A DNA stretch of 64,000 bases from Candidatus Omnitrophota bacterium (lineage in GTDB: Bacteria; Omnitrophota; Gorgyraeia; JABMRN01; RBG-13-46-9), in the NCBI GenBank assembly GCA_013203315.1, contig JABMQJ010000007.1, positions 1-64,000 on the forward strand. Reading direction: 5' to 3'. Made by a program: the position numbers and the translations under genes. Under the pieces are notes generated by a model that was not told the DNA's origin, made no database searches, and worked only from the letters and a program-made list of their open reading frames with translations. This document shows positions 1 to 64,000 of the stretch, piece by piece (positions within the stretch are counted from its first letter, which is position 1; each line of letters opens with the position of its first letter).

Positions 1-40
1 CCCCCCCCCAACAGGATCTATGTTCAGAAAAAATCACTTT

Positions 41-844
41 TTAAAACCTATTTTTCACTTTTTTACAATTTTCGACCGTAGTATTTAATCTATTATTGAA
101 AAACTCTTTGCGGGCCCTTTCAAAATCCTGAATAGTATCTATCTCAACCCAGCCCTTTTCGATAATTACACAGTTGATTTTCACGCCGTTATTTGCCATA
201 TCCTGAAAAATATCCGTGAGATAAGCCTTTTTAAATACAGGTGCTCTCTGAAACGGTTTTCCGCTGTAAATCTTTTTTAGCCTGTTAAAATACTGCATAA
301 AAATAGCAGCGCCTTTTTTCGAACATTTCATCATACCGATGAATTCCCCGTGAACGGCATTTTTATCTGGTAAAATCTTACCAATTTTAACTACATTATT
401 GTTTGCATCAAAAATAACGTTCTCCGCTTCCTCAATCGGATGATCCGTTCTGCCCTCATAGTATCCTCTCCAATCTATGTCAACCACTATTGAGATATCT
501 TCTTTGTTATCAAGTAATCGTTTCACAACATATTTGTTATATAAGATATCCGAGTAAACTGCTATGAATTCATCATTCATCTCTTTTTCTGCATAAAACA
601 AAGAATGAAGAATATTATTATTTTCGTAATTGTCATTGGTGTAATAAATTAAATCAGGATAGTTTATCATCTCTTTTTTGTAGCCCTTAATGAGTGCTAT
701 TCTGTCAATCCCGGCCCCCCTTATGGCATCAATCTGGTATTCAAGCAATGTTTTGCCTTTAAACTCCAGCATACACTTGGGTTTATCATTGGTTAGCGGA
801 TTTAAGCGCGAGCCCATGCCAGCTGCGATGATAATAGTTTTCAT
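41..844 (-). CDS. Phosphocholine/phosphonate cytidylyltransferase family NTP transferase (LicC/PntC-like)
   Basis: N-terminal IIIAAGMGSRL..LT.DKPKC nucleotidyltransferase motif, YSDILY, GEFIGM, C-terminal WVEIDT..D; 267 aa. Confidence 0.8.
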   Translation of the reverse strand: MKTIIIAAGMGSRLNPLTNDKPKCMLEFKGKTLLEYQIDAIRGAGIDRIALIKGYKKEMINYPDLIYYTNDNYENNNILHSLFYAEKEMNDEFIAVYSDILYNKYVVKRLLDNKEDISIVVDIDWRGYYEGRTDHPIEEAENVIFDANNNVVKIGKILPDKNAVHGEFIGMMKCSKKGAAIFMQYFNRLKKIYSGKPFQRAPVFKKAYLTDIFQDMANNGVKINCVIIEKGWVEIDTIQDFERARKEFFNNRLNTTVENCKKVKNRF

Positions 845-879
845 AAGTATTTTAGTTTCATTTTGTATGTTTTGCTCAT

Positions 880-2214
880 CTATTTTACTCTTAATAACGG
901 AGAAACATTCTCGGTTTTCAGACCTTTTTCGGCAAACCGATAATAAACAATTATCCGTTTAGCTGTATTGTAAAGCCAATTAAAAAGATTTAGTAGTCGT
1001 ATATTCCTGCATAGTTGCTTGGATATCCTTCGGTTTTTAATAAGTATGGTTTGAAAATTCGAATTGCCTTTGCAGGTCTGCTCATCCTTTCTTAATTCCT
1101 TTTTAGCATAAGAATCGAAGTTTTCAAAGCGCGGGTCGTCAACCTCTTCCTTTATCTTTTTTATCGTTTCCAGCCAAAAATTTAGGCTAAAAATAGATTT
1201 CAAAAGTTTCCATTCGGCTGCTGTAGGCAGCAAAAGTAAAAATAGAAGTTGGGTTTTTGTCAGTGGATTTTTTGTATCCGTTTCGTTAAGATAGCCTATC
1301 TTTTTCATTCTGTCATAGATAAGAGCGCTAAATATTCTCCAATCTTTTTTTTCCAGAAATCCGGAAGGATTATATATTTTCCAATTCGGGTTTGTTCCAT
1401 TTTTGAACGTTGTGGCACTATTGCCCCACCACAGCTTGCTATGCATAGTGCTCACCATTAAAGCATCGTGCCACTCTATGCCGATCCACTCGACGAATGC
1501 TTTCATGAGATTTTCGTGATTACGATTAAGGCTTTCAAGGGGCGAGATTTTTATGTCTAACCGGGGATAATGTTCCATAATTTCGCTGGTACAAAGCAGA
1601 ACCTGTCTTTGATGATGAAATGTTTCTCCGCAGGAAAGGGTGTTGCGCATTTTTTGTATATTCACACTTGATTTCATAGTTTCTACAGGATGGCGAATCG
1701 GAACAAGGAGGCGCACATTATTTGAAAAATCTGATAGGCACGCACTTAATTCGTCTTCGGATTCCATGGTATGAATGTGATATAAGATCAAGGCTCTCTC
1801 AGGCAATTTTCTACCGCACGTAACATGGTAAGCCTGGTGTAACAGAAGAAATAATGTAGCCCTTGTTATGGTTTCGCTTTGTAGCATTGCAAGGGCGTTT
1901 TGACGAAAATCGCGTTTATTAACTGAAAAACTTTCCTTTTTATCAGCGCCTAGTTGGTCTGCCCTATCAAACTTATTAATACGATACCAACATTCGCCAT
2001 TAAAAAAACGTGGGTGCATATCAACAAAAGCATCAACTGTATGGGCATGATTATCTTTTTTGTTCTTTACGCATTGCCAAAACTTATTAAAATGGAGAGT
2101 ACGCGGAAAACACATTATTTGGGGATGCCAGTCCAAGAGGCTGTGAAAAAGTTTCGAACCAGCGCGTCCGTGTGTCATCAAGCATAATATTTTCAAATTG
2201 TCATTTTTTTTCAT
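880..2214 (-). CDS. Sulfotransferase-like protein
   Basis: 5'-PSB-like loop THGRAGSKLFHSLLDWHPQI and 3'-PB-like IRHPVETMKS; E.L......MKAFVEWIGIEW segment typical of sulfotransferases. Confidence 0.65.
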   Translation of the reverse strand: MKKNDNLKILCLMTHGRAGSKLFHSLLDWHPQIMCFPRTLHFNKFWQCVKNKKDNHAHTVDAFVDMHPRFFNGECWYRINKFDRADQLGADKKESFSVNKRDFRQNALAMLQSETITRATLFLLLHQAYHVTCGRKLPERALILYHIHTMESEDELSACLSDFSNNVRLLVPIRHPVETMKSSVNIQKMRNTLSCGETFHHQRQVLLCTSEIMEHYPRLDIKISPLESLNRNHENLMKAFVEWIGIEWHDALMVSTMHSKLWWGNSATTFKNGTNPNWKIYNPSGFLEKKDWRIFSALIYDRMKKIGYLNETDTKNPLTKTQLLFLLLLPTAAEWKLLKSIFSLNFWLETIKKIKEEVDDPRFENFDSYAKKELRKDEQTCKGNSNFQTILIKNRRISKQLCRNIRLLNLFNWLYNTAKRIIVYYRFAEKGLKTENVSPLLRVK

Positions 2215-2255
2215 AACTTTTATTTCAAGAGCGGGTATATTTATAGCTATCCGGT

Positions 2256-2801
2256 CTATTTTAGAACTACTGTCTTTTCTTTAGACACGCTACGATTTAA
2301 TATGCCGTTTACCAGGCTTGAATTTAACAGGTTAAACGATGCTTTTGCTTTCGCGTGAAGGCCGTTTAATTTGTCCAGTCTTTGCTTGAATATCTTTACT
2401 TCCTCGGCCTCCCCTGATCCTTCAGAAACGACGGCTTCAAGAGCCCTCTTGGAGTAGTTTATCATTTTGTCTACGTCTGCAATGCTACGCTCGGCTATGG
2501 ACTTTATCCGGTCCATTATAACCCTGGAGATATTTTCCTCTGCCTCGTAATAGTCTTTTCTGGACCCTTTCACCCATATTTTCAAAACAACACCGTATCT
2601 TTCTAGCGCTCTTATGTTAACGCTTGCGCTACCTTTGCTAATCTTAAGCCGTTCAACCATGTCATCTAGGGATAATGGCTTCCCGCTTAGATAAAGTACC
2701 GCGTAAAGCTGGGCCATGATATTATTTAACCCGAATTTACGACATATCTTATTTATACCACTCAGAAAGACATCCTGCGCTTTTTCCAAACTTTTATTCA
2801 T
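2256..2801 (-). CDS. GbsR/MarR (MJ1563-like) winged-helix transcriptional regulator
   Basis: FGLNNIMAQLYAVLYLSGKPLSLDDMVERLKISKGSASVNIRALERYG...GSRKDYYEAE signature. Confidence 0.85.
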   Translation of the reverse strand: MNKSLEKAQDVFLSGINKICRKFGLNNIMAQLYAVLYLSGKPLSLDDMVERLKISKGSASVNIRALERYGVVLKIWVKGSRKDYYEAEENISRVIMDRIKSIAERSIADVDKMINYSKRALEAVVSEGSGEAEEVKIFKQRLDKLNGLHAKAKASFNLLNSSLVNGILNRSVSKEKTVVLK

Positions 2802-2920
2802 AACCTTCTCCCGTGTTAACAGTCACTGTTTTTCTACTCTAAAAACCCGTGTCTTCAGACACTTACAACTAATTCAAATCTGTGGTGGCAAGGTGAGCTC
2901 CCCTTCTTCTTTAAACCTCA

Positions 2921-3799
2921 TTAGCCTGGTTTCCTATCTAATTTCGCTATCACAGTAAAATAATCCGAGGTTTCTGTATATGCTAAAATATTTTTAATAA
3001 CATAATCCATGAACCTAAACAGCAGCGGAAATTTTGGATAACCCGACAGAAAGAAATATTGAAAAAATGACATTTTTCTAAAGATTACTTTTTTAATTTT
3101 AAATCCTTCCATATGCAATATCTTACACAGGCTTTCCTTTGTAAAATATGAACTTATTGAAAATGCATTTAAACGCCCGGGAGACGCACTTCTCACCGTC
3201 TGCTGAACTATAGAATTGAAATTCATTTGGGAAGTTATAAGCAATCCGTTATCTTTAAGTAATTTGCGAATTTTTAAAATAGCTTCTTTTATTGAGAAAA
3301 GATGCATGAGGACCTGGGATAGAATTATTACATCGTATTTTTCGTCTATTTCAACATCTTCGAAAGCGCCTTCATATACCTTAAAACCTTTACTCCTCAG
3401 ATATTCTGCCCTTCCGTGGTTTACTTCCGCAGCATCAACTTCACATCCCCTTTTTTTTAGATAATTTCCAGCTTCGCCGTGCCCCGCGCCAACATCTAAT
3501 ATTTTGCTATTTGGTCCTATATACTTCAAAAATTTATACACTTTCGGCATTATTGCTTTTTGTTTTACCGCACCTACCATAAGTAAGAAATACTGTCGCA
3601 ATGTTTCTTTTGTAACCCTCGGAAATGGGTATATAAGAGAACAATGCGAACATTTTTTGAAATCATAAAAAAATGCTCTAGCTGTCTGCGGACTATCCAT
3701 GATCTCCCCATCAGTTTTATCACAATATGGGCAGCCCTTATAAGTTAATTTATCAATGCTATTCATTTCGTACAAAAATACTTCTTTTGCTTTATTCAT
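2921..3799 (-). CDS. Class I SAM-dependent methyltransferase with N-terminal CxxC..CxxC Zn ribbon
   Basis: CPYC/CSHC pairs; ILDVGAGHG motif I; YDVIILSQVLMHL. Confidence 0.85.
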   Translation of the reverse strand: MNKAKEVFLYEMNSIDKLTYKGCPYCDKTDGEIMDSPQTARAFFYDFKKCSHCSLIYPFPRVTKETLRQYFLLMVGAVKQKAIMPKVYKFLKYIGPNSKILDVGAGHGEAGNYLKKRGCEVDAAEVNHGRAEYLRSKGFKVYEGAFEDVEIDEKYDVIILSQVLMHLFSIKEAILKIRKLLKDNGLLITSQMNFNSIVQQTVRSASPGRLNAFSISSYFTKESLCKILHMEGFKIKKVIFRKMSFFQYFFLSGYPKFPLLFRFMDYVIKNILAYTETSDYFTVIAKLDRKPG

Positions 3800-3870
3800 T
3801 TTTTATTGCTCCTGTTTTTCAAAAAGAATCGCCTTACCCGGGTGTTCCACTTGTTTGTATACTTTACAGC

Positions 3871-3906
3871 TTATTCTTTGTTTAGAACGTTCTAAACAAA
3901 GAATAA
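3871..3906. promoter_or_regulatory. Perfect 36-bp palindrome, candidate repressor operator
   Basis: TTATTCTTTGTTTAGAAC|GTTCTAAACAAAGAATAA; 18-bp arms with no spacer; overlaps the predicted -10 box. Confidence 0.75.
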
Positions 3907-3929
3907 CATAGCCCCCCCATATGTGTCAA
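3900..3929 (-). promoter_or_regulatory. Sigma70-type promoter for the methyltransferase-gbsR-sulfotransferase-licC block
   Basis: TTGACA (3929-3924), 18-nt spacer containing G7, extended TGn-TATTCT (3905-3900). Confidence 0.55.
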
Positions 3930-4051
3930 GTATTATCTCGCTTCTACTTCGCCTTAGCGGAAACTCATAGAAGCCATGCTTTGTGGAGATTAAACAAGAA
4001 ATGGCGAGCTTTTTGTGGTATTCTTGAGGATTTTCGTGAAGAAAATAAGGC

Positions 4052-5602
4052 TTATAACGCGTACTCTAACCTTGGCATAAGCTTCAAAATTAGGCCCCTT
4101 ACCCTATCGTTCTTGATAATCTGCACCCAGTGGCGTTTTTCCGCGGGTAAAGAGTCTATAAACTTGTTTATTTCCCCGGCAGCTACCCTAAAAAGGGTAT
4201 TATTGTCAGAATCATAGACAACTATATACCGGTCTACCTTCTTTTTCCACTTGTATTTCGTATCCACTAAATACCCGTCTTCATATTTGTGCCTTTTATT
4301 GATCGGTTCCGCAGTTTTTACGCTATTTTCAGTTAAAAAATTCAATAGTGGATCTACGGCCATGTTTTCCGAAAAAAATTCAATATGGCTTATGGGGCCG
4401 TATTTTGAGTATTGATTCCCCGCAACGTAGACTATCCTTTTATCTTTATAATTTTTGAGACTTTGATTATTTTTTATGGTTTCTATAACCCTTTGCTGCT
4501 CAGTATTCCATTCTTTCCAATGGTCCGAGATGCCCAAAATTGAGAATATTATAAGGGCGAAAAGAGCGGTTTTCCATTTGCGGGATAGGGGCATTAAAAC
4601 AATAAGGTACGTCAATAATAATGAGCCAAAAATAGTAACTCTATTACCCAGGTTAAAGGCAAGTTGGGGATAGAAACCGGTAACGGCGAACATTGCGAAA
4701 GACAGGCCCGTTAAAGCCGTTAGTCCCAACACAAGATTTCTATTGTATTTTTCCGTACGTTTTTCATATGTTTTGTAGAAGACAACTACAAGAAGGACTC
4801 CGATTATAAGTGAGGTGATCGTCAATTGCGAAAATGAATAGTAGATCTTTAGCCACATCGAAGGGCCAATCATGGAATCGGTAAACGTTACAATTTGAAG
4901 AATAAACTGTCTGGCTATGACCGGTATATTAATTTCGAGCGGAATTCTATTTGTGCCCGTTTTAAGAACCTGTGTAAGAAAAACATAATAAACTGAATAT
5001 ATCACATTGGGAATAAGTAAAACCAGCCCTTTCTTAAGTTTTTTATCAAGCAGAAAAACAAGGAATAACGAAAGGGCGATTACAGGTGACCCGTAAGAAA
5101 CAAAAGATGCTGCCAGGGCCATTAGTAAAGCGCCCCAAAAGCGATTGCGATATGCCAGGTAATAAGCATATAGGTAAAAAGCCATTGATAGGGTAAGATA
5201 CTGCCCCAGGAACCAGTAAGTGGTTGAGTCATGTGAAGGGAAAAATAGAAAAAGAAACGAAGCTATATACGCATTTATTTGATTGAGATATAAACTGAAA
5301 AATTTTGTTACAAAATAAAAAGAAAGAGCGATGTAGAAAATTTTTAGGATTTCCGCAACAATAAAATTATCGAGTCGAAAAAGCGGATACCAGATAAAGT
5401 GGGTAAAATTTTCAAATGGCGTGGTAAAACATTTGACTTCAAACAAAAGCATTTTTATAAAACTTTTGTTTTTTAAAACAACAGTGTAGGTGAAATCGTC
5501 GGATACTATCCCTGTATTAATTAAAAGATAAGCAATTAGGGCAAGAAACGAAAAAAACCATATCTTTTTCTTCGTTTGGTTTACTACGTGCATGTTCTCC
5601 AT
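4052..5602 (-). CDS. Polytopic membrane protein, GT-C-like glycosyltransferase
   Basis: About 10 hydrophobic helices, acidic SDD motif after first helix, soluble C-terminal domain. Confidence 0.55.
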   Translation of the reverse strand: MENMHVVNQTKKKIWFFSFLALIAYLLINTGIVSDDFTYTVVLKNKSFIKMLLFEVKCFTTPFENFTHFIWYPLFRLDNFIVAEILKIFYIALSFYFVTKFFSLYLNQINAYIASFLFLFFPSHDSTTYWFLGQYLTLSMAFYLYAYYLAYRNRFWGALLMALAASFVSYGSPVIALSLFLVFLLDKKLKKGLVLLIPNVIYSVYYVFLTQVLKTGTNRIPLEINIPVIARQFILQIVTFTDSMIGPSMWLKIYYSFSQLTITSLIIGVLLVVVFYKTYEKRTEKYNRNLVLGLTALTGLSFAMFAVTGFYPQLAFNLGNRVTIFGSLLLTYLIVLMPLSRKWKTALFALIIFSILGISDHWKEWNTEQQRVIETIKNNQSLKNYKDKRIVYVAGNQYSKYGPISHIEFFSENMAVDPLLNFLTENSVKTAEPINKRHKYEDGYLVDTKYKWKKKVDRYIVVYDSDNNTLFRVAAGEINKFIDSLPAEKRHWVQIIKNDRVRGLILKLMPRLEYAL

Positions 5603-6397
5603 CTAACTACTTACCCTACCGACGGCGATTATAGAACTCCCGAAAGGGAAACTCAGGAACTTACCTATGAATAGCTCTACTTTGCCGATCAGTGTAAACA
5701 AAGCATTAAAAAATGTATTAATCTTGAATTCTCTTTTGATAAACTCCTCGCTATAAGCGTTTTCCGCAAATTTAGGGGTTGCCCGTACTATTCTTCTTCT
5801 CAAAAACAAAAAAATACTTGTAAGAAAAAAGAAATATCTTATAAAAATACATTCCAGGCCCGAGGCCTGTATTTCCCTTTTTAGCGTATCCCTACTGTAT
5901 CGCCGTTTATGGCCGCTTATAGCGTCGTATTCCGACCATAGCTTTGCCAGCGCCGGAACTGTAATAATAATTATTCCTTTTTTTTTGCAAAAATATTTTG
6001 CGTTTCGCATAGCAAGAACCGGGTCGTTCAAATGCTCAACTATGTCTGCTAAAATTATTACCTCGTATTTTTCTTTTAAATCTTTTACTTCGGTTTTTCT
6101 GGGATCAACCCCTAGGTCATACTTAAAGACCTTTCCGGCGCGCTCGGAGATATACGAAAGTGATTCACTGTAGATATCGGATCCGTCCACGTCGAGATTT
6201 TTTGCGGAAAGAAAGGAGAGCACGTTTCCCGAGCCGGCCCCCAGCTCCAATATTTTAGGGTTTTTTTTGCGGCAGAATTGAGTTATGGTGCGATAAATTA
6301 TCTCATTCCTGTGGGAATACCAGAAGTGCTTGCGGGAATAAGCCAAGCTTTTTAAGAATTCCTTGTTATAATCACTTATCCCCATTTTTTCTTTCAA
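5603..6397 (-). CDS. Class I SAM-dependent methyltransferase
   Basis: HFWYSHR; ILELGAGSG; DIVEHL; ITVPA..LWSEYD..SGHKRRY typical of glycan-locus methyltransferases; alternative ATG at 6385. Confidence 0.85.
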   Translation of the reverse strand: MKEKMGISDYNKEFLKSLAYSRKHFWYSHRNEIIYRTITQFCRKKNPKILELGAGSGNVLSFLSAKNLDVDGSDIYSESLSYISERAGKVFKYDLGVDPRKTEVKDLKEKYEVIILADIVEHLNDPVLAMRNAKYFCKKKGIIIITVPALAKLWSEYDAISGHKRRYSRDTLKREIQASGLECIFIRYFFFLTSIFLFLRRRIVRATPKFAENAYSEEFIKREFKINTFFNALFTLIGKVELFIGKFLSFPFGSSIIAVGRVSS

Positions 6398-7319
6398 ATT
6401 TTTCTTTTATTATATACAGCGGTCTCTTCCTTGTTTCTATGGACATTCTGACCAAATATTCACTGACAACGCCGATAAAAAATGTCGTGACCCCGGAAAG
6501 AAACAATAAAATCGCTACAAATGTGGTAAGCGGGCTGGGTGTGCCGAAGAAAAACCTAAAGGACAAAAGATACCCGGTCAATAAAACGCTTATAATCAAG
6601 AATACCGCACCCACTATGCTTATCAGCTGAATGGGCACAAGCGTGTATGCGGTGATGAGGTCAAAGGCTTGGCGCAGAAAACTTAATAAATTATATTTTG
6701 ATTTTCCGTATTTTCTGGGATTGTCTTTTACCGGTACTTCTATTACGCTGCCGGTAAGCCAACTTGCAAAAGCCGGTATGTACACGCATTTTTCTCCATA
6801 TTGCAACAGATAATTTATTATGCTCCTTTTATAGGCCCGTAGCATACACCCGTAGTCCTTTAATTTCACGCCGGTTAGTTTTGAAATTATAATGTTCATG
6901 ACAGCTGAGGAAAACTTTCGGAGTATGCCCTCTTTTCGGCCCATACGCCTTCCTGCAACAACATCGAAGCCCTCTTCGATTTTCTCTAAAAGTTTTGGTA
7001 TTTCGCCCGGAGGATTTTGGAGATCAGCGTCGAGCGTGACAACTACTTCGCCTTCGGAAGAGTTAAATCCGGCCATTACTGCGGCATGCTGACCGAAGTT
7101 TCTGCAAAATGAGATAATTTTTACGTTTTGTCCGGTGTTTTTAAACCCTTCCAGTATCTCGAGGCTCTTATCCTTGCTGCCGTCATCGACAAAGATGATC
7201 TCATAGCTTTTGCCGATACCCTTAAGAACCGAACTCAGTTCACTATATAACTCTCGCAAGCCGTCTTCCTCGTTAAAGACGGGAACAACTATTGAAACGT
7301 ATGCACCCTTATTCATCAC
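6372..7319 (-). CDS. arnC: GT2 polyprenyl-phosphate glycosyltransferase, ArnC/GtrB-like
   Basis: SIVVPVFNEE, VDDGSKD, RNFGQHAAVMAGF, DADLQNPP, DYGCMLRAY, two C-terminal TM helices; next to ArnA-type gene. Confidence 0.75.
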   Translation of the reverse strand: MMNKGAYVSIVVPVFNEEDGLRELYSELSSVLKGIGKSYEIIFVDDGSKDKSLEILEGFKNTGQNVKIISFCRNFGQHAAVMAGFNSSEGEVVVTLDADLQNPPGEIPKLLEKIEEGFDVVAGRRMGRKEGILRKFSSAVMNIIISKLTGVKLKDYGCMLRAYKRSIINYLLQYGEKCVYIPAFASWLTGSVIEVPVKDNPRKYGKSKYNLLSFLRQAFDLITAYTLVPIQLISIVGAVFLIISVLLTGYLLSFRFFFGTPSPLTTFVAILLFLSGVTTFFIGVVSEYLVRMSIETRKRPLYIIKEKFERKNGDK

Positions 7320-8371
7320 TTATTCACTACCTTTCTTGAAAATTTATTGTCAGCAAGATAATAGTCAATGGTTTTACGGAGGGCTGCATCCAGGCCTATC
7401 AGGGGTTCCCAGCCCAGAACGTCCCGAGCCTTTTTGATAGACGGGACCCTGAAAGACACATCCTGATAACCTTCCCCGTAAAAAATCTTTTCGCTGACAT
7501 CTTCTATGTCGATTTTTTTGATCAGATTTGTTGATTTTATAATCGGATGTTTATAAAATATTTTCCGAACTCTGGAGGCCAACTCTCTTATGGTAACGTT
7601 ATTTTTCGGATTTCCGATATTAAAAATCATTCCGTTCGTTACTCCGCTCTTATCTCCGATAATTTTCGTTAAACATTTAATGCCGTCATCAATATAAAGA
7701 AAACATCTTTTCTGATGCCCACCATTAACCAGTTTCATGGGCTCGTTTTTTAAGACATTCCCTATGAATTGTGTGAGGACCCTTGAGCCGCCCTCTTTGG
7801 TTGTGTAAATATCATCGAGTTTCGGCCCTATCCAGTTATACGGTCTGAAAATTGTAAATTTAAAATCTTTTTCGAATCCATAGGCCCACATGACTCTATC
7901 CAGCAATTGTTTACAGCAGCTGTAAATCCATCTCTGCTTATTGGTAGGGCCCAGTATGAAGTTGCTTTTATCCTCATCAAAGGCCTCATCGGTGCACATA
8001 CCGTAAACCTCAGACGTAGAGGGAAAAACAACCCTTGTCTTGTATTTAACTGCTTTTTTGATAATTTCCAGGTTTGTCTCAAAATCCAGTTCAAAGACCT
8101 TTAACGGATTTTTTATATAAGTCGCGGGCGTGGCGATGGCCACCAGCGGCAAAACTACGTCACATTCTTTTATGTTATGTTCTATCCACTCCTTATCTTT
8201 ATCTACGGTAACGTCCCCTTTTACGAAATTAAATCGCGGATTGTCGACTATATCGCTTATTTTATTACTTTCGACGTCAAGCCCGTAGACTTCCCAATCT
8301 GTGGTTTTTAATATATTTTCCGAAAGATGACTTCCTATAAAACCGTTAACGCCTAAAATTAGTACCTTCAT
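7316..8371 (-). CDS. Stand-alone ArnA-type UDP-glucuronate oxidase/decarboxylase (UDP-4-keto-pentose/UDP-xylose synthase family)
   Basis: LILGVNGFIG, PLVAIATPATY, FELDFETNL, STSEVYG, RWIYSCCKQLLDRV, YGEGYQDVSFRVPSI; no formyltransferase domain. Confidence 0.9.
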   Translation of the reverse strand: MKVLILGVNGFIGSHLSENILKTTDWEVYGLDVESNKISDIVDNPRFNFVKGDVTVDKDKEWIEHNIKECDVVLPLVAIATPATYIKNPLKVFELDFETNLEIIKKAVKYKTRVVFPSTSEVYGMCTDEAFDEDKSNFILGPTNKQRWIYSCCKQLLDRVMWAYGFEKDFKFTIFRPYNWIGPKLDDIYTTKEGGSRVLTQFIGNVLKNEPMKLVNGGHQKRCFLYIDDGIKCLTKIIGDKSGVTNGMIFNIGNPKNNVTIRELASRVRKIFYKHPIIKSTNLIKKIDIEDVSEKIFYGEGYQDVSFRVPSIKKARDVLGWEPLIGLDAALRKTIDYYLADNKFSRKVVNK

Positions 8372-8392
8372 TGGTTTTTATTATACCTTTTT

Positions 8393-9223
8393 CTACGCAA
8401 CATTTGAAGCATAAAAATTAAAAGATCCCAGCCAATCATAACAGCCTAGCAATTTCTTTTCAAATTTAATCGGAGAATCGTCAAAACCGGTTATTTCCGT
8501 TCGTTTCAGGGTAAAAATATCCGCATTTTTATCGTTTATACCGTTTACACTTGAACACGCACAGAGAAAACCCTCTTGCTTTAAAATGTTTTTTGTCTCG
8601 TTTGTGTATTTGCCATGCGGAAAGCTAAACGCATAAATTTTATCATGTATATTCTTTTCGATTGTTTCCCTGGATCCTGCTATTTCCCCTATCAATGCTT
8701 CTCTATCGATTTCAGTGAGCCTTTTATGCGTTAGTGCATGGGAACCGATCGAAAAACCGGCCTGACCAAGTTTGATAAGATCTCCCCAATCAAGTGTCTG
8801 CCAACTATGCCAATAGACGTGTTTCGGCAGTTTTTGTTCCAGAAAATATATGTTTACAAAAAGCGTGGCTTTAAAATCGAATTTCTTTACTATTGGCATA
8901 GCATTCGTCAGGATACTTTTATACCCATCGTCAAATGTAATCACTATGGATCTTTTAGGCGGGGCTATGCCCTTTCTGAGGCTCTCTGCCAAATCAAGAA
9001 GCCCTATTACACAAAAGCCCTCTTCCTTTAAATATCTCATGTGCATTTCGAATACTGACGGCAAAACAGCAAGCCCCATAAGGTCTTTTGAAGGGTCAGA
9101 ACTTTCTATCGCATGATATGCAAGGATGCGACAACTTTCTTTGTCTAATATTTTTGATTTCGCAATTCGTCGTCGGGCAAAAATAATGTTTGAGGCTATA
9201 TTTTTGGAAATTCTTTTAATCAT
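8393..9223 (-). CDS. Polysaccharide deacetylase (CE4/NodB)
   Basis: ILAYH, ITFDDGY, GSHALTH, FSFPHG motifs. Confidence 0.9.
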   Translation of the reverse strand: MIKRISKNIASNIIFARRRIAKSKILDKESCRILAYHAIESSDPSKDLMGLAVLPSVFEMHMRYLKEEGFCVIGLLDLAESLRKGIAPPKRSIVITFDDGYKSILTNAMPIVKKFDFKATLFVNIYFLEQKLPKHVYWHSWQTLDWGDLIKLGQAGFSIGSHALTHKRLTEIDREALIGEIAGSRETIEKNIHDKIYAFSFPHGKYTNETKNILKQEGFLCACSSVNGINDKNADIFTLKRTEITGFDDSPIKFEKKLLGCYDWLGSFNFYASNVA

Positions 9224-10292
9224 TCAAGACACCTAAAAGCCGGTCTATGTTGCGAGTGAGTGAACATTTCTCCACGACCGTGGCTCTCCCCTTTTGTCCG
9301 ACTGTTTGCCTTAGTCTTTCGTTTTCTATAAGTTCCGATAAAACGCGTATCCATTCTTCAGTTGTGACAGTGAAAAATCCGTTTTCTCCATTTTTTATCA
9401 TCTCTGCGTTGGTAGGGGTATAAGACACAACCGCAGGTATGCCTACCGCCATATATTGAAGCATTTTACAGCCTAGCTTCCCCCTGGTCCATTCATTGTC
9501 AGGCATCGGCATTATACCTATATCGCACCCTTGTAAATTACGAACCTCGCTATCATAACTCCAATCGACCCTTTCATGTCTTACACCGGGATTTGTGTAC
9601 TTTCCGAGGCCAATAAATTTAAATTTGACAAAGTCATATTTTTCACTGACACGTCTAAGGGCGTCATTAAGCATATAAAGATACGCAGTAGTAGCCGGCG
9701 AACCTATCCAGCCAACTACCACGCTTTTGTCTTTTTCTTTGGGTAGGACAAAAAAGCGTTCTGTGTCTATGGGCCCCGGTATCTTGACGACGCGATTACA
9801 ATATCTGGAAACAAATTCTCTTATATACTCATTTTCCACTATAACGGTTTTGGATACCTTAAGTATATTAATAACCTCACCCTTTTTGACATATTTTTTT
9901 ATTCGCGTGACGAGATCGCGGCCTTCTTTATCAGGTAGATATATCGCGTCGTCTATATCAAATATAATATTCTTATTTAGGATTTTTAATAGGATTTCGA
10001 GTCTGAATGGAAACGTGGTTCTTTGCAAGAAAATCGCATTAAATCTTCTCGCAATAAATATCACGTGTATTAGGCGCAACATTCGCTCGATAGATACGTA
10101 TACATAGTACAAAAGTTTCGTGAGCGGGCCAAAATCCGGTGATTTTATCATAAGTGCTGTTGAAATTCCGGAGATCGCGGAAAAAGAGCGGTATTTTATG
10201 CCGCGTTTTTCCAGCTGCGGTAAGTACTGCGATACCCTATACCGCGTAGCTGGGGCTTTTTCGGTGCCGTAAGATACAAAAAGAATTCTCAT
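9216..10292 (-). CDS. GT4 glycosyltransferase
   Basis: FDIDDAIYL, GWIGSP, DIGIMPM..KLGCKMLQYMAVGIP; start set to ATG 10292, which forms an ATGA overlap with the upstream stop. Confidence 0.85.
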   Translation of the reverse strand: MRILFVSYGTEKAPATRYRVSQYLPQLEKRGIKYRSFSAISGISTALMIKSPDFGPLTKLLYYVYVSIERMLRLIHVIFIARRFNAIFLQRTTFPFRLEILLKILNKNIIFDIDDAIYLPDKEGRDLVTRIKKYVKKGEVINILKVSKTVIVENEYIREFVSRYCNRVVKIPGPIDTERFFVLPKEKDKSVVVGWIGSPATTAYLYMLNDALRRVSEKYDFVKFKFIGLGKYTNPGVRHERVDWSYDSEVRNLQGCDIGIMPMPDNEWTRGKLGCKMLQYMAVGIPAVVSYTPTNAEMIKNGENGFFTVTTEEWIRVLSELIENERLRQTVGQKGRATVVEKCSLTRNIDRLLGVLND

Positions 10293-11413
10293 AATTTTTC
10301 TTCCATAAATTTCTTTACACAGTATTTTACTTTCTGCACTTGTTTTTTTGTCATATCGTAGAAAAGCGGCAAGGAGACTATCTCCTTCCATACCCTCTCT
10401 GTAACCGGTAGTTTTTTGCTGAACTCTTTAAATAACGGCTGGATATGATTTGGGATATAGTTTATGCCTATCGATATGCCTTGTTCCTGCATAAACTGTA
10501 TGAATTTATCCCTGTTTTTCTTAATTCGTATTGTATAATTGAAGGGGGCAATTTCCGAATAATTTTTTCGTAGAATCTCTATTCGCTTTACGTTTTTAAA
10601 GAAATTGTCGTATTCTTTTACTATGCTTTTACGTTTTTTTATAAAACTTCCAAATCTTTTAAGCTGTTCCAGGCCTATGGCTGCATTTATGTTGCTCATA
10701 TGATATCTGTAACCCTCTGTAACAACTTCATAGAACCAACTTCTCTTATTTTTGTACCGCATCCAGGTATCCTTGCTTATGCCCAGAAGTCTTTTTCTTC
10801 TCAAGGTTTCCGCAAGCTTTGCGCTGTTTGTGGTAACGCATCCCCCTTCCCCGCAGGTCAGGTTCTTTATGGGGTCGAAGCTAAAACAAGCTAGCTCCCC
10901 GAAGCTACCTATTTTCCTGCCTTTATGCGAGGCGCCGAAGGCGTGCGCCGCGTCTTCTATTATATGTATTCTTTTCTTTTTCCCTATTTTTAAAATTTCA
11001 TCTATGTCGCAGGGCATACCGCCGTAATGCACCACAAGTATGGCTTTTGTTTTCTTTGTTATACGTTTTTTGGCGTCTTCTACGTCGATATTCAAGGTAT
11101 CCGGCATGATCTCGCAAAATACCGGTTTGGCACCGACATTTATTATCGGCTGGATGGACCCTACGAAGGTAAGCGACGGTACTATCACTTCGTCACCCGG
11201 ACCGACGCCTGCGCTTGAAAGGGCCATATGAATGGCGCTGGTTCCCGTACTTACGGCTATGGCGTGCTTTACGCCAAGATAGGCTTGGATCTTTTTTTCA
11301 AACTCATACACAAAAGACCCCATGCCGAGCCAATGGGTCTTGAAAACTTTTTCTACATTTTTCAGTTCTTTTTTCCCTATATTGGGTCTTGCGAGTGGAA
11401 TCATTCTATTCAC
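10289..11413 (-). CDS. DegT/DnrJ/EryC1/StrS PLP aminotransferase (SpsC/ArnB/PseC-like)
   Basis: GPGDEVIVPSLTF, EDAAHAFG, CFSFDPIKNLTCGEGG. Confidence 0.9.
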   Translation of the reverse strand: MNRMIPLARPNIGKKELKNVEKVFKTHWLGMGSFVYEFEKKIQAYLGVKHAIAVSTGTSAIHMALSSAGVGPGDEVIVPSLTFVGSIQPIINVGAKPVFCEIMPDTLNIDVEDAKKRITKKTKAILVVHYGGMPCDIDEILKIGKKKRIHIIEDAAHAFGASHKGRKIGSFGELACFSFDPIKNLTCGEGGCVTTNSAKLAETLRRKRLLGISKDTWMRYKNKRSWFYEVVTEGYRYHMSNINAAIGLEQLKRFGSFIKKRKSIVKEYDNFFKNVKRIEILRKNYSEIAPFNYTIRIKKNRDKFIQFMQEQGISIGINYIPNHIQPLFKEFSKKLPVTERVWKEIVSLPLFYDMTKKQVQKVKYCVKKFMEEKL

Positions 11414-12299
11414 CTCTTTCCGCTATACAAAAAATCAAATGGCCATTGCCTGTCATGCCCCCGAGCAGCACAATAGCTTTCCGTATAAGATTTACTACCT
11501 TATTCACTAAACCCTTTCCTATAATCTTTCCGCCGCCGCATATTCCCATTATCTTGACGTTCGACACCTTAAAACCGGCCTCGTTTAATGCTCTCGAAAG
11601 AGACTTTTTATTAAATCCGTAAATCTGAAAAGTCGGAAAAAGCGGCGAAAGATGGGTAGTAATCTGTTCCCCGGAAACCAGGGTTTTAAAAAAATCTCCC
11701 ATTTTAAAAACCAGGGCATCCTCATTGGTAATCTCAATAAAAAGAATGCCGGTTTTTTTAAGCAATGACTTTGCCTTTTTCAACATCCCTAAAGGGTCCT
11801 GCACATATTGTAAAACGGAATTAAGGCATATGACGTCGAAACTTTTTTCCTGGAGTGCCAAATTATTCACATCCCCCAGAAGCAAATCTATGTTAAATGC
11901 TTCTTTTGCATATTGCGTAAGTTTCTTCGACACCTCGATGCCTGTTGCCTGCCAGCCTTGCTTACCTGCAACATAAACAAGCTCCCCTACTCCGCACCCG
12001 ATATCCAGCAAATTACCTTTTTGGGGCTTACTTTTTTCTATCATACGTATTCTCTTTTTATTTTTTCTTATTTGCCCCTGGAGCGCTTCGCGGGAAAGAC
12101 TAATTATTTCAGGATTAAAATTAAGTCTATCGCTACTTTGTGTTGAGCGCGGCATTGGGTTAGGATAAAGAAGACCGCAAGAAGAACACCGGGCTATAGT
12201 TGTATCAAGCTCCGGATTTCCCTCGGGGCTTTTCCTTTTGCCCAACGATTCTGTCGCCTCAGAGCCACATATATTGCATTTCACATATTCAAAATTCAT
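11406..12299 (-). CDS. Class I SAM-dependent methyltransferase with Zn ribbon
   Basis: CNIC/CSSC pairs, LLDIGCGVG, FDVICLNSVLQYV; ATG 12299 follows GAGAGG (ORF extends to 12314). Confidence 0.85.
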   Translation of the reverse strand: MNFEYVKCNICGSEATESLGKRKSPEGNPELDTTIARCSSCGLLYPNPMPRSTQSSDRLNFNPEIISLSREALQGQIRKNKKRIRMIEKSKPQKGNLLDIGCGVGELVYVAGKQGWQATGIEVSKKLTQYAKEAFNIDLLLGDVNNLALQEKSFDVICLNSVLQYVQDPLGMLKKAKSLLKKTGILFIEITNEDALVFKMGDFFKTLVSGEQITTHLSPLFPTFQIYGFNKKSLSRALNEAGFKVSNVKIMGICGGGKIIGKGLVNKVVNLIRKAIVLLGGMTGNGHLIFCIAERGE

Positions 12300-12310
12300 A
12301 TCTTGGCCTC

Positions 12311-13522
12311 TCAAGAGGAAAGACTCTTGTATATACCCTCGTATTTGTCAACGGCTGCGTTAAGTGATAAATATTTTTCTGCTGCCTGTCTACAACGCGC
12401 AGGAAGCCCTGTGTCTTTAAGCAAGTTTTTCAATTCTAAGATCGCATTTTTATAAGATTCCTTGTCGAAACTGTTTATTACAACGCCTACTTTATCATTG
12501 CGCACAATTTCTTCCGTATCTCCTATTCCGCTGTTTATTACAACGGGCAAGCCGCATGCCAAATATTCGCCGAATTTCACCGGTGAAGACGATAGCTTTG
12601 AAAAAACCGGTTTAATAAAGAACATTCCCAGGTTAGAGCTTGAAAGATAATCAGGTATAATATCGTAAGAAACAGAATCAATTGTAAACTGTTGTGCGCC
12701 AAGGCCTTTCTTGTCAGCCATATTCTTTGCATAGTCCCTATCTTTCCCGATTAGAAGTAAAAGATGCGCATTATCGATACATTGCCTGGCGGCTTTAAAA
12801 AAATCTATCATCTCTTCCAACATGTACCAAGTACCCACGGAACCAATATACGTAATAATAAATTTGTTTTTAAAAGCAGGTGCCTGGGATAAGCGAATAC
12901 TTTCGTTCCTTTTTGGCTTAAACTTTTCTGTGTCAGCAGCGCAAGGAATAACGGAAAACTTTATGCCAGATTCATGGTATTTATTTTTTAGGATTTCAAA
13001 AAATTTCTCTGTTAGAACAATTACATGGTCCGAGGACCTGGTTAAAACCCCTTCTAAGAAGCTGACTATTTTGTGTTTGACTCCGTTTCTTTTCCACAAA
13101 CCTGCATCTACATATTCTTCGGAATCTATTCCCCTTGTATCGAATATAAATTTCCGCGATAGCAGCCTTGCAACCGGATAGCCTATTAAAGCCGCAACCA
13201 CTGCCCTTGCGTGAACGATGTTAATTCCGTTCCGACTAATAATGTAGAGGCTGTAAAAAAACCCACAAATCACATCGAACGCAGTCGCGGGAATTGTAGG
13301 TTTTTTGTGGTATTTCAAACTGAACCATTCAATGCCGGGTATTTTGTAAATATTTTTTTCTTTTATAGCCTTTTTTTCGAATGTTAGAAGATAGAATTTA
13401 ATGCCTCTTTTCGAAAGTTCCCTTAAGTATGGAATAACTTGCGATTGAACTATTGGCTCGGATATTCCGTTGTAGGATATATAAAGCGCTTTTACTATTT
13501 TATCCGGCATCTTTTCCGCCAT
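12311..13522 (-). CDS. GT4 glycosyltransferase
   Basis: IVHARA, FDTRG, YIGSVGTWY, SSPVKFGEYLACGLPVV. Confidence 0.85.
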   Translation of the reverse strand: MAEKMPDKIVKALYISYNGISEPIVQSQVIPYLRELSKRGIKFYLLTFEKKAIKEKNIYKIPGIEWFSLKYHKKPTIPATAFDVICGFFYSLYIISRNGINIVHARAVVAALIGYPVARLLSRKFIFDTRGIDSEEYVDAGLWKRNGVKHKIVSFLEGVLTRSSDHVIVLTEKFFEILKNKYHESGIKFSVIPCAADTEKFKPKRNESIRLSQAPAFKNKFIITYIGSVGTWYMLEEMIDFFKAARQCIDNAHLLLLIGKDRDYAKNMADKKGLGAQQFTIDSVSYDIIPDYLSSSNLGMFFIKPVFSKLSSSPVKFGEYLACGLPVVINSGIGDTEEIVRNDKVGVVINSFDKESYKNAILELKNLLKDTGLPARCRQAAEKYLSLNAAVDKYEGIYKSLSS

Positions 13523-14825
13523 CCACTTTACGCAACATCCTGTCGATTCCCAATCCGATGAAAATAAAACCTATGTAATAAATAATGCACTTCTGCCGAA
13601 TCAAAGTCCCCATATTAGCCTGCGTCAATCCCAGAATGCTTAACCAGCATAGAAATGTAAATAGCGGTATAAATGTCTTTTTAAATTCTGCCTTTATCGA
13701 AATCCACATACCGCTTACAAGGAAAGGAAGAAGACACCACCATATGATTGATTCGATATTTGCCGCTATATGCAATGTGCTGGCCGGCAGCGCTAAAAAA
13801 GGTAAAAGTAAGGCGGCTAAAAAACCTAATGGGAAATAAAGTATTGTTGTAGCATGTGTCGATGTGGATAACGTCCAGAGATACCCTGTATTGGTAAAAG
13901 AGCTGGAATATCTAACCTGGGAAAGCATTGCGGGAATTTGCTCCAGCTGTACATACAGATTAGATAAAAATGGTCCTTTAAATACCTGTAGCAAAATAAG
14001 CGCTATCAGGGAAACTAATATAACAAAATTTTTATATCGCCATTTCCACAATGCGACAAAATAAAAAATTATCGCTGGAAAGATTATGGCAAGAAACCTT
14101 TTCGTGAAATATACGACAAGAAGCGAAAGCAGTAAAAAAAGCACGTTTCTTAGATTCGGGCTTTTGCGTATTTTCATGCATAAATAAAACGCGAGAATAA
14201 GCGCTAATACAAGCATTGGTTCCTTAAAATTGAAAAGTGACCAAAAAAATGTAGACGGCCAGAGCAAAAACAGAGAAAGAACGAGAGTCGTAACTTCATT
14301 TCTTATATTTAGATCCTTACAGAGGAAATACACTGGTATAATAATGACGGCATAAAAAAAGCAATTTAATATAAGAAGTATCTGCCCACCGCATGTGCCG
14401 AACAAATAAAAAATAAAAGCACTATATAACTGATAGCGTTGTACATCTTCACGGGCGCCGCCGATAAGGTTAAAATAAGAAAGCTTTTTAATTGGGAAAA
14501 ATTTCCCTTCTCGCCATAAGTCTCCTACTATCGTACCAAAATCCCCGTATGTATAGTCGTCACCTTTGTAAGAAAATCCGTAAAATTTTGTATCCACTGT
14601 TTCGTTGTATAAAAAAAGACTTATCAAAACGTGTAAGAGAAAAGCCAACAAAAATAACGTTAAAATTTTTGTCCGCATGTTCTTTTCGACTTTGCGCGTA
14701 ATAAAATAGATACCCGCCAAGGCAAGTCCGACAACGGCTATAAGCTGCGGCATTCTATCCATGCCTAGTAGCGCAATCACAAACGCAAACGCGGTAATTA
14801 AAATATATTTTAGCGGTCTTCGCAT
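13500..14825 (-). CDS. Polytopic membrane protein, Wzy polymerase/GT-C-like
   Basis: About 11 TM segments, GDDYTY loop, FKEP, late NMGTLIRQK motif; next to GT4 genes. Confidence 0.5.
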   Translation of the reverse strand: MRRPLKYILITAFAFVIALLGMDRMPQLIAVVGLALAGIYFITRKVEKNMRTKILTLFLLAFLLHVLISLFLYNETVDTKFYGFSYKGDDYTYGDFGTIVGDLWREGKFFPIKKLSYFNLIGGAREDVQRYQLYSAFIFYLFGTCGGQILLILNCFFYAVIIIPVYFLCKDLNIRNEVTTLVLSLFLLWPSTFFWSLFNFKEPMLVLALILAFYLCMKIRKSPNLRNVLFLLLSLLVVYFTKRFLAIIFPAIIFYFVALWKWRYKNFVILVSLIALILLQVFKGPFLSNLYVQLEQIPAMLSQVRYSSSFTNTGYLWTLSTSTHATTILYFPLGFLAALLLPFLALPASTLHIAANIESIIWWCLLPFLVSGMWISIKAEFKKTFIPLFTFLCWLSILGLTQANMGTLIRQKCIIYYIGFIFIGLGIDRMLRKVDGGKDAG

Positions 14826-14831
14826 AACTTG

Positions 14832-16820
14832 TTATGCCTTTTTTACACTTGCTCCCACGACAACAATTATAAGACTAAAAAGCGAAATCCCCACCCATAA
14901 AGGGTTAAAATAGTCAAAGTACAGATCCAGCCTATACAAGCCTTTCTCCGGCAGCGAAAGCTTCATGAGATTATACTCGTCCCACATGATGCGCGCCGGC
15001 TCTCCGTTCAAGCGTGCACGCCAGAGCGGGTGGCGGGCGATTTTAACAAAAGCGACATTTCTTGGCGAATCATTTCGTATATCGGCCTTTACACGCTGGT
15101 TCTCCAAAGATAACTTTTCATAAGCAGCTTCTTTTTCAAAGCTTATCCATTTGCCCCGAAAATCTTTTAAACGGAATATGCTGAAAATACCAAAATCCGC
15201 CTGATCAGAAAAGAATCCGGATTTGGCCAGTTTATTCTTTAAGTCCGGCTCCACGGTTACGATGTGGCTTGCGTTAAACCGATCCATTGTACTTTTGATC
15301 CGGGAATTTTCAATTTCTTTTACCGGCACACCGAATATCCTTCCCTGGTCATTACGCATGTACTTCTCCTGAGGAAAGGATGAAGCGGAGCGCGAAACGC
15401 CTATTTGCGGAATCCGTGTAAAAACGCCCGACAGGGCAAATGCGTCGCTTCTTTTTAAAATGGGGTCATCCACATTGCCAATCGTGTTTTGATATACAAT
15501 TCTGGACCGGCCGAGGGGTATATTCTCGTTAACCCAATCCCAAACCTTGTAAATGTCCGACATCTGGGGTGATTCCTCCAATGTCCGGGAAGCATCACGC
15601 GCAATATAATTGTAATGCGAGGCCGCGGAAAACATTAACAAAATTACGCATATAGCCGCCAGAATACCCCTTCTTCCGAAACGCTTGAACAATCTACCGG
15701 CGCCATAAGCCGCAAATACATACATACACAATTGTATGTACACGAAGAATCTGCTCATCTGTAGAGTTGGAACCAGAGGTATCTTGTGCCACCAATCAAA
15801 ACCCGTAAAAAGATCTATAAAAAACGGGAAACATATTACCACGAACCAAAAGATACGCCATAAAGAACGCTTTGTATTTGGATTTTTTTCGCTTTTGAAA
15901 AATAGGAATGCACCCAAAAGGCTAAAGAAAATTCTTGCCATAACAGGCAAGTTTATTGCAAGCGTTGAGGCGCCGGTTACCGTTGTAAGCGGGCCAAAGA
16001 AGGATTTCGCGCCCCACCGGATGCCCTCTTCGAGGGGCGTTGCGCCACCCAATTTCTCAAAGTAATTCCCTCCGATAAAAAAACCTGCCAGATAGTAAAA
16101 AGAAATCATGACGGCTGACAAGGGTATTATATATGAACAGATTAAAGATTCCGTAAAACGAATTTTTCCTCTGTACGCATTTAGCACATAGGGAATCAAA
16201 TATATAAAAAGAATGATTCCTGTGATTATCGCCGCGTAGATATGGACCAATATGATTGAAGCAAAAATAAGCCCCAAAAGAAAGGCCTTCTTTAACGTCA
16301 TGGCCTTAATGTTTTTGTCCAGTAGGTGCAAAAATATGAAGAAAAGTCCGATTGCCAGAAAATTATTCCACATGCCGACAAGAATTTTGTCGTAATAAAT
16401 ATCGCTTTGCAGCATAAGGCAGGCGGTAATAAGCATTGAGGGCATTTTGCCGAAACGAAACGAGGTAAATTTATAAAATCCGGCGCCCATAAATACATAG
16501 CTAAACAGGACCATTAGTTTATAAGAAAAATTAAGCGGGAGGAAAAATACCTTGTTTAAAACGACCATTACTAGCGACGTTAACTGGTTATAATCAATAA
16601 AAATAGGCATGCCGGCCATCCCCTGCATGCTCCAACCGCTTATCCAGTGGTATTTGGGAATGAGTGTATTAGCTAAATAGTAGAGATCGTAATAATGGAA
16701 AGAGTTGTCATATCCTGACATAAGGCCGGGAGCAAATATGCCCCTAAACATGAAAAGCCCGAGGGCTGCGATCAGTACATAATAGATATAATATTTTGTA
16801 TATTTTACCAAGATAGCCAT
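14832..16820 (-). CDS. YfhO-like GT-C membrane glycosyltransferase
   Basis: GYDNSFHY early loop, W....MAGMPIF.DY, about 11 TM, large extracytoplasmic domain ending HPLWRARLNG and a terminal TM. Confidence 0.6.
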   Translation of the reverse strand: MAILVKYTKYYIYYVLIAALGLFMFRGIFAPGLMSGYDNSFHYYDLYYLANTLIPKYHWISGWSMQGMAGMPIFIDYNQLTSLVMVVLNKVFFLPLNFSYKLMVLFSYVFMGAGFYKFTSFRFGKMPSMLITACLMLQSDIYYDKILVGMWNNFLAIGLFFIFLHLLDKNIKAMTLKKAFLLGLIFASIILVHIYAAIITGIILFIYLIPYVLNAYRGKIRFTESLICSYIIPLSAVMISFYYLAGFFIGGNYFEKLGGATPLEEGIRWGAKSFFGPLTTVTGASTLAINLPVMARIFFSLLGAFLFFKSEKNPNTKRSLWRIFWFVVICFPFFIDLFTGFDWWHKIPLVPTLQMSRFFVYIQLCMYVFAAYGAGRLFKRFGRRGILAAICVILLMFSAASHYNYIARDASRTLEESPQMSDIYKVWDWVNENIPLGRSRIVYQNTIGNVDDPILKRSDAFALSGVFTRIPQIGVSRSASSFPQEKYMRNDQGRIFGVPVKEIENSRIKSTMDRFNASHIVTVEPDLKNKLAKSGFFSDQADFGIFSIFRLKDFRGKWISFEKEAAYEKLSLENQRVKADIRNDSPRNVAFVKIARHPLWRARLNGEPARIMWDEYNLMKLSLPEKGLYRLDLYFDYFNPLWVGISLFSLIIVVVGASVKKA

Positions 16821-16936
16821 GCGTATTGTTCTCCTGAAACGGCTTGATTCGCACTCAACAGTTTCTCATATTCTTAGGCCAGCGTCAATTCATTTTTTGC
16901 AGATAGGGACGGTTCTGGCCTCGAACGTGAAATACG

Positions 16937-16965
16937 TTGAAATAAGCGCGAAGATGATATAAAAT
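16937..16965 (+). promoter_or_regulatory. Sigma70-type promoter for the plus-strand island
   Basis: TTGAAA-N17-TAAAAT, 27 bp before ATG 16993. Confidence 0.55.
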
Positions 16966-16992
16966 ACATAACCGTAATAAGGTGCTAAAAAA

Positions 16993-17375
16993 ATGGATAA
17001 CAAGATTAAACACGTTTTATTTACCGTATTTTTGGCTTTACGACTACTTGAGTTCTCTTTCCGCATAATATATTCAATCAGGTACCGCAATTTTGACTAT
17101 ATAACTTATGGCTTTTTAAATATCGGGAGATTTAACCTCGACTACTTCAATGGTTATGCGAAATTAAGAACCCCATCAAGACCGGAAGACAAGCTTAACC
17201 ACGGACTAAAAGATTCCGAATATAAAGTCATCAATGCTGGGGTATCAAGTCAGACCCTCTATGGAGAGGTAAATTGGGCCTGATATTACGCGACAAGATT
17301 GTTCACATGACAGATTACGGAAAGGCGTTACTTGCAGAAATTATCGCGGAACAAATTATCGAATTACGGAAATAG
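16993..17375 (+). pseudogene. Internally deleted SGNH/GDSL hydrolase remnant
   Basis: N-terminal TM (LLEFSFR), block II VINAGVSS, stop at 17283, then in another frame block V DKIVHMTDYGKALLAEIIAEQI to stop 17375; GDS block absent. Confidence 0.65.
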
Positions 17376-17380
17376 TTAAA

Positions 17381-18934
17381 ATGGCCAACATTAGTTTTAT
17401 TACACTTTATGACAAGGGATGCATGGGCACAAGATATCTATCCTCCTTGCTAAAAGCGGAGGGGCACGCAACATCTATAGTATACTTAGGAAGGCATGAG
17501 GGAAAAATCAAAAAGGGTAACGATGCCTTAAATTCCGACGAGGATCTGTGGATAAGTGTTAATGAGTACGGGAAAGACTTGGTTCGTAGCTATTCTGACC
17601 CAATCAGCGAAAACGATATAGATATTTTACTGGATCTCCTGGCTAAAATAAAACCTGATGCGCTGGGCTTTTCCCTGCGATCCATGTTTTTAAACACAGC
17701 CACACAACTAGTAAATCGGATTCGGGAAAAGTTTGATTTCCCTATTATTTTCGGCGGAATAGCCGCGACATGCGATCCCGAAAAATGTATTCGTGAGGCA
17801 GACATAGTCTGCTTAGGCGATGGCGAACAGGCCATGTTAGAGATAGCCCGACGGATAGACAAGAAAGCCCCCTTAAACGACGTAAATAATCTCTGGGTGC
17901 GTTCTAACGATAATATTTATAAAAATGGGTTATACCCGCTTGAACAAAATCTGGATAAATTCCCCTTTCCGGACTACGACTCTTTAAATAAATTCTCGAT
18001 TCACAATGGCGCGCTTATTGAAAACGATCCTGCCATCGGCAACATGAGTAAATATACCTACGAAATCGTAACATCACGCGGGTGCCCTTTTTCATGCACC
18101 TACTGCTGTAATGACGTGCTTAAAAATACTTATGAGGGGCAGAAATACCTTCGTCGGAGATCCGTAGAAAATGTTATCGACGAATTGAAAATCGCAAAAG
18201 AAAAGCACGGCATAAAATCCGTCCTATTCAAGGATGAAGTCTTCACGTTTGATTTGAATTGGATTAAAAATTTTTCTGAAGCTTACAAAAAGGAAATTGC
18301 CCTCCCCTTCTGGTGTTATACGTATCCGGCGTTTGCTGATAGTCAAATTCTTAATTTGCTAAAAGATTCCGGCATGTTTAATGTAACGATGGGCATTCAG
18401 TCCGGCAGCGAAAGCATCCTTTACAATACTTTTAATCGAAGGACCTCGATAGAGAAAATTATTTCTGCCGCGGATACCCTGATACGTTTAAAATTGCCTA
18501 TAAGGCCCCGTTATGATATCATAACCAATAATCCGTTTGAAACCGAGAACGATCGCCAGGCTACCCTTGAATTATTGATGCGCCTTGATAAGCCCGTAGA
18601 TTTTGGATTAACCAAACTTTCCTTTATACCGGGATCCAAGATCGTCCGGATGCGGGAGGAAAAACACATAACCGGAGTAGTCGACGAAGATCTTTATAAG
18701 TTTTGGAATACTTTATATTTATTGAATCAATATAGTTTTTTCCCTAACCGTTTCATTAGGGCTTTGAGTAGAAGTAAGTTTTTCCGGGACAAACCGCAAT
18801 TTTTGCAGTTGTTGCTTGTGCCTAAATTCGCAGAAACCAAATTTCAGGGTTTTTTGGATTCATTGAAGGGATGTATACCCGGAAATGCTATCTTATTTTT
18901 GAAGAAAATCCGTTATATTGTAAAAAGATACTAA
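17381..18934 (+). CDS. B12-binding radical SAM protein
   Basis: N-terminal cobalamin-binding-like fold (FGGIAAT, GDGE), SRGCPFSCTYC, GIQSGS. Confidence 0.85.
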   Translation: MANISFITLYDKGCMGTRYLSSLLKAEGHATSIVYLGRHEGKIKKGNDALNSDEDLWISVNEYGKDLVRSYSDPISENDIDILLDLLAKIKPDALGFSLRSMFLNTATQLVNRIREKFDFPIIFGGIAATCDPEKCIREADIVCLGDGEQAMLEIARRIDKKAPLNDVNNLWVRSNDNIYKNGLYPLEQNLDKFPFPDYDSLNKFSIHNGALIENDPAIGNMSKYTYEIVTSRGCPFSCTYCCNDVLKNTYEGQKYLRRRSVENVIDELKIAKEKHGIKSVLFKDEVFTFDLNWIKNFSEAYKKEIALPFWCYTYPAFADSQILNLLKDSGMFNVTMGIQSGSESILYNTFNRRTSIEKIISAADTLIRLKLPIRPRYDIITNNPFETENDRQATLELLMRLDKPVDFGLTKLSFIPGSKIVRMREEKHITGVVDEDLYKFWNTLYLLNQYSFFPNRFIRALSRSKFFRDKPQFLQLLLVPKFAETKFQGFLDSLKGCIPGNAILFLKKIRYIVKRY

Positions 18935-18961
18935 TCGCAGTACAGAGAGAAGGGTTAAATA

Positions 18962-19690
18962 ATGCTTTGGCTAATGTTTGCGGCCTATAACGAAAGAGAG
19001 AATCTTGCCAACCTGCTGCCCGGGCTATCAAACTTCCTGGAAGGCAAGATTAAAGACTATAAAATATTAATCGTCGATGACGGCAGTACCGACTCGACAA
19101 AAAATATCGCCGATTCTTTGGATAAGCCCCTCCCCATCGAAATAATTTCGCATGAAAAAAATAAGGGAGTCGGTGAAGTATTTAAAACCGGCTTCTCTGC
19201 GATAAGCCGTCTCGCCGGGCAAGATGATCTCGTAGTCGTCCTGGAGGCAGATGGAACCAGTGACTACACGTTAATACCTGAATTGGTCAGGAAACTCGAA
19301 GGCGGCATGGATATAGTCATCGCTTCTCGCTATATAAAAGGTGGTGCCTATAGGAATTTTCCGCTAAAAAGGCATTTAATAAGCCATATCGGCAATGTTA
19401 TTTTAAGCATGGCATTCAGGAATAAACGCATAAAAGACTACACTATATTTTTTAGAGGCTACCGGGTCGAGCTCCTGAAGAAGGCCCTGTCGCAGTATAA
19501 GGACGGGTTTATTACATCAAATACGTTTCTTGCCAATACGGAAGCGCTTATAAACCTTACGAAACTTACCGATAAGATAGATGAGGTCCCGTTCGTATAT
19601 TCCTATGAGGTAAAAATCGGTAAGAGTAAAATGCCTCTTCTAAAGACGCTTTTTGATTATATCAAATTCCTGCTTACTAAACGCGCTTGA
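18962..19690 (+). CDS. GT2, DPM1-like polyprenyl-phosphate glycosyltransferase
   Basis: AYNERENL, VDDGSTD, NKGVG, EADGT, IASRYIKGG, GKSKM. Confidence 0.85.
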   Translation: MLWLMFAAYNERENLANLLPGLSNFLEGKIKDYKILIVDDGSTDSTKNIADSLDKPLPIEIISHEKNKGVGEVFKTGFSAISRLAGQDDLVVVLEADGTSDYTLIPELVRKLEGGMDIVIASRYIKGGAYRNFPLKRHLISHIGNVILSMAFRNKRIKDYTIFFRGYRVELLKKALSQYKDGFITSNTFLANTEALINLTKLTDKIDEVPFVYSYEVKIGKSKMPLLKTLFDYIKFLLTKRA

Positions 19691-20411
19691 CCGCTCGAGC
19701 ACTTCGCTCGCGAAAATAAATCGCATACCACACACGCCAAACGTCCGCCATGGCGCCAAAAAGTACGCCCATCCTAATTCCGTGCGAGCGGCCGCTTCTC
19801 CTGGGAGAAGTTTCAACCGGATAGTCAATTATGCGATACCCGGCGCGGGTTGCGCGTATTAAACGTTCCGCCTCCGAAAACGGAGTTTTAGAAACCAATG
19901 TAAATTTCTCGATAATTTCACGCTTCATAAGCTTGACAGCCCCCGCGTCAAATGTATGAATCCCAAATAATGCACGAGGCACCATATTAAAAAACCATGA
20001 AATAAATTCCCTCCATAGCCCGTAATTCTTTTTCTTCCGTCGCGCGATAACTATATCGCACTTCCTCACCAAAGGCAACATTTTCAAAATTATCGCGGTA
20101 TCCCATTGTCTGTCGGAGGCATTCACGAAAATAAAGTCCTTTCTGGATTCTTTATATAAATGTTCAAAACTGGCGTGTATCCCGATATTGCGCGGATGGT
20201 TAATTACGCGAATGTCGGGAAAGCGTCCGACCATCTCCCTGATTTTCTCGGGTGAACGATCCGTTGAACCGTCGTTGCAAACTAAGATTTCATAATCCAG
20301 CCCGGAATTTGCGAGAAGCCGGTGAGAACTTTCCAGTACTTCGCTTATCGTAGCTTCCTCGTTATATACGGGAAATCCTACCGAGACACTGGGAAGATTC
20401 ATGTTTTTCAT
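19677..20411 (-). CDS. GT2, DPM1-like glycosyltransferase
   Basis: PVYNEE, CNDGSTD, HPRNIG, RRSGRS. Confidence 0.8.
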   Translation of the reverse strand: MKNMNLPSVSVGFPVYNEEATISEVLESSHRLLANSGLDYEILVCNDGSTDRSPEKIREMVGRFPDIRVINHPRNIGIHASFEHLYKESRKDFIFVNASDRQWDTAIILKMLPLVRKCDIVIARRKKKNYGLWREFISWFFNMVPRALFGIHTFDAGAVKLMKREIIEKFTLVSKTPFSEAERLIRATRAGYRIIDYPVETSPRRSGRSHGIRMGVLFGAMADVWRVWYAIYFRERSARAVKRV

Positions 20412-21436
20412 TTTGCTATTTTCATCGTGGTAAGTTTAATCGGACGGCCTTTGCAAGATATGGACTTAGTAGCCGCTTCCAGGATTTGCACTACCCTTAA
20501 TCCTGATTCACCGTCAGTGATGGGGTGTTTCTTTTTTTCTATACAATTGACAAAATGCGCCGCCTCTGTACGTAAGGCTTCGGTTATATCAAGTTGTGGA
20601 ACCCATATATCGCCTGTTCGGTAGCTTACTAACATCTTGTATATGCTTTTAGCATCGCTCTTAACATTGATCCCTTTGTCGTAAACCTTAACCTTCTCGC
20701 TCGGTTCCAGATCATCATAAACAATCATTTTCTGGCTTCCGCCTATTAACGTGCGGCGGACTTTCACCGGAGCCAGCCAATTGACATGTATATGGGCTAT
20801 CAAACGATTCTTAAAAAACAACGTAAGATAAGCAATGTTCTCCGGCTGATTGGCAACATGACTCATGCCGGTAGCAGATACGGCGTACGGCCGCATCGGT
20901 AGTAGATAATCTATGACCGAGACATCGTGTACGGCTAAGTCCCATATAACGTTGACGTCATGCTGGAACAGGCCAAGATTAACGCGCACCGCATCGTAAT
21001 AATAGATATCCCCGAGTTCCTTGCTTTTTATTAATTCTTTAATCCTGCGAACTGCCCCTGTGTATACAAATGTGTGATCCACCATTAGAACACGTTTTCT
21101 GCGATCGGCTTCTTTTATGAGCAATGACGCTTTTTCTTTTGTTGTCGCCAGAGGCTTTTCCAGCAAAACGTGCTTGCCGGCCTTTAACGCCTCCATCGCT
21201 ATCTTAAAATGGGTTGAACATGGCGTAGCTATTGCAACGGCGTCGAGATCCTTGTTGGTGAGCAAATCTCGATAATCATTTGTTGTTTTTACATATGGAT
21301 ATCTCTGCTTTACAGCACTTAGGCGTTCCGGTCGGAGATCCGTTACGGCAATAACTTTGCAGCCCGGCGTTTCAGCAAAATTCCGCACTAAATTCGGCCC
21401 CCAATAACCATAGCCAATCACACCAATGTGAACCAT
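20408..21436 (-). CDS. Gfo/Idh/MocA oxidoreductase (WbpB/WlbA-like sugar C3 dehydrogenase)
   Basis: IGYGYWGPNLVRNF, HVLLEKPL, WDLAVHD. Confidence 0.85.
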   Translation of the reverse strand: MVHIGVIGYGYWGPNLVRNFAETPGCKVIAVTDLRPERLSAVKQRYPYVKTTNDYRDLLTNKDLDAVAIATPCSTHFKIAMEALKAGKHVLLEKPLATTKEKASLLIKEADRRKRVLMVDHTFVYTGAVRRIKELIKSKELGDIYYYDAVRVNLGLFQHDVNVIWDLAVHDVSVIDYLLPMRPYAVSATGMSHVANQPENIAYLTLFFKNRLIAHIHVNWLAPVKVRRTLIGGSQKMIVYDDLEPSEKVKVYDKGINVKSDAKSIYKMLVSYRTGDIWVPQLDITEALRTEAAHFVNCIEKKKHPITDGESGLRVVQILEAATKSISCKGRPIKLTTMKIAK

Positions 21437-21438
21437 TA

Positions 21439-21918
21439 TTACACTCCTTTTTTGCGCACGTCACCTATGACTTTAGCCGGCACCCCGGCTACGATAGAGT
21501 AATCCGGCACATCCTGCGTCACCACGGCACCCGCGCCTATCATGGCGCTTTTACCTATGGTAACCCCGCACATGATCGTAGCAGAGCTGCCGATTGAACA
21601 GCCGCTCTTGACACAAATTGCGCTAACCTTCCAATCGGTTTCGGTTTTCAAGCGCCCTCCTACGGCAGATCTCGGATAGCGGTCATTAATGAACATGGCG
21701 CCGTGGCCTACAAATACTTCGTCTTCAATTGTCACGCCTTCACAGATAAATGTATGCGAAGATATCTTACAACGCGCGCCTACTTTGGCATTTTTTTGAA
21801 TTTCTACGAAAGAACCTATTTTAGTTTCATCGCCTATGCTGCAACCATAGAGATTTACAAGTTCGGGGTGCGGTATTTTTACGTCTTTCCCCAGTCGTAC
21901 ATCTTTTTCTATCGGCAT
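21439..21918 (-). CDS. Hexapeptide-repeat N-acetyltransferase (WbpD/WlbB-like)
   Basis: NLYGCSIG..IGSFVEIQK..CKISSHTFICEGV, FIND.YP, AGVPAK; strong RBS before ATG 21918. Confidence 0.85.
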   Translation of the reverse strand: MPIEKDVRLGKDVKIPHPELVNLYGCSIGDETKIGSFVEIQKNAKVGARCKISSHTFICEGVTIEDEVFVGHGAMFINDRYPRSAVGGRLKTETDWKVSAICVKSGCSIGSSATIMCGVTIGKSAMIGAGAVVTQDVPDYSIVAGVPAKVIGDVRKKGV

Positions 21919-21941
21919 ATTATGCTCCTCTCCTCCGGCGG

Positions 21942-23246
21942 TCACCACAGTCCTATGCGTTCGGCGAATCCTTTAACAAAACTTTTTGTTATGGCGGAAT
22001 ATTTAAATAAAAAATATGTGAAAATAAAATATCCGCTCACATATAGCAGGGAATATATTTTTTGTCCTCCCTTATTTACAAACCCGTAGATACCGTAAGA
22101 ACCCAGAAGGATAATATAGCCGTCTATCGGCATCCTGTAACGCGAGAACCCCGGGAATAATAAGGTAAACGACATAAAATATAAAATTACAATAAGTATG
22201 TTCCAAATTTCTTTATTCTCTTTAAACGCGAAAAAAGTGCCTAAAAAAGCGAAGGGTAACATAAAAATATACTGAAAATTAATAACATTCCCTCCCAAGA
22301 TTTCCCAATCAATGATATTCCAGAAAAATAAAAATCTTATGGCAAACATTTTAAGCGCAAATAAGGGTTGTGTTCTATAAATTTTTATCGCCTCGTGCAT
22401 GAAAAAATTATTACGTTCGGCCTCATTCGACATAGTATCATAGTTAATCGACATCGGGCTGCCCGGAGGGAAAGTAAATATCATGCCGTCCGCGGGCTTG
22501 CAGAGCCCTTGGTACATATTGATCCCGCCGTTTGTCGAGACTAATACAAATTTTCCATGGGCCCTGTAGTTTCGGACCGTCCAGGGCACTATTAGGATTA
22601 AAAAACAGAGGGCGAGCGCTAAAGAAAAGGCCGCGATTTTCGTCCATGGTAACTTGTTTTTACGCATTTTTGGAAGTAAAATAAAAAGTACTATAAAAGG
22701 CAGGAAGACGGCTGCTGATCTTGTGAGAGTAGCAATGCCGCATAATATACCCAACAGACAAAACCATTTCACGCCCGGTTTCTTGGCGATAATAGCCAGA
22801 TAGATTATGGAAACCAAAAGAAACGTAAAAAGTGTTTCGGTGTATAGCATTTTTGAGCAAATAATAAACGTCATGTAAAGGGATGAAAAAATACCCGTGA
22901 TTATCGCCGTGGGCTTGTTAAAAATTTTCTCTGCCGTTAGATAAAGGATGCATACCGTGATAGAAGATATGATAACTTGGATAACCCGAACGGCAAAATA
23001 ACTGTGGCCGAATATGGCGTAAATAAACGCCAGGAAGCCTGCGTAAAACGGCGGTCTGTACGAAGTTGCGGCACCATCGGAATCCACATAGGCCCTTTCC
23101 TCCAAAAGCCTCATAGCTAGATTATCATGCTCGATTTCGTCCGTTTCTATTCCGGTGGGGCTACCCGCCAAATACAGGACCCGGATCGAAAATGCCGCAG
23201 CAAAGATAAGCAGAACTATTAGTAAACCTTTGTACTTGTTTCCCAT
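21942..23246 (-). CDS. ArnT/PMT-like GT-C glycosyltransferase
   Basis: DEIEH acidic loop, YRPPFY, YTETLF, LTRS, PWTVRNY...STNGGIN; ATG 23246. Confidence 0.8.
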   Translation of the reverse strand: MGNKYKGLLIVLLIFAAAFSIRVLYLAGSPTGIETDEIEHDNLAMRLLEERAYVDSDGAATSYRPPFYAGFLAFIYAIFGHSYFAVRVIQVIISSITVCILYLTAEKIFNKPTAIITGIFSSLYMTFIICSKMLYTETLFTFLLVSIIYLAIIAKKPGVKWFCLLGILCGIATLTRSAAVFLPFIVLFILLPKMRKNKLPWTKIAAFSLALALCFLILIVPWTVRNYRAHGKFVLVSTNGGINMYQGLCKPADGMIFTFPPGSPMSINYDTMSNEAERNNFFMHEAIKIYRTQPLFALKMFAIRFLFFWNIIDWEILGGNVINFQYIFMLPFAFLGTFFAFKENKEIWNILIVILYFMSFTLLFPGFSRYRMPIDGYIILLGSYGIYGFVNKGGQKIYSLLYVSGYFIFTYFLFKYSAITKSFVKGFAERIGLW

Positions 23247-23253
23247 AATAATA

Positions 23254-24282
23254 TTACGTTTTGTTGGCCGCAACCCCTGCCAGTATATCCGTCATCCTTG
23301 GCCCGCACACATTGTAAGAATAATATTCTTTCACCCGCTGCCTGCCCTGCTGCCCCATTCTCTCCCGCAACGAACGATCTTCAATCATTCGAGAAAGTTT
23401 ATCAAACCACTCTTTGTCGGTTTCTGCTAAATATCCGTTTGTGCCGTCAGTAATTAAACTGGCGTTTATGCCTACGGGGCTTGCAACGCAAGGGATCCCT
23501 CTGGACATGTAAAGTAATAATTTATATCCGGCCTTTTTACAGGACCACTCGTTTTGCTCCAGAGGCATGATGCCTATATCGATCTCATCGAGAAATTTAT
23601 TTTGTTTTTCGATAGACCATTCTGGTATCGTTACACCCAAAGCCTCAAGGCCTTGATTCCTTTCGGCGCCCATGAATTCTATATTCAGATTTTTAAATTT
23701 GTCTTTTAAATCTTTTAAAACAGGCAAAATAATGGAAAGATATTTGGAGGTTTCCGGGGAACCCACCCATCCTAAAGTAGCAAAGCTTTTCCTTTTCGGC
23801 AAAACTTGATTACTTACATCAACCGGGCTAATCAAGTAATGTACGTTTCGATTGTGCTTGCATGCGAATTGCCCAAATTCTTTATGTGAAACGATAACAG
23901 AAGCTGCATCTTTTAACATATATCCGATATCCCTATCGAGGTAAATTGCGTCGTCAAAGTCGAACACAATGTTTTTGTTTAAGGCTTTGAGCATCTTCAG
24001 TATTATTTTAGGCAGTATTACTTTTTGCACAAAGATAATATCGTATCTTTTCGATAATATAAAAACAGCCATAAAGATGTATATTTTATAGAAAGTTTCT
24101 AAAATATATTGCCATGCGCTGTCCTTCTTTAAGTTCAGTATCCGCCTGCATTTAGCGTGCGTGGTAAAAGAAAGAACGTTATAAGCTATGCCCTTTTCTT
24201 TCAGAAAAGGCAGATATCCATATACCCTAGCCCTTGTGCTTGCAACAGTTTTATCGCCTATGGTCAAAAAAAGTACTTTCAT
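23254..24282 (-). CDS. GT4 glycosyltransferase (paralog of 9216-10292)
   Basis: STRARV, FDFDDAIYL, GWVGSP, DIGIMPL, YKLLLYMSRGIPCVASPVG. Confidence 0.85.
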   Translation of the reverse strand: MKVLFLTIGDKTVASTRARVYGYLPFLKEKGIAYNVLSFTTHAKCRRILNLKKDSAWQYILETFYKIYIFMAVFILSKRYDIIFVQKVILPKIILKMLKALNKNIVFDFDDAIYLDRDIGYMLKDAASVIVSHKEFGQFACKHNRNVHYLISPVDVSNQVLPKRKSFATLGWVGSPETSKYLSIILPVLKDLKDKFKNLNIEFMGAERNQGLEALGVTIPEWSIEKQNKFLDEIDIGIMPLEQNEWSCKKAGYKLLLYMSRGIPCVASPVGINASLITDGTNGYLAETDKEWFDKLSRMIEDRSLRERMGQQGRQRVKEYYSYNVCGPRMTDILAGVAANKT

Positions 24283-24295
24283 TATAAAATTGGGT

Positions 24296-25420
24296 TTATT
24301 TGAATTCCTTGCATTTACCTTTTCGAATTACATCTACAATTCTTTTGGCAGCCATTCCGTCGCCGAAAGGATTTTTTGCAAATCTTCCACTGCTGCTTTT
24401 TGCTTTCAACGCCTTGTTAACATGCTTATTTATTTTACGCGGGTCCGTCCCTACAAGAATCGAGGTACCTGCCCTAACAGCTTCCGGGCGCTCGGTACAG
24501 ATCCTGGTCACAAATACTTTTTTCTTTAAGAACGGCGCTTCTTCCTGAACCCCTCCGGAATCGGAAATAATAAACTTGGAACGGTCCATTAAATGCACAA
24601 ATTCTTTATATGGCGGGGGCTCAATAAGCTTAACATTTTTTAATCCGCTTAAAGTCCTAAAAACGACTCCTCTTGCGTTCGGGTTAAGGTGAGCTGCCCA
24701 GAGCCAGCGAAAATCGGGATGTTTCTTTGCCAGGGACTTGATAGTAAGGCATATGTTTTTCATTCCGCCGTTAAAGTTTTCCCGTCTGTGGCCTGTAATA
24801 AGCGCGTAAGGTATCTCTAAAAAGGTTTTGTTAACACCTGTCACGTCAGGCGCATTTCGCCTTACTTTCTTTAAGACCCCTTTTAAAGCATCTATCACGG
24901 TATTGCCGGTTACAAATATTCTTTTCGGGTCCGTGCCCTCTTTCAGTAAGCTAAGTTTTGCGTACGGTGTAGGGCAAAAATTAAATCTCGCTACAAGTGA
25001 AACAAATTCGCGGTTTACCTCCTCGGGAAAAGGATTTCTGTTATCCCCGGAACGCAAACCCGCCTCAATATGGCCCACATCTATGTTTTCGTAATAAGCG
25101 GCCAGCGCTGCAGCAAAAACCGTAGAGGTGTCCCCTTGTAGAAGAACAAGATCCGGTTGTACTTTGCGGTATATTTTTCCTATTGCCTTCATAACACCTG
25201 AGGTAACATCGTAAAGTGTCTGTTTCGGCTTCATTAGGTTAAGATCTATATCGGGTTTAATGCCGAATTCGGCTAAGGCTTGGTCCAATAGATACCGATG
25301 TTGGGCCGTAACGCAGACGATGGGCTTTAAGCCCTTAGTTTTTTTTGCAAGCTCGATTACCGGAGCCATTTTTATGGCTTCCGGCCGCGTTCCGAAAACA
25401 AATAAGATCTTTTTCGGCAT
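24296..25420 (-). CDS. wecB: UDP-GlcNAc 2-epimerase (non-hydrolysing)
   Basis: FGTRPEAIKMAP, QGDT, HIEAGLRS, PFPEE, HRREN, DSGGVQEEAP, TERPE. Confidence 0.95.
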   Translation of the reverse strand: MPKKILFVFGTRPEAIKMAPVIELAKKTKGLKPIVCVTAQHRYLLDQALAEFGIKPDIDLNLMKPKQTLYDVTSGVMKAIGKIYRKVQPDLVLLQGDTSTVFAAALAAYYENIDVGHIEAGLRSGDNRNPFPEEVNREFVSLVARFNFCPTPYAKLSLLKEGTDPKRIFVTGNTVIDALKGVLKKVRRNAPDVTGVNKTFLEIPYALITGHRRENFNGGMKNICLTIKSLAKKHPDFRWLWAAHLNPNARGVVFRTLSGLKNVKLIEPPPYKEFVHLMDRSKFIISDSGGVQEEAPFLKKKVFVTRICTERPEAVRAGTSILVGTDPRKINKHVNKALKAKSSSGRFAKNPFGDGMAAKRIVDVIRKGKCKEFK

Positions 25421-25422
25421 AA

Positions 25423-25986
25423 TCAGATTTTCCTTTTACATGAAGTGCATCGGCTATTCTTACTTTTCAACGGTTGTCCGCAATAGCATGCATATCCTTT
25501 TACCACAGCCGGCACACCGTAAACAAGCGCATGAGGCGGCACATTTTTAGTTACTACCGAGCCCATTCCTATCATGCAATATTTTCCCAGGGTTATGCCG
25601 CACCCTATGACTGCGCCGGCGCCTATGGTTACGCCTTCCTCGACTAGGGTTTCTTCTGTTTCCTCGGTGGGTCCGGACGTGTAGAGCTTGTTCCCCGGGC
25701 CCTTAACTGATCTTGGAAATCTATCATTTGTAAAAATTGTACCTGCCGATATCATGACCTTGTCTTTTATTGTAACTCCGGCACATATGTAAGCGGACGA
25801 GTTTATCTTAACTAGATTTCCGATCTTGACATCATAGGCGATGTAGGTTTTACCTCCTATTATGGAATTTTTACCTATCTCGGCGTTTTTTCTTATGTGA
25901 ACGTTATCCCAAACACTTGTGCCCGCGCCGATCTTGACATCTTTTTCTATGATTGCTGTTTTGTGTATAAAAACGTCCTTACCCAT
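25423..25986 (-). CDS. Hexapeptide-repeat acyltransferase (WbpD-like) with C-terminal CxCG..CxxC
   Basis: Left-handed beta-helix repeats, FTNDRFPRS, YGVPA, CYCG..CTSC. Confidence 0.85.
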   Translation of the reverse strand: MGKDVFIHKTAIIEKDVKIGAGTSVWDNVHIRKNAEIGKNSIIGGKTYIAYDVKIGNLVKINSSAYICAGVTIKDKVMISAGTIFTNDRFPRSVKGPGNKLYTSGPTEETEETLVEEGVTIGAGAVIGCGITLGKYCMIGMGSVVTKNVPPHALVYGVPAVVKGYACYCGQPLKSKNSRCTSCKRKI

Positions 25987-25987
25987 A

Positions 25988-26974
25988 TCAACCTACCTTT
26001 ATCCATTTATTCATTCTGCCAGATTCATAGGCCTTTTCAATAACCTTTACGGATTCAAACCCGTCCACATCTGTTATTATGGGTTTTATACCCGTTGTTA
26101 TGCATTCTATGAAGTGCTTACCCTGGTTAGAGAAAGCCCTTTGTTTATCATAACCGCTTCCAAAAACCTGCCAGTTATCTTTTCCGTGCAGTTTATACTG
26201 TGACGACTTCCACCCTATGAGAAGCGTTCCTTCGGTCCCATAAATGCTTATGTAGCTGGGCATGTCTTTATTTAAACTCCAGCTTAAGTCAATGGTTCCC
26301 ATCACTTTGGATTTACTCTGGAAATATATACGCGCGGTATCTTCTACCGGTACCCTCTGTATCTGGCAACCGAATTGCGCCTGCGTAAGGGCTATGGGGC
26401 CCAAGAGGAATCTTGCGATATCAACCGAATGCGCGCCGTTATCGATCAATACGCCGCCACCTGAGATTTTTTTATTCGAGTTCCATCTTTTTGTCATATC
26501 AACCCTGCTGCAAAAAACATTTTCAAAAAGCACAAGCTTACCGAGAGTCCCTGATTCTATTATGGCTTTCGCCTTAACTACGTCGTCGGTAAACCTGAAC
26601 TTTGATGCCATCATGAGCACTACACGATTTTTCTTAGCTGACTCACGCATCTTTTGCGCCGCGGATCTATTTAAGGCAAACGGTTTTTCACAGAGTACGT
26701 GGATCCCGTTTGACATCGCAAAAATCGATATTTCCGCATGCACATTAGGCGGAGCGCAAATAACAATGGCGTCGAGCTCTTCTTTTTTTATCATTGTCTT
26801 GTAATTTGTGTAGGCGCTACATTTGTATTGCTCGGCAAAGCTTTTTGCTTTCGTCTCTTCCTTGTCGGCAACGGCTTTTATGTTTACGTTCTTTATTTTA
26901 GCAAAAGCCCTTAAATGGTCCTGGGCTATTCTGCCGCAGCCTACAATAGCTAAATTTATTGTCTTTTTCTTCAT
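25988..26974 (-). CDS. Gfo/Idh/MocA oxidoreductase
   Basis: IVGCGRIA, HVLCEKPF, SGGGVLIDNGAH. Confidence 0.9.
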   Translation of the reverse strand: MKKKTINLAIVGCGRIAQDHLRAFAKIKNVNIKAVADKEETKAKSFAEQYKCSAYTNYKTMIKKEELDAIVICAPPNVHAEISIFAMSNGIHVLCEKPFALNRSAAQKMRESAKKNRVVLMMASKFRFTDDVVKAKAIIESGTLGKLVLFENVFCSRVDMTKRWNSNKKISGGGVLIDNGAHSVDIARFLLGPIALTQAQFGCQIQRVPVEDTARIYFQSKSKVMGTIDLSWSLNKDMPSYISIYGTEGTLLIGWKSSQYKLHGKDNWQVFGSGYDKQRAFSNQGKHFIECITTGIKPIITDVDGFESVKVIEKAYESGRMNKWIKVG

Positions 26975-28200
26975 CGCACCCCCTGTTTTTTCTTATTCAG
27001 AAAAGATTCGGTGACTTCTTTTATGTTTTTCGCTATGTAATCTACGTGCTCTGTGGTATAGAACTCATTCCACGGTAAAACCAGGACCTGCTCAAGAGCC
27101 TTCATCGTGCCGGGATATTCGGCAGTATCGTAAACAACTTCTTTTTCACCTTTCCTGCTTGAGCAATCGTATGGACAATGGCTCTTGCCGTAGGTTACCT
27201 TGTCTTTTAAAACTTTGCACATAAAGGCCGGTTTCTGTATATATCGCGGTACCGAAAAAATGTCTTTTTCCTTAAGTACCTTAGAGATTTCCGTTACACC
27301 TACGCCGAATAAATCGGTATCAACGATAAGGGCGTATTTCCAGAAAACATGCTCGCTATCTTTCGTAGATTCCGGCAAGGTTATACCGGGCGTACCCCGA
27401 AGACGCTCTGTAAGCAATTTTGCTGTATCCTGTCGTCTTTTCACAACGCCTCTTACTTTCCTAAGCTGCGCCAAGGCTACTGCGCCCTGAAGATCGGTCA
27501 TTCTATAGTTTAAAGCGAGGAAATAGTGATCCGGATTCGGGTCTCCGTATCCCCAGGCTTTATCGATGAATAGCCTTATCCTTCGCTCGAGTGCGGCGTC
27601 TTTTGTAATGATTATACCGCCCTCGCCTGTTGTCATGTGCTTACCCTGTTGCAGGCTAAAACAGCCTATGTCGCCTATAGTTCCAACGTTTTTGCCCTTG
27701 TAAGTGGCAAAATAGGCCTGACAGCAATCCTCTATTACAGGAATTTTATGTTCTCGCGCAAGATCCATTATAGGATCCATTTCAGCGGGTTTTCCGAACA
27801 AATGCACAACTATTATGGCTTTGGTGCGTTTTGTAATCTTCGGTCTTATGGTATCAGCCGTAATGTTGAGTGTTACAGGATCCGTATCCGCAAAAATAGG
27901 TATCGCATTTTGATAAAGTATGGGTGTTATGCCTCCCATGTCCGTTATAGGGGTTGAGATGATTTCATCCCCCGGATCAGGGTTTACAGCAGCAATCGCT
28001 GTGTGGAGCGAAGATGTTCCGGAGGTCGTAGCATGAGCAAACCTTACACCGCATTCTTCGGCAAACTCCTTTACGAGTTTCTTAACCATAGTCCCCTTTG
28101 TCGCGTTTAGCGTACCGGATTCGATCACCTCTTTTAAAAGAGCTATTTCTTCTTTTCCTAAATCCCTTCCGGTTGAATTAGAATCGTTTGGCAGTTTCAT
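26971..28200 (-). CDS. DegT/DnrJ/EryC1/StrS aminotransferase
   Basis: PGDEII, EDCCQA, FSLQQGKHMTTGEGG, LNYRM; ATG 28200 follows GGAG. Confidence 0.9.
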   Translation of the reverse strand: MKLPNDSNSTGRDLGKEEIALLKEVIESGTLNATKGTMVKKLVKEFAEECGVRFAHATTSGTSSLHTAIAAVNPDPGDEIISTPITDMGGITPILYQNAIPIFADTDPVTLNITADTIRPKITKRTKAIIVVHLFGKPAEMDPIMDLAREHKIPVIEDCCQAYFATYKGKNVGTIGDIGCFSLQQGKHMTTGEGGIIITKDAALERRIRLFIDKAWGYGDPNPDHYFLALNYRMTDLQGAVALAQLRKVRGVVKRRQDTAKLLTERLRGTPGITLPESTKDSEHVFWKYALIVDTDLFGVGVTEISKVLKEKDIFSVPRYIQKPAFMCKVLKDKVTYGKSHCPYDCSSRKGEKEVVYDTAEYPGTMKALEQVLVLPWNEFYTTEHVDYIAKNIKEVTESFLNKKKQGVR

Positions 28201-28910
28201 GCGTTCTCCTTTCTTAACAATGTTCTCATAATAAAACACAAATGTTCCCTTATTAACTTTAAGCTTTTTGCGTGAGAAGATCCGAATTGTCTCACCTTTA
28301 AGGTAGCCGGGTATTCCACTATCTTCAGACCTTTCTTTCGCGCTTTTATCAATATCTCCGCCATTGCGAGAAACCCGTCAGACCTAAAATATGAATTTTT
28401 CAGGGCTTCTCTTTTATATATCCTAAACATGCTAGTATAGGTATAAAACTTGGATTTTACCACAATATTGTATAAATTTGAAAGATTTCTGCTCAAAAAC
28501 AGCCTATAAGCCGGCACGTTAAGCGTCGAGCCCTTTGGGTGATAAGGAGAAGCTGTGACAATATCAGCGTTTTCGTTTTTGATAATGTCTAGCATTTTAA
28601 CTAAATAGCTTGGTTCGTAAGTACAATCTGAGTCTATTGTTGCTATATAATCCCCGCGCGAATTCGATGCGCCTGTCTTAATAGCAGCGCCTACGCCCGT
28701 ATTTTTAGCGTGCTTTACGACCTTGACATCATTTCCGATTCGATCTCTATAGAGGCTGCGCAAGCGATCGTACGTAGAGTCTGAACTTCCGTCATCAACA
28801 AAAACAAACTCATGATCCTCGCGCAGATCCTGCTCCAGGTCTTTAAGCTTGGAGGCAAGATGTTCCAGGCCTTCTTCTTCATTAAAACATGGGATAACAA
28901 TAGATATCAT
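28197..28910 (-). CDS. GT2, DPM1-like polyprenyl-phosphate glycosyltransferase
   Basis: SIVIPCFNEE, VDDGSSD, IDSDCTY, TASPYHPKG, RQFGSS. Confidence 0.85.
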   Translation of the reverse strand: MISIVIPCFNEEEGLEHLASKLKDLEQDLREDHEFVFVDDGSSDSTYDRLRSLYRDRIGNDVKVVKHAKNTGVGAAIKTGASNSRGDYIATIDSDCTYEPSYLVKMLDIIKNENADIVTASPYHPKGSTLNVPAYRLFLSRNLSNLYNIVVKSKFYTYTSMFRIYKREALKNSYFRSDGFLAMAEILIKARKKGLKIVEYPATLKVRQFGSSHAKSLKLIREHLCFIMRTLLRKENA

Positions 28911-28919
28911 TTTGAATTC

Positions 28920-30314
28920 CTATTTTATCATTGCCTTTAAAAGATTTTTTCCGGCGTCAAAATTAAGTTTTAATCGATGAATGGATTTTAATCTGCGTGC
29001 CTGTTTCAGAAAAATGCCGGGCCTCAAATAAAATTCTCTGTAGGCACGTTTTTGCAAATCCCTGATCTCCTCTGCGGTTAGATCTTTTAATCTGTGCACC
29101 GGTGAAGTATGTATGCCGTAATTATCAAAATTATGTTCGAAAATGAGGTTGTTGCCAAGCAGTTCATCGTAAACCTCTGTACCGGGAAAAGGCTTCAATA
29201 TATGAAATTTTGCGATATCAGGATTGATTTTCTTCGCAAATTCAATGGTTTTCCTTATATCATCGGCTGTTTCGCCGGGTAAACCCATTATAAAAAATGC
29301 CCATATTTCTATGCCATATTTGCGCGTTATCTTAAAAACCTCCTCAATCCGTTCAAGCTTAATGCCCTTTTTGATTCTGTCCAGTATTTTCTGGCTACCC
29401 GATTCAATCCCGAAAGCGATGCTATAGATACCCATCTCCTTTAGAGCGCTAAGAAGCTCCTCGTCGACAGAATCGATCCTCATGCCGTCCGGTACTGCAA
29501 AGTTCAGGCGTAAATTTCTCTTTTTTATTTCATCCTTGATCCGGATGACCCTCGATTTTATAAGCGCGAAATTATCGTCCCAGATATGTATTTCTTTAGC
29601 TCCGAATTCTCTGACCAGGTATTCTATTTCATCAACTATATTCTTAGGCGATCTTGTCCTGAATTTTCGTTTAAAAATACAGCTTCCCGCGCAATAGGTG
29701 CAACGGGCAGGACAGCCTCTGCTTGTAATAATCGGAAATACAGGGGTAGCCAATGTATCGGGATATGTATAGTTGCGGTTGTTGCAAAGGTGCCTTGCCG
29801 GAAAGGGAACTTCGTCGAGATTGTCAATGAGTTCCCTATCTTTATTTTTATGTACCTTCCCGTTCTTTCTATAATAAATGCCGTCTATCGATTCCGGGCC
29901 ACGACGGCCTTCCAGATAATCGGCGAGTTCAACTATTGTCCTTTCCCCTTCGCCCTTAACGATAAAGTCGACTGAATCAAACTTCATTGACTCTTCCGGT
30001 AGCGCCGTTACGTGAATGCCGCCTAGGACTGTAAGTGCTTTGGAATATTTTTTAACCAGCTTTGACAGGGAAATGGCTTCGTTAAAAGTAGGCGTAGTCG
30101 TGGTTATCCCTACCAGATCATAATTATGTTCTTCTAATTTTTTTATAAAATCCTTTTCAGAAATCTTATCGGCATCCATATCGATAATGTTAACTGTACG
30201 GCCCGCCGCCTCCAGGACCGAGCCGATATATCCAAGCCCAAGGGGCGGAAAATCCGGAGCCGAAAGCTTTCCGTATATTTTTGACTGTGAGGGAGCGGCT
30301 AATAAAATTTTCAT
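28920..30314 (-). CDS. B12-binding radical SAM protein
   Basis: PPLGLGYI, LGGIHVT, GEGE, TSRGCPARCTYC, WDDNF, GIESGS, GLPGET, PFPGT. Confidence 0.9.
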   Translation of the reverse strand: MKILLAAPSQSKIYGKLSAPDFPPLGLGYIGSVLEAAGRTVNIIDMDADKISEKDFIKKLEEHNYDLVGITTTTPTFNEAISLSKLVKKYSKALTVLGGIHVTALPEESMKFDSVDFIVKGEGERTIVELADYLEGRRGPESIDGIYYRKNGKVHKNKDRELIDNLDEVPFPARHLCNNRNYTYPDTLATPVFPIITSRGCPARCTYCAGSCIFKRKFRTRSPKNIVDEIEYLVREFGAKEIHIWDDNFALIKSRVIRIKDEIKKRNLRLNFAVPDGMRIDSVDEELLSALKEMGIYSIAFGIESGSQKILDRIKKGIKLERIEEVFKITRKYGIEIWAFFIMGLPGETADDIRKTIEFAKKINPDIAKFHILKPFPGTEVYDELLGNNLIFEHNFDNYGIHTSPVHRLKDLTAEEIRDLQKRAYREFYLRPGIFLKQARRLKSIHRLKLNFDAGKNLLKAMIK

Positions 30315-31345
30315 CGTAACAATGTCCTTGCCATTACGCCGGGGTTAAAAAGAGAATTTATCAGGTAAACGCAGGAGTGGGTACAAAAGCAACTCTTGAT
30401 CTTTTGCCTGATCTGGTCAGCTTTTTTTGATGTCCACAATTTATTAAAATCGTATCCAAAATCCCTGAGATTGCCTATTTTTTCATTTATCAATTCACAT
30501 GCATAGACATCGCCGTACGGGTTTATCACAGCACTTAAACGGCCTGCAAAACAATCTATCTTCTTTTTGTTTCTTTCCAAAGTTTCCAAAATCAAATCAT
30601 GTTCATAAAGCTTGGTTTTTTGCAGTATTTTTCCTTTCCATCCGCCGCCATAGCCGTAGGAGCTTATGCACCCCTTTATTACCGGAAACAGTTCCCTGCA
30701 CCGGGCTATATCGGGTAAAGAAACAGATAGAGAGCGTGGCTGTCCCCTTAAAAACTCGAAGCTGTGCATATCCGCACGAAATGAACGCTTAACATAATCT
30801 ATAATCTTTGTGATTTCGGATTCATTTTCTTTCATTATTACTGTATTAAAACTGATCTTAAAATTTGGGTGCTTCTCCCTTAGCCTGCTAACTCTTTGGT
30901 ATGTTTCGGTTACTTTGTCAAAATTGCCGCCAACGCCCCGTATCGCATCATGCGTATCCCGGAGACCATCCAGAGAGAGTGATAGTAATAGGCTTGACCT
31001 ATTATTTTTCAATATTTCTTTAAGGGCCTTCTCAATCCCCTCGGGATCAAGGCAGTTAGTAGGAATTGCTGTGGTATTTACTTTTCCGAACGCATCACAG
31101 ATCCCGGGTAAATCTTTCCTTAAAAAAGGTTCTCCCCCGCCGATTTGTAGCCAGATAATATCATCGAGGTGCTTTCGAATTTTCCTTATTTCATCGACTG
31201 TCAATTCATTTTCTACGGCGCTTTCGTCAATTTCCTTCCATAAAAAACAGCTCCTACATTTAGAATTACACCTATAAGTACAATGAAACATGATATGAAT
31301 CGGAAGCCCATTTTTATTCCACATTTTCGCTAAATAATTTATCAT
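30311..31345 (-). CDS. Radical SAM protein with SPASM/twitch domain
   Basis: CNSKCRSC, GGGEPFLR, SLDG...HDAIRG, CFAG....INPYGDVYACE..IGNL...CFCTHSC. Confidence 0.9.
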   Translation of the reverse strand: MINYLAKMWNKNGLPIHIMFHCTYRCNSKCRSCFLWKEIDESAVENELTVDEIRKIRKHLDDIIWLQIGGGEPFLRKDLPGICDAFGKVNTTAIPTNCLDPEGIEKALKEILKNNRSSLLLSLSLDGLRDTHDAIRGVGGNFDKVTETYQRVSRLREKHPNFKISFNTVIMKENESEITKIIDYVKRSFRADMHSFEFLRGQPRSLSVSLPDIARCRELFPVIKGCISSYGYGGGWKGKILQKTKLYEHDLILETLERNKKKIDCFAGRLSAVINPYGDVYACELINEKIGNLRDFGYDFNKLWTSKKADQIRQKIKSCFCTHSCVYLINSLFNPGVMARTLLR

Positions 31346-32169
31346 CGCTTCCTCTTTATTAAAAAAGCTACAAACCTCGATACTACCCCGAGTGAGTAAC
31401 TTAAAAAATGTAGCGTGATAGGTAATAAGGCTAGACCTATTATTACGGCGAGCTTAAAGTGAAAAATAAGCATCGCGAAACTCACAGAAATCAGGATAAA
31501 AGATCCCCATATATCCGGTCTTTTAAAAACAAACGGGTAATCCAGAACCATCTGCATGTTTCCGTATCCCCACAAAAATACCTGCTTCATATGCGCGAAA
31601 GGAAAAGTGCGGCGCTTATGGTAAAGAAAGAAGTCCGGTGAATTGTAAAGGGAAAGCCCTTTAATCTTGCATTTCAAAAAGAATTCCATGTCCTCGGTGT
31701 ATTTATAATCTTCATTAAAATATCCTACTTTTTCAAAAACACCTTTACGCATCATTATGTTGCATGTAGCAAAATGTTTATAATCGCAAAAAGCGGCGCG
31801 CTTGGCCTTTTTGAACTTTTTTCTGAAACCGCTGAATATGCTGGTCGAGATCAAAAAATCACTTATTCTTTCACTGATTGAGGCCTGTGGAAAAATAAGA
31901 TTCGGCCCGCCCACAATATGCGCGCCGCTTCTCTCCAGGAGCTCTACGCCCATAGATACCCATTCTTTAGGCAGCACGACATCGTCATCGATGAAAGCAA
32001 TTATGTTTCCCTTCGCCCTTCTGACTCCTATATTCCTCGCTTCGGCTGCCTTATAGCCCTTTACAAGGATCACTTCATAATTGGGATACTCCTGTTTCTT
32101 TAATGACTCCTCGTAAAGAGGGTTATCCCTACCGACAGCTATTATTACGGAAACCTTCGGGTGATCCAT
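31342..32169 (-). CDS. GT2 glycosyltransferase with C-terminal TM helices
   Basis: ARNIGV, FIDDD, VGGP, EDMEF, HKRR, Q..WG. Confidence 0.8.
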   Translation of the reverse strand: MDHPKVSVIIAVGRDNPLYEESLKKQEYPNYEVILVKGYKAAEARNIGVRRAKGNIIAFIDDDVVLPKEWVSMGVELLERSGAHIVGGPNLIFPQASISERISDFLISTSIFSGFRKKFKKAKRAAFCDYKHFATCNIMMRKGVFEKVGYFNEDYKYTEDMEFFLKCKIKGLSLYNSPDFFLYHKRRTFPFAHMKQVFLWGYGNMQMVLDYPFVFKRPDIWGSFILISVSFAMLIFHFKLAVIIGLALLPITLHFLSYSLGVVSRFVAFLIKRKR

Positions 32170-32901
32170 TTATCTATCCCTTATTTCATCCTTCAAAAGA
32201 AGCTTTTCCAGCCATGCGTATAAAACCGTAAAAAGATATTTTCTACCCATTTCCTTGACGCTTAGTTTTGAGACACCGCTTTTTCTGCCGTACCAGTTTA
32301 TGGGTATTTGAACAAACTTAAATTTTCGCGCAATCGCCTTTAAAGGGAGCTCTACAGTAATATTGAAATATAGCGCCTGAATAGGCTGGATTTTTCTTAT
32401 AACCTTTGTCCTGTAAAATTTAAAGGCATTTGTGATGTCGTTGGCTCTGGTAAGAAATAAAACCTGTATAAAGGTATTGGCTAATCTATTTATGAACAAT
32501 TTGAGCGGTGGGTAGTCTTTTACAACGCTGCCTTTCATGAATCTTGAACCAAATACACAGTCGTATCCTTCTTCTATTTTTCGGAAACACTTCACAATGT
32601 CCCTGGGGTCATCGGAGAGGTCACCCATAACAATTCCCACAACATCACCTGTTACCTGGTTTAAACCGTCTTTTATTGCCCGTCCGAATCCGGAAGGTTT
32701 CTGACGATTAATCAGTTTAATTACCGAGTGCGTTTTCATGAGATCCGCGACGATCCCAATAGTATTGTCAGTGCTATTATCATTTACAACGATAATCTCG
32801 TATTCAATACCTTCTTTATTAAGGACAGTTATAATATCACAAATTGTCTGACCTATACAGTCTTCTTCGTTGTGTGCCGGGGTAACTATCGATAACTTCA
32901 T
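32170..32901 (-). CDS. GT2, DPM1-like polyprenyl-phosphate glycosyltransferase
   Basis: PAHNEE, VNDNSTD, GFGRAI, MGDLSDDP, FGSRF, DITNAFKFYR, RKSGVSK. Confidence 0.85.
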   Translation of the reverse strand: MKLSIVTPAHNEEDCIGQTICDIITVLNKEGIEYEIIVVNDNSTDNTIGIVADLMKTHSVIKLINRQKPSGFGRAIKDGLNQVTGDVVGIVMGDLSDDPRDIVKCFRKIEEGYDCVFGSRFMKGSVVKDYPPLKLFINRLANTFIQVLFLTRANDITNAFKFYRTKVIRKIQPIQALYFNITVELPLKAIARKFKFVQIPINWYGRKSGVSKLSVKEMGRKYLFTVLYAWLEKLLLKDEIRDR

Positions 32902-32903
32902 AC

Positions 32904-33884
32904 TTACTCCTTTGCGGATGAAATAGCTTCTTCTTCACCAAACAAACTAAATAGCCCTAGCGGAATTATAAACACATAAAAAGGTATGAGAATCCTTACC
33001 TCGCTTATGGCGCCTCCTCTTGAAAAACCGTAAAGCAAAAAAAGCGTCATGGGTATTAATGCCCTTTTCAGTATGCTGGGTTTCTTGCGAAAATTCATAA
33101 ACGCCAAAAACCAATAAAAACCACATAAATATAATATAAAATAAAAATGATTATATGGGTTCGGCGATTCAAATATTTTTAATAACCCTGCCACATTAAC
33201 CCGGAAATGGTGAAAATAGCCCGGTAAATCCCTGATACCGAAAATTGAAATGAGTATTGCCGAAGGAATAAGCCATAGCAAAAAGTAAATTGCCGTCCTT
33301 CTTATTAGGACAAACCAATTTTCTTTTCCGATCTCGTTGAAGAAATAAATAAGAACAAGTGCTATCGAGGTTTCCCTGTTAAGTGAGGCCAACGGTATCA
33401 GAATAAACAAGTTCTTATGTTTCCCATCCCGAATCCACATTACTCCTAGGATAAACATTATGAGCTCCGGCATATCCGTAGGTACCGAATACCAGTTAGT
33501 AAGGGTTAAAGGCAAAGAGGCTATTAGTGACAGCGTCCCTATCATTGCCGTTTTCTGGCCAAACCATTTTCGTAGATACATATGAAAAAGCGCAAAAGCC
33601 AGAAAGTAAAAAAGGAATCTGAACAATGCATATGAGTATTCTAATGAGATATGCGAAACCTTATGAAAGAAATAGACCGTATAAGGAACTAATATGCGAT
33701 GATTCATGGGAGGATTAAAGTCACCCTTCACAACACTCTCTAAGGCTTGGGTAGATCTCTCAAAAGTAAGCACCCTCCGATCAAAATCGATATATCCCAT
33801 TACAAAGGTGAGAAAGAAATATATCAATAAAATCTTTACTAAATCCCTGTTATTTTCTAGGTATCTACGCATTTTGTTTAACAC
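32904..33884 (-). CDS. Uncharacterised polytopic membrane protein (small GT-C-like), tandem paralog 1
   Basis: About 9 TM; DFDRR, RILVP, TDMP, LNRET motifs; colinear with 33865-34842. Confidence 0.6.
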   Translation of the reverse strand: MLNKMRRYLENNRDLVKILLIYFFLTFVMGYIDFDRRVLTFERSTQALESVVKGDFNPPMNHRILVPYTVYFFHKVSHISLEYSYALFRFLFYFLAFALFHMYLRKWFGQKTAMIGTLSLIASLPLTLTNWYSVPTDMPELIMFILGVMWIRDGKHKNLFILIPLASLNRETSIALVLIYFFNEIGKENWFVLIRRTAIYFLLWLIPSAILISIFGIRDLPGYFHHFRVNVAGLLKIFESPNPYNHFYFILYLCGFYWFLAFMNFRKKPSILKRALIPMTLFLLYGFSRGGAISEVRILIPFYVFIIPLGLFSLFGEEEAISSAKE

Positions 33885-34842
33885 GCTTTTTTCCTTCAGT
33901 GAAGAGACTCGATAATCCCAATGGTATCACAAAAACATAAAACGGCATAAATATTCTCGTCTCATTTATAGCGCTGACTCTTATAAAAACATAAAGGAAG
34001 TAAAGTATCATAACAATAACGGACCTCTTTAGTAGCGGGTCTTTCTTATGAAAATCCATGAACGCCAGTATCCAGTAGAAACCACATAAATAAAGCAGAA
34101 AATAATAGTGGTTGTACGGATTGGGATTCTTAAATACGTGCAGAAGCCCTGCTACGTTATGTTCCAAGGTGACAAAATTCGAAAACTTCTCAAAACCAAC
34201 CATGGCAATCATGATGCCAAATGGTATTGCCCACAAAAGACCATATATAATAGTCCTCCTGATTAAAATAAGTGGTTTTTCCCTGCCTATACCGTATAGA
34301 AAATAAAGCAGAACAAGCGCAAGCGTTGCTTCCTTGTTAAATGTCGCAATCGGTATTAATATATAAAGAAGTTTATATTGATTTTTTTTGATCCACATCA
34401 TCCCAAGGATGAAGGCTATAAAGTTTGGCATATCGCTCGAGATACAATACCAGTTAGTGAGAAATAACGGCAAAGAGGCAATCACCGATAACGTACCGAT
34501 CATGGCACGCTTATCGTCAAACCACATTTTGAGATATATGTGAAAAAGGATAAAGGCCAGCAAAAAGAAAATGAACCTAAAAAACGCATAACTGTATGTG
34601 AGCGGTATGTGCGTTACCTTGTGAAAAAGATCTACCGTATAGGGAATCAAAATACGCCGCCCAAGAGGAGCACCAACTTCTCCGGTAATTATGTTCTTTA
34701 ACTTCTCGGTAGATTGTTCAAACGTAAACACCCGCCGGTCAAAATCTATGTACCCTATTACAAAAGTAAGGAAAAAATATACCATGAAAATCTTGAGCGT
34801 GGTTTTATTATTGTGGGAATATTCGCGTATACGGTTTAACAT
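33865..34842 (-). CDS. Uncharacterised polytopic membrane protein (small GT-C-like), tandem paralog 2
   Basis: Same motifs as paralog 1 (DFDRR, RILIP, SDMP, FNKEA, NPYNHYYFLLYLCGFYW). Confidence 0.6.
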   Translation of the reverse strand: MLNRIREYSHNNKTTLKIFMVYFFLTFVIGYIDFDRRVFTFEQSTEKLKNIITGEVGAPLGRRILIPYTVDLFHKVTHIPLTYSYAFFRFIFFLLAFILFHIYLKMWFDDKRAMIGTLSVIASLPLFLTNWYCISSDMPNFIAFILGMMWIKKNQYKLLYILIPIATFNKEATLALVLLYFLYGIGREKPLILIRRTIIYGLLWAIPFGIMIAMVGFEKFSNFVTLEHNVAGLLHVFKNPNPYNHYYFLLYLCGFYWILAFMDFHKKDPLLKRSVIVMILYFLYVFIRVSAINETRIFMPFYVFVIPLGLSSLFTEGKKRVKQNA

Positions 34843-36125
34843 GACATCACTTCTTTTGCTTCGTTACCAAGCTTAATACGCCAAACCCATGCCGCTGCGG
34901 CCAAAAATGATAAGAATAGCGCCCGCGCCAGAACTTTATACACTATCTCGATATTTACGAAACGGCCCACGATCTCCTGGATAGTGGGTAAGCTTGAAAA
35001 ATATACCGGATTAAGCGGGGCGAACAAGCCCAATTGCAGGTCTCTCTGATACAACCACTGGAATCCTAGCATTGCTATTATCGCAAACACCAATATACCA
35101 AACTTCTTATAGTACGGGATGATCAAGGCTAAAAGTGGTGTTATAAAAATGAAATATCTGAATCGTATCGGTAATGCCGCATAACTTATAAACATCACGG
35201 TTATGAAATAGTATAAAAGTTTTCCGGCCGGGTTTGTTTGGCGGGAGTCTTTTACGGCGTTTATGCAAAGCAAAGAAAACAAAACCATAAATATACCTCT
35301 TAGTACCCATTTTGTGATGCCGGAGTATTGTACGTGTGACAACATAAAAATACCAAAAACCGCATCTCCGGAAGATAGATAAAACGGCACATATGGTAAG
35401 ATTGCAGCTACAGTCGCTACCAACAGAAGTAAAAATCTTTTTCGCCAATTATCGCCTAAAAGTAGACACGCGGGCAATATCAAAATATACGGGAATAATA
35501 CCGTACCCCCGCCCAAGCCTAAAAGAATAACGCAAAAAAACGGCTTTTTCTTCCAGGCCGCATATAAGGCAGCTGCTATAAAAAACGTAGGGATTAAATA
35601 CGCGCCGCCTACCATATATACGCTATGTAAAACTACGATGTTAAGCATCCAGAGTTTATAGGTATCTATTGCAAATTTTTGTGACGTTGCTAATTTGAGC
35701 AAAATTCCGCCTATCAAAAAATCGAAAATAAGATATGGGATCTTCATTATAAATAAATTCTTAACTAGTCCGAGATTTGCAAAGGCGTGTACATAATCAA
35801 CTGTAGTAAAATGCTTCCCCATCATTGTACCCGAAAGCTCTAACATCGCGATAAGCGAAGCGGGATTAGACAATTTTATAATTATAAAGTCTGTGATAGA
35901 CATGATGAAAAATAAAACGGGACCGTAGTATGTAAAATTAAAATGTGAAAAATTGGTAGCGATCAAAGCATATGGATCCCAAATACCCTCTGTTATGAAC
36001 TTCATCGGGAAATAATTTAAAAAGAGTAGATCCTGGCCATGCATGGTAAACGGTACTAAGGTTAGCCTGAGCGACAAACCGATGCATGTCCATAAAGCGA
36101 TCTGTATGTAGTATTTTTTTACCAT
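34836..36125 (-). CDS. Polytopic membrane protein, GT-C-like
   Basis: H.QD after first helix, FTYYGP loop, KIPYLIFD, about 11 TM. Confidence 0.55.
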   Translation of the reverse strand: MVKKYYIQIALWTCIGLSLRLTLVPFTMHGQDLLFLNYFPMKFITEGIWDPYALIATNFSHFNFTYYGPVLFFIMSITDFIIIKLSNPASLIAMLELSGTMMGKHFTTVDYVHAFANLGLVKNLFIMKIPYLIFDFLIGGILLKLATSQKFAIDTYKLWMLNIVVLHSVYMVGGAYLIPTFFIAAALYAAWKKKPFFCVILLGLGGGTVLFPYILILPACLLLGDNWRKRFLLLLVATVAAILPYVPFYLSSGDAVFGIFMLSHVQYSGITKWVLRGIFMVLFSLLCINAVKDSRQTNPAGKLLYYFITVMFISYAALPIRFRYFIFITPLLALIIPYYKKFGILVFAIIAMLGFQWLYQRDLQLGLFAPLNPVYFSSLPTIQEIVGRFVNIEIVYKVLARALFLSFLAAAAWVWRIKLGNEAKEVMSC

Positions 36126-36135
36126 TTTGTTTCAG

Positions 36136-37980
36136 TTAAAAGTCTTTAATCAATTTTCTTACGCGCTCCCGGCATTTGCCGTCAAGCTTGTAGACAAAAT
36201 CGTTAACAAAATCCTTCCTTGCTAATTCCATGCTTTTCTTTACTTCCTTGTCATGCAGGGCCTTTTCAATGGCATTTTTTATGTCGTCGCCCTTGTAAAC
36301 GCCAAGGGCTACCCCGTTTTCCGTAAAAGGCAGCAAGCTCGGTCTTTTGCCTAAATTAATCGCAACAACCGGTTTTTGCATAATCACTGCCTCGAGCCCC
36401 ACTGTCGAATCAGGCGTCATTACTACGTCTGATGCCGCTATTAGCTTATGTAAATTTGTTTTGTGGACAAAGATTACGTAGTTCTTATCTTCTTTCTTAA
36501 ATAACTCCATAAAAGCGCGGATATTCTGGTTTGGATGAAGCTTAACAACCAAATTCATCTCACCGATTGATTTGACTGCTTTAATAGCGTGTTTTATCAG
36601 ATTATAAGATACATCATCGGTTTCAAAAGAGGAAAACCTATGCACTTCCGTACAAGGTGTTATAAGCGTCGAAAGATATTTCTTTCTGCTAAGTTTAAGC
36701 GCGTTCTGAATGTACTTATTTTTGTCGAGACGCATGGGTTTGGTTAGTGCGTCAAAGCTCGGGTTTCCTATTGCTTCGGTTTTAGAGGGGCCGTTGTCAA
36801 ATTTTTCGTACCAAGATACGGCACGATTTCCCCATACCGCAATCTTATCTGCGAGAATAACATTGTGTCCATTGGGTTCGGCAAGTATGCCGTGTTGAAT
36901 AACCAGCGTCGGAATGTCGTTTTTCTTTGATACCGATACAAGGGTTTTTTCAAGTTCTCTTATGTCATTCCTAAGTATAGTAGCCTTTATATTATAGGCG
37001 TTCTCGACCATAAGAAAAGTGTCGATATTTCTTCTGAATCTTACAAAGTCATGGAATATTAAAGTTATTATTTTATCCTCTACCAACGCCCAGTAATTTA
37101 CGCCGTCCAAAAAAAACAGTTTTGCCAGAGACTGAGTGTCAAAATCTTTAAACTCCACCGGTGGAACCGCTAATCTTTTTCGTTCTGATTCACCCATGCG
37201 AAATGAAATATAGCCACGGTTTTTAAAAAGACACTTCAGCCTTAACCTCATCCCTTCTTCTATCGGGGCTAAAATGAACCCTTTCTTTTCCTTTATGCCA
37301 AGTTCGCCATACAACCTCGCATCAATAAGTTTTATCGGGCCTTTTTTTCTGATAAAATATCCCGCAAGTTTATCAAGGACATTTGAAATGGATTCGGATA
37401 TTTGCATTTTTACAAAGTTTCTGACTGAACTTTGTTTTTGAATTTTGACAAGATCGGCCCGGATGTGATAATGTGCGCTTAGGAAGCTATCAAAACCGTT
37501 AAGCTCGCCGGTTGAGTCCATGATAAAAAATGCCTTATAATTTTCTTTCTTCATCGCCCTTTCGAACACCAGAGAGGCCTTTACCTTTAAAAGCAAAAAC
37601 AGTTGAAGATCATAATCTGCAAATCTCGCCAATTCGACACCGCGATACGTGAATAATTCTCGGTATTCGCCAGAGACGGCCTTATCCCAGTTTTGCGAAA
37701 CTTCATTGAAAACGTGATGGTCTATTCCGGTGTAATCTTCATCGGCTAGATAGTCTTCTGAAACCTTAACATAATCCGAAAAACCGGCAAATTCTTCGGG
37801 GATACGTGCTTTGAAACATAAAATTTCCGTATTATTTCCGAAGTGATCCAAATTATCTTCTATTGCCGCGGCAAATTCGCCTATCTTGTCGAAGCCATTT
37901 ATGACCAGGACCTTTTTTTGCGAAGAATTTTGCGCCAAAAATTTCTTTAGCTTACTTTTTAAAAATATTAAATCCTGCAT
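36136..37980 (-). CDS. GT-B fold surface-carbohydrate protein, candidate CMP-nonulosonate transferase
   Basis: IQHG, AVWG, IGNPSFD, VKLHP, STVGLEA, DGKCRERV; next to wzx and the pse genes. Confidence 0.55.
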   Translation of the reverse strand: MQDLIFLKSKLKKFLAQNSSQKKVLVINGFDKIGEFAAAIEDNLDHFGNNTEILCFKARIPEEFAGFSDYVKVSEDYLADEDYTGIDHHVFNEVSQNWDKAVSGEYRELFTYRGVELARFADYDLQLFLLLKVKASLVFERAMKKENYKAFFIMDSTGELNGFDSFLSAHYHIRADLVKIQKQSSVRNFVKMQISESISNVLDKLAGYFIRKKGPIKLIDARLYGELGIKEKKGFILAPIEEGMRLRLKCLFKNRGYISFRMGESERKRLAVPPVEFKDFDTQSLAKLFFLDGVNYWALVEDKIITLIFHDFVRFRRNIDTFLMVENAYNIKATILRNDIRELEKTLVSVSKKNDIPTLVIQHGILAEPNGHNVILADKIAVWGNRAVSWYEKFDNGPSKTEAIGNPSFDALTKPMRLDKNKYIQNALKLSRKKYLSTLITPCTEVHRFSSFETDDVSYNLIKHAIKAVKSIGEMNLVVKLHPNQNIRAFMELFKKEDKNYVIFVHKTNLHKLIAASDVVMTPDSTVGLEAVIMQKPVVAINLGKRPSLLPFTENGVALGVYKGDDIKNAIEKALHDKEVKKSMELARKDFVNDFVYKLDGKCRERVRKLIKDF

Positions 37981-39454
37981 TTTTTACCCGATTGTATAAA
38001 TCCATTTTTTTATTTACATGCATCAAAAGCGGAAATGTCAGCGCTAAAAAAATGAGCATTTGCCATATCGCCCTTCCGATATCCGACGGCAAATCTTTGA
38101 AGCCACCGTAAAACATGCGGCCTACGACATAGAAAGCAAAAATGCTCCATATGATCGGCGCATTGAGGTTTATGAAAAAAGTTATTCTCTTATAGAGATT
38201 AGGTATGTGATATTTTACGGCGTATCCTATTGTAAAACTGCTGTATAAGAAATAGGTGACTGCTGTGCCAAGGGCTATTCCCCTGATCCCTAGATTAAAT
38301 ACCTTCACAAACAAGAGATTTAGCCCTGCGCTGATAGCAATACATAATACGCCAATTATCAGGATCAGGTGTTGTTTCTTCAGGGCAATTAAGAGATACC
38401 TTGACATGTACCCTATCGATATAAAAAAGGTGCCAAAGAGCAGTATCGACGCAGCCGTGATCCCATTTGTATATTTCGGCAGCACATAATTTACGAAAAC
38501 AGGCATTGTTATTGCCGCTAATCCTATTATAACGGGGAATAAATACGCGAACGCGAGCGTTGGTTTTTCGACATAGTTCTTTATTTTGCTGACATCGTCT
38601 TTTGAGTCGCCAAAGGCTTCGTAAAAACGCGGAAACAAAACAACGTAAATCAAATTAGGTAGCTGAAAAAGGAAAGAGTGCACCATAATGGCAATGCTGT
38701 AATACCCCAGGTCGTTCTTCGTGAGAAGAGATAATATCATGATCCGATCTATGTTCCTTAGGGCCATAAAAGTAAAGCCTCCCAAGAATATAGGAAAGCC
38801 TATGGCTAAAAGCATTTTAAGGGTCTTGGCGGATATTTTAAACGTTATCCTGAACCGCACCTTAGTCTTTTTGAATAGATACAGAAGCCCCACCGTAAGG
38901 CTTAAGATCGTCGCCCAGAGGACTCCTATTACTCCGAATTTTATACCCAATAAGGCCTTAAAAAGAACATCACATAGGGCCAGGATAATAATGTATTTGC
39001 TCAGAACCCCGAACAAGTGGTGGGTCCGAGCCAGGGTAACGTAAAAAGTATTCATGGACTGTATAACCACCAGTGCGGCAATTACCTTTATCCCGATAGA
39101 CATCACCGGCGTTAGCGTGTTCCTGAAAACGTAGGATATAACCAGTATAATTAAAGCTGAAGCGAGCGCGGTAAAAAGACCAAAGCTTATGCCCACATTT
39201 TTTGCTTCTTCCACCTTTTTGGTTTCTTTTTTTCCGTTATAATACGGTATTTGCCTATCCAGGGAATCGTATATACCCACGTGGCTATATTTGGCGTACT
39301 CAAAGATCAGCAATAATTCCAGATACACGCCCATAAAAAAAGAATCCAGCACCTTGCGGACAATGGTTGCGCTTATAAATGAGCAAAAACTCGATATATA
39401 ACCGCTTATGCTAAATCTGGTTGCGTCTTTTAATATCTCTTTGGATTTACTCAA
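37952..39454 (-). CDS. wzx: MOP-family oligosaccharide flippase
   Basis: 12-14 TM, IDRIMI...LGYYSIA, VLFPRF, LGIRGIALGT. Confidence 0.85.
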   Translation of the reverse strand: MSKSKEILKDATRFSISGYISSFCSFISATIVRKVLDSFFMGVYLELLLIFEYAKYSHVGIYDSLDRQIPYYNGKKETKKVEEAKNVGISFGLFTALASALIILVISYVFRNTLTPVMSIGIKVIAALVVIQSMNTFYVTLARTHHLFGVLSKYIIILALCDVLFKALLGIKFGVIGVLWATILSLTVGLLYLFKKTKVRFRITFKISAKTLKMLLAIGFPIFLGGFTFMALRNIDRIMILSLLTKNDLGYYSIAIMVHSFLFQLPNLIYVVLFPRFYEAFGDSKDDVSKIKNYVEKPTLAFAYLFPVIIGLAAITMPVFVNYVLPKYTNGITAASILLFGTFFISIGYMSRYLLIALKKQHLILIIGVLCIAISAGLNLLFVKVFNLGIRGIALGTAVTYFLYSSFTIGYAVKYHIPNLYKRITFFINLNAPIIWSIFAFYVVGRMFYGGFKDLPSDIGRAIWQMLIFLALTFPLLMHVNKKMDLYNRVKNAGFNIFKK

Positions 39455-40877
39455 CGCCTATTTTCTCCTTCACCTTGCCTAATGACCAGCCAAAGGTCTT
39501 CATTGCGCCCTCGGCTTTTATTCGTTTTTTAAGGTCTTCGAATATCCTTTTTGATTCTTCGGTCGCAATTTCAATCCTGGAACGCAGGCTAAAGTTTTCT
39601 CTTATTTTCGCTTCCGCTCTTTCTTTCAAACTCTTAAGCTCCTTATCGGACATCGTGGTTAAATTCACCAGAAGCGTGTTATACATCTCGCCTAGCGAGC
39701 TTACATATTTATTTTCGTCATCCGGTATTTTCCGCATTTCTTTCGCCATCTCATAAAGCGGGGTATTGGGATAAGGCGTTGTGTAGAAAAACCGGTGAAG
39801 CGTTAGGCCCGTTCTTTTTATAAACTCTACGGTTTCATTAACACTTTCCTCGGTTTCGCCGATCATTCCTATCATGAAAGAGCCCTCTATGCCGATACCC
39901 GCTTTTCTTGTAAATTCCACCGCTTTTTCCGCCTGTTCTACTCTTACCCCTTTCTTTATGCTATCCAGCATTCTTTGGCTCCCCGACTCAAATCCATAGC
40001 TTAAAGCCTCGCAGCCCGCTTTTTTCATCTTTTTAAGTAAGTTCAGATCCACCAGATTTACTCTTGCTGAAGCGCCCCAGCCGATTTTAAGTTTTTCTTT
40101 TATCAGGGCATCGCAAAACTCCTCTACCCAGGACCTGTCGATCGTAAAGAGGTCGTCGGTAAAGCCTATGAACTCTATATTATAACACCGTTTAAGCTCT
40201 TTTATTTCGGCGACAATGCTTGCCGGTGAGCGTTTATATACACGGGGACCAAAGGGCCTGGAGCAATAGATGCATTGAAACGGGCACCCCCGCACCGTGG
40301 AGATATTCATGCTTCTTCTACCGTATTCAGTGTGGATCGGATTATTAATATAAGTTTCCATTTGAAAAAGATCCCAAGCCGGAAAGGGAATTCTGTCCAG
40401 GTCTTTTATTCTCTCTCTGGGAGCCGTAGAGACAATCCGATTTCCTTTCTTAAAAACTATTCCTTTGACGCTATCTATTTCAGGAAAATCTTTTATTCTT
40501 TGCATTAGCTCTCTTATTGTTTCTTCGCCCTCGTCAATCACGCATATATCAATCTGTGAATGACGCAGCAATAACTCCGGAGATGAGGTTGAAACCATGT
40601 TGCCCGCGATCATCATGACATTCGGTTTTACTTTTTTTGCAATGTTGGAAAACTTTTTTACAAAGTCATAAGTTGTAGTTAACCCACCGATACCTATGGC
40701 ATCACAATCTACTGTTTCAAGCTCCCTCTCAATGGCTTCGTATGGCTTCTTGCTCACGTTGAAATCCATTAAAGACACGTTGTGACCTTCCTGCCTCAGC
40801 ACGCTTGCGACATATCCCAGTCCCAGAGGAATAAGGGAAGGCGTTCTGCACGGCGGATTAACCAAGAGAATATGCAC
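39447..40877 (-). CDS. B12-binding radical SAM protein
   Basis: LLVNPP, PLGLGYVA, DEGE, TVRGCPFQCIYC, DDLFT, GFESGS, PYPNT. Confidence 0.9.
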   Translation of the reverse strand: MHILLVNPPCRTPSLIPLGLGYVASVLRQEGHNVSLMDFNVSKKPYEAIERELETVDCDAIGIGGLTTTYDFVKKFSNIAKKVKPNVMMIAGNMVSTSSPELLLRHSQIDICVIDEGEETIRELMQRIKDFPEIDSVKGIVFKKGNRIVSTAPRERIKDLDRIPFPAWDLFQMETYINNPIHTEYGRRSMNISTVRGCPFQCIYCSRPFGPRVYKRSPASIVAEIKELKRCYNIEFIGFTDDLFTIDRSWVEEFCDALIKEKLKIGWGASARVNLVDLNLLKKMKKAGCEALSYGFESGSQRMLDSIKKGVRVEQAEKAVEFTRKAGIGIEGSFMIGMIGETEESVNETVEFIKRTGLTLHRFFYTTPYPNTPLYEMAKEMRKIPDDENKYVSSLGEMYNTLLVNLTTMSDKELKSLKERAEAKIRENFSLRSRIEIATEESKRIFEDLKKRIKAEGAMKTFGWSLGKVKEKIGVE

Positions 40878-40890
40878 ATTTACCTCTTTT

Positions 40891-41907
40891 TCATTTAATC
40901 AAACTTAATTTAAGGGGACTGCCTTTTGCAATGGACTTCGTTGCTCTTTTGTTTAATATGGATTTTAAATGCTTGGGCGGCAGCCCGAATCCGGGCCTGA
41001 CAGACCTCACATTTTCGTGTGTAAAAATCTCTCCTTTTTTTATGCTTTTAGCTGCGAAGAGAGAGCGCCTGAAAATAAGATTCTTCTTTTCCTCTTCTGA
41101 TAGACCGCTATGCGTATCCCCTATCGCCTCTTCAACGATCCTTATGTCATCTACGAGTTCTTTGAGTTCCTGCGGTTCGATAGAGAAAAAACTGTCCGGA
41201 GTTTTAATTTTTCGCGATAATGTAAAATGTTTCTCGATAACTTCCGCCCCGAGGGCAACGGCTGCTATTGACACGCCTATCCCCATCGTATGATCCGAAA
41301 GCCCCACAGGGCACTTAAATGTCTTTTTCATGCGCGAAATACCTTTTAAGTTCATTTGAGTCGGTTTGGCCGGATAGCTACTTACGCATTTCAGTAAAGT
41401 TATGTTCTTTGCGCCCGCGGATTTGGCTGTTCGGACAGCGTCATTTATCTCTGAATCGGTTGCCAATCCGGTCGATAGGATGAGGGGTTTTTTTGTTCTG
41501 GCCGCATGTTCAACAAGAGGCAAATCCACTAATTCAAAGGAAGCGACCTTGTGAATGGGCACATTGAGTTCCTCTAAAAAATCAACACTTGTTTTATCAA
41601 ACGCTGTCGAAAAAAATAGTATATCTTCTTCCTCGGCAACTTTTTTTAGTTTTTTAAACCAGCTCCATGGCGTATATGCCTTCTTATATAATTGATACAG
41701 CGTTCGCTTGCCCCATTTGGGGTGTTTTACCTGGAAGTACTTGTTGTCTACATTTAGGGTTAGCGTATTGGCTGTGTAGGTTTGAAATTTTATCGCGTCG
41801 GCACCGCATGCTTTTGCTTTTCTTATCATGGAAACAGCTTTTTTAAAATCCTGGCCGTGGTTGGCCGAAACCTCCGCAATAATAAAAACTCTTTTGGATT
41901 TAGGCAT
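40891..41907 (-). CDS. pseI: Pseudaminic acid synthase (NeuB family with SAF domain)
   Basis: IAEVSANHG, KFQTY, AYTPWSW, KVASFE, KCVSSYPA, GLSDHT, IEKHFTL..PDSFFS, FRRSLF, RSVRPG. Confidence 0.9.
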   Translation of the reverse strand: MPKSKRVFIIAEVSANHGQDFKKAVSMIRKAKACGADAIKFQTYTANTLTLNVDNKYFQVKHPKWGKRTLYQLYKKAYTPWSWFKKLKKVAEEEDILFFSTAFDKTSVDFLEELNVPIHKVASFELVDLPLVEHAARTKKPLILSTGLATDSEINDAVRTAKSAGAKNITLLKCVSSYPAKPTQMNLKGISRMKKTFKCPVGLSDHTMGIGVSIAAVALGAEVIEKHFTLSRKIKTPDSFFSIEPQELKELVDDIRIVEEAIGDTHSGLSEEEKKNLIFRRSLFAAKSIKKGEIFTHENVRSVRPGFGLPPKHLKSILNKRATKSIAKGSPLKLSLIK

Positions 41908-41908
41908 T

Positions 41909-43375
41909 TTATTTTCCTCTTGCGTAAAACTTTGTTTTATATCGATTAATTTTAATGTTCTTCTGAAAATTAAACCCGGCCTTTTTGAAAGCTCTTATGG
42001 AAGGTATATTTTTTTCTCTTATATATGCGTTTATGCTGTTTATGTCCGGCCTCTCGGCAAAAAAAGTATTTACGGCTATATTCAAAATATATGAAGAAAG
42101 ATTCAAGCCGCGTGCGCTCTTTACCAGGCTAAAACTGATTGCGGCTTCATTTTTTGGTTTGTCAATATCAAATCTTATTTGACCATAAAATTGGTTTGAA
42201 ACGGAAATTATAAAAAGTACGCAATCTTTATCTTTCATTCTTTTCTTCATCCATCCAAGATGATGGTCCCAGCTTATTATTTTAGGATCAAAGGAACCTT
42301 CCCTGACCCTTCTTTCGTTAAATAAGTTAAGTATATCTCGCGCATCTTGAATGCGGGCTTTCCGTAACGAAAGATTGTTTTCAAACCACTGCGATAAAAT
42401 TGCCTTTACAGCCGTTTGGCTGCCGCTGCCGCCTATAAGAAGTTTGGCTATTTTCGATCTTTGTTTTCTTACTTTTACGCTTTTAAATCTTTCTATCGAT
42501 CTTTTAACTCTTTTTTTAAGATTTCCATCATTGAACCGGCCTGCGTATTCCAGAAAACCGGCCTTTTCCCAACCCTTGGCGTTCTTAAGTTGATTTTTCG
42601 CGACACATACGCCTATTGTCGGAATACCAACACGCGCGAGCTCATAAAGAGTTTGCCCCGCAGCGGAAATCGCTATGTCTGATCTTATCATTATTCTTTT
42701 CATCTTTTCTGAACTCGGATTATGGATAAATTTTGTTTTCGAATCTTTCAAACTATCTATTTTTTCTATGCTCCGAAACCCTCCGCCTATGACCACAAGT
42801 TTCCTGAATTGTGGGTACTCATTTTTTAACAAATTAAGTATAAGCGGGGTCATTTGTCTTTTATCGTCTCCTCCAAAAGTAACCAATACGCGGTTTACAG
42901 CTTTCTTTATTTTTATATTCGGCATATTCCAAAATTCTCTTCGTATGAGGGTGTAGTTTGTTCCGAGAAGATATGAAATCTCTCTATCTTTGGCATAATT
43001 AAGCGTCGTAGCGTACACAGATCCATTAAGAACAACCCCCTTGTCATACTTTAGTCTATTATTGTCATCGACATAAACAGCAAGGTCAACATTGTTAGAA
43101 ATTTCCTTATAGAATCTCTCATCACACATGTAGGAATCTACAATACAAATTGCAGATCCCCGAACGGTCTCAAGAAGCCTCTTTTTCTCTTTTAACCAAT
43201 CAAAAATAAAGTATTTTCTTTTCCCGAGAATATTGCATACGCTTTTATCGCCGTTTATTATAAATACAGGGCTGATGCTGCGTTCCTCAAAGGCCTGAGA
43301 AAGAGAAACACACCTTGCTAAATGACCGAAGCCCACATTCTTACCACCCTCTGTTATTATGAAAACTTTTCTCAT
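41909..43375 (-). CDS. pseG: PseG UDP-sugar hydrolase fused to PseH-like GNAT N-acetyltransferase
   Basis: GFGHLARC, VDSY, TFGGDD, SAAGQTLYEL, AKNQ; C-terminal GNAT (HLGW, GQIRFD, NIPSIRAFKKAGF). Confidence 0.85.
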   Translation of the reverse strand: MRKVFIITEGGKNVGFGHLARCVSLSQAFEERSISPVFIINGDKSVCNILGKRKYFIFDWLKEKKRLLETVRGSAICIVDSYMCDERFYKEISNNVDLAVYVDDNNRLKYDKGVVLNGSVYATTLNYAKDREISYLLGTNYTLIRREFWNMPNIKIKKAVNRVLVTFGGDDKRQMTPLILNLLKNEYPQFRKLVVIGGGFRSIEKIDSLKDSKTKFIHNPSSEKMKRIMIRSDIAISAAGQTLYELARVGIPTIGVCVAKNQLKNAKGWEKAGFLEYAGRFNDGNLKKRVKRSIERFKSVKVRKQRSKIAKLLIGGSGSQTAVKAILSQWFENNLSLRKARIQDARDILNLFNERRVREGSFDPKIISWDHHLGWMKKRMKDKDCVLFIISVSNQFYGQIRFDIDKPKNEAAISFSLVKSARGLNLSSYILNIAVNTFFAERPDINSINAYIREKNIPSIRAFKKAGFNFQKNIKINRYKTKFYARGK

Positions 43376-44112
43376 ATTTTCTTTTGAATCACTTTATTGT
43401 TTAGCGATTTAAGCCACGGATTTTCGCGTAATGTCTTGACCACATCAAAAGCTGTAAATTTAGCCTTCTTTTTAAAAAGAAGGCTAAATATCGCATTGAT
43501 GAATGAGTAATCCTCTTTGGTATCAAGCACAAGCCTTATATCCGGGCCGTAAAGCTCCCGCGGTGCTTTAACTTGAGTAATCTTAAAAGCCTTTGGCCTT
43601 TTGTAAATATAAGGAGTTACATGCTCTTTTTCACTTGGTTTCTTGGCATTTTTATACGCCTTTTCAAGGACGCTAAAGTTAAAAACTTCGGTATCAAATC
43701 CGCGGGGATAGCTTCTCGTGAGTGTGTTTGAAGTATAATCGGACTTTGACTTTATGTGCCTGGTGATTATTGAATCTACTATCTCCGGATCTATGCATGG
43801 GCAATCGCTACAAATTCTCACTATCACATCCAGTTCGTTTTCCTTTGCGCAAAAATAATACCGGGACAAAACATTCTCTTCGCTCCCCCTAAAAAGGGTA
43901 ACCTTTTCTTTTTTTGCGACATTAGCGATTTCATCACTATCCTTTTTATTGACTGTCGCGACTATAATTTCGTCTAATCGCTTTGATTTTTTCAGTCTTC
44001 TTGTGACATGTTCGAGCACTGTAATGCCGCTTCCGGCAGGGACCTCTTTCAAGACCTTACCCGGAAGTCTGGTCGAAGAAAATCTCGCCTGTACTATAGC
44101 GCCTACCTTCAC
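43372..44112 (-). CDS. spsF: SpsF-type acylneuraminate cytidylyltransferase (PseF role)
   Basis: IVQARFSSTRLPGKVL, RGSEENVLSRY, SDCPCIDP, EHVTPYI, RLVLDT.ED; GTG start with AAGGAG RBS. Confidence 0.8.
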   Translation of the reverse strand: MKVGAIVQARFSSTRLPGKVLKEVPAGSGITVLEHVTRRLKKSKRLDEIIVATVNKKDSDEIANVAKKEKVTLFRGSEENVLSRYYFCAKENELDVIVRICSDCPCIDPEIVDSIITRHIKSKSDYTSNTLTRSYPRGFDTEVFNFSVLEKAYKNAKKPSEKEHVTPYIYKRPKAFKITQVKAPRELYGPDIRLVLDTKEDYSFINAIFSLLFKKKAKFTAFDVVKTLRENPWLKSLNNKVIQKKI

Positions 44113-44126
44113 CTTGGCGTTCTCCT

Positions 44127-44194
44127 TTAAAGCCTAACGTTTATAAGGCATTTCTTTGTCAATTACATGAATTAACGACGGCTACTCTTTTCAT
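44127..44194 (-). pseudogene. Deletion scar of hisH/hisF-like (wbuY/wbuZ) genes
   Basis: Minus strand reads MKRVAVVNSCN* (HisH-like N-terminus), then in another frame LTKKCLINVRL* (HisF-like C-terminus). Confidence 0.45.
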
Positions 44195-45368
44195 ACGCTG
44201 CCTTAACAACGTTGTCATCGTTTATTCTTGTGAGGTTACCGGACTTATCCTTTAGGAGGCTTCCTCTTGAATCGCAAACAAAAAGTTTTTTGTTCGTAAA
44301 ACGGTCGCAAATCTTTGTAAATTCCTCTATAGTCATGTCCATCTCTCCCAGTATCTCCTCAAGGGAATACCCCAGATAGGTCCAGGGGAATTTACCGTCA
44401 AGCCTTTTTACCGCATCAAGCCCTTCTTCCCTCGTAAGACGCCCCCGACGTATGTTCAAAGATGCGTAGTCCGTTACTCGTCCAAAACCAAATTTCAAAA
44501 ATTTGAAATAGTCGTGTATGCGCATCTGGCAATTATCGAGATTCTCGTAGTTTACGAGGTTGCCTTCTACATTTTTGGGATATGTCTCAAGGCCGTGCGC
44601 CTGTGCTACCAGCGCGTTGCTATAGCTGTCCCATGGCGTATAATGACCCAAGAAAAGCCCTGTAACGCCCACGCGCTTTAGTTCTTCATCTTTGGGATAG
44701 GTAAACTGGATGAGATGCTTTGCTTCAATTCCATCTTTCCCTATTAAATCGGACACTTTCAAGCCCAATAAGCCGCCGAATTTCTCAAGCCACGGCCGGT
44801 CCAAAACGTTATTTTCGGCTGCCGCTGCCGGGCCGCCATACTCGTTTTGGGAGTTCTCTCCCCATATGATCAATGGGACATTGAACTGCACTGCTATCCT
44901 AACGGGAATCGTAAATATGGTCAAATGTTCCGGCCACGAAATATCGCCTACTTCGGACATGGCGAAGCGGTTGATCTTTCTCCTGACCACACGATTTGTG
45001 GTAACTTCGATATAGTCGACGCCTAGTTTTTTTAAATTCTCGATATTGCGCCGCCCTATGTCAGATAGCTTACAGGTTGTAGCCGTAACACATAAAGGAT
45101 TCATTCCTAATTCCAACATTTTTAGGGTCTGAAAGTGGCTATCCTTACCTCCGCTAACCGGAATAATGCAATCATAGTTACTGTTATTTTTTGAGCGGTA
45201 GCGATCGAGTATTTTTACCAACTCCTCTTTCCGCTTGTTCCAGTCTATGCTTTTTCTCTCTGTGAATGAGCGGCATGCGTTACAAACCCCTTCTTCATCA
45301 ATATAAAGATCCGGTCTCGTTTCAGGCATAACACAGCGTTTGCAATATTTTATGCTTTTCTCCGTCAT
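44172..45368 (-). CDS. N-acetyl sugar amidotransferase (PseA/WbuX/PtmG-like)
   Basis: CKRC..CNAC, PP-loop VSGGKDS, WPEH, WGENSQNEYGG, HDYFKFLKFGFGR; ATG 45368 overlaps the pseB stop. Confidence 0.9.
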   Translation of the reverse strand: MTEKSIKYCKRCVMPETRPDLYIDEEGVCNACRSFTERKSIDWNKRKEELVKILDRYRSKNNSNYDCIIPVSGGKDSHFQTLKMLELGMNPLCVTATTCKLSDIGRRNIENLKKLGVDYIEVTTNRVVRRKINRFAMSEVGDISWPEHLTIFTIPVRIAVQFNVPLIIWGENSQNEYGGPAAAAENNVLDRPWLEKFGGLLGLKVSDLIGKDGIEAKHLIQFTYPKDEELKRVGVTGLFLGHYTPWDSYSNALVAQAHGLETYPKNVEGNLVNYENLDNCQMRIHDYFKFLKFGFGRVTDYASLNIRRGRLTREEGLDAVKRLDGKFPWTYLGYSLEEILGEMDMTIEEFTKICDRFTNKKLFVCDSRGSLLKDKSGNLTRINDDNVVKAAYEKSSRR

Positions 45369-46387
45369 ACAGTACAACTCTCCTTTTCCGTTCGTGTTTC
45401 TTTTTTGTTAATTTGTAAACTTTTTTTAATTAATGCTTCCATCTCTTTTCCTGTTAACCATTCGGGATTATTGTTGCTCGCGTATCGAAAACCGTCCTTT
45501 AGCTTCTTGCCGCCCTTAAAGTTATCATCTGACCACCAGTGAAATTCCGGTTCAATTACAAAGAAATCGCTAAATTCTTTCGCGTGTCTTGCCTCATCTT
45601 CGGTAACCAGAACCTCGTCTATTTTTTCGCCGGGCCTTATGCCTATCTCTTTAATCCTGCAACCCTTAACCATTAATTTCGCCAAATCTACGACCTTCAT
45701 GCTAGGAATTTTAGGCACAAATATCTCTCCTCCCTGCATGAGATCTACGGACTTTACTACAAATTCAACGCCTTTTTCCAGAGTGATCCAGAATCTTGTC
45801 ATGCGCTTGTCAGTAACCGTAACGGTGCCTTTTTTTTCCTGCTCTTTAAACTTATGCACGACGCTCCCACGGCTTCCTATTACGTTCCCATATCGGGCGC
45901 AACTAAATCTTGTACCGCTTTTGCCGGAATAGGAATTGCCCTGGATGAATATTTTCTCCGCGCACAATTTCGTCGCCCCGTACAGATTAATTGGGTTTAC
46001 GGCTTTGTCGGTACTGATCGCCATTACCTTTTTGACGCCGGCATTTATTGCAGTATCTATTATGTTTTGCGCGCCTAAAATATTTGTCTTTACGGCTTCG
46101 AAGGGATTGTACTCACAGGCTGGAACCTGCTTTAGCGCGGCGGCATGAACTACCAGGTCCACACCCTGCATGGCCCTTTCGAGCCTCTCTTTATCGCGAA
46201 CATCGCCTATAAAAAATCTTACGGGCCCTTTATTCCCGTAACGGTGTTCCATTTCGGACTGCTTGAGCTCATCCCGGCTATACACCCTTATAACCTTAGG
46301 CTTATACTTTTTTAACATGATCTCGATAAATTTCTTTCCGAATGAACCGGTTCCGCCCGTAACAAGAATTGTCTCGTTATTTAACAT
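45365..46387 (-). CDS. pseB: UDP-GlcNAc 4,6-dehydratase (inverting)
   Basis: TGGTGSFG, SRDELKQ, AAALKQVPACEYNP, STDKAVNPINLYGATK, RMTRFWIT, GIRPGEK. Confidence 0.95.
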   Translation of the reverse strand: MLNNETILVTGGTGSFGKKFIEIMLKKYKPKVIRVYSRDELKQSEMEHRYGNKGPVRFFIGDVRDKERLERAMQGVDLVVHAAALKQVPACEYNPFEAVKTNILGAQNIIDTAINAGVKKVMAISTDKAVNPINLYGATKLCAEKIFIQGNSYSGKSGTRFSCARYGNVIGSRGSVVHKFKEQEKKGTVTVTDKRMTRFWITLEKGVEFVVKSVDLMQGGEIFVPKIPSMKVVDLAKLMVKGCRIKEIGIRPGEKIDEVLVTEDEARHAKEFSDFFVIEPEFHWWSDDNFKGGKKLKDGFRYASNNNPEWLTGKEMEALIKKSLQINKKETRTEKESCTV

Positions 46388-46396
46388 TGTATCCTC

Positions 46397-46756
46397 CTAG
46401 ACTATGTTCTCTGTCTTTTTGTTTTCTTGTGTTTTCGCCGTGTACTTCTCATACTCTTCTTTTAATCTTCTATACTCTTTTTCCTTTGCTTTCAAAAAAT
46501 AGAATGTGAGCGTCATCTTCTCCTCAATACCTTTTTGAGTAAGAATATACTTTAGTTTTTTGCTTTTTTCGGGATTCTTGGAAAACGCACCCATCATGAT
46601 CATGCCCTTTTTGACAAGCTCTTTTAAAAGATAATTGGTTTTTCCCAGGGAAATGTTGAGCTTCTGGGAAAGGAGGCGCTGGTTTAAGGATGGATCATCC
46701 TCCAGTTCCCTTATAAGGCGGAGTGTCTCTTCTTTAGAAAAGCTATGTTCATTCAT
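46397..46756 (-). CDS. EPS-associated MarR-family regulator
   Basis: NQRLLSQKLNISLGKTNYLLKELVKKG..YILTQKGIEEK..LTFYFLKAKEKEY..LKEE. Confidence 0.9.
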   Translation of the reverse strand: MNEHSFSKEETLRLIRELEDDPSLNQRLLSQKLNISLGKTNYLLKELVKKGMIMMGAFSKNPEKSKKLKYILTQKGIEEKMTLTFYFLKAKEKEYRRLKEEYEKYTAKTQENKKTENIV

Positions 46757-46762
46757 TGAACA
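46746..46762. promoter_or_regulatory. Inverted repeat TGTTCA-N5-TGAACA over the MarR start codon, candidate autoregulatory operator
   Basis: Perfect 6-bp arms with 5-nt spacer spanning ATG 46756. Confidence 0.65.
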
Positions 46763-46764
46763 TC

Positions 46765-46793
46765 ATTGTATACTCTGACGTGTTCTAAGTCAA
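46765..46793 (-). promoter_or_regulatory. Sigma70-type promoter for the marR-pse operon
   Basis: TTGACT-N17-TACAAT; the -10 ends 8 nt before the ATG. Confidence 0.7.
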
Positions 46794-46888
46794 CAGAAAA
46801 GTAGTATCAGCGGGGTGAGGGGCAGTAATCAGATAGCGTCTCTTTTCCGTAATCGCTTAACTTGCCGTTCATACATTTTTATCTTCGG

Positions 46889-47983
46889 CTAAACTTTTTT
46901 AATCGTGGCTACGATATAATCTTTTTCTTCTTTTGTCAATTCGGGGTAAACGGGAATTGCGAAACTTTCTTTGGATAGTTTCTCCGATTCCGGAAAATCA
47001 CCCGGTTTGTGTCCCAAGGATTTGAAGCATTCCTGCAAGTGTAACGGCAGAGGATAATACGTTCGCGATTCTATTCCGCTATCAAGGAGATGCTTAACGA
47101 TTTTTCCCGCATCTTTGCTTCTTAGAACGTACTGATGATAGGAATGTCGATAGCCCTCGGGAACGTGGGGCGTTGTAATAGAACATCCTGCAAGATTCTT
47201 GTTAAAGAATGCGGCATTCTCGATCCTTTGATCTATCCATTTATCCAAATAAGTAAGTTTTATGTTCAGAACGGCTGCCTGAAGATTGTCGAGACGGCTA
47301 TTGTATCCTACAATTTTGTGATAATAACTTTTTTCCGAGCCGTGGTTTCTAAGTAGCTTGACTTTCTTGTACAGAGCCTCCTCGTTGGTTACCACCATAC
47401 CGCCGTCACCGAAGCAACCCAGGTTTTTGCCCGGATAGAAGCTTATAGCTCCTGCTACTCCTAAACTACCGGCCTTTTTCCCTTTATACGTAGAGCCTAT
47501 TGCCTGCGCGCAGTCTTCGAGCACCGGGAGCTTGTGTTTCTTCGCAATGCTTGAAATAGGGTCCATGTCCGCGCATAAACCATACAAGTGGACCGGCACT
47601 ATGGCCTTGGTCTTCTCGGTTATCTTTGCTTCTACGAGGCCCGGATCTATATTGTAAGTTTTAGGGTCTATATCGACAAAAACCGGTTTCCCTCCCACCA
47701 GGGAAATAGCTTCCACTGTAGCTACAAACGTAAAAGGCGTAGTAATTACTTCGTCACCCTTGCAAATGCCCATAGCATTTAAAGCCAATATCAGTGCGTC
47801 TGTGCCGGAATTTACACCTATCGCATATTGTGTGTTACAATATTCGGAAATATTTTTTTCGATCAGGGAAACCTCTTCCCCTAACACAAATGACTGATTG
47901 TCGCATATCTTTGATATACGTGCTTCTATTTCTTTTTTTAGCCCCTTGTACTGTTTCTTTAAGTCAAGTATAGGTATTTTCAT
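46889..47983 (-). CDS. DegT-family aminotransferase (WbpE/WlbC-like)
   Basis: [43 protein letters not shown]. Confidence 0.9.
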
Positions 47984-48912
47984 AGTTCTCCAATATGTTC
48001 AATGGTTTTTGTTAATCCTTTTTTCAAGTCTATCTTTGGCTTCCATTTAAGTTTAGATTTAGCGAGCGTTATATTCGGCCTTCTTACTTTAGGGTCGTCT
48101 ATAGGCAGTGGTTTATGAATAATTTTGCTTTTACTTTTTGTGAGTTTGATTATAAGGCGTGCCAACTGCATGATAGAGAATTCGCGGGGATTTCCTATGT
48201 TAACTGGATAATTTATATTTGATTTCAGCAATTTGTAAATTCCTTCTATCAAATCGCTTACATAACAAAAGCTCCTGGTTTGAGTGCCGTTTCCGTATAC
48301 GGTTATGGGACTACCCTTAAGGGCTTGATCCAGGAAATTCGGTATTGCCCTGCCGTCACGCTTTCGCATCCTTTCACCGTAAGTGTTAAAAATACGGATT
48401 ATTCTCGTATCTACATTGTGAGCGTTATGATATGCCATTGTTATCGCTTCGGCGAATCTTTTCGCTTCGTCATAGACACCGCGCGGGCCAACAGGATTAA
48501 CGTTGCCCCAATACGACTCTTTCTGCGGGTGAACAAGAGGGTCTCCATAGATTTCACTCGTAGAGGCAAGCATGAATTTGGCCTTTTTTGCTTTGGCTAC
48601 TCCCAGGGCATTATGTGTACCGAGAGAACCCACTTTTAAAGTTTTTATGGGATACTTCAGATAGTCAATGGGGCTCGCCGGAGAAGCGAAATGTAAAACA
48701 TAATTTATGCCGCCTTTTATCTCGATGCGCTTCGATACATCGTGCTTTACGAATCTAAAATTCTTGTGTTTCAGGAGGTGTTCAATGTTGCCCTTGGAAC
48801 CGGTTATCAAATTATCCATGCAGATAACAGAGTAGCCTTCTTTTATAAAAAAATCACATAAATGCGAACCGATGAAACCCGCTCCGCCGGTTATTAATAT
48901 TCTTTTTTTCAT
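47980..48912 (-). CDS. UDP-glucuronate decarboxylase (UDP-xylose synthase, Uxs-like)
   Basis: [54 protein letters not shown]. Confidence 0.9.
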
Positions 48913-48914
48913 TT

Positions 48915-49826
48915 TTATTGATCCCCCTTTAACATTGTTCTTAATCCATGTTCAAAACCAATGGGCTTGAAACTCAATTCACCCTGGGCAGAGCCGATGT
49001 CCGCCAGTTTATCCTGGTCTATGCTTAAAATTTGCTGACTATGAGTTCGCAGAAAACGGTTAATTTTCCCTAAAACCAGGCACAGCCTTTTAACCGGGGC
49101 TATGGGTAAATGAACTATCATCCTTTTTTTACCCAATACCCTTAGGATAGTCTGTACAATCTCGTTCATGGTCAATGCAGAAGGTCCGGCTATGTCATAA
49201 ATCTTTCCGGTAGTTCCTTCAAGCTCTATACATTTTTTTATGGCATAGATTAAATCGCCTACATATACGGGTTGCCGCTTGTAATACCCGTCTCCGAATA
49301 TGGGCACTAAAGGTGAATGTCCTATAAACTTTATGAGAGAAGATATGTGTTTGTCGTCGGACTGGCCGTATACAACGGTTGACCTTAAGATCGTATAATT
49401 TAAAGAGCTTTCCTTTAGTTTTTTTTCGGCGGCCAATTTGGTACCGCCATACAAAGAATGCGGTACCAGTTCTGCATCAATTGAGCTTACATAAACAAAC
49501 TTTTCTATATTCGCGCCCAACGATACATCTATCATGTTTGACATGCCGCGAACATTTACGTCTTCGAATTCAGCCTTATTCTTAGAATTTATTACAGAGG
49601 CCAGGTGTATGCAAAAATTTGCATTGCCGATTGCATTTTCCAGTGAGTCTCTATCCTGCAGATCGCCCAGAACTGTGGTTATGTTCTTTGACTTCCACAA
49701 ATCCTTATGTCTGTCACGGCGAACAAGGCATCGAACGTGAGAGCCCTCTTTTGCGAGCTTGTCTACCAAATGCCTCCCGATAAAACCGCCGGCTCCGGTT
49801 ACAAAGTAGATATTATTTTTTTTCAT
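48915..49826 (-). CDS. NAD-dependent epimerase/dehydratase (extended/atypical SDR)
   Basis: [28 protein letters not shown]. Confidence 0.85.
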
Positions 49827-51333
49827 GCCGCCTATGCTTATAAAGCATCTCCTGCAATACCCGGTCTACTTTCGTTTCCTGTTTTCCGGTAAATAGGTTA
49901 ACCAAAAGTCTTACGAACCTCCAGGGTCTAATAGCAAAGGAAATAGCATAAAACATAATCAATCCGCGTATCTTAAAGCCTAAAAGCTCACTTTTGCTCA
50001 AGCTGGAATTCCAGGAATCTGTTTTATTCAATGACAACGAAGAAAATAGCGCAAAATAAAATTCATTGGTTAATTCAAAACGTTTTGGATCTTTTTCCTT
50101 GAGCTCATCAAATACGGAAGTACCCGGAATCGGGATAAAAGTCGAGATGGCAATCTCGTGTACCCCTATAAGGGCCATCTTTCTTATTAGTTTAAATGTC
50201 TTTTTAATATCCTCGACGGTTTCGCCCGGGAAACCGATTAGAAAGAAAAGGCAGACGGTCATTTTGGAACTTATGGCGGCCTTTATCGAATTTTCTAATT
50301 GACGAAGGTCAATCGTTTTACCCATTTTATCTAATACATCTTTACTGCCGCTCTCCGGCGCAAATGTGATATCCCTGCAGCCGGATTTCACAAGCAGCTC
50401 GGTAACCTCCTTGTCGATAACAACGGTCCTAGTACCCACCGGCAGCTGCCAGCGTATTCCAAGATTACGGCGTAATATTTCGTTCGCAAAACGCACTATC
50501 CAGTCCTTGCGTATAATGGCTGTCAGATCCATAAGGTGAAAATCATTGGTTTTATATTTATTCATATAAAATTCGATTTCGTCGACAACTTTTTCAACGC
50601 TCCTCGGCACCCAGACGGAACCCCACATGTTCCGGGCCGTGCAAAAACGGCATCTATAGGGGCATCCGCGGGTTGCGATTATGGGCATCGTGCGCCCTTT
50701 GCTCGCACCCATAAAAAGTCCTCTTTCGATATACTTTTCCACATCTATCAAATCCCACGCAGGGGGCGGGATAGAATCTAAATTTCTTATGCGCGGACGC
50801 GGCTTATTTGCAATAGGTTTTTGCCCGTCCATATAAGCAATGCCGCTTATGTCATTTAAACGATCGCCTTTCTTTATTGAATCGGTTAATTCCTCAAATG
50901 TAATTTCGCCCTCGCCCAAAACACAGAAATCCACGGGGGAACTCGACAAAACTGCTTCCCACATACCGGTAGCATGTTCGCCTCCCATGACAAGGGGTAT
51001 GTCCGGAAAACGCTTCTTTATTGCTTTTACCAATTCGCGCACATACGGCCAAACGGGTGTAAACATGCAGGTAATACCGATTACGTCCGATTCCGCCGGA
51101 ATATTATTGACTATTTCATCTGTAGCTAATCCCTGCACGACGATATCTCTGTTAAGCGAGTGACCTGACCGTTTGTCCATGGCCTGCCCCACAGCATCTA
51201 TAACGTGCACATTATGGCCCTTCTCGCGCATATATGAAGCTATGTAACATAGTCCCAGCGGTGGATGGAAAATAGATGAGTAATTTAATTTTAACTCGAA
51301 ATGCGGGGGATTAATCAACGTTATGTTATTCAT
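49813..51333 (-). CDS. B12-binding radical SAM protein
   Basis: LINPP, PPLGLCYI, MGGEHAT, GEGE, ATRGCPYRCRFC, PESGS, GFPGET. Confidence 0.9.
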   Translation of the reverse strand: MNNITLINPPHFELKLNYSSIFHPPLGLCYIASYMREKGHNVHVIDAVGQAMDKRSGHSLNRDIVVQGLATDEIVNNIPAESDVIGITCMFTPVWPYVRELVKAIKKRFPDIPLVMGGEHATGMWEAVLSSSPVDFCVLGEGEITFEELTDSIKKGDRLNDISGIAYMDGQKPIANKPRPRIRNLDSIPPPAWDLIDVEKYIERGLFMGASKGRTMPIIATRGCPYRCRFCTARNMWGSVWVPRSVEKVVDEIEFYMNKYKTNDFHLMDLTAIIRKDWIVRFANEILRRNLGIRWQLPVGTRTVVIDKEVTELLVKSGCRDITFAPESGSKDVLDKMGKTIDLRQLENSIKAAISSKMTVCLFFLIGFPGETVEDIKKTFKLIRKMALIGVHEIAISTFIPIPGTSVFDELKEKDPKRFELTNEFYFALFSSLSLNKTDSWNSSLSKSELLGFKIRGLIMFYAISFAIRPWRFVRLLVNLFTGKQETKVDRVLQEMLYKHRRHEKK

Positions 51334-51373
51334 CGTCTCTTTCTTTGATAAAAAAATACAAGCCGCGCTTCTT

Positions 51374-52699
51374 TTAAAAAGGTAAAAATTTCCTCCATAG
51401 CTGTACCAGATGTTTAAATTGTTTTCTTATGTATGAAAATCTGAAATAATAGTTAAGAAAAGCCCATTCCTTAAGGTTCTTCAGGGTCTCTTTCGACATA
51501 TTTTTGTTGCGTACGACCGGGGTAAAAGAATTAAACTTCTCCCAATCGGGCTCTGTTATAAGTTTCTTGATCCGTCTATAAAATTCTGTTCCCGGAAAAG
51601 GCGTGAGAATGTGAAATTGCGCCAAAAAAGTATTTAATTTCTTTGCGTAACTAACGGTTTCTTTTATAGTCTGGACCGTATCGTCCGGAAGCCCCAGGAG
51701 ATAAAACGCTATTATTTTAATGCCTTTTTTTTCGCAGTATCTGATGATCCTTTCCTGGCGTTTTATGTCCACGGCTTTTCTGCTGGCTTTGTCCAGGAGA
51801 TCCTGCCTGGCCGACTCGATTCCGAGATTAATGGCTTTTAAGCCCGCCTTGTACATGCTATCAATCAAGCTTTCGTCAAGCAAATCGGTTCTCGTCTCGC
51901 AGGCCCATTCAAGATTAAATTTATTTTTGATCATGCCTTCAGCAATTTGCCTGGATCGCTCTTTATCCAACGTGAATAGCGGATCCCGGAATAAAAGGCC
52001 TTTTATTTTAAATCGATCTTTCAAATATTTTATTTCTTCAATTACGTTCTCCGGGCTTCTCGCCCTCCAGTTTTTCTGGTACGTGAGATATGGGCAATAA
52101 TTACAGGCAAATGCGCAACCCCTGCTTGATTGCATGGAAAGGAACGGCTTCTTTCTTATCGAAGGGGAATAATAGTAGTTACTAATATCAAAAAAATCCC
52201 ATTTCGGAAAAGGTAACTTATCCAGCTCCTGCAAAGAAGGGCTATCTACCACACCTTTTGGAATAAAGCCTTTTGAAATTTCCATCGCCGCATGTTCGGG
52301 TTCGCCTTTTATGATAAAATCCCCGAATTTAAGGTATTCATCGGTTAAGTACCCCGCAAATGGCCCTATGAAACCTATTTTAGCCTCCGGGTATTTCTTT
52401 TTTATTTCCGAGGCCCTGCGCAATTCTGACTTATAATCTACTATTGAAGAAGCCAGAATAAATAAATCCCCCTGTGGTATTTTATCGCCGTGCATAACTT
52501 CAATTTCATGCCCACCTTTCGAAAATATGCTTGCCATATACCCCAGGCTTAATATCGGAATGTTTCGTAAAACTTTTTTCTGCCGCATAATCCATCTGGC
52601 AAAAAAAGATTCTCCGACCTGGGTGTTAATTCCGTAACCCCCCATTTGGTCCTTATTTACAGCGCTATCCGAGGTTCGTTCAACTAATACTATTTTCAT
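51374..52699 (-). CDS. B12-binding-like radical SAM protein (compact N-terminal domain)
   Basis: GEPE, SSRGCAFACNYCPY, RDPLFT, GIESA, LGLPDDT, TPFPGT. Confidence 0.85.
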   Translation of the reverse strand: MKIVLVERTSDSAVNKDQMGGYGINTQVGESFFARWIMRQKKVLRNIPILSLGYMASIFSKGGHEIEVMHGDKIPQGDLFILASSIVDYKSELRRASEIKKKYPEAKIGFIGPFAGYLTDEYLKFGDFIIKGEPEHAAMEISKGFIPKGVVDSPSLQELDKLPFPKWDFFDISNYYYSPSIRKKPFLSMQSSRGCAFACNYCPYLTYQKNWRARSPENVIEEIKYLKDRFKIKGLLFRDPLFTLDKERSRQIAEGMIKNKFNLEWACETRTDLLDESLIDSMYKAGLKAINLGIESARQDLLDKASRKAVDIKRQERIIRYCEKKGIKIIAFYLLGLPDDTVQTIKETVSYAKKLNTFLAQFHILTPFPGTEFYRRIKKLITEPDWEKFNSFTPVVRNKNMSKETLKNLKEWAFLNYYFRFSYIRKQFKHLVQLWRKFLPF

Positions 52700-54104
52700 T
52701 GCATAAATAGGATTGAATCAATCCGTTAATTTCCGTTTTCCACATTGCATACAACGGAAACAGTAGTATAAGAAGCGGTATAAGCGGAGAAAAATGGGTT
52801 ATAACATTAAGATTTCGTATATGGTGTGTGGTTATGTTATGCAGCCATTGGGCAAGATTCGAATTTAGGCCTTTAAATGCAAATAGCCCAATGTTTATAA
52901 AGGAACTGTCCGCGTCACCGTATTGAACCCCGCACCAGTTAATAAGCATAGACAGTGCGGCTACCCAAAGTATTATTTTGTATTTAACTTTTCTATAGAC
53001 AAATACAAGCGGTATCATTAGAAAGGGTACAAAACACAAAAGATACCTTGGTCCGAAATCTCCTCCCCACGGCCATATCCAATTGGCGAACATGGCGATG
53101 ACGATAAAAACAGAAAGTGAGAATGCGGATATTAAAAGTATCTCGGCCATATATTTTTTTTCCGGTTTCTTAAAAAAAAGAGCTATTCCGTAGACTGAAA
53201 AAAGCAGCACCGGCATATACATAAACATACCGCGATAAGTGCCAAAAGTAAGCTCGAATATCATTCTCGGCCGCGGGAAAGATAGCGGTACGCGCCCTAC
53301 CATAGCGCTGTAAGTAGTAGCCATCGCGAACGGATTATCGAAACATCGGTAGTGATAATATGCATATATGGCGCCGATTGATAAAGCGCCCAGAATAAGA
53401 AAAACATAATTTAATATTTTATCCTTCCTGAAGCTCAAGATACCATATGCAAAGATAAGGAAAGATCCTATGGCCAGCATATAATCCGTAAGTACTGCTA
53501 GCCCAAGACATATCCCCGTTAAGAAAAATGAAAGGTTTCCTGATGGTGTACTCTTAGATCTAAATAGTAAATAAAAAGCGCTAAACAACGCAAAAGCCCC
53601 TAATGTTTGGGACAAAAATCTTGTTGAGCAATAAAATAAAATAGTTCCGAACGCGCATATGAAAACGGTAAGAATCCTTTCTTTCTCCTTCATATCAAAT
53701 TTTTGCAGCAAATCGTACAGCAAAACCGCGATTACCGCGCCCGGTAGAACTGAAAGAAAAAAAGCGAAAAAGAGGTTTAAAATACTAAATTCGAAATTCT
53801 GGTAGATTGCTTGCGGAATAGCGCTCAATAATGGTTTGAGAATAACATAAAGCGGTGCAGCCAGCAAACTTAAGCCGGGAGCAGCGCCTATGTAGTAGTG
53901 TCCTTTAAAGAATGCCTTATCGCGGGTATGATCAGAATACTTATCTATAACAAAAGTTCTGTCTTCAACAATAGATTTCGTCAATATTATATAACGATTG
54001 GTACCGGCAGTTACGTAGCCGGGAGCAATATAGAACAGGTAGACAAGCAATACCGTTAAGAAGATCTTAACTTTGGTATTCCGTAGTATCTGCATATTTT
54101 TCAT
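52680..54104 (-). CDS. Polytopic membrane protein, GT-C-like
   Basis: About 11 TM; D.A..GHYY...APGLS, FDNPF, RGMF.Y.P, WGGDFGPRYL. Confidence 0.6.
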   Translation of the reverse strand: MKNMQILRNTKVKIFLTVLLVYLFYIAPGYVTAGTNRYIILTKSIVEDRTFVIDKYSDHTRDKAFFKGHYYIGAAPGLSLLAAPLYVILKPLLSAIPQAIYQNFEFSILNLFFAFFLSVLPGAVIAVLLYDLLQKFDMKEKERILTVFICAFGTILFYCSTRFLSQTLGAFALFSAFYLLFRSKSTPSGNLSFFLTGICLGLAVLTDYMLAIGSFLIFAYGILSFRKDKILNYVFLILGALSIGAIYAYYHYRCFDNPFAMATTYSAMVGRVPLSFPRPRMIFELTFGTYRGMFMYMPVLLFSVYGIALFFKKPEKKYMAEILLISAFSLSVFIVIAMFANWIWPWGGDFGPRYLLCFVPFLMIPLVFVYRKVKYKIILWVAALSMLINWCGVQYGDADSSFINIGLFAFKGLNSNLAQWLHNITTHHIRNLNVITHFSPLIPLLILLFPLYAMWKTEINGLIQSYLCNENSIS

Positions 54105-54111
54105 TTATTGC

Positions 54112-55053
54112 TTACGGCTTATTCTTAAACCATTCGACGGCGCGCTTAAGGCCTTCGTCGAATTGGATGAAACTTGTTATTCCCAGCTTATCCTTAAGCT
54201 TGGTGACGTCGGCAAGAGTTTTTCTGACATCCCCAGCCCTACTGGGCCCGAGCTTAGGTTTAATGTCTTTACCGAGAATCTTGTTAACCTTTTCTACTAT
54301 GCTTAAAACAGTGTTCGCAGAGCCGCAAGCAATATTGAAAACTTGGCCCGATACACCACTTACGGTTGCGGCCTTTATGTTGGCCTCTACGACGTTATCA
54401 ACATACGTAAAATCCCTCTCCTGTAAACCGTCTCCGTGTATGGGTGGGGATTCGTTTTTTAGAATGCAGGTAATGAATTTGGGTATAACAACGGCGTATT
54501 GATTATCCAGGGATTGCCTCGGGCCAAATACGTTGAAATATCTTAAAGACACTGTTTCAAGGCCGAAACTATTTGAAAAGAGTTTGCAGTAATATTCGTC
54601 TATCAATTTTGTGGTCGCGTAAGGAGATATGGGATTTGTTGAATCTTCTTCCCTTTCCGGGAACGTATTCCTTTCTCCGTAAACCGAGCTTGAAGAAGCG
54701 AAAACGACTCTTTTTATCTTATGTTCTTTTGCTTTCATTAGAAGCTTCAGAGTCCCGTTTACGTTCACGTCATTGTATTCAAGCGGATATTCCATGGATT
54801 TCGGAACCGACCTTAAAGCCGCCTGGTGTAATACGAAATCGGTGCCTTTTAGAGCGCCGTCGAGATCTTTTTCGTTTCTTATATCACCTTTTATAAACGT
54901 GATTTTGTCTTTTACCAGCGACAAATTCTCCATTTTCCCCGCATAGAGGTTATCCAGGACGCGAACCCGGCAACCATTCCCAACAAGTTTTTCGACAATG
55001 TTAGAACCGATAAATCCGGCTCCGCCCGTAACTAAAAAAGTGGTTTTATTCAT
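54112..55053 (-). CDS. UDP-GlcNAc(A) 4-epimerase, WbpP/TviC-like SDR
   Basis: [54 protein letters not shown]. Confidence 0.85.
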   Translation of the reverse strand: MNKTTFLVTGGAGFIGSNIVEKLVGNGCRVRVLDNLYAGKMENLSLVKDKITFIKGDIRNEKDLDGALKGTDFVLHQAALRSVPKSMEYPLEYNDVNVNGTLKLLMKAKEHKIKRVVFASSSSVYGERNTFPEREEDSTNPISPYATTKLIDEYYCKLFSNSFGLETVSLRYFNVFGPRQSLDNQYAVVIPKFITCILKNESPPIHGDGLQERDFTYVDNVVEANIKAATVSGVSGQVFNIACGSANTVLSIVEKVNKILGKDIKPKLGPSRAGDVRKTLADVTKLKDKLGITSFIQFDEGLKRAVEWFKNKP

Positions 55054-56375
55054 AACGTAATTATCTTTCCTTTAAGTTTCCTGCTCTTCGTGTTTACGAT
55101 TTTTCGCAAGATGCCTCTCGTATCCAGTATTACCTTTGCGTTATCAATCAGGAACCTGTAGTCCAGAGAAGAGTGGGCAGCGGTTATCACAACGCAATCC
55201 TGGCTTCTTAAAAATGCCTTTGTGAACGGCGAGCGTTTAAGATTTATCCCGCTAATTTTCAAAAACGGAAAGAAAGAATCGTGGTATGATATTTTGGCAT
55301 TTTGCGCCTGGAGTATTTTAATTACATCTATGGCCGGAGATTCTCTCAAATCTTTCACATCCTTCTTATAGGCAACGCCCAAAACGAGAATTTTTGCTTT
55401 ATTAAGCGTCTTTTTTTGTTTCGCTAATATCCTTTCCAATTTATCTATCGTATATTGCGGCATTAGTTCGTTTACGGATGAGGCAAGATTGATGAACTTG
55501 GTTTCAAATCCGTGTTCCTTTGCCTTCCATGAGAGATATAACGGATCCACCGGTATGCAGTGTCCTCCGCAACCTGGGCCCGGGTAAAACGGCATGTAAC
55601 CGTATGGTTTACTTTTGGCGGAATCAATGATTTCCCATATGTCGAGGCCCAACTTGTCGCACAGTACCGTTATCTCGTTAACAAGGGCTATGTTTACTAT
55701 GCGAAAGGTGTTCTCTAAAAGCTTCACCATTTCCGCAGCACTCGCGGAAGTTACGGGGATAACCTCGTCTATTACCTGGTCATAAAGAACCTTGGCAACG
55801 GCTGTTGATTTTGCGGAAATACCGCCTATTATTTTCGGTGTATTTTCCGTTTTATAAACCTCGTTGCCCGGGTCTATCCTCTCCGGAGAAAACGCGAGGT
55901 AGAAATCCCTTCCCTCTTTGAGTCCCGTGGATTGCAGGACGGGTAAAAGTATTTCCCTTGTAGTGCCCGGATATGTGGTAGACTCCAGAACGACTATTTG
56001 CCCTTTACGTATGTTATCCCTCACCTTGGTAACAGCCTCTCTTATGTAGGAAATATCCGGTTCCCTGTTTTTGCCAAGCGGCGTCGGGACACAGATAATT
56101 ACGGCGTCCAGTTTCTTTATAAACGATGCATCCGTTGTTGCCTTAAAATTTCTACCGTTTAAAGTGCTCTTAAGCTCTGCGTTAGAGACGTCTGTAATGT
56201 AAGAGACGCGCTTTTTAAGCTGCTCTATCCTGTCTTTATCTATGTCTATCCCTATGACATTGAAACCTTTTTTGGCAAATGACAATGCAAGCGGAAGCCC
56301 GACATAGCCAAGGCCGATTACGCCTACTTTGGCTTTTTTACTCTTTATTCTTTTTTTTAAGTTTTTAATCGACAT
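55050..56375 (-). CDS. UDP-N-acetylglucosamine 6-dehydrogenase, WbpA-like
   Basis: GLGYVGLPL, CVPTPL, ESTTYPGTT, SPERIDPGN, KLLENTFR, GGHCIPVDP, DLRESP. Confidence 0.9.
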   Translation of the reverse strand: MSIKNLKKRIKSKKAKVGVIGLGYVGLPLALSFAKKGFNVIGIDIDKDRIEQLKKRVSYITDVSNAELKSTLNGRNFKATTDASFIKKLDAVIICVPTPLGKNREPDISYIREAVTKVRDNIRKGQIVVLESTTYPGTTREILLPVLQSTGLKEGRDFYLAFSPERIDPGNEVYKTENTPKIIGGISAKSTAVAKVLYDQVIDEVIPVTSASAAEMVKLLENTFRIVNIALVNEITVLCDKLGLDIWEIIDSAKSKPYGYMPFYPGPGCGGHCIPVDPLYLSWKAKEHGFETKFINLASSVNELMPQYTIDKLERILAKQKKTLNKAKILVLGVAYKKDVKDLRESPAIDVIKILQAQNAKISYHDSFFPFLKISGINLKRSPFTKAFLRSQDCVVITAAHSSLDYRFLIDNAKVILDTRGILRKIVNTKSRKLKGKIITL

Positions 56376-57268
56376 TTTTCCCTCCCGACATACTCCTTTA
56401 ACGTTTCTTTCCAGGAGCGCATTTTAAAATTTGTTACCTTTTCGAATTTACTATTGTCCAGTACCGAAAACGCGGGCCTTTTAGCGGGCCTGGCCAGATC
56501 CTTGCTTTTTATAGGCAACACCTTCACGTTCTCAAGTTTTGCTAATTTTACTATTTCCCTCGCGTAATCAAACCACGAAACCGCACCTTTATTGGAGACG
56601 TGGTATACTTCTTGGATCGTTTTAGATTCCCAGTTCAGCCTGTCCAGAAGCCTACCAATCGCTTCGGCAAAATCTTTCGTATATGTGGGGCACCCCGCCT
56701 GATCGTCTACAACCTTTAATTCGTTTCTTGTCTTTGCGTTATCTATTATCGTATCAACAAAGTTTTTCCCGTTTGCGCCGTAAAGCCAGCCTGTTCTAAG
56801 TATCACATATTTACGTAATGCCACGACTTTTTGCTCTGCAACAAGCTTGGTTTTGCCATAAACGCTTAAAGGATTAGGCGTATCCTCTTCTGTATAAGGG
56901 TTTTTCTTTTCTCCGTCGAACACGAAGTCTGTACTTATGTAAATAAGCGGAATATCTAATTTCGACGCGGCAAGCGCAATATTTTCGGTTCCGCCCTCGT
57001 TTATTTTTTTTGCTTTATCCGGATCTTTTTCACACCCGTCCACATCTGTCCAGGCAGCTGTATGGATTACAAGGTCCGGTTTTTCATCTACGATAGACTT
57101 TATGGTTTTATCTATATCGGTGATATCGCATTGAATGTCGGATTTTGAAATATCTAAACCCAAGACATCATAATTGCGCGATAGCACCTTCGAGAGGTCT
57201 ACACCGAGCATGCCGTGCGAGCCGGTTACCAGAATTTTTCTTGTCTTTTTTTTAGCCTTTTCCACCAT
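56357..57268 (-). CDS. rfbD: dTDP-4-dehydrorhamnose reductase
   Basis: TGSHGMLG, AAWTDVDGCE, ISTDFVFDG, YGKTK, VDDQ.GCPT, RPAFSVL. Confidence 0.95.
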   Translation of the reverse strand: MVEKAKKKTRKILVTGSHGMLGVDLSKVLSRNYDVLGLDISKSDIQCDITDIDKTIKSIVDEKPDLVIHTAAWTDVDGCEKDPDKAKKINEGGTENIALAASKLDIPLIYISTDFVFDGEKKNPYTEEDTPNPLSVYGKTKLVAEQKVVALRKYVILRTGWLYGANGKNFVDTIIDNAKTRNELKVVDDQAGCPTYTKDFAEAIGRLLDRLNWESKTIQEVYHVSNKGAVSWFDYAREIVKLAKLENVKVLPIKSKDLARPAKRPAFSVLDNSKFEKVTNFKMRSWKETLKEYVGREKCRLKT

Positions 57269-58224
57269 TTCACATTTTCTTTATACCAAAGAACGGTAGC
57301 TTCTAACGCGTCTTTGAATTTATGCTGAGGTTCCCAACCGAGTTCCTTTAGCTTCCTAAAAGTTAAAGCGTATCGTTTATCATGTCCGGGCCTGTCTTTA
57401 ACAAATTTTATGAGCTTTTCGTCTTTTCCCAATATTTTTAGCACCATCTTTGTAAGATCTATGTTTCTCATCTCGTTTTTGCTGCTGATATTGTATATTT
57501 CGCCGACTTTTCCGAAATTAAGTATAAAATCTATCGCGGAACAGTTGTCTTCCACATAGAGCCACTCTCTTACGTTGCTTCCGTCCGCATAAAGCGGAAC
57601 TTTTTTATTTTCAAGCGCGTTTGTAACGAAAAGCGGGATAACTTTTTCCGGATATTGGTATGGCCCAAAATTATTTGAGCTTCTTGTAATAATCGCGGGG
57701 AGATTATGCGTTACAAAATAAGAGCGTACAAGAAGGTCCGCGGCTGCCTTGCTTGCCGCGTAAGGGGAATTCGGGGCCAGCATCGAATCTTCGTTAAAAT
57801 GCCCTTTCACAATACTGCCGTATACTTCATCAGTGCTTATGTGAATAAAGCGGCGTATACCGTTTTCTTTTGCCGCATCAAGCAAAACCTGCGTCCCGCT
57901 GACATTGGTCCTTATAAATTCCCTTGAATCCCTAATAGAACGGTCAACGTGCGATTCGGCGGCAAAGTTTATAATTGCGTCGATACCTTTAGCTAACTCG
58001 GAAACGCACCTCCTGTCGCATATATCCCCTTTCACGAATTTATAACGCTCATCTTTTTCGATATCCTTAAGGTTCGCGAGATTACCCGAATATGTAAGCT
58101 TATCCAGGTTCACTATCTTTATTTTTTGTTTCTCGCCTTTTGTCTTCCGCAGCAAGTACCTGACAAAGTTCGAGCCTATGAACCCTGCTCCGCCTGTTAT
58201 TAGTATTTTTTTGAATTTTGGCAT
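57226..58224 (-). CDS. rfbB: dTDP-glucose 4,6-dehydratase
   Basis: [51 protein letters not shown]. Confidence 0.95.
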   Translation of the reverse strand: MPKFKKILITGGAGFIGSNFVRYLLRKTKGEKQKIKIVNLDKLTYSGNLANLKDIEKDERYKFVKGDICDRRCVSELAKGIDAIINFAAESHVDRSIRDSREFIRTNVSGTQVLLDAAKENGIRRFIHISTDEVYGSIVKGHFNEDSMLAPNSPYAASKAAADLLVRSYFVTHNLPAIITRSSNNFGPYQYPEKVIPLFVTNALENKKVPLYADGSNVREWLYVEDNCSAIDFILNFGKVGEIYNISSKNEMRNIDLTKMVLKILGKDEKLIKFVKDRPGHDKRYALTFRKLKELGWEPQHKFKDALEATVLWYKENVKWWKRLKKRQEKFW

Positions 58225-58238
58225 TCTACACCTTTAAT

Positions 58239-59294
58239 TTAAAAATACGCGTCGGGAGATCCGGCGACTTTACTGAAATCTTCAAGCGCCCTTTCTCTGT
58301 CACCTAAGTTTGCATAAATGCTGGAGCGCAATCCATACGCATAAGGTAGCCAGGAGCTCTTATCGCGACTCCCTATAATTTCTGTTAAAACCTCTACACT
58401 TTCATCAGGCCTTTTTTCATCCCGCAGCAAAAGAGCCAGAAAAAAACGCGTCTTATCCCTTAGAGCCGAAGAGGCGCTTTTATCCAATATTTCCAGATAT
58501 AGTTCTTCCGCCGCTTCTTTTCTTCCTGCTAAATGGTAATTCCTGGCCTTGAAATACAAAAATTCGTTAGGCTCGGAGAATTTTCTTTTATTACTCAGAA
58601 TATATGCTTCCTGTACGGCATAAACAAATAATTTTCGTAAAAACTCTGGAAAAAATCCGAGTGGTCTGATACGCGACCCCTCCTTTGTAACTATGTAGCC
58701 CGGCGTCCTATAATACATAGTAAGATTTTCTTCGTTTTCCCACCATGGGTTATAACGGGCGAATTCCCGAACCCTTTCATTTTTGAGCACTATATCAAAG
58801 TCTTCGGTGATATCGGACATCGAAGCCATTTTTCCGTTTTTGTTAAGAAATTCGATATCATAAGCCGCATCCACTAAAACCCACCTCTTGCCGTCCCAGG
58901 CTTCCGCAATGCTATGCGGCGAAGACCCTTTCGCATTGGATAAAAAAAGTAGCCTTGTGGTTATACCTTGTTTTTTCGCAAGCTGTATAAAGACCCTGCT
59001 TACCTGGTCGCACCACCCTATACCCGAAACAAGCTTGTCAATTCCAACGGTATCCAGTCTATTCTTTTCGCCGTACACCGGATGCACGTTTTCATGCGTA
59101 AAGTTTCTTAAGAGGCGCACCTTTTCCTCGAATACATCGCTTCGGCCTGCAACCTCACCTGATATGTATTCCATAAGAATTGAATTATAATTTTTTTCCT
59201 TTACCAGTTGGCTAAATAGCACAAAAGAAAAAATTAAAATTATCGCTAAACTTACGAAGAAAATCGGCCTTTTAATATTGCTAATCGGAAACAT
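58239..59294 (-). CDS. Membrane-anchored transglutaminase-like (Cys-His-Asp) domain protein with TPR repeats
   Basis: N-terminal TM; GIGWCDQ...HSIAEAW..RWVLVD; C-terminal TPR-like helices (AYGLRSSIYANLGDRERALEDF). Confidence 0.7.
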   Translation of the reverse strand: MFPISNIKRPIFFVSLAIILIFSFVLFSQLVKEKNYNSILMEYISGEVAGRSDVFEEKVRLLRNFTHENVHPVYGEKNRLDTVGIDKLVSGIGWCDQVSRVFIQLAKKQGITTRLLFLSNAKGSSPHSIAEAWDGKRWVLVDAAYDIEFLNKNGKMASMSDITEDFDIVLKNERVREFARYNPWWENEENLTMYYRTPGYIVTKEGSRIRPLGFFPEFLRKLFVYAVQEAYILSNKRKFSEPNEFLYFKARNYHLAGRKEAAEELYLEILDKSASSALRDKTRFFLALLLRDEKRPDESVEVLTEIIGSRDKSSWLPYAYGLRSSIYANLGDRERALEDFSKVAGSPDAYF

Positions 59295-59303
59295 ATCTTG
59301 TAG

Positions 59304-60032
59304 CTACTTTTTTTTGATTTTTTTCGTCACCAGGATATTGGCGCGATGAAGCGAATCAAAGGTTCCGCTATCGGTCCACCACCCTTTTAGAATACTGTAC
59401 GTAAGTTCGCCTTTTTTTAAATACGCGTTATTTACATCGGTAATTTCGAGCTCCCCTCTCCCGGAGGGCTTTAGCGTCTTTACAATGTCGAAAACCTGAT
59501 TGTCGTACATATAAATACCTGTAACAATATAATTTGATTTCGTTTTTTTTGGTTTCTCTACGATCCCAGATATGCGCATTTTATCATCGAATTCAACGAC
59601 ACCGAAACGCTCAGGATCTGGAACCTTCTGCACCATGACCTTCGCCCCTCTAGGTTGTTCCCTGAAATCTTCCACTGCCTTTTTTATGCTTTTTTCTATA
59701 ATGTTGTCTCCGAGAATAACAACTATTTTGTCGTTGTCTGCAAAATGTTCCGCCAGCCCTAATGCCTCGGCGATACCGCCTTCTCCCTCCTGATAAGTAT
59801 AATTTATGTGTTTTAGCCCGAACTGATGCCCGTCACCCAAAAGGCGCAGGAATTCGCCCGCGTGATTGCCGCCTGTAACGATCAAAATATCTTTTATGCC
59901 TGCCTCGACAAGGGTTTCTATGGGATAATAGATCATGGGCTTATTGTAAATCGGCAATAAATGCTTATTTGTAATTTTTGTCAAGGGATACAGTCTTTTA
60001 CCTAAACCACCTGCTAAGATTACGCCTTTCAT
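59304..60032 (-). CDS. rfbA: Glucose-1-phosphate thymidylyltransferase (short SpsI-type)
   Basis: ILAGGLGKRL.PLT..NKHLLP, LGDN, EKP, SGRGELEITD, WWTDSGT; ATG 60032. Confidence 0.9.
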   Translation of the reverse strand: MKGVILAGGLGKRLYPLTKITNKHLLPIYNKPMIYYPIETLVEAGIKDILIVTGGNHAGEFLRLLGDGHQFGLKHINYTYQEGEGGIAEALGLAEHFADNDKIVVILGDNIIEKSIKKAVEDFREQPRGAKVMVQKVPDPERFGVVEFDDKMRISGIVEKPKKTKSNYIVTGIYMYDNQVFDIVKTLKPSGRGELEITDVNNAYLKKGELTYSILKGWWTDSGTFDSLHRANILVTKKIKKK

Positions 60033-60034
60033 GT

Positions 60035-60481
60035 TTATTTCCTCCAATCGAACGGTATATCGTTTTTATAAGGATCTAACCTGTGTTCATCCGGACTCTT
60101 GTGATTATATATCTCTGTCGGTGTGTTTATTACAACTGACTCCTCATCCGCTACCCCTTTGAACCCGTGATACACGTTATTCGGAATAGAGACGAGCTTC
60201 GGATCCTCGAGGCTAAGTGCGATATCCATTGTTTTCTTAAAAGTAGGAGAGCCTTCTCTTGCGTCATACAGCCCTAAACGGATTTTTCCTTTAACACAAC
60301 AGAAATTATCCCTCTGGAGTTTGTGATAGTGCCAGGCTTTTACAACGCCCGGTTTCACTGTTGTCATATAAACCTGTCCGAATTTTTCAAAAAGTTCATC
60401 GTCGGAGCGCAATATTTCCATGAGTCTTCCGCGCTCATCAGGAATAATCTTTAATTTTTTTATCTTTACACCCTCTATCAC
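60035..60481 (-). CDS. rfbC: dTDP-4-dehydrorhamnose 3,5-epimerase family (SpsL-like)
   Basis: DERGRL, KAWHYH, DAREGSPT, IP..VYHGF cupin motifs; within rml cluster. Confidence 0.85.
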   Translation of the reverse strand: MIEGVKIKKLKIIPDERGRLMEILRSDDELFEKFGQVYMTTVKPGVVKAWHYHKLQRDNFCCVKGKIRLGLYDAREGSPTFKKTMDIALSLEDPKLVSIPNNVYHGFKGVADEESVVINTPTEIYNHKSPDEHRLDPYKNDIPFDWRK

Positions 60482-61783
60482 TTAAATCCTCCTCCCCATT
60501 CCAATATAAACAAATCCCATCTTTTTCATCCTTCTCGGGTCATACATATTCCGGCCATCAACTATAATCGATCGTTTTAATAGTCTTTTTAACTTCTTAA
60601 AATTGAGCTTTTTAAACTCATCCCATTCTGTAACAACGGCTAAACAATCACTTCCCTTTGCAACAGCGTATGGATCGCTGCAAAATCTCAGTTTCTTATT
60701 TTTAATTTCTTTTTTCGTGTTTTCCATTGCCTGCGGATCATATACCTTTACAAAAGCTTTTTCGTCCAGTAATCTTTTTATTATACCAAGCGAAGGAGCG
60801 CTCCTTATATCATCCGTATCAGGTTTAAATGAAAGGCCAAGCACACCGATTGTCTTACCCTTGACTCCACCAAGTGATGCATGGATTTTGTTGAAAAATA
60901 CTACCTTCTGCTGTTCGTTGATATCCCCCACATTCTTCAACAATTTAAAGTCATAGCCCAATTTCTTACAGATATGTATAAAAGCGGCGACATCTTTCGG
61001 AAAACATGATCCGCCAAAGCCAATACCGGCATTAAAAAAACTCTCATTTATTCTCTTATCCATCCCAATGCCTTTGGCTACCTCAACCACATCTGCCCCT
61101 GTGCGTTCGCAGATATTACTGATTTCGTTGATAAATGAGATTTTTGTGGCAAGAAATGCGTTTGAGGCATGTTTTACTATTTCCGCACCCTTAATATCGG
61201 TTATGATGATGGGGGCATTAAGTGGTTTATAAAGTTTTGTCATCAATCTTTTCGCTTTTTCCGTTTCAACGCCGACCACAATCCTGTCAGGATGCATGAA
61301 ATCCTTTATTGCGGAGCCTTCCCGTAAAAATTCCGGATTACAGGCAATATCAAAGTCCACGCGTTTTTTCTTTAAAAATCTGATTGTATCCTTTACCCAT
61401 TCACCGGTTTTTACCGGAACAGTGCTTTTTTCGACTATAAGCTTATATGACTGCATATGGCGTGCTATTTCGTGGCAGACTTTCTCGATATTCGAAAGGT
61501 CGGCTTCGCCGTTTTTTCGGGCCGGTGTTCCCACGCAAATAAAGATTATCTCGGATTTTTTAATGCTGTCTTTAATATTTGTTGAAAAAGAAATCCTGCC
61601 TTCTTTTATGTTGCGCTTGACCATTTCCGCGAGGCCGGGCTCGTATATGGTAATCTTTCCTTTTTTAAGGGAAATGACCTTTTTAGGGTCGCTGTCTACG
61701 CAGTAAACACGATTACCCAAGTTCGCAAAACAAGCCCCTGTTACAAGGCCAACATATCCTGTACCGATTATAGTAATCTTCAT
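60482..61783 (-). CDS. ugd: UDP-glucose 6-dehydrogenase
   Basis: IGTGYVGL, CVGTP, KSTVP, NPEFLREG, GFGGSCFPKD, FKPDTDDIR; ATG 61783 follows GGGAG. Confidence 0.95.
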   Translation of the reverse strand: MKITIIGTGYVGLVTGACFANLGNRVYCVDSDPKKVISLKKGKITIYEPGLAEMVKRNIKEGRISFSTNIKDSIKKSEIIFICVGTPARKNGEADLSNIEKVCHEIARHMQSYKLIVEKSTVPVKTGEWVKDTIRFLKKKRVDFDIACNPEFLREGSAIKDFMHPDRIVVGVETEKAKRLMTKLYKPLNAPIIITDIKGAEIVKHASNAFLATKISFINEISNICERTGADVVEVAKGIGMDKRINESFFNAGIGFGGSCFPKDVAAFIHICKKLGYDFKLLKNVGDINEQQKVVFFNKIHASLGGVKGKTIGVLGLSFKPDTDDIRSAPSLGIIKRLLDEKAFVKVYDPQAMENTKKEIKNKKLRFCSDPYAVAKGSDCLAVVTEWDEFKKLNFKKLKRLLKRSIIVDGRNMYDPRRMKKMGFVYIGMGRRI

Positions 61784-61817
61784 TTTCTCTCCCTTTATAT
61801 GGCTTGATAAGATTATT

Positions 61818-61846
61818 ATTATACCAATAAAGGGGGTCTTTGACAA
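61818..61846 (-). promoter_or_regulatory. Sigma70-type promoter heading the glycan locus
   Basis: TTGTCA-N17-TATAAT with extended TGn, in the lptD-ugd spacer. Confidence 0.7.
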
Positions 61847-61866
61847 CGAAAAATAGAGGAAAAACC

Positions 61867-63999
61867 TTAGCGTTGAATGCCAGGTCGGGCCCTTTGGTAG
61901 GTTGTTCTGAAAAGCCCTATAGGTATCTTTGGGAATGCCTTCAACCTAAATACGAGCCATGTGGTATATTCGTCGCCTCGCTTATTAAAGGTGACTTCGG
62001 CTTCCCAGCAGTGAAGATCTTTAAATACGGTGTATTCCTGCTCTTCCCATTTCTCATTTGAAAAATCAAAACGCTGGTAAACTTTGACTTTCCACTCATC
62101 GTTAATCCTGTAGAACAATTCTCCGGTAAGCTGGTTTGTCTTGCCTGCATCAGTAGCTTCATACCGTTGTCCCAAACCGAGCGAAAAATCCTTGCTCATG
62201 TCGATATACACGTCTATGTTAGCGGAATTGAGGTCATTGTCCTTGCTGTCCAGGGTCATGTTGGAATCTATTGAAAGCCCAGGATACGGGTTAACTTCCA
62301 GGTCGAATCTTATGTCGCCGAATTTACCTACCCCCTTAGGCCTGAAGCCCCCCTTTTTCAGCCTGAAGTCATAATTCGTGCTCACGATAAAAGTTGCAAG
62401 ATCCACTGTTTTCATGTCACCATTCTCGGATCTTTTGGTCTGGAGTTTGTTTTCCAGTGAAAAATCGAAACCGTTGTGGTATTCAATGTCGTCTATCTCG
62501 TCAAACTGATATAGGTTATCCGGCGATATGGTCGGCTGATGCCTGAAAAGGTACCCGACTGTCGGGGTTACGACGTGGCGCAAGCGGTTTAAGTCCAGCC
62601 CTAAGATATTCGAGTTCACGTCAAAAATGTTGTAGAATTTCGTGCTTAAATCAATGCCTTCTTCGTAAAGGCTCCGAAGTTGCGATTTCACTTTCCATCT
62701 ATTTTGGGAATAAAATGTCTGTCGCGTCGCCATAAAGGGTGTCGCATATAAAAAGTTAAAAAGCTTCGCTGCATAAGAAAGCTTGTAGTAATTATCCATT
62801 CTCACGCTTTCTTCGCGCGATTGATTGGTGTCATTGTCGTATCGTTTAACAAAGTTTGTCATGGAATTTTTACTAAAATAATAAAAATTGGTATCCCAAA
62901 GCCTTTGATTGTTTATCTCCAGGTTCAGCTCCGGAAGCCTTTCTACGACGGTAAAAAAGTTGTTCATCCTCTTACGCGTGAGAACGTTTATTATATAATT
63001 CGGTTTTCTTGTTTCCACAAGAATATAGTTGTCGGGATTGGGGTCTTCTTCATACTCGCGGTAAAAATAATCCTTGATAATGTTTCTATCGCTTAGCTGG
63101 TTATACTCCATGGTTAGGTAGGTATCTTCCGGGAGCTCGAGGTTATGCATGAACTGTATTCTCCAACGATCGTCTTTTGATCCGCTGGGATCAATAGCAA
63201 AGTCATCGTTTTCGTGGGCATAATAAAATCTTGCTACACCCGTTCCCAGCTCCTTGGTGTTATACTTGTAGTCGAAGCCTTCGCCAAATCCTTTCTTTTC
63301 CCTGTAATCAATATGTATATTTCCTTTTGCATTTTCGTTAAGATAATATCTCCACGCCGTAAGAGCGTAATATCCCCAGTCGCTGGTCCGTCCGGGCACT
63401 ATGGTAACTTCCGGCCTCTCTTCCCAAAGCGGCTGAACATAATACGGCATAAAAAGAACGGGCAAATTTCCTACGTAAAGGCGAATGTTCCTGGCAACTA
63501 CTTTATCATCAAGAAAAATCCGAACTTCTTTTGCCTGGACCCTGTAATGGGGTTTTTCTAAATCGCAAGTCGTTACGTAGCCTTTTTCTAGCTCGAATTC
63601 CTTGTCACCTTTTTGCTCCACCCGTTCGGCCTGGCCGTATAAAGGTTTCGCTTTTATCTTGCTATCTATGGCATATCCTCTCTTTGTCGCAAAATTATAA
63701 TGAATCTTCTCGCCCTCCATCGACATGCCTTCCTGGCTGATTTTGACATTCCCTTCGCATATGGCTTCTTTGGTATCCATGTAAACAACGATTTTGTCGC
63801 AGCGAAGTTCTGTTTCGCCGTAATCAACGGAAACGCCTCCGTGGCCCGTAACTTTTTTCTCCTCATGGAAATATTCGACCTTATTCCCTTTAACAATAAT
63901 GGGCTCTTTGGATTTTTTAACGCTATCGAGAATATCTTTCTGGATAGCGTATGTCTGCGACGCAGGAACCTGCGTCAATATAAGGGATAATACAATGGA
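61867..63999 (-). CDS. lptD: LPS-assembly outer-membrane protein LptD (5' end outside the window)
   Basis: Frame open to the window edge with signal-peptide tail SIVLSLILTQVPASQTYA; OstA-like domain, TTCD..PHY, ERLPEL, RHVVTP, FDEID, beta-barrel with HCW. Confidence 0.85.
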   Translation of the reverse strand, partial: SIVLSLILTQVPASQTYAIQKDILDSVKKSKEPIIVKGNKVEYFHEEKKVTGHGGVSVDYGETELRCDKIVVYMDTKEAICEGNVKISQEGMSMEGEKIHYNFATKRGYAIDSKIKAKPLYGQAERVEQKGDKEFELEKGYVTTCDLEKPHYRVQAKEVRIFLDDKVVARNIRLYVGNLPVLFMPYYVQPLWEERPEVTIVPGRTSDWGYYALTAWRYYLNENAKGNIHIDYREKKGFGEGFDYKYNTKELGTGVARFYYAHENDDFAIDPSGSKDDRWRIQFMHNLELPEDTYLTMEYNQLSDRNIIKDYFYREYEEDPNPDNYILVETRKPNYIINVLTRKRMNNFFTVVERLPELNLEINNQRLWDTNFYYFSKNSMTNFVKRYDNDTNQSREESVRMDNYYKLSYAAKLFNFLYATPFMATRQTFYSQNRWKVKSQLRSLYEEGIDLSTKFYNIFDVNSNILGLDLNRLRHVVTPTVGYLFRHQPTISPDNLYQFDEIDDIEYHNGFDFSLENKLQTKRSENGDMKTVDLATFIVSTNYDFRLKKGGFRPKGVGKFGDIRFDLEVNPYPGLSIDSNMTLDSKDNDLNSANIDVYIDMSKDFSLGLGQRYEATDAGKTNQLTGELFYRINDEWKVKVYQRFDFSNEKWEEQEYTVFKDLHCWEAEVTFNKRGDEYTTWLVFRLKAFPKIPIGLFRTTYQRARPGIQR

Positions 64000-64000
64000 G

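Follow-up and report, generated by a model that had tools for sequence, protein, structure and literature searches.

Why would one glycan locus carry six radical SAM (rSAM) genes, and what would their products do beside glycosyltransferases of the lipid-carrier type? The locus lies in a 64,000-nucleotide stretch of an Omnitrophota genome (contig JABMQJ010000007.1, positions 1 to 64,000; the window). A first-pass annotation had proposed that the rSAM genes recur in modules with DPM1-like family 2 glycosyltransferases (GT2s) and GT-C-like membrane proteins, and that such a many-rSAM surface-glycan system had no published description. It suggested that the radical enzymes make C-methyl or rearranged sugars, which would then be loaded on polyprenyl phosphate. 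Our literature search likewise found no paper on a glycan system of this kind. The features that bear on the question are listed below; the rSAM genes are given short names, rS1 to rS6, and all other genes are called by the first coordinate of the ORF.

13500–14825, minus strand: 441-residue polytopic membrane protein, possible GT-C
14832–16820, minus strand: 662-residue YfhO/PTPS_related-type GT-C membrane protein
17381–18934, plus strand: rS1, class-B (B12-binding) rSAM enzyme, close ortholog absent
18962–19690, plus strand: small DPM1-like GT2 lacking a TM helix, starting 28 bp 3' of rS1
19677–20411, minus strand: fourth small DPM1-like GT2
21942–23273, minus strand: PMT_2-family GT-C
28197–28910, minus strand: small DPM1-like GT2, immediately downstream of rS2
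28920–30314, minus strand: rS2, class-B rSAM enzyme, HpnJ/QCMT-like
30311–31345, minus strand: rS3, SPASM rSAM enzyme, partnered by a membrane-anchored GT2
31342–32169, minus strand: 275-residue GT2 with C-terminal TM helices; its 3' end shares 4 bp with the start of rS3
32170–32901, minus strand: small DPM1-like GT2 whose orthologs accompany rS2 orthologs
32904–34842, minus strand: two tandem paralogous membrane proteins of ~325 residues each, possible minimal GT-C cores
34836–36125, minus strand: 429-residue membrane protein, ~10 TM helices, candidate Wzy
39447–40877, minus strand: rS4, class-B rSAM enzyme inside a pseudaminic acid operon
48915–49826, minus strand: extended SDR (NDUFA9-like), conserved partner of rS6
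49813–51333, minus strand: rS5, class-B rSAM enzyme, between rS6 and SDR 48915
51374–52699, minus strand: rS6, AprD4-like rSAM enzyme with no Pfam B12 match
52680–54104, minus strand: 474-residue GT-C; its 3' end shares 20 bp with the start of rS6

NDP-sugar enzymes are also present in the block around rS6 (47980, 46889, 54112 and 55050). The first-pass annotation had missed 13500, the GT-C 21942 and three GT2s, namely 19677, the rS3 partner 31342 and an ArnC-like protein at 6372.

Six radical SAM enzymes among glycan genes

All six rSAM genes were confirmed as long ORFs with one strict CxxxCxxC motif in each, and their neighbours are glycan genes throughout, placing them within glycan biosynthesis as had been claimed. 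Pfam identified both Radical_SAM and B12-binding domains in rS1 (67.5 bits, and 35.6 bits against a cut-off of 32.1; CPFSCTYC at residue 235), rS2 (98 and 86 bits), rS4 (95.5 and 74 bits) and rS5 (79 and 76 bits). None of these four class-B enzymes reaches the cut-off of a curated NCBIfam family; the best model was HpnJ for rS2 (251 bits, cut-off 577.6) and 'lipid biosynthesis B12-binding/radical SAM protein' for rS1 (110 bits, cut-off 360). In the PDB, the best matches of rS2 were MgmA/QCMT (9ccb, 99 bits) and AprD4 (85 bits). The assignment of rS3 as a SPASM enzyme was upheld by Radical_SAM (49 bits) and SPASM (30 bits) matches; it carries CNSKCRSC at residue 26 and five conserved cysteines in its C-terminal region.

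The exception is rS6, which had been counted as a fifth B12-type enzyme. Pfam returned Radical_SAM only (72 bits), the best PDB match was AprD4 (6fd2, 110.8 bits; next TsrM, 29.8 bits) and an AF2 model (pLDDT 88) gave TM-scores of 0.83/0.81 to AprD4 and 0.62 to TsrM. The match is distant (132 bits against an AprD4 family cut-off of 500), and the top NCBIfam model was again HpnJ (179 bits, cut-off 577.6). From its sequence and predicted fold rS6 is AprD4-like, and an identity as a B12 methylase is not supported; the B12-type set therefore becomes four plus one AprD4-like enzyme. A review sets AprD4 itself apart from the true B12 users, in a group not related to them. The six paralogs share at most 36% identity, so recent local duplication is not their origin.

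Conserved neighbours across genomes

We compared neighbourhoods in 301 Omnitrophota genomes using 280 genes of the same loci as controls, with 456 control genes from other phyla for rS3. Genes were called with a simple ORF caller of our own and labelled by BLAST against the proteins of the window and by GT2 and PMT profiles that we built ourselves. In the controls, where as in all these counts related genomes are not independent samples, a GT2 was adjacent in 53/280 and within three genes in 147/280, a GT-C was within two genes in 36/280 and within three in 59/280, and an SDR was adjacent in 6/280. Against this background the association varied with the rSAM subfamily. The proposed module held for rS3, rS6 and rS2, through conserved neighbours and, for rS3, fusions, and failed for rS4, which associates with pse genes, and for rS1 and rS5. 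A pattern general to all the rSAM genes was not seen, as homologs of the latter two have GT2 and GT-C neighbours at the background rate of the loci.

Of the 19 rS3 loci in Omnitrophota, 18 have a GT2 no more than one gene away (controls 53/280); in other phyla, 29 of 70 loci have a neighbouring or fused GT2, compared to 45 of 456 controls. Cultured carriers of an rS3-family gene include Pelotomaculum terephthalicicum JT and delta proteobacterium NaphS2. The partner is upstream 30 times and downstream 12 times, mostly immediately upstream and overlapping. Among 21 rS3-family homologs longer than 602 residues, 16 contain the GT2 domain PF00535 and one contains PF03706. The fusions confirmed by Pfam combine GT2, rSAM and SPASM domains (locus L175) or GT2 and rSAM (L191); in three further loci (L166, L182 and L193) a PF03706 membrane domain is joined to rSAM and SPASM domains, each preceded by a YfhO-type gene. 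The link of rS3 to a GT2 is sealed by these natural gene fusions. Probably rS3 and the membrane-anchored 31342 act as a unit; their genes overlap here and form a single polypeptide in other organisms.

By sequence, the GT2 that partners rS3 is not DPM1-like. A profile of the rS3-partner GT2s had chondroitin synthase K4CP as its best PDB match at 170 bits, with GalT1 at 109 and PcManGT at 106, compared to 83 for DPMS, 60 for GtrB and 56 for ArnC. These partners are nearer to glycan-extending GT2s, and a polyprenyl phosphate acceptor is thus not indicated for the pair. The window's own copy, 31342, matches Glyco_trans_2_3 (61.7 bits) and GT2 (56 bits, aligned from profile position 66), and lacks ~35 residues that are present in 24 partner GT2s.

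Twenty further genomes among the 301 contain a match to rS6 at E ≤ 1e-60. Of 17 rS6 loci, 13 have an SDR directly beside the rSAM gene (controls 6/280) and 8 have a GT-C no more than two genes away (controls 36/280); these GT-Cs belong to the Pfam families PMT, PMT_2, YfhO and DUF2079. GT2s within three genes (11/17) were not above the controls (147/280). A metagenome search returned only four close orthologs, with an SDR downstream in one of the three that had a called downstream gene. In the window, SDR 48915 matches Pfam Epimerase (104 bits) and, best in the PDB, the 39-kDa subunit of complex I (~78 bits).

The eight orthologs of rS2 (44–56% identity) have a GT-C within three genes in five loci (5/8; controls 59/280) and an adjacent GT2 in three (3/8). 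Orthologs of 32170 (63% and 67% identity) adjoin two of them, in loci L071 and L075. rS2 probably acts with the DPM1-like 32170 and a PMT_2-type GT-C, and its chemistry is probably C-methylation or an HpnJ-like rearrangement. We found no squalene-hopene cyclase in the window's 97%-complete genome, which argues against a hopanoid role for the HpnJ-like genes.

The remaining three enzymes behave differently. The position of rS4 between pseI (TIGR03586, 468 bits, cut-off 340) and wzx was confirmed, and pse genes lie within five genes of its orthologs in four of nine loci; rS4 belongs with the pseudaminic acid genes, outside the GT2/GT-C modules, and would act in that pathway. The nearest homolog of rS1 in the 301 genomes is 41% identical; of 29 loci with an rS1 homolog, five have a GT2 next to it, the control level. 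Matches to rS5 at E ≤ 1e-90 occur in 23 genomes besides the window's, with GT2 adjacency (6/23) and a GT-C within three genes (5/23) both at control level; four orthologs lie directly beside RmlA/RmlB/DegT-type genes (L107, L110, L113 and L114), and the adjacent rS5–rS6 pair was seen again in genome G231 (L102). In the 1.5-Mb genome that contains the window, 10 of 34 GT2 matches are no more than 10 kb from a class-B rSAM gene, where 4.0 are expected (binomial p = 0.005); PMT_2 matches were not significantly enriched (3/17 within 10 kb, 2.0 expected).

Glycosyltransferases and membrane proteins of the window

The DPM1-like assignment of 18962, 28197 and 32170 was confirmed. Their top PDB match is the Pyrococcus Dol-P-Man synthase (DPMS, 5mlz), followed by GtrB and ArnC, and the same structure is the top match of 19677. 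The respective Pfam GT2 and DPMS scores are 82 and 89.8 bits for 18962 (then ArnC, GtrB), 112.5 and 89.4 bits for 28197 (then GtrB, ArnC) and 78 and 47 bits for 19677 (then ArnC, GtrB), while for 32170 all seven PDB sequences at E ≤ 1e-6 are polyprenyl phosphate glycosyltransferases (DPMS, GtrB and ArnC). No TM helix was predicted in any of the four, whereas GtrB and ArnC have TM helices at the C-terminus.

Of the membrane proteins, 52680, 14832 and 21942 are GT-C proteins. The clearest is 21942, with a PMT_2 score of 69.4 bits (cut-off 26.1) and 335 bits with the home-made PMT profile. The earlier GT-C-like label was borne out by structure for 52680 and 14832. The AF2 model of 52680 (pLDDT 93) gave 16 Foldseek matches at E ≤ 0.001, to GT-C enzymes only, the best being ALG12, ArnT, AglB, Pmt4 and PglB; its sequence matches the LA_3751/2 family below the cut-off (76 bits, cut-off 200), and 11 of 46 aligned homologs have a PMT_2 match. 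For 14832, which has an ortholog in genome G115, the PTPS_related score is below cut-off (23.3 bits) and the Atlas structure gave TM-scores of 0.79–0.83 to PTPS_related and YfhO clusters. 13500 has ~13 hydropathy peaks and a weak PMT match below the cut-off (19.4 bits), with no match to the home-made PMT profile.

The same label is a lead only for the tandem paralogs 32904 and 33865 (59% identity across 319 residues). Pfam assigned no family to either, and their Atlas neighbours, PTPS_related, DUF2079, PMT_2 and YfhO, have TM-scores of 0.65–0.75, below the bar for naming; on these models they may resemble minimal GT-C cores. A GT-C identity was not borne out for 34836, to which Pfam also assigned no family. 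Its 52% identical ortholog adjoins wzx in locus L201, and 34836 is a candidate Wzy. No PF03706-type flippase was found within the window, and no GtrA-family flippase in its genome.

A proposed radical step in lipid-carrier glycosylation

We favour, as on balance probable, a single explanation in which the window represents the core of a surface-glycan locus that exceeds 60 kb and is of the Wzx-dependent O-antigen type, in a small-genome uncultured Omnitrophota bacterium, and in which three rSAM enzymes partner membrane glycosylation proteins. The locus would combine ordinary nucleotide-sugar routes (rml, pse and a 2,3-diamino uronic acid type) with several lipid-carrier side-branch modules, each made up of a DPM1/ArnC-like GT2 and a GT-C transferase, and six old and mutually distant rSAM subfamilies would be interspersed among them. 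rS3, rS6 and rS2 would be dedicated partners of the membrane machinery, and rS4, rS1 and rS5 tailoring enzymes that lack a conserved association with GT2 or GT-C genes, the last two presumably acting on sugars. Most likely, these rSAM enzymes tailor sugars within lipid-carrier glycosylation. We infer that the radical step takes place at the cytoplasmic face, on a polyprenyl phosphate-bound sugar or a membrane-bound glycan, after which the modified sugar would be flipped and transferred by the GT-C. rS6 and SDR 48915 would form a dehydratase-plus-reductase pair that, by analogy with AprD4/AprD3, takes a hydroxyl off the ring of a hexose or hexosamine before the product passes to 52680. That three rSAM families recur beside, or fused to, membrane sugar-transfer proteins elsewhere suggests a radical chemistry of surface sugars that has yet to be described.

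A possible, though clearly less probable, explanation is that all six enzymes tailor soluble cytoplasmic nucleotide sugars (UDP-, dTDP- or CMP-linked) by C-methylation, deoxygenation or epimerisation, the GT2 and GT-C genes being near only through co-transcription in glycosyltransferase-rich loci. The pse setting of rS4 and its orthologs, the Rml and DegT-type neighbours of rS5, the control-level adjacency of rS1 and rS5, the NDP-sugar enzymes near rS6 and the frequency of GT2s around the controls themselves would all fit, and characterised sugar rSAM enzymes such as DesII, GenK and AprD4 act on soluble substrates. Left unexplained are the fusions of rS3 homologs to a TM-anchored GT2 (16 of the 21 long homologs) or to a PF03706 domain next to YfhO, the immediate GT2 adjacency of rS3 and the GT-C excess at rS6. 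The nearest characterised relatives of rS6, AprD4 and HpnJ, also use an aglycone-bound hexosamine and not an NDP-sugar.

That some of the enzymes instead modify a lipid or peptide we consider improbable. The target could be the polyprenyl carrier, the tail or head group of a membrane lipid (compare the ladderane, GDGT and hopanoid rSAM enzymes) or, for rS3, a glycosylated RiPP; SPASM enzymes are mostly peptide maturases, the rS3 profile matches SkfB (69 bits) and tetraether synthase (7tol, 52.7 bits), the best rS1 model is a lipid biosynthesis one and PF03706 is a lipid-flippase-type domain. All these supporting scores are far below family cut-offs, and both the missing cyclase and the surrounding glycan genes speak against it. 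An accident of an rSAM-rich genome appears very improbable. Omnitrophota are rich in class-B paralogs (the window's genome has 12 B12-binding and 33 rSAM matches in 1.5 Mb, and rS1-like genes occur in 119 of the 301 genomes, often as tandem arrays), some of which could have landed in a hypervariable glycan island, and the available part of a preprint describes hypervariable polysaccharide cassettes in this phylum. The specific neighbours are, however, conserved at ortholog level across many families and phyla, and this adjacency, the rS3 fusions and the low identity of the paralogs argue against it.

How the favoured reading relates to known systems is also of interest. Three-component systems (GtrA/GtrB/GtrC, ArnC/ArnEF/ArnT, CsbB/GtcA/YfhO and the polyprenyl-phosphoribose synthase/MATE/GT136 of Citrobacter youngae) resemble the window in their polyprenyl phosphate-type GT2s and in GT-C transferases of PMT_2, YfhO and ArnT-like type, here within one glycan locus. 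None as described has an rSAM component, whereas the window has six, and the window's genome lacks a detectable GtrA-type flippase. In the Citrobacter system, according to the part of Kelly et al. 2024 that covers it (PMC11127046, section 11), an auxiliary SDR epimerase alters which sugar is added, the same donor-diversifying logic as proposed for the rSAM enzymes. The same section covers the epimerisation of decaprenyl-P-ribose by DprE1/DprE2, in which a sugar on a lipid carrier undergoes oxidation and re-reduction and is then used by a GT-C. An rSAM oxidant with an SDR reductase would, by analogy, be an oxygen-independent counterpart of this pair. DprE1 is a flavoenzyme.

AprD4, a 1,2-diol dehydratase of apramycin/tobramycin biosynthesis, shares its fold with the rS6 model over the full length and likewise lacks a Pfam B12-domain match. 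The two are 20% identical; AprD4 belongs to an aminoglycoside cluster and has a soluble pseudodisaccharide, not a lipid, as its substrate, whereas rS6 has a cell-surface glycan context and a GT-C neighbour. The motif is CX3CX3C in AprD4, according to the relevant part of a review, and CX3CX2C in rS6. AprD4 works with the NADPH reductase AprD3 as a radical diol dehydratase (PMC5461906), and rS6 also neighbours a dehydrogenase/reductase-type gene, the SDR. Chemistry on lipid-bound sugars is described, in the sections consulted, for HpnI/HpnK/HpnJ of the bacteriohopanetetrol cyclitol ether pathway, where a GT2 loads a hexosamine onto a lipid and the rSAM enzyme then reworks the bound sugar, and for calditol synthase Cds, the HpnJ and Cds steps resting on knockouts (PMC13459092). 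Their product is a membrane lipid head group; here the carrier is presumably polyprenyl phosphate and the product a glycan residue. In a 2026 review of lipid-modifying rSAM enzymes neither 'polyprenyl' nor 'undecaprenyl' occurs, and 'polysaccharide', 'glycan' and 'sugar' are likewise absent from a review of the same year on B12-dependent rSAM enzymes.

The B12-binding and rSAM core of rS1, rS2, rS4 and rS5 is common to class-B methyltransferases such as MgmA/QCMT, which C-methylates a glutamine of MCR. GenK and Fom3 are also cobalamin-dependent methyltransferases of this class. CobS and a BtuF-like gene were found in the window's genome, making a supply of cobamide plausible.

Gene content of the glycan locus

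Nearly all of the window is a single surface-glycan locus on the minus strand, in a source genome of 1.5 Mb (32 contigs, 97% complete). Using Pfam and NCBIfam we identified rmlABCD, two NDP-sugar dehydrogenases, wecB (410 bits, cut-off 210), two GFO/hexapeptide/DegT gene sets of 2,3-diamino-sugar type and a pseudaminic acid set, which comprises PseB (502.6 bits, cut-off 407.75), PseI (468 bits, cut-off 340.25), a fused PseG-PseH, PseF and a WbuX-type amidotransferase. In addition to the Wzx flippase 37952 (genes are named by start coordinate), the sole flippase-type gene seen within the window, there are several GT4 and GT2 genes. The same searches revealed an Arn-like lipid-carrier module at 4052-11413, which carries no radical SAM gene and includes the following.

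4052, minus strand: 516-aa protein with seven TM helices, no family named
6372, minus strand: ArnC-like GT2 with C-terminal TM helices (ArnC model 277 bits, cut-off 529)
7316, minus strand: UDP-4-keto-pentose/UDP-xylose synthase (529.5 bits, cut-off 294)
8393, minus strand: polysaccharide deacetylase occupying the ArnD position
10289, minus strand: DegT aminotransferase

The first-pass annotation had described six radical SAM genes with an intact CxxxCxxC, five of them B12-type. All six are intact open reading frames with one strict motif each. The B12 assignment stands for four genes, which exceed the cut-off of the Pfam B12-binding domain (PF02310, 32.1 bits), and falls for 51374, in which Pfam found no such domain.

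17381, plus strand: B12-type radical SAM, PF02310 at 35.6 bits
28920, minus strand: B12-type radical SAM, PF02310 at 86.4 bits
30311, minus strand: SPASM radical SAM, PF13186 at 30 bits (cut-off 21.5)
39447, minus strand: B12-type radical SAM, PF02310 at 74.1 bits
49813, minus strand: B12-type radical SAM, PF02310 at 75.9 bits
51374, minus strand: radical SAM, no PF02310 match

All six stay below the curated cut-offs of the NCBIfam families. Scores are highest for 28920 with HpnJ (TIGR03471, 251 bits against 577.6) and for 39447 with BchE (225.5 against 481); 51374 scores 179 bits to HpnJ. A hopanoid role for the HpnJ-like genes was rejected because squalene-hopene cyclase (SHC, PF13243) has no match in the 97%-complete genome. 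The genome holds 33 radical SAM and 12 B12-binding matches, and its 13 class-B-like paralogs share at most 36% pairwise identity, which marks them as ancient, separate subfamilies rather than duplicates that arose locally. The 17381 gene and its GT2 (17381-19690) are the sole long plus-strand genes of this minus-strand locus, which suggests an inverted or inserted cassette.

The glycosyltransferases placed with these enzymes were the small GT2s and the GT-C-like membrane proteins.

18962, plus strand; 19677, 28197 and 32170, minus strand: small GT2s
14832, 21942 and 52680, minus strand: GT-C proteins
13500, minus strand: possible GT-C protein
32904-33884 and 33865-34842, minus strand: tandem membrane paralogs, 59% identical over 319 aa

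The earlier label "DPM1-like" is a fair one for 18962, 28197 and 32170, whose best solved relative is the Pyrococcus Dol-P-Man synthase (DPMS), followed by GtrB and ArnC; the best PDB matches of 19677 are likewise DPMS, then GtrB/ArnC. No TM helix is predicted in any of these four. All polyprenyl-phosphate-type GT2s, 6372 included, score below the equivalog cut-offs, and their assignment comes from sequence matches. The proposed GT-C character holds for 14832 and 52680, and is a lead for 32904/33865; 34836 is unassigned, and its ortholog adjoins wzx in another Omnitrophota genome (G115). A self-built PMT profile matched none of 52680, 14832, 13500 or 32904-36125, so that the GT-C assignment needed structure-level evidence. 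For 52680, which has 4350 homologs at E <= 0.001 and for which 11 of 46 aligned proteins match PMT_2, the AF2 model (pLDDT 93.1) gave 16 Foldseek matches at E <= 0.001, all of them GT-C enzymes (ALG12, ArnT, AglB, Pmt4, PglB, STT3 and ALG3). The Atlas structure of 14832 matches the PTPS_related and YfhO clusters, and 21942 is a clear PMT_2 protein (69 bits). The tandem pair 32904/33865 falls into no Pfam family, and none of the loci compared contains a homolog of it; its Atlas model resembles GT-C cores, which we take as a lead.

The window thus contains the polyprenyl-phosphate-type GT2 and the GT-C of a three-component system, and searches for the GtrA (PF04138) and PF03706 families found no dedicated small flippase there. 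GtrA has no match in the genome, and the sole PF03706 match lies on contig C24. In this genome PMT_2 is not significantly enriched near class-B radical SAM genes. We class the locus as three-component or lipid-carrier glycosylation with probable radical tailoring.

Neighbourhoods of the radical SAM genes and the SPASM enzyme

Each radical SAM protein of the window was searched against 301 Omnitrophota genomes, and about 8 kb on either side of the best matches was taken. A simple longest-ORF caller supplied the open reading frames, which were labelled by BLAST to the Pfam-annotated window proteins, by self-built GT2 and PMT profiles and, for unlabelled membrane proteins, by Pfam. The control comprised 280 other genes from the same loci, neither radical SAM nor glycosyltransferase and with at least three genes on both sides; it asks whether a radical SAM gene lies nearer to GT2 or GT-C genes than do the genes of its glycan locus on average. 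Because related genomes are not independent samples, the ratios are given without a test.

Table. Neighbours of radical SAM homologs in Omnitrophota loci, with control genes from the same loci. For 51374, one of 18 fetched loci had no called anchor ORF, and two very short contigs were left out.
Anchor; loci; neighbour; loci with neighbour; control
30311; 19; GT2 within one gene; 18; 53/280
51374; 17; SDR_303-like gene adjacent; 13; 6/280
51374; 17; GT-C within two genes; 8; 36/280
51374; 17; GT2 within three genes; 11; 147/280 (not above control)
28920; 8; GT2 adjacent; 3; 53/280
28920; 8; GT-C within three genes; 5; 59/280
49813; 23; GT2 adjacent; 6; 53/280 (not enriched)
49813; 23; GT-C within three genes; 5; 59/280 (not enriched)

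The closest homolog of 17381 in these genomes is 41% identical, with no close ortholog; among 29 loci of its homologs, 5 have an adjacent GT2 and 11 an adjacent further radical SAM gene. In 4 of 9 loci, pse genes lie no more than five genes from the 39447 ortholog. Among the large membrane neighbours Pfam recognised PMT_2, PMT, YfhO, DUF2079 and PF03706, and many others had no family. The expected co-occurrence with GT2 or GT-C genes across genomes was therefore seen for 30311 and, with respect to GT-C, for 51374 and 28920; it was not seen for 17381 or 49813. Membership of all six enzymes in GT2/GT-C modules was rejected on the 5/29 count for 17381, the lack of enrichment for 49813 and the pse context of 39447. 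The first-pass annotation had seen the radical SAM, GT2 and GT-C genes largely correctly, and its interpretation fits three of the six enzymes.

The strongest association is that of the SPASM enzyme 30311. A full SPASM motif has seven cysteines; the 30311 family has fewer, with five conserved in its C-terminal region across 20 sequences (C265, C283 and C321 invariant, C319 and C325 at least 90% conserved). Against solved enzymes the family profile reaches 69 bits with SkfB, 62 with MoaA and 53 with tetraether synthase, none of them close, and its match to BtrN is confined to the auxiliary-cluster region. The protein collection holds 1128 members at E <= 1e-20, all generically named, and scanning one genome per species gave 80 loci, with hosts that include Acidobacteriota, Patescibacteria, Planctomycetota, Chloroflexota, Desulfobacterota and DPANN archaea. 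Of the 70 loci with a labelled anchor beyond the Omnitrophota survey, 27 have a GT2 directly beside the anchor and 2 have one fused to it, against 45 of 456 control genes, which were taken two or more positions away from the anchor. The GT2 is typically immediately upstream (30 upstream, 12 downstream), with ends that overlap or nearly touch, and the window pair 31342/30311, which overlaps by 4 bp, is arranged in this way too.

Fusions were also observed. Pfam finds GT2, radical SAM and SPASM domains in one 700-aa protein (locus L175), GT2 and radical SAM in another (L191), and PF03706, radical SAM and SPASM in three more (L166, L182 and L193); a YfhO-like gene precedes the family gene in these three loci and in L156. 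Among 21 family homologs of 603-2000 aa, 16 carry PF00535, one carries PF03706, two have GT4 domains only and two radical SAM domains only. Adjacency and fusion together are strong evidence that the SPASM enzyme works physically with a membrane-anchored glycosyltransferase.

A profile built from 25 partner GT2s scores higher with glycan-extending GT2s (K4CP 170 bits, GalT1 109, PcManGT 106) than with DPMS (83), GtrB (60) or ArnC (56). A DPM1-like identity for the partner is therefore not supported, and the profile does not indicate polyprenyl phosphate as its acceptor. Its architecture, 290-400 aa with one to five C-terminal TM peaks in a crude hydropathy count, fits a polyprenyl-phosphate GT2 and is not specific to one. 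The window partner (31342-32169, minus strand) retains both the DDD and the ED motif; about 35 residues are missing from it, those of the VDDxSxD stretch that follows the second strand, which is present in 24 of 24 aligned partners. Judged from its sequence, it could be defective or work with another donor. The GT2-radical SAM fusion proteins offer single-polypeptide targets for reconstitution. Family genes also occur in two cultured anaerobes, Pelotomaculum terephthalicicum JT (L177) and delta proteobacterium NaphS2 (L198), each with an SDR_303-like gene directly after the family gene. These carriers would permit genetics or glycan chemistry and are possible experimental models.

An AprD4-like enzyme paired with a short-chain dehydrogenase

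Among PDB sequences, 51374 matches AprD4 (6fd2) at 110.8 bits, followed by TsrM at 29.8. Its AF2 model, built from 13 sequences (pLDDT 88.2), superposes on 6fd2_B in Foldseek over the full length (E 1.3e-27, TM 0.83/0.81), compared with 0.62 for TsrM. The protein lies below the cut-off of the AprD4 family (NF033070, 132.4 against 500 bits), and its cluster motif, CX3CX2C in 51374 and 12 aligned relatives, differs from the non-canonical CX3CX3C given for AprD4 in the accessible text of PMC13707489. As the parts available of that paper and of PMC5461906 describe, AprD4 and the NADPH-dependent AprD3 remove the oxygen at C3' of paromamine through a radical dehydration and then a reduction. Just as AprD4 has a reductase partner in AprD3, 51374 has an adjacent SDR in 13 of its 17 ortholog loci. 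In the window the SDR is 48915, which is of the extended type; among solved proteins the 39-kDa subunit of complex I is its best relative. The order there is GT-C 52680, 51374, 49813 and the SDR, so that 49813 sits between the two partners, with TviB- and TviC-like genes just upstream. One Omnitrophota lineage (L056, L059) repeats the order PMT_2, GT2 with TM helices, YfhO, PMT-like, 51374 ortholog, SDR, AsnB-type amidotransferase and methyltransferase, and parts of this order occur in further loci.

A metagenome scan for relatives of 51374 gave 80 loci with four close orthologs. One of these has an SDR and a GT2 downstream, one a PMT-type gene two genes downstream, one an adjacent GT2 and one a 9-TM protein upstream. 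No downstream SDR was found in the 17 loci with relatives at 24-30% identity (loci best matched by 51374, with a called downstream gene), or in the 50 metagenome loci best labelled as another radical SAM, which confines the pair to the close subfamily. It would be the first diol-dehydratase-type radical SAM outside the aminoglycoside pathways.

Seven loci encode a glutamine amidotransferase of the AsnB type (about 630 aa), identified by Pfam in L056 and grouped with that member by BLAST in L059, L060, L062, L064, L065 and L067. It follows the pair, one or two genes downstream, in L056, L059, L060, L062 and L067; in L064 and L065 the automated counts did not label the genes beside it as such a pair. 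Its presence is a hint that the sugar being tailored may be a uronic acid, which becomes an amide. A transglutaminase-like/TPR protein encoded amid the rml genes (58239-59294, minus strand) has a 39%-identical homolog directly upstream of the 51374 ortholog in L053.

Possible substrates of the radical enzymes

Beyond the observed gene identities, conserved pairs, fusions and AprD4 fold, we infer the stage at which the radical chemistry would take place: their substrate may be a sugar that is already carried by polyprenyl phosphate or by a membrane-bound glycan. Our tentative reading, to which we give less than even weight, is that a widespread and undescribed membrane-associated radical SAM class remodels polyprenyl-phosphate-bound sugars in anaerobic bacteria and DPANN archaea, giving new donor sugars for GT-C enzymes. 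Here 51374 and the SDR would take off a hydroxyl, as an AprD4-like deoxygenation pair; the B12 types would methylate carbon or rearrange a ring, as proposed for HpnJ; and the SPASM type, often fused to a GT2 or flippase-like domain, would begin an oxidation or epimerisation.

The main alternative is that the radical enzymes act on soluble nucleotide sugars, and the weight of the two readings differs from enzyme to enzyme. Soluble action is likely for 39447, with its pse neighbours, and plausible for 49813 and 17381, which are the two without GT2/GT-C co-occurrence. It may also apply to 51374 and 28920, the enzymes with GT-C neighbours. In the accessible text of PMC13459092, a 2026 review of lipid-modifying radical SAM enzymes, the nearest precedents acting on lipid-bound sugars are HpnJ and Cds, for which the evidence is from knockouts only. 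For editing at the carrier level in a three-component system, the SDR epimerase ORF13 and DprE1/DprE2 serve as precedents, as far as the available text of PMC11127046 describes them.

In the full text searched, which mostly excludes subscription journals, we found no paper describing radical SAM enzymes in O-antigen, capsule or lipid-carrier glycosylation. The words "polysaccharide", "glycan" and "sugar" do not occur in the accessible part of a 2026 review on radical SAM enzymes that depend on B12, nor "polyprenyl" or "undecaprenyl" in that of PMC13459092. If a radical step does belong to lipid-carrier glycosylation, microbial surface diversification would gain a new chemical layer, and remodelling on polyprenyl phosphate would be an oxygen-independent, radical-based equivalent of DprE1/DprE2-type editing. 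Deoxy, C-methyl or carbocyclic sugar residues would then be predicted in these lineages. We know of no glycan analysis that reports such residues for them.

Elsewhere in the source genome, CobS and a BtuF-like protein are encoded, which is indirect evidence that the B12-type enzymes may bind and use cobalamin. The BtuF-like binding protein, a radical SAM gene and CobS lie together at C6:54717-61275. It is possible that this is a cobamide salvage or remodelling locus, which would feed the 12 B12-binding radical SAM enzymes. On contig C11 (28432-28923) a radical SAM domain is contained within a 5220-aa open frame. In other Omnitrophota, class-B radical SAM genes form tandem arrays of at least five genes (G203:C8:79-92 kb, G257:C14:81-94 kb and G298:C5:10-19 kb).
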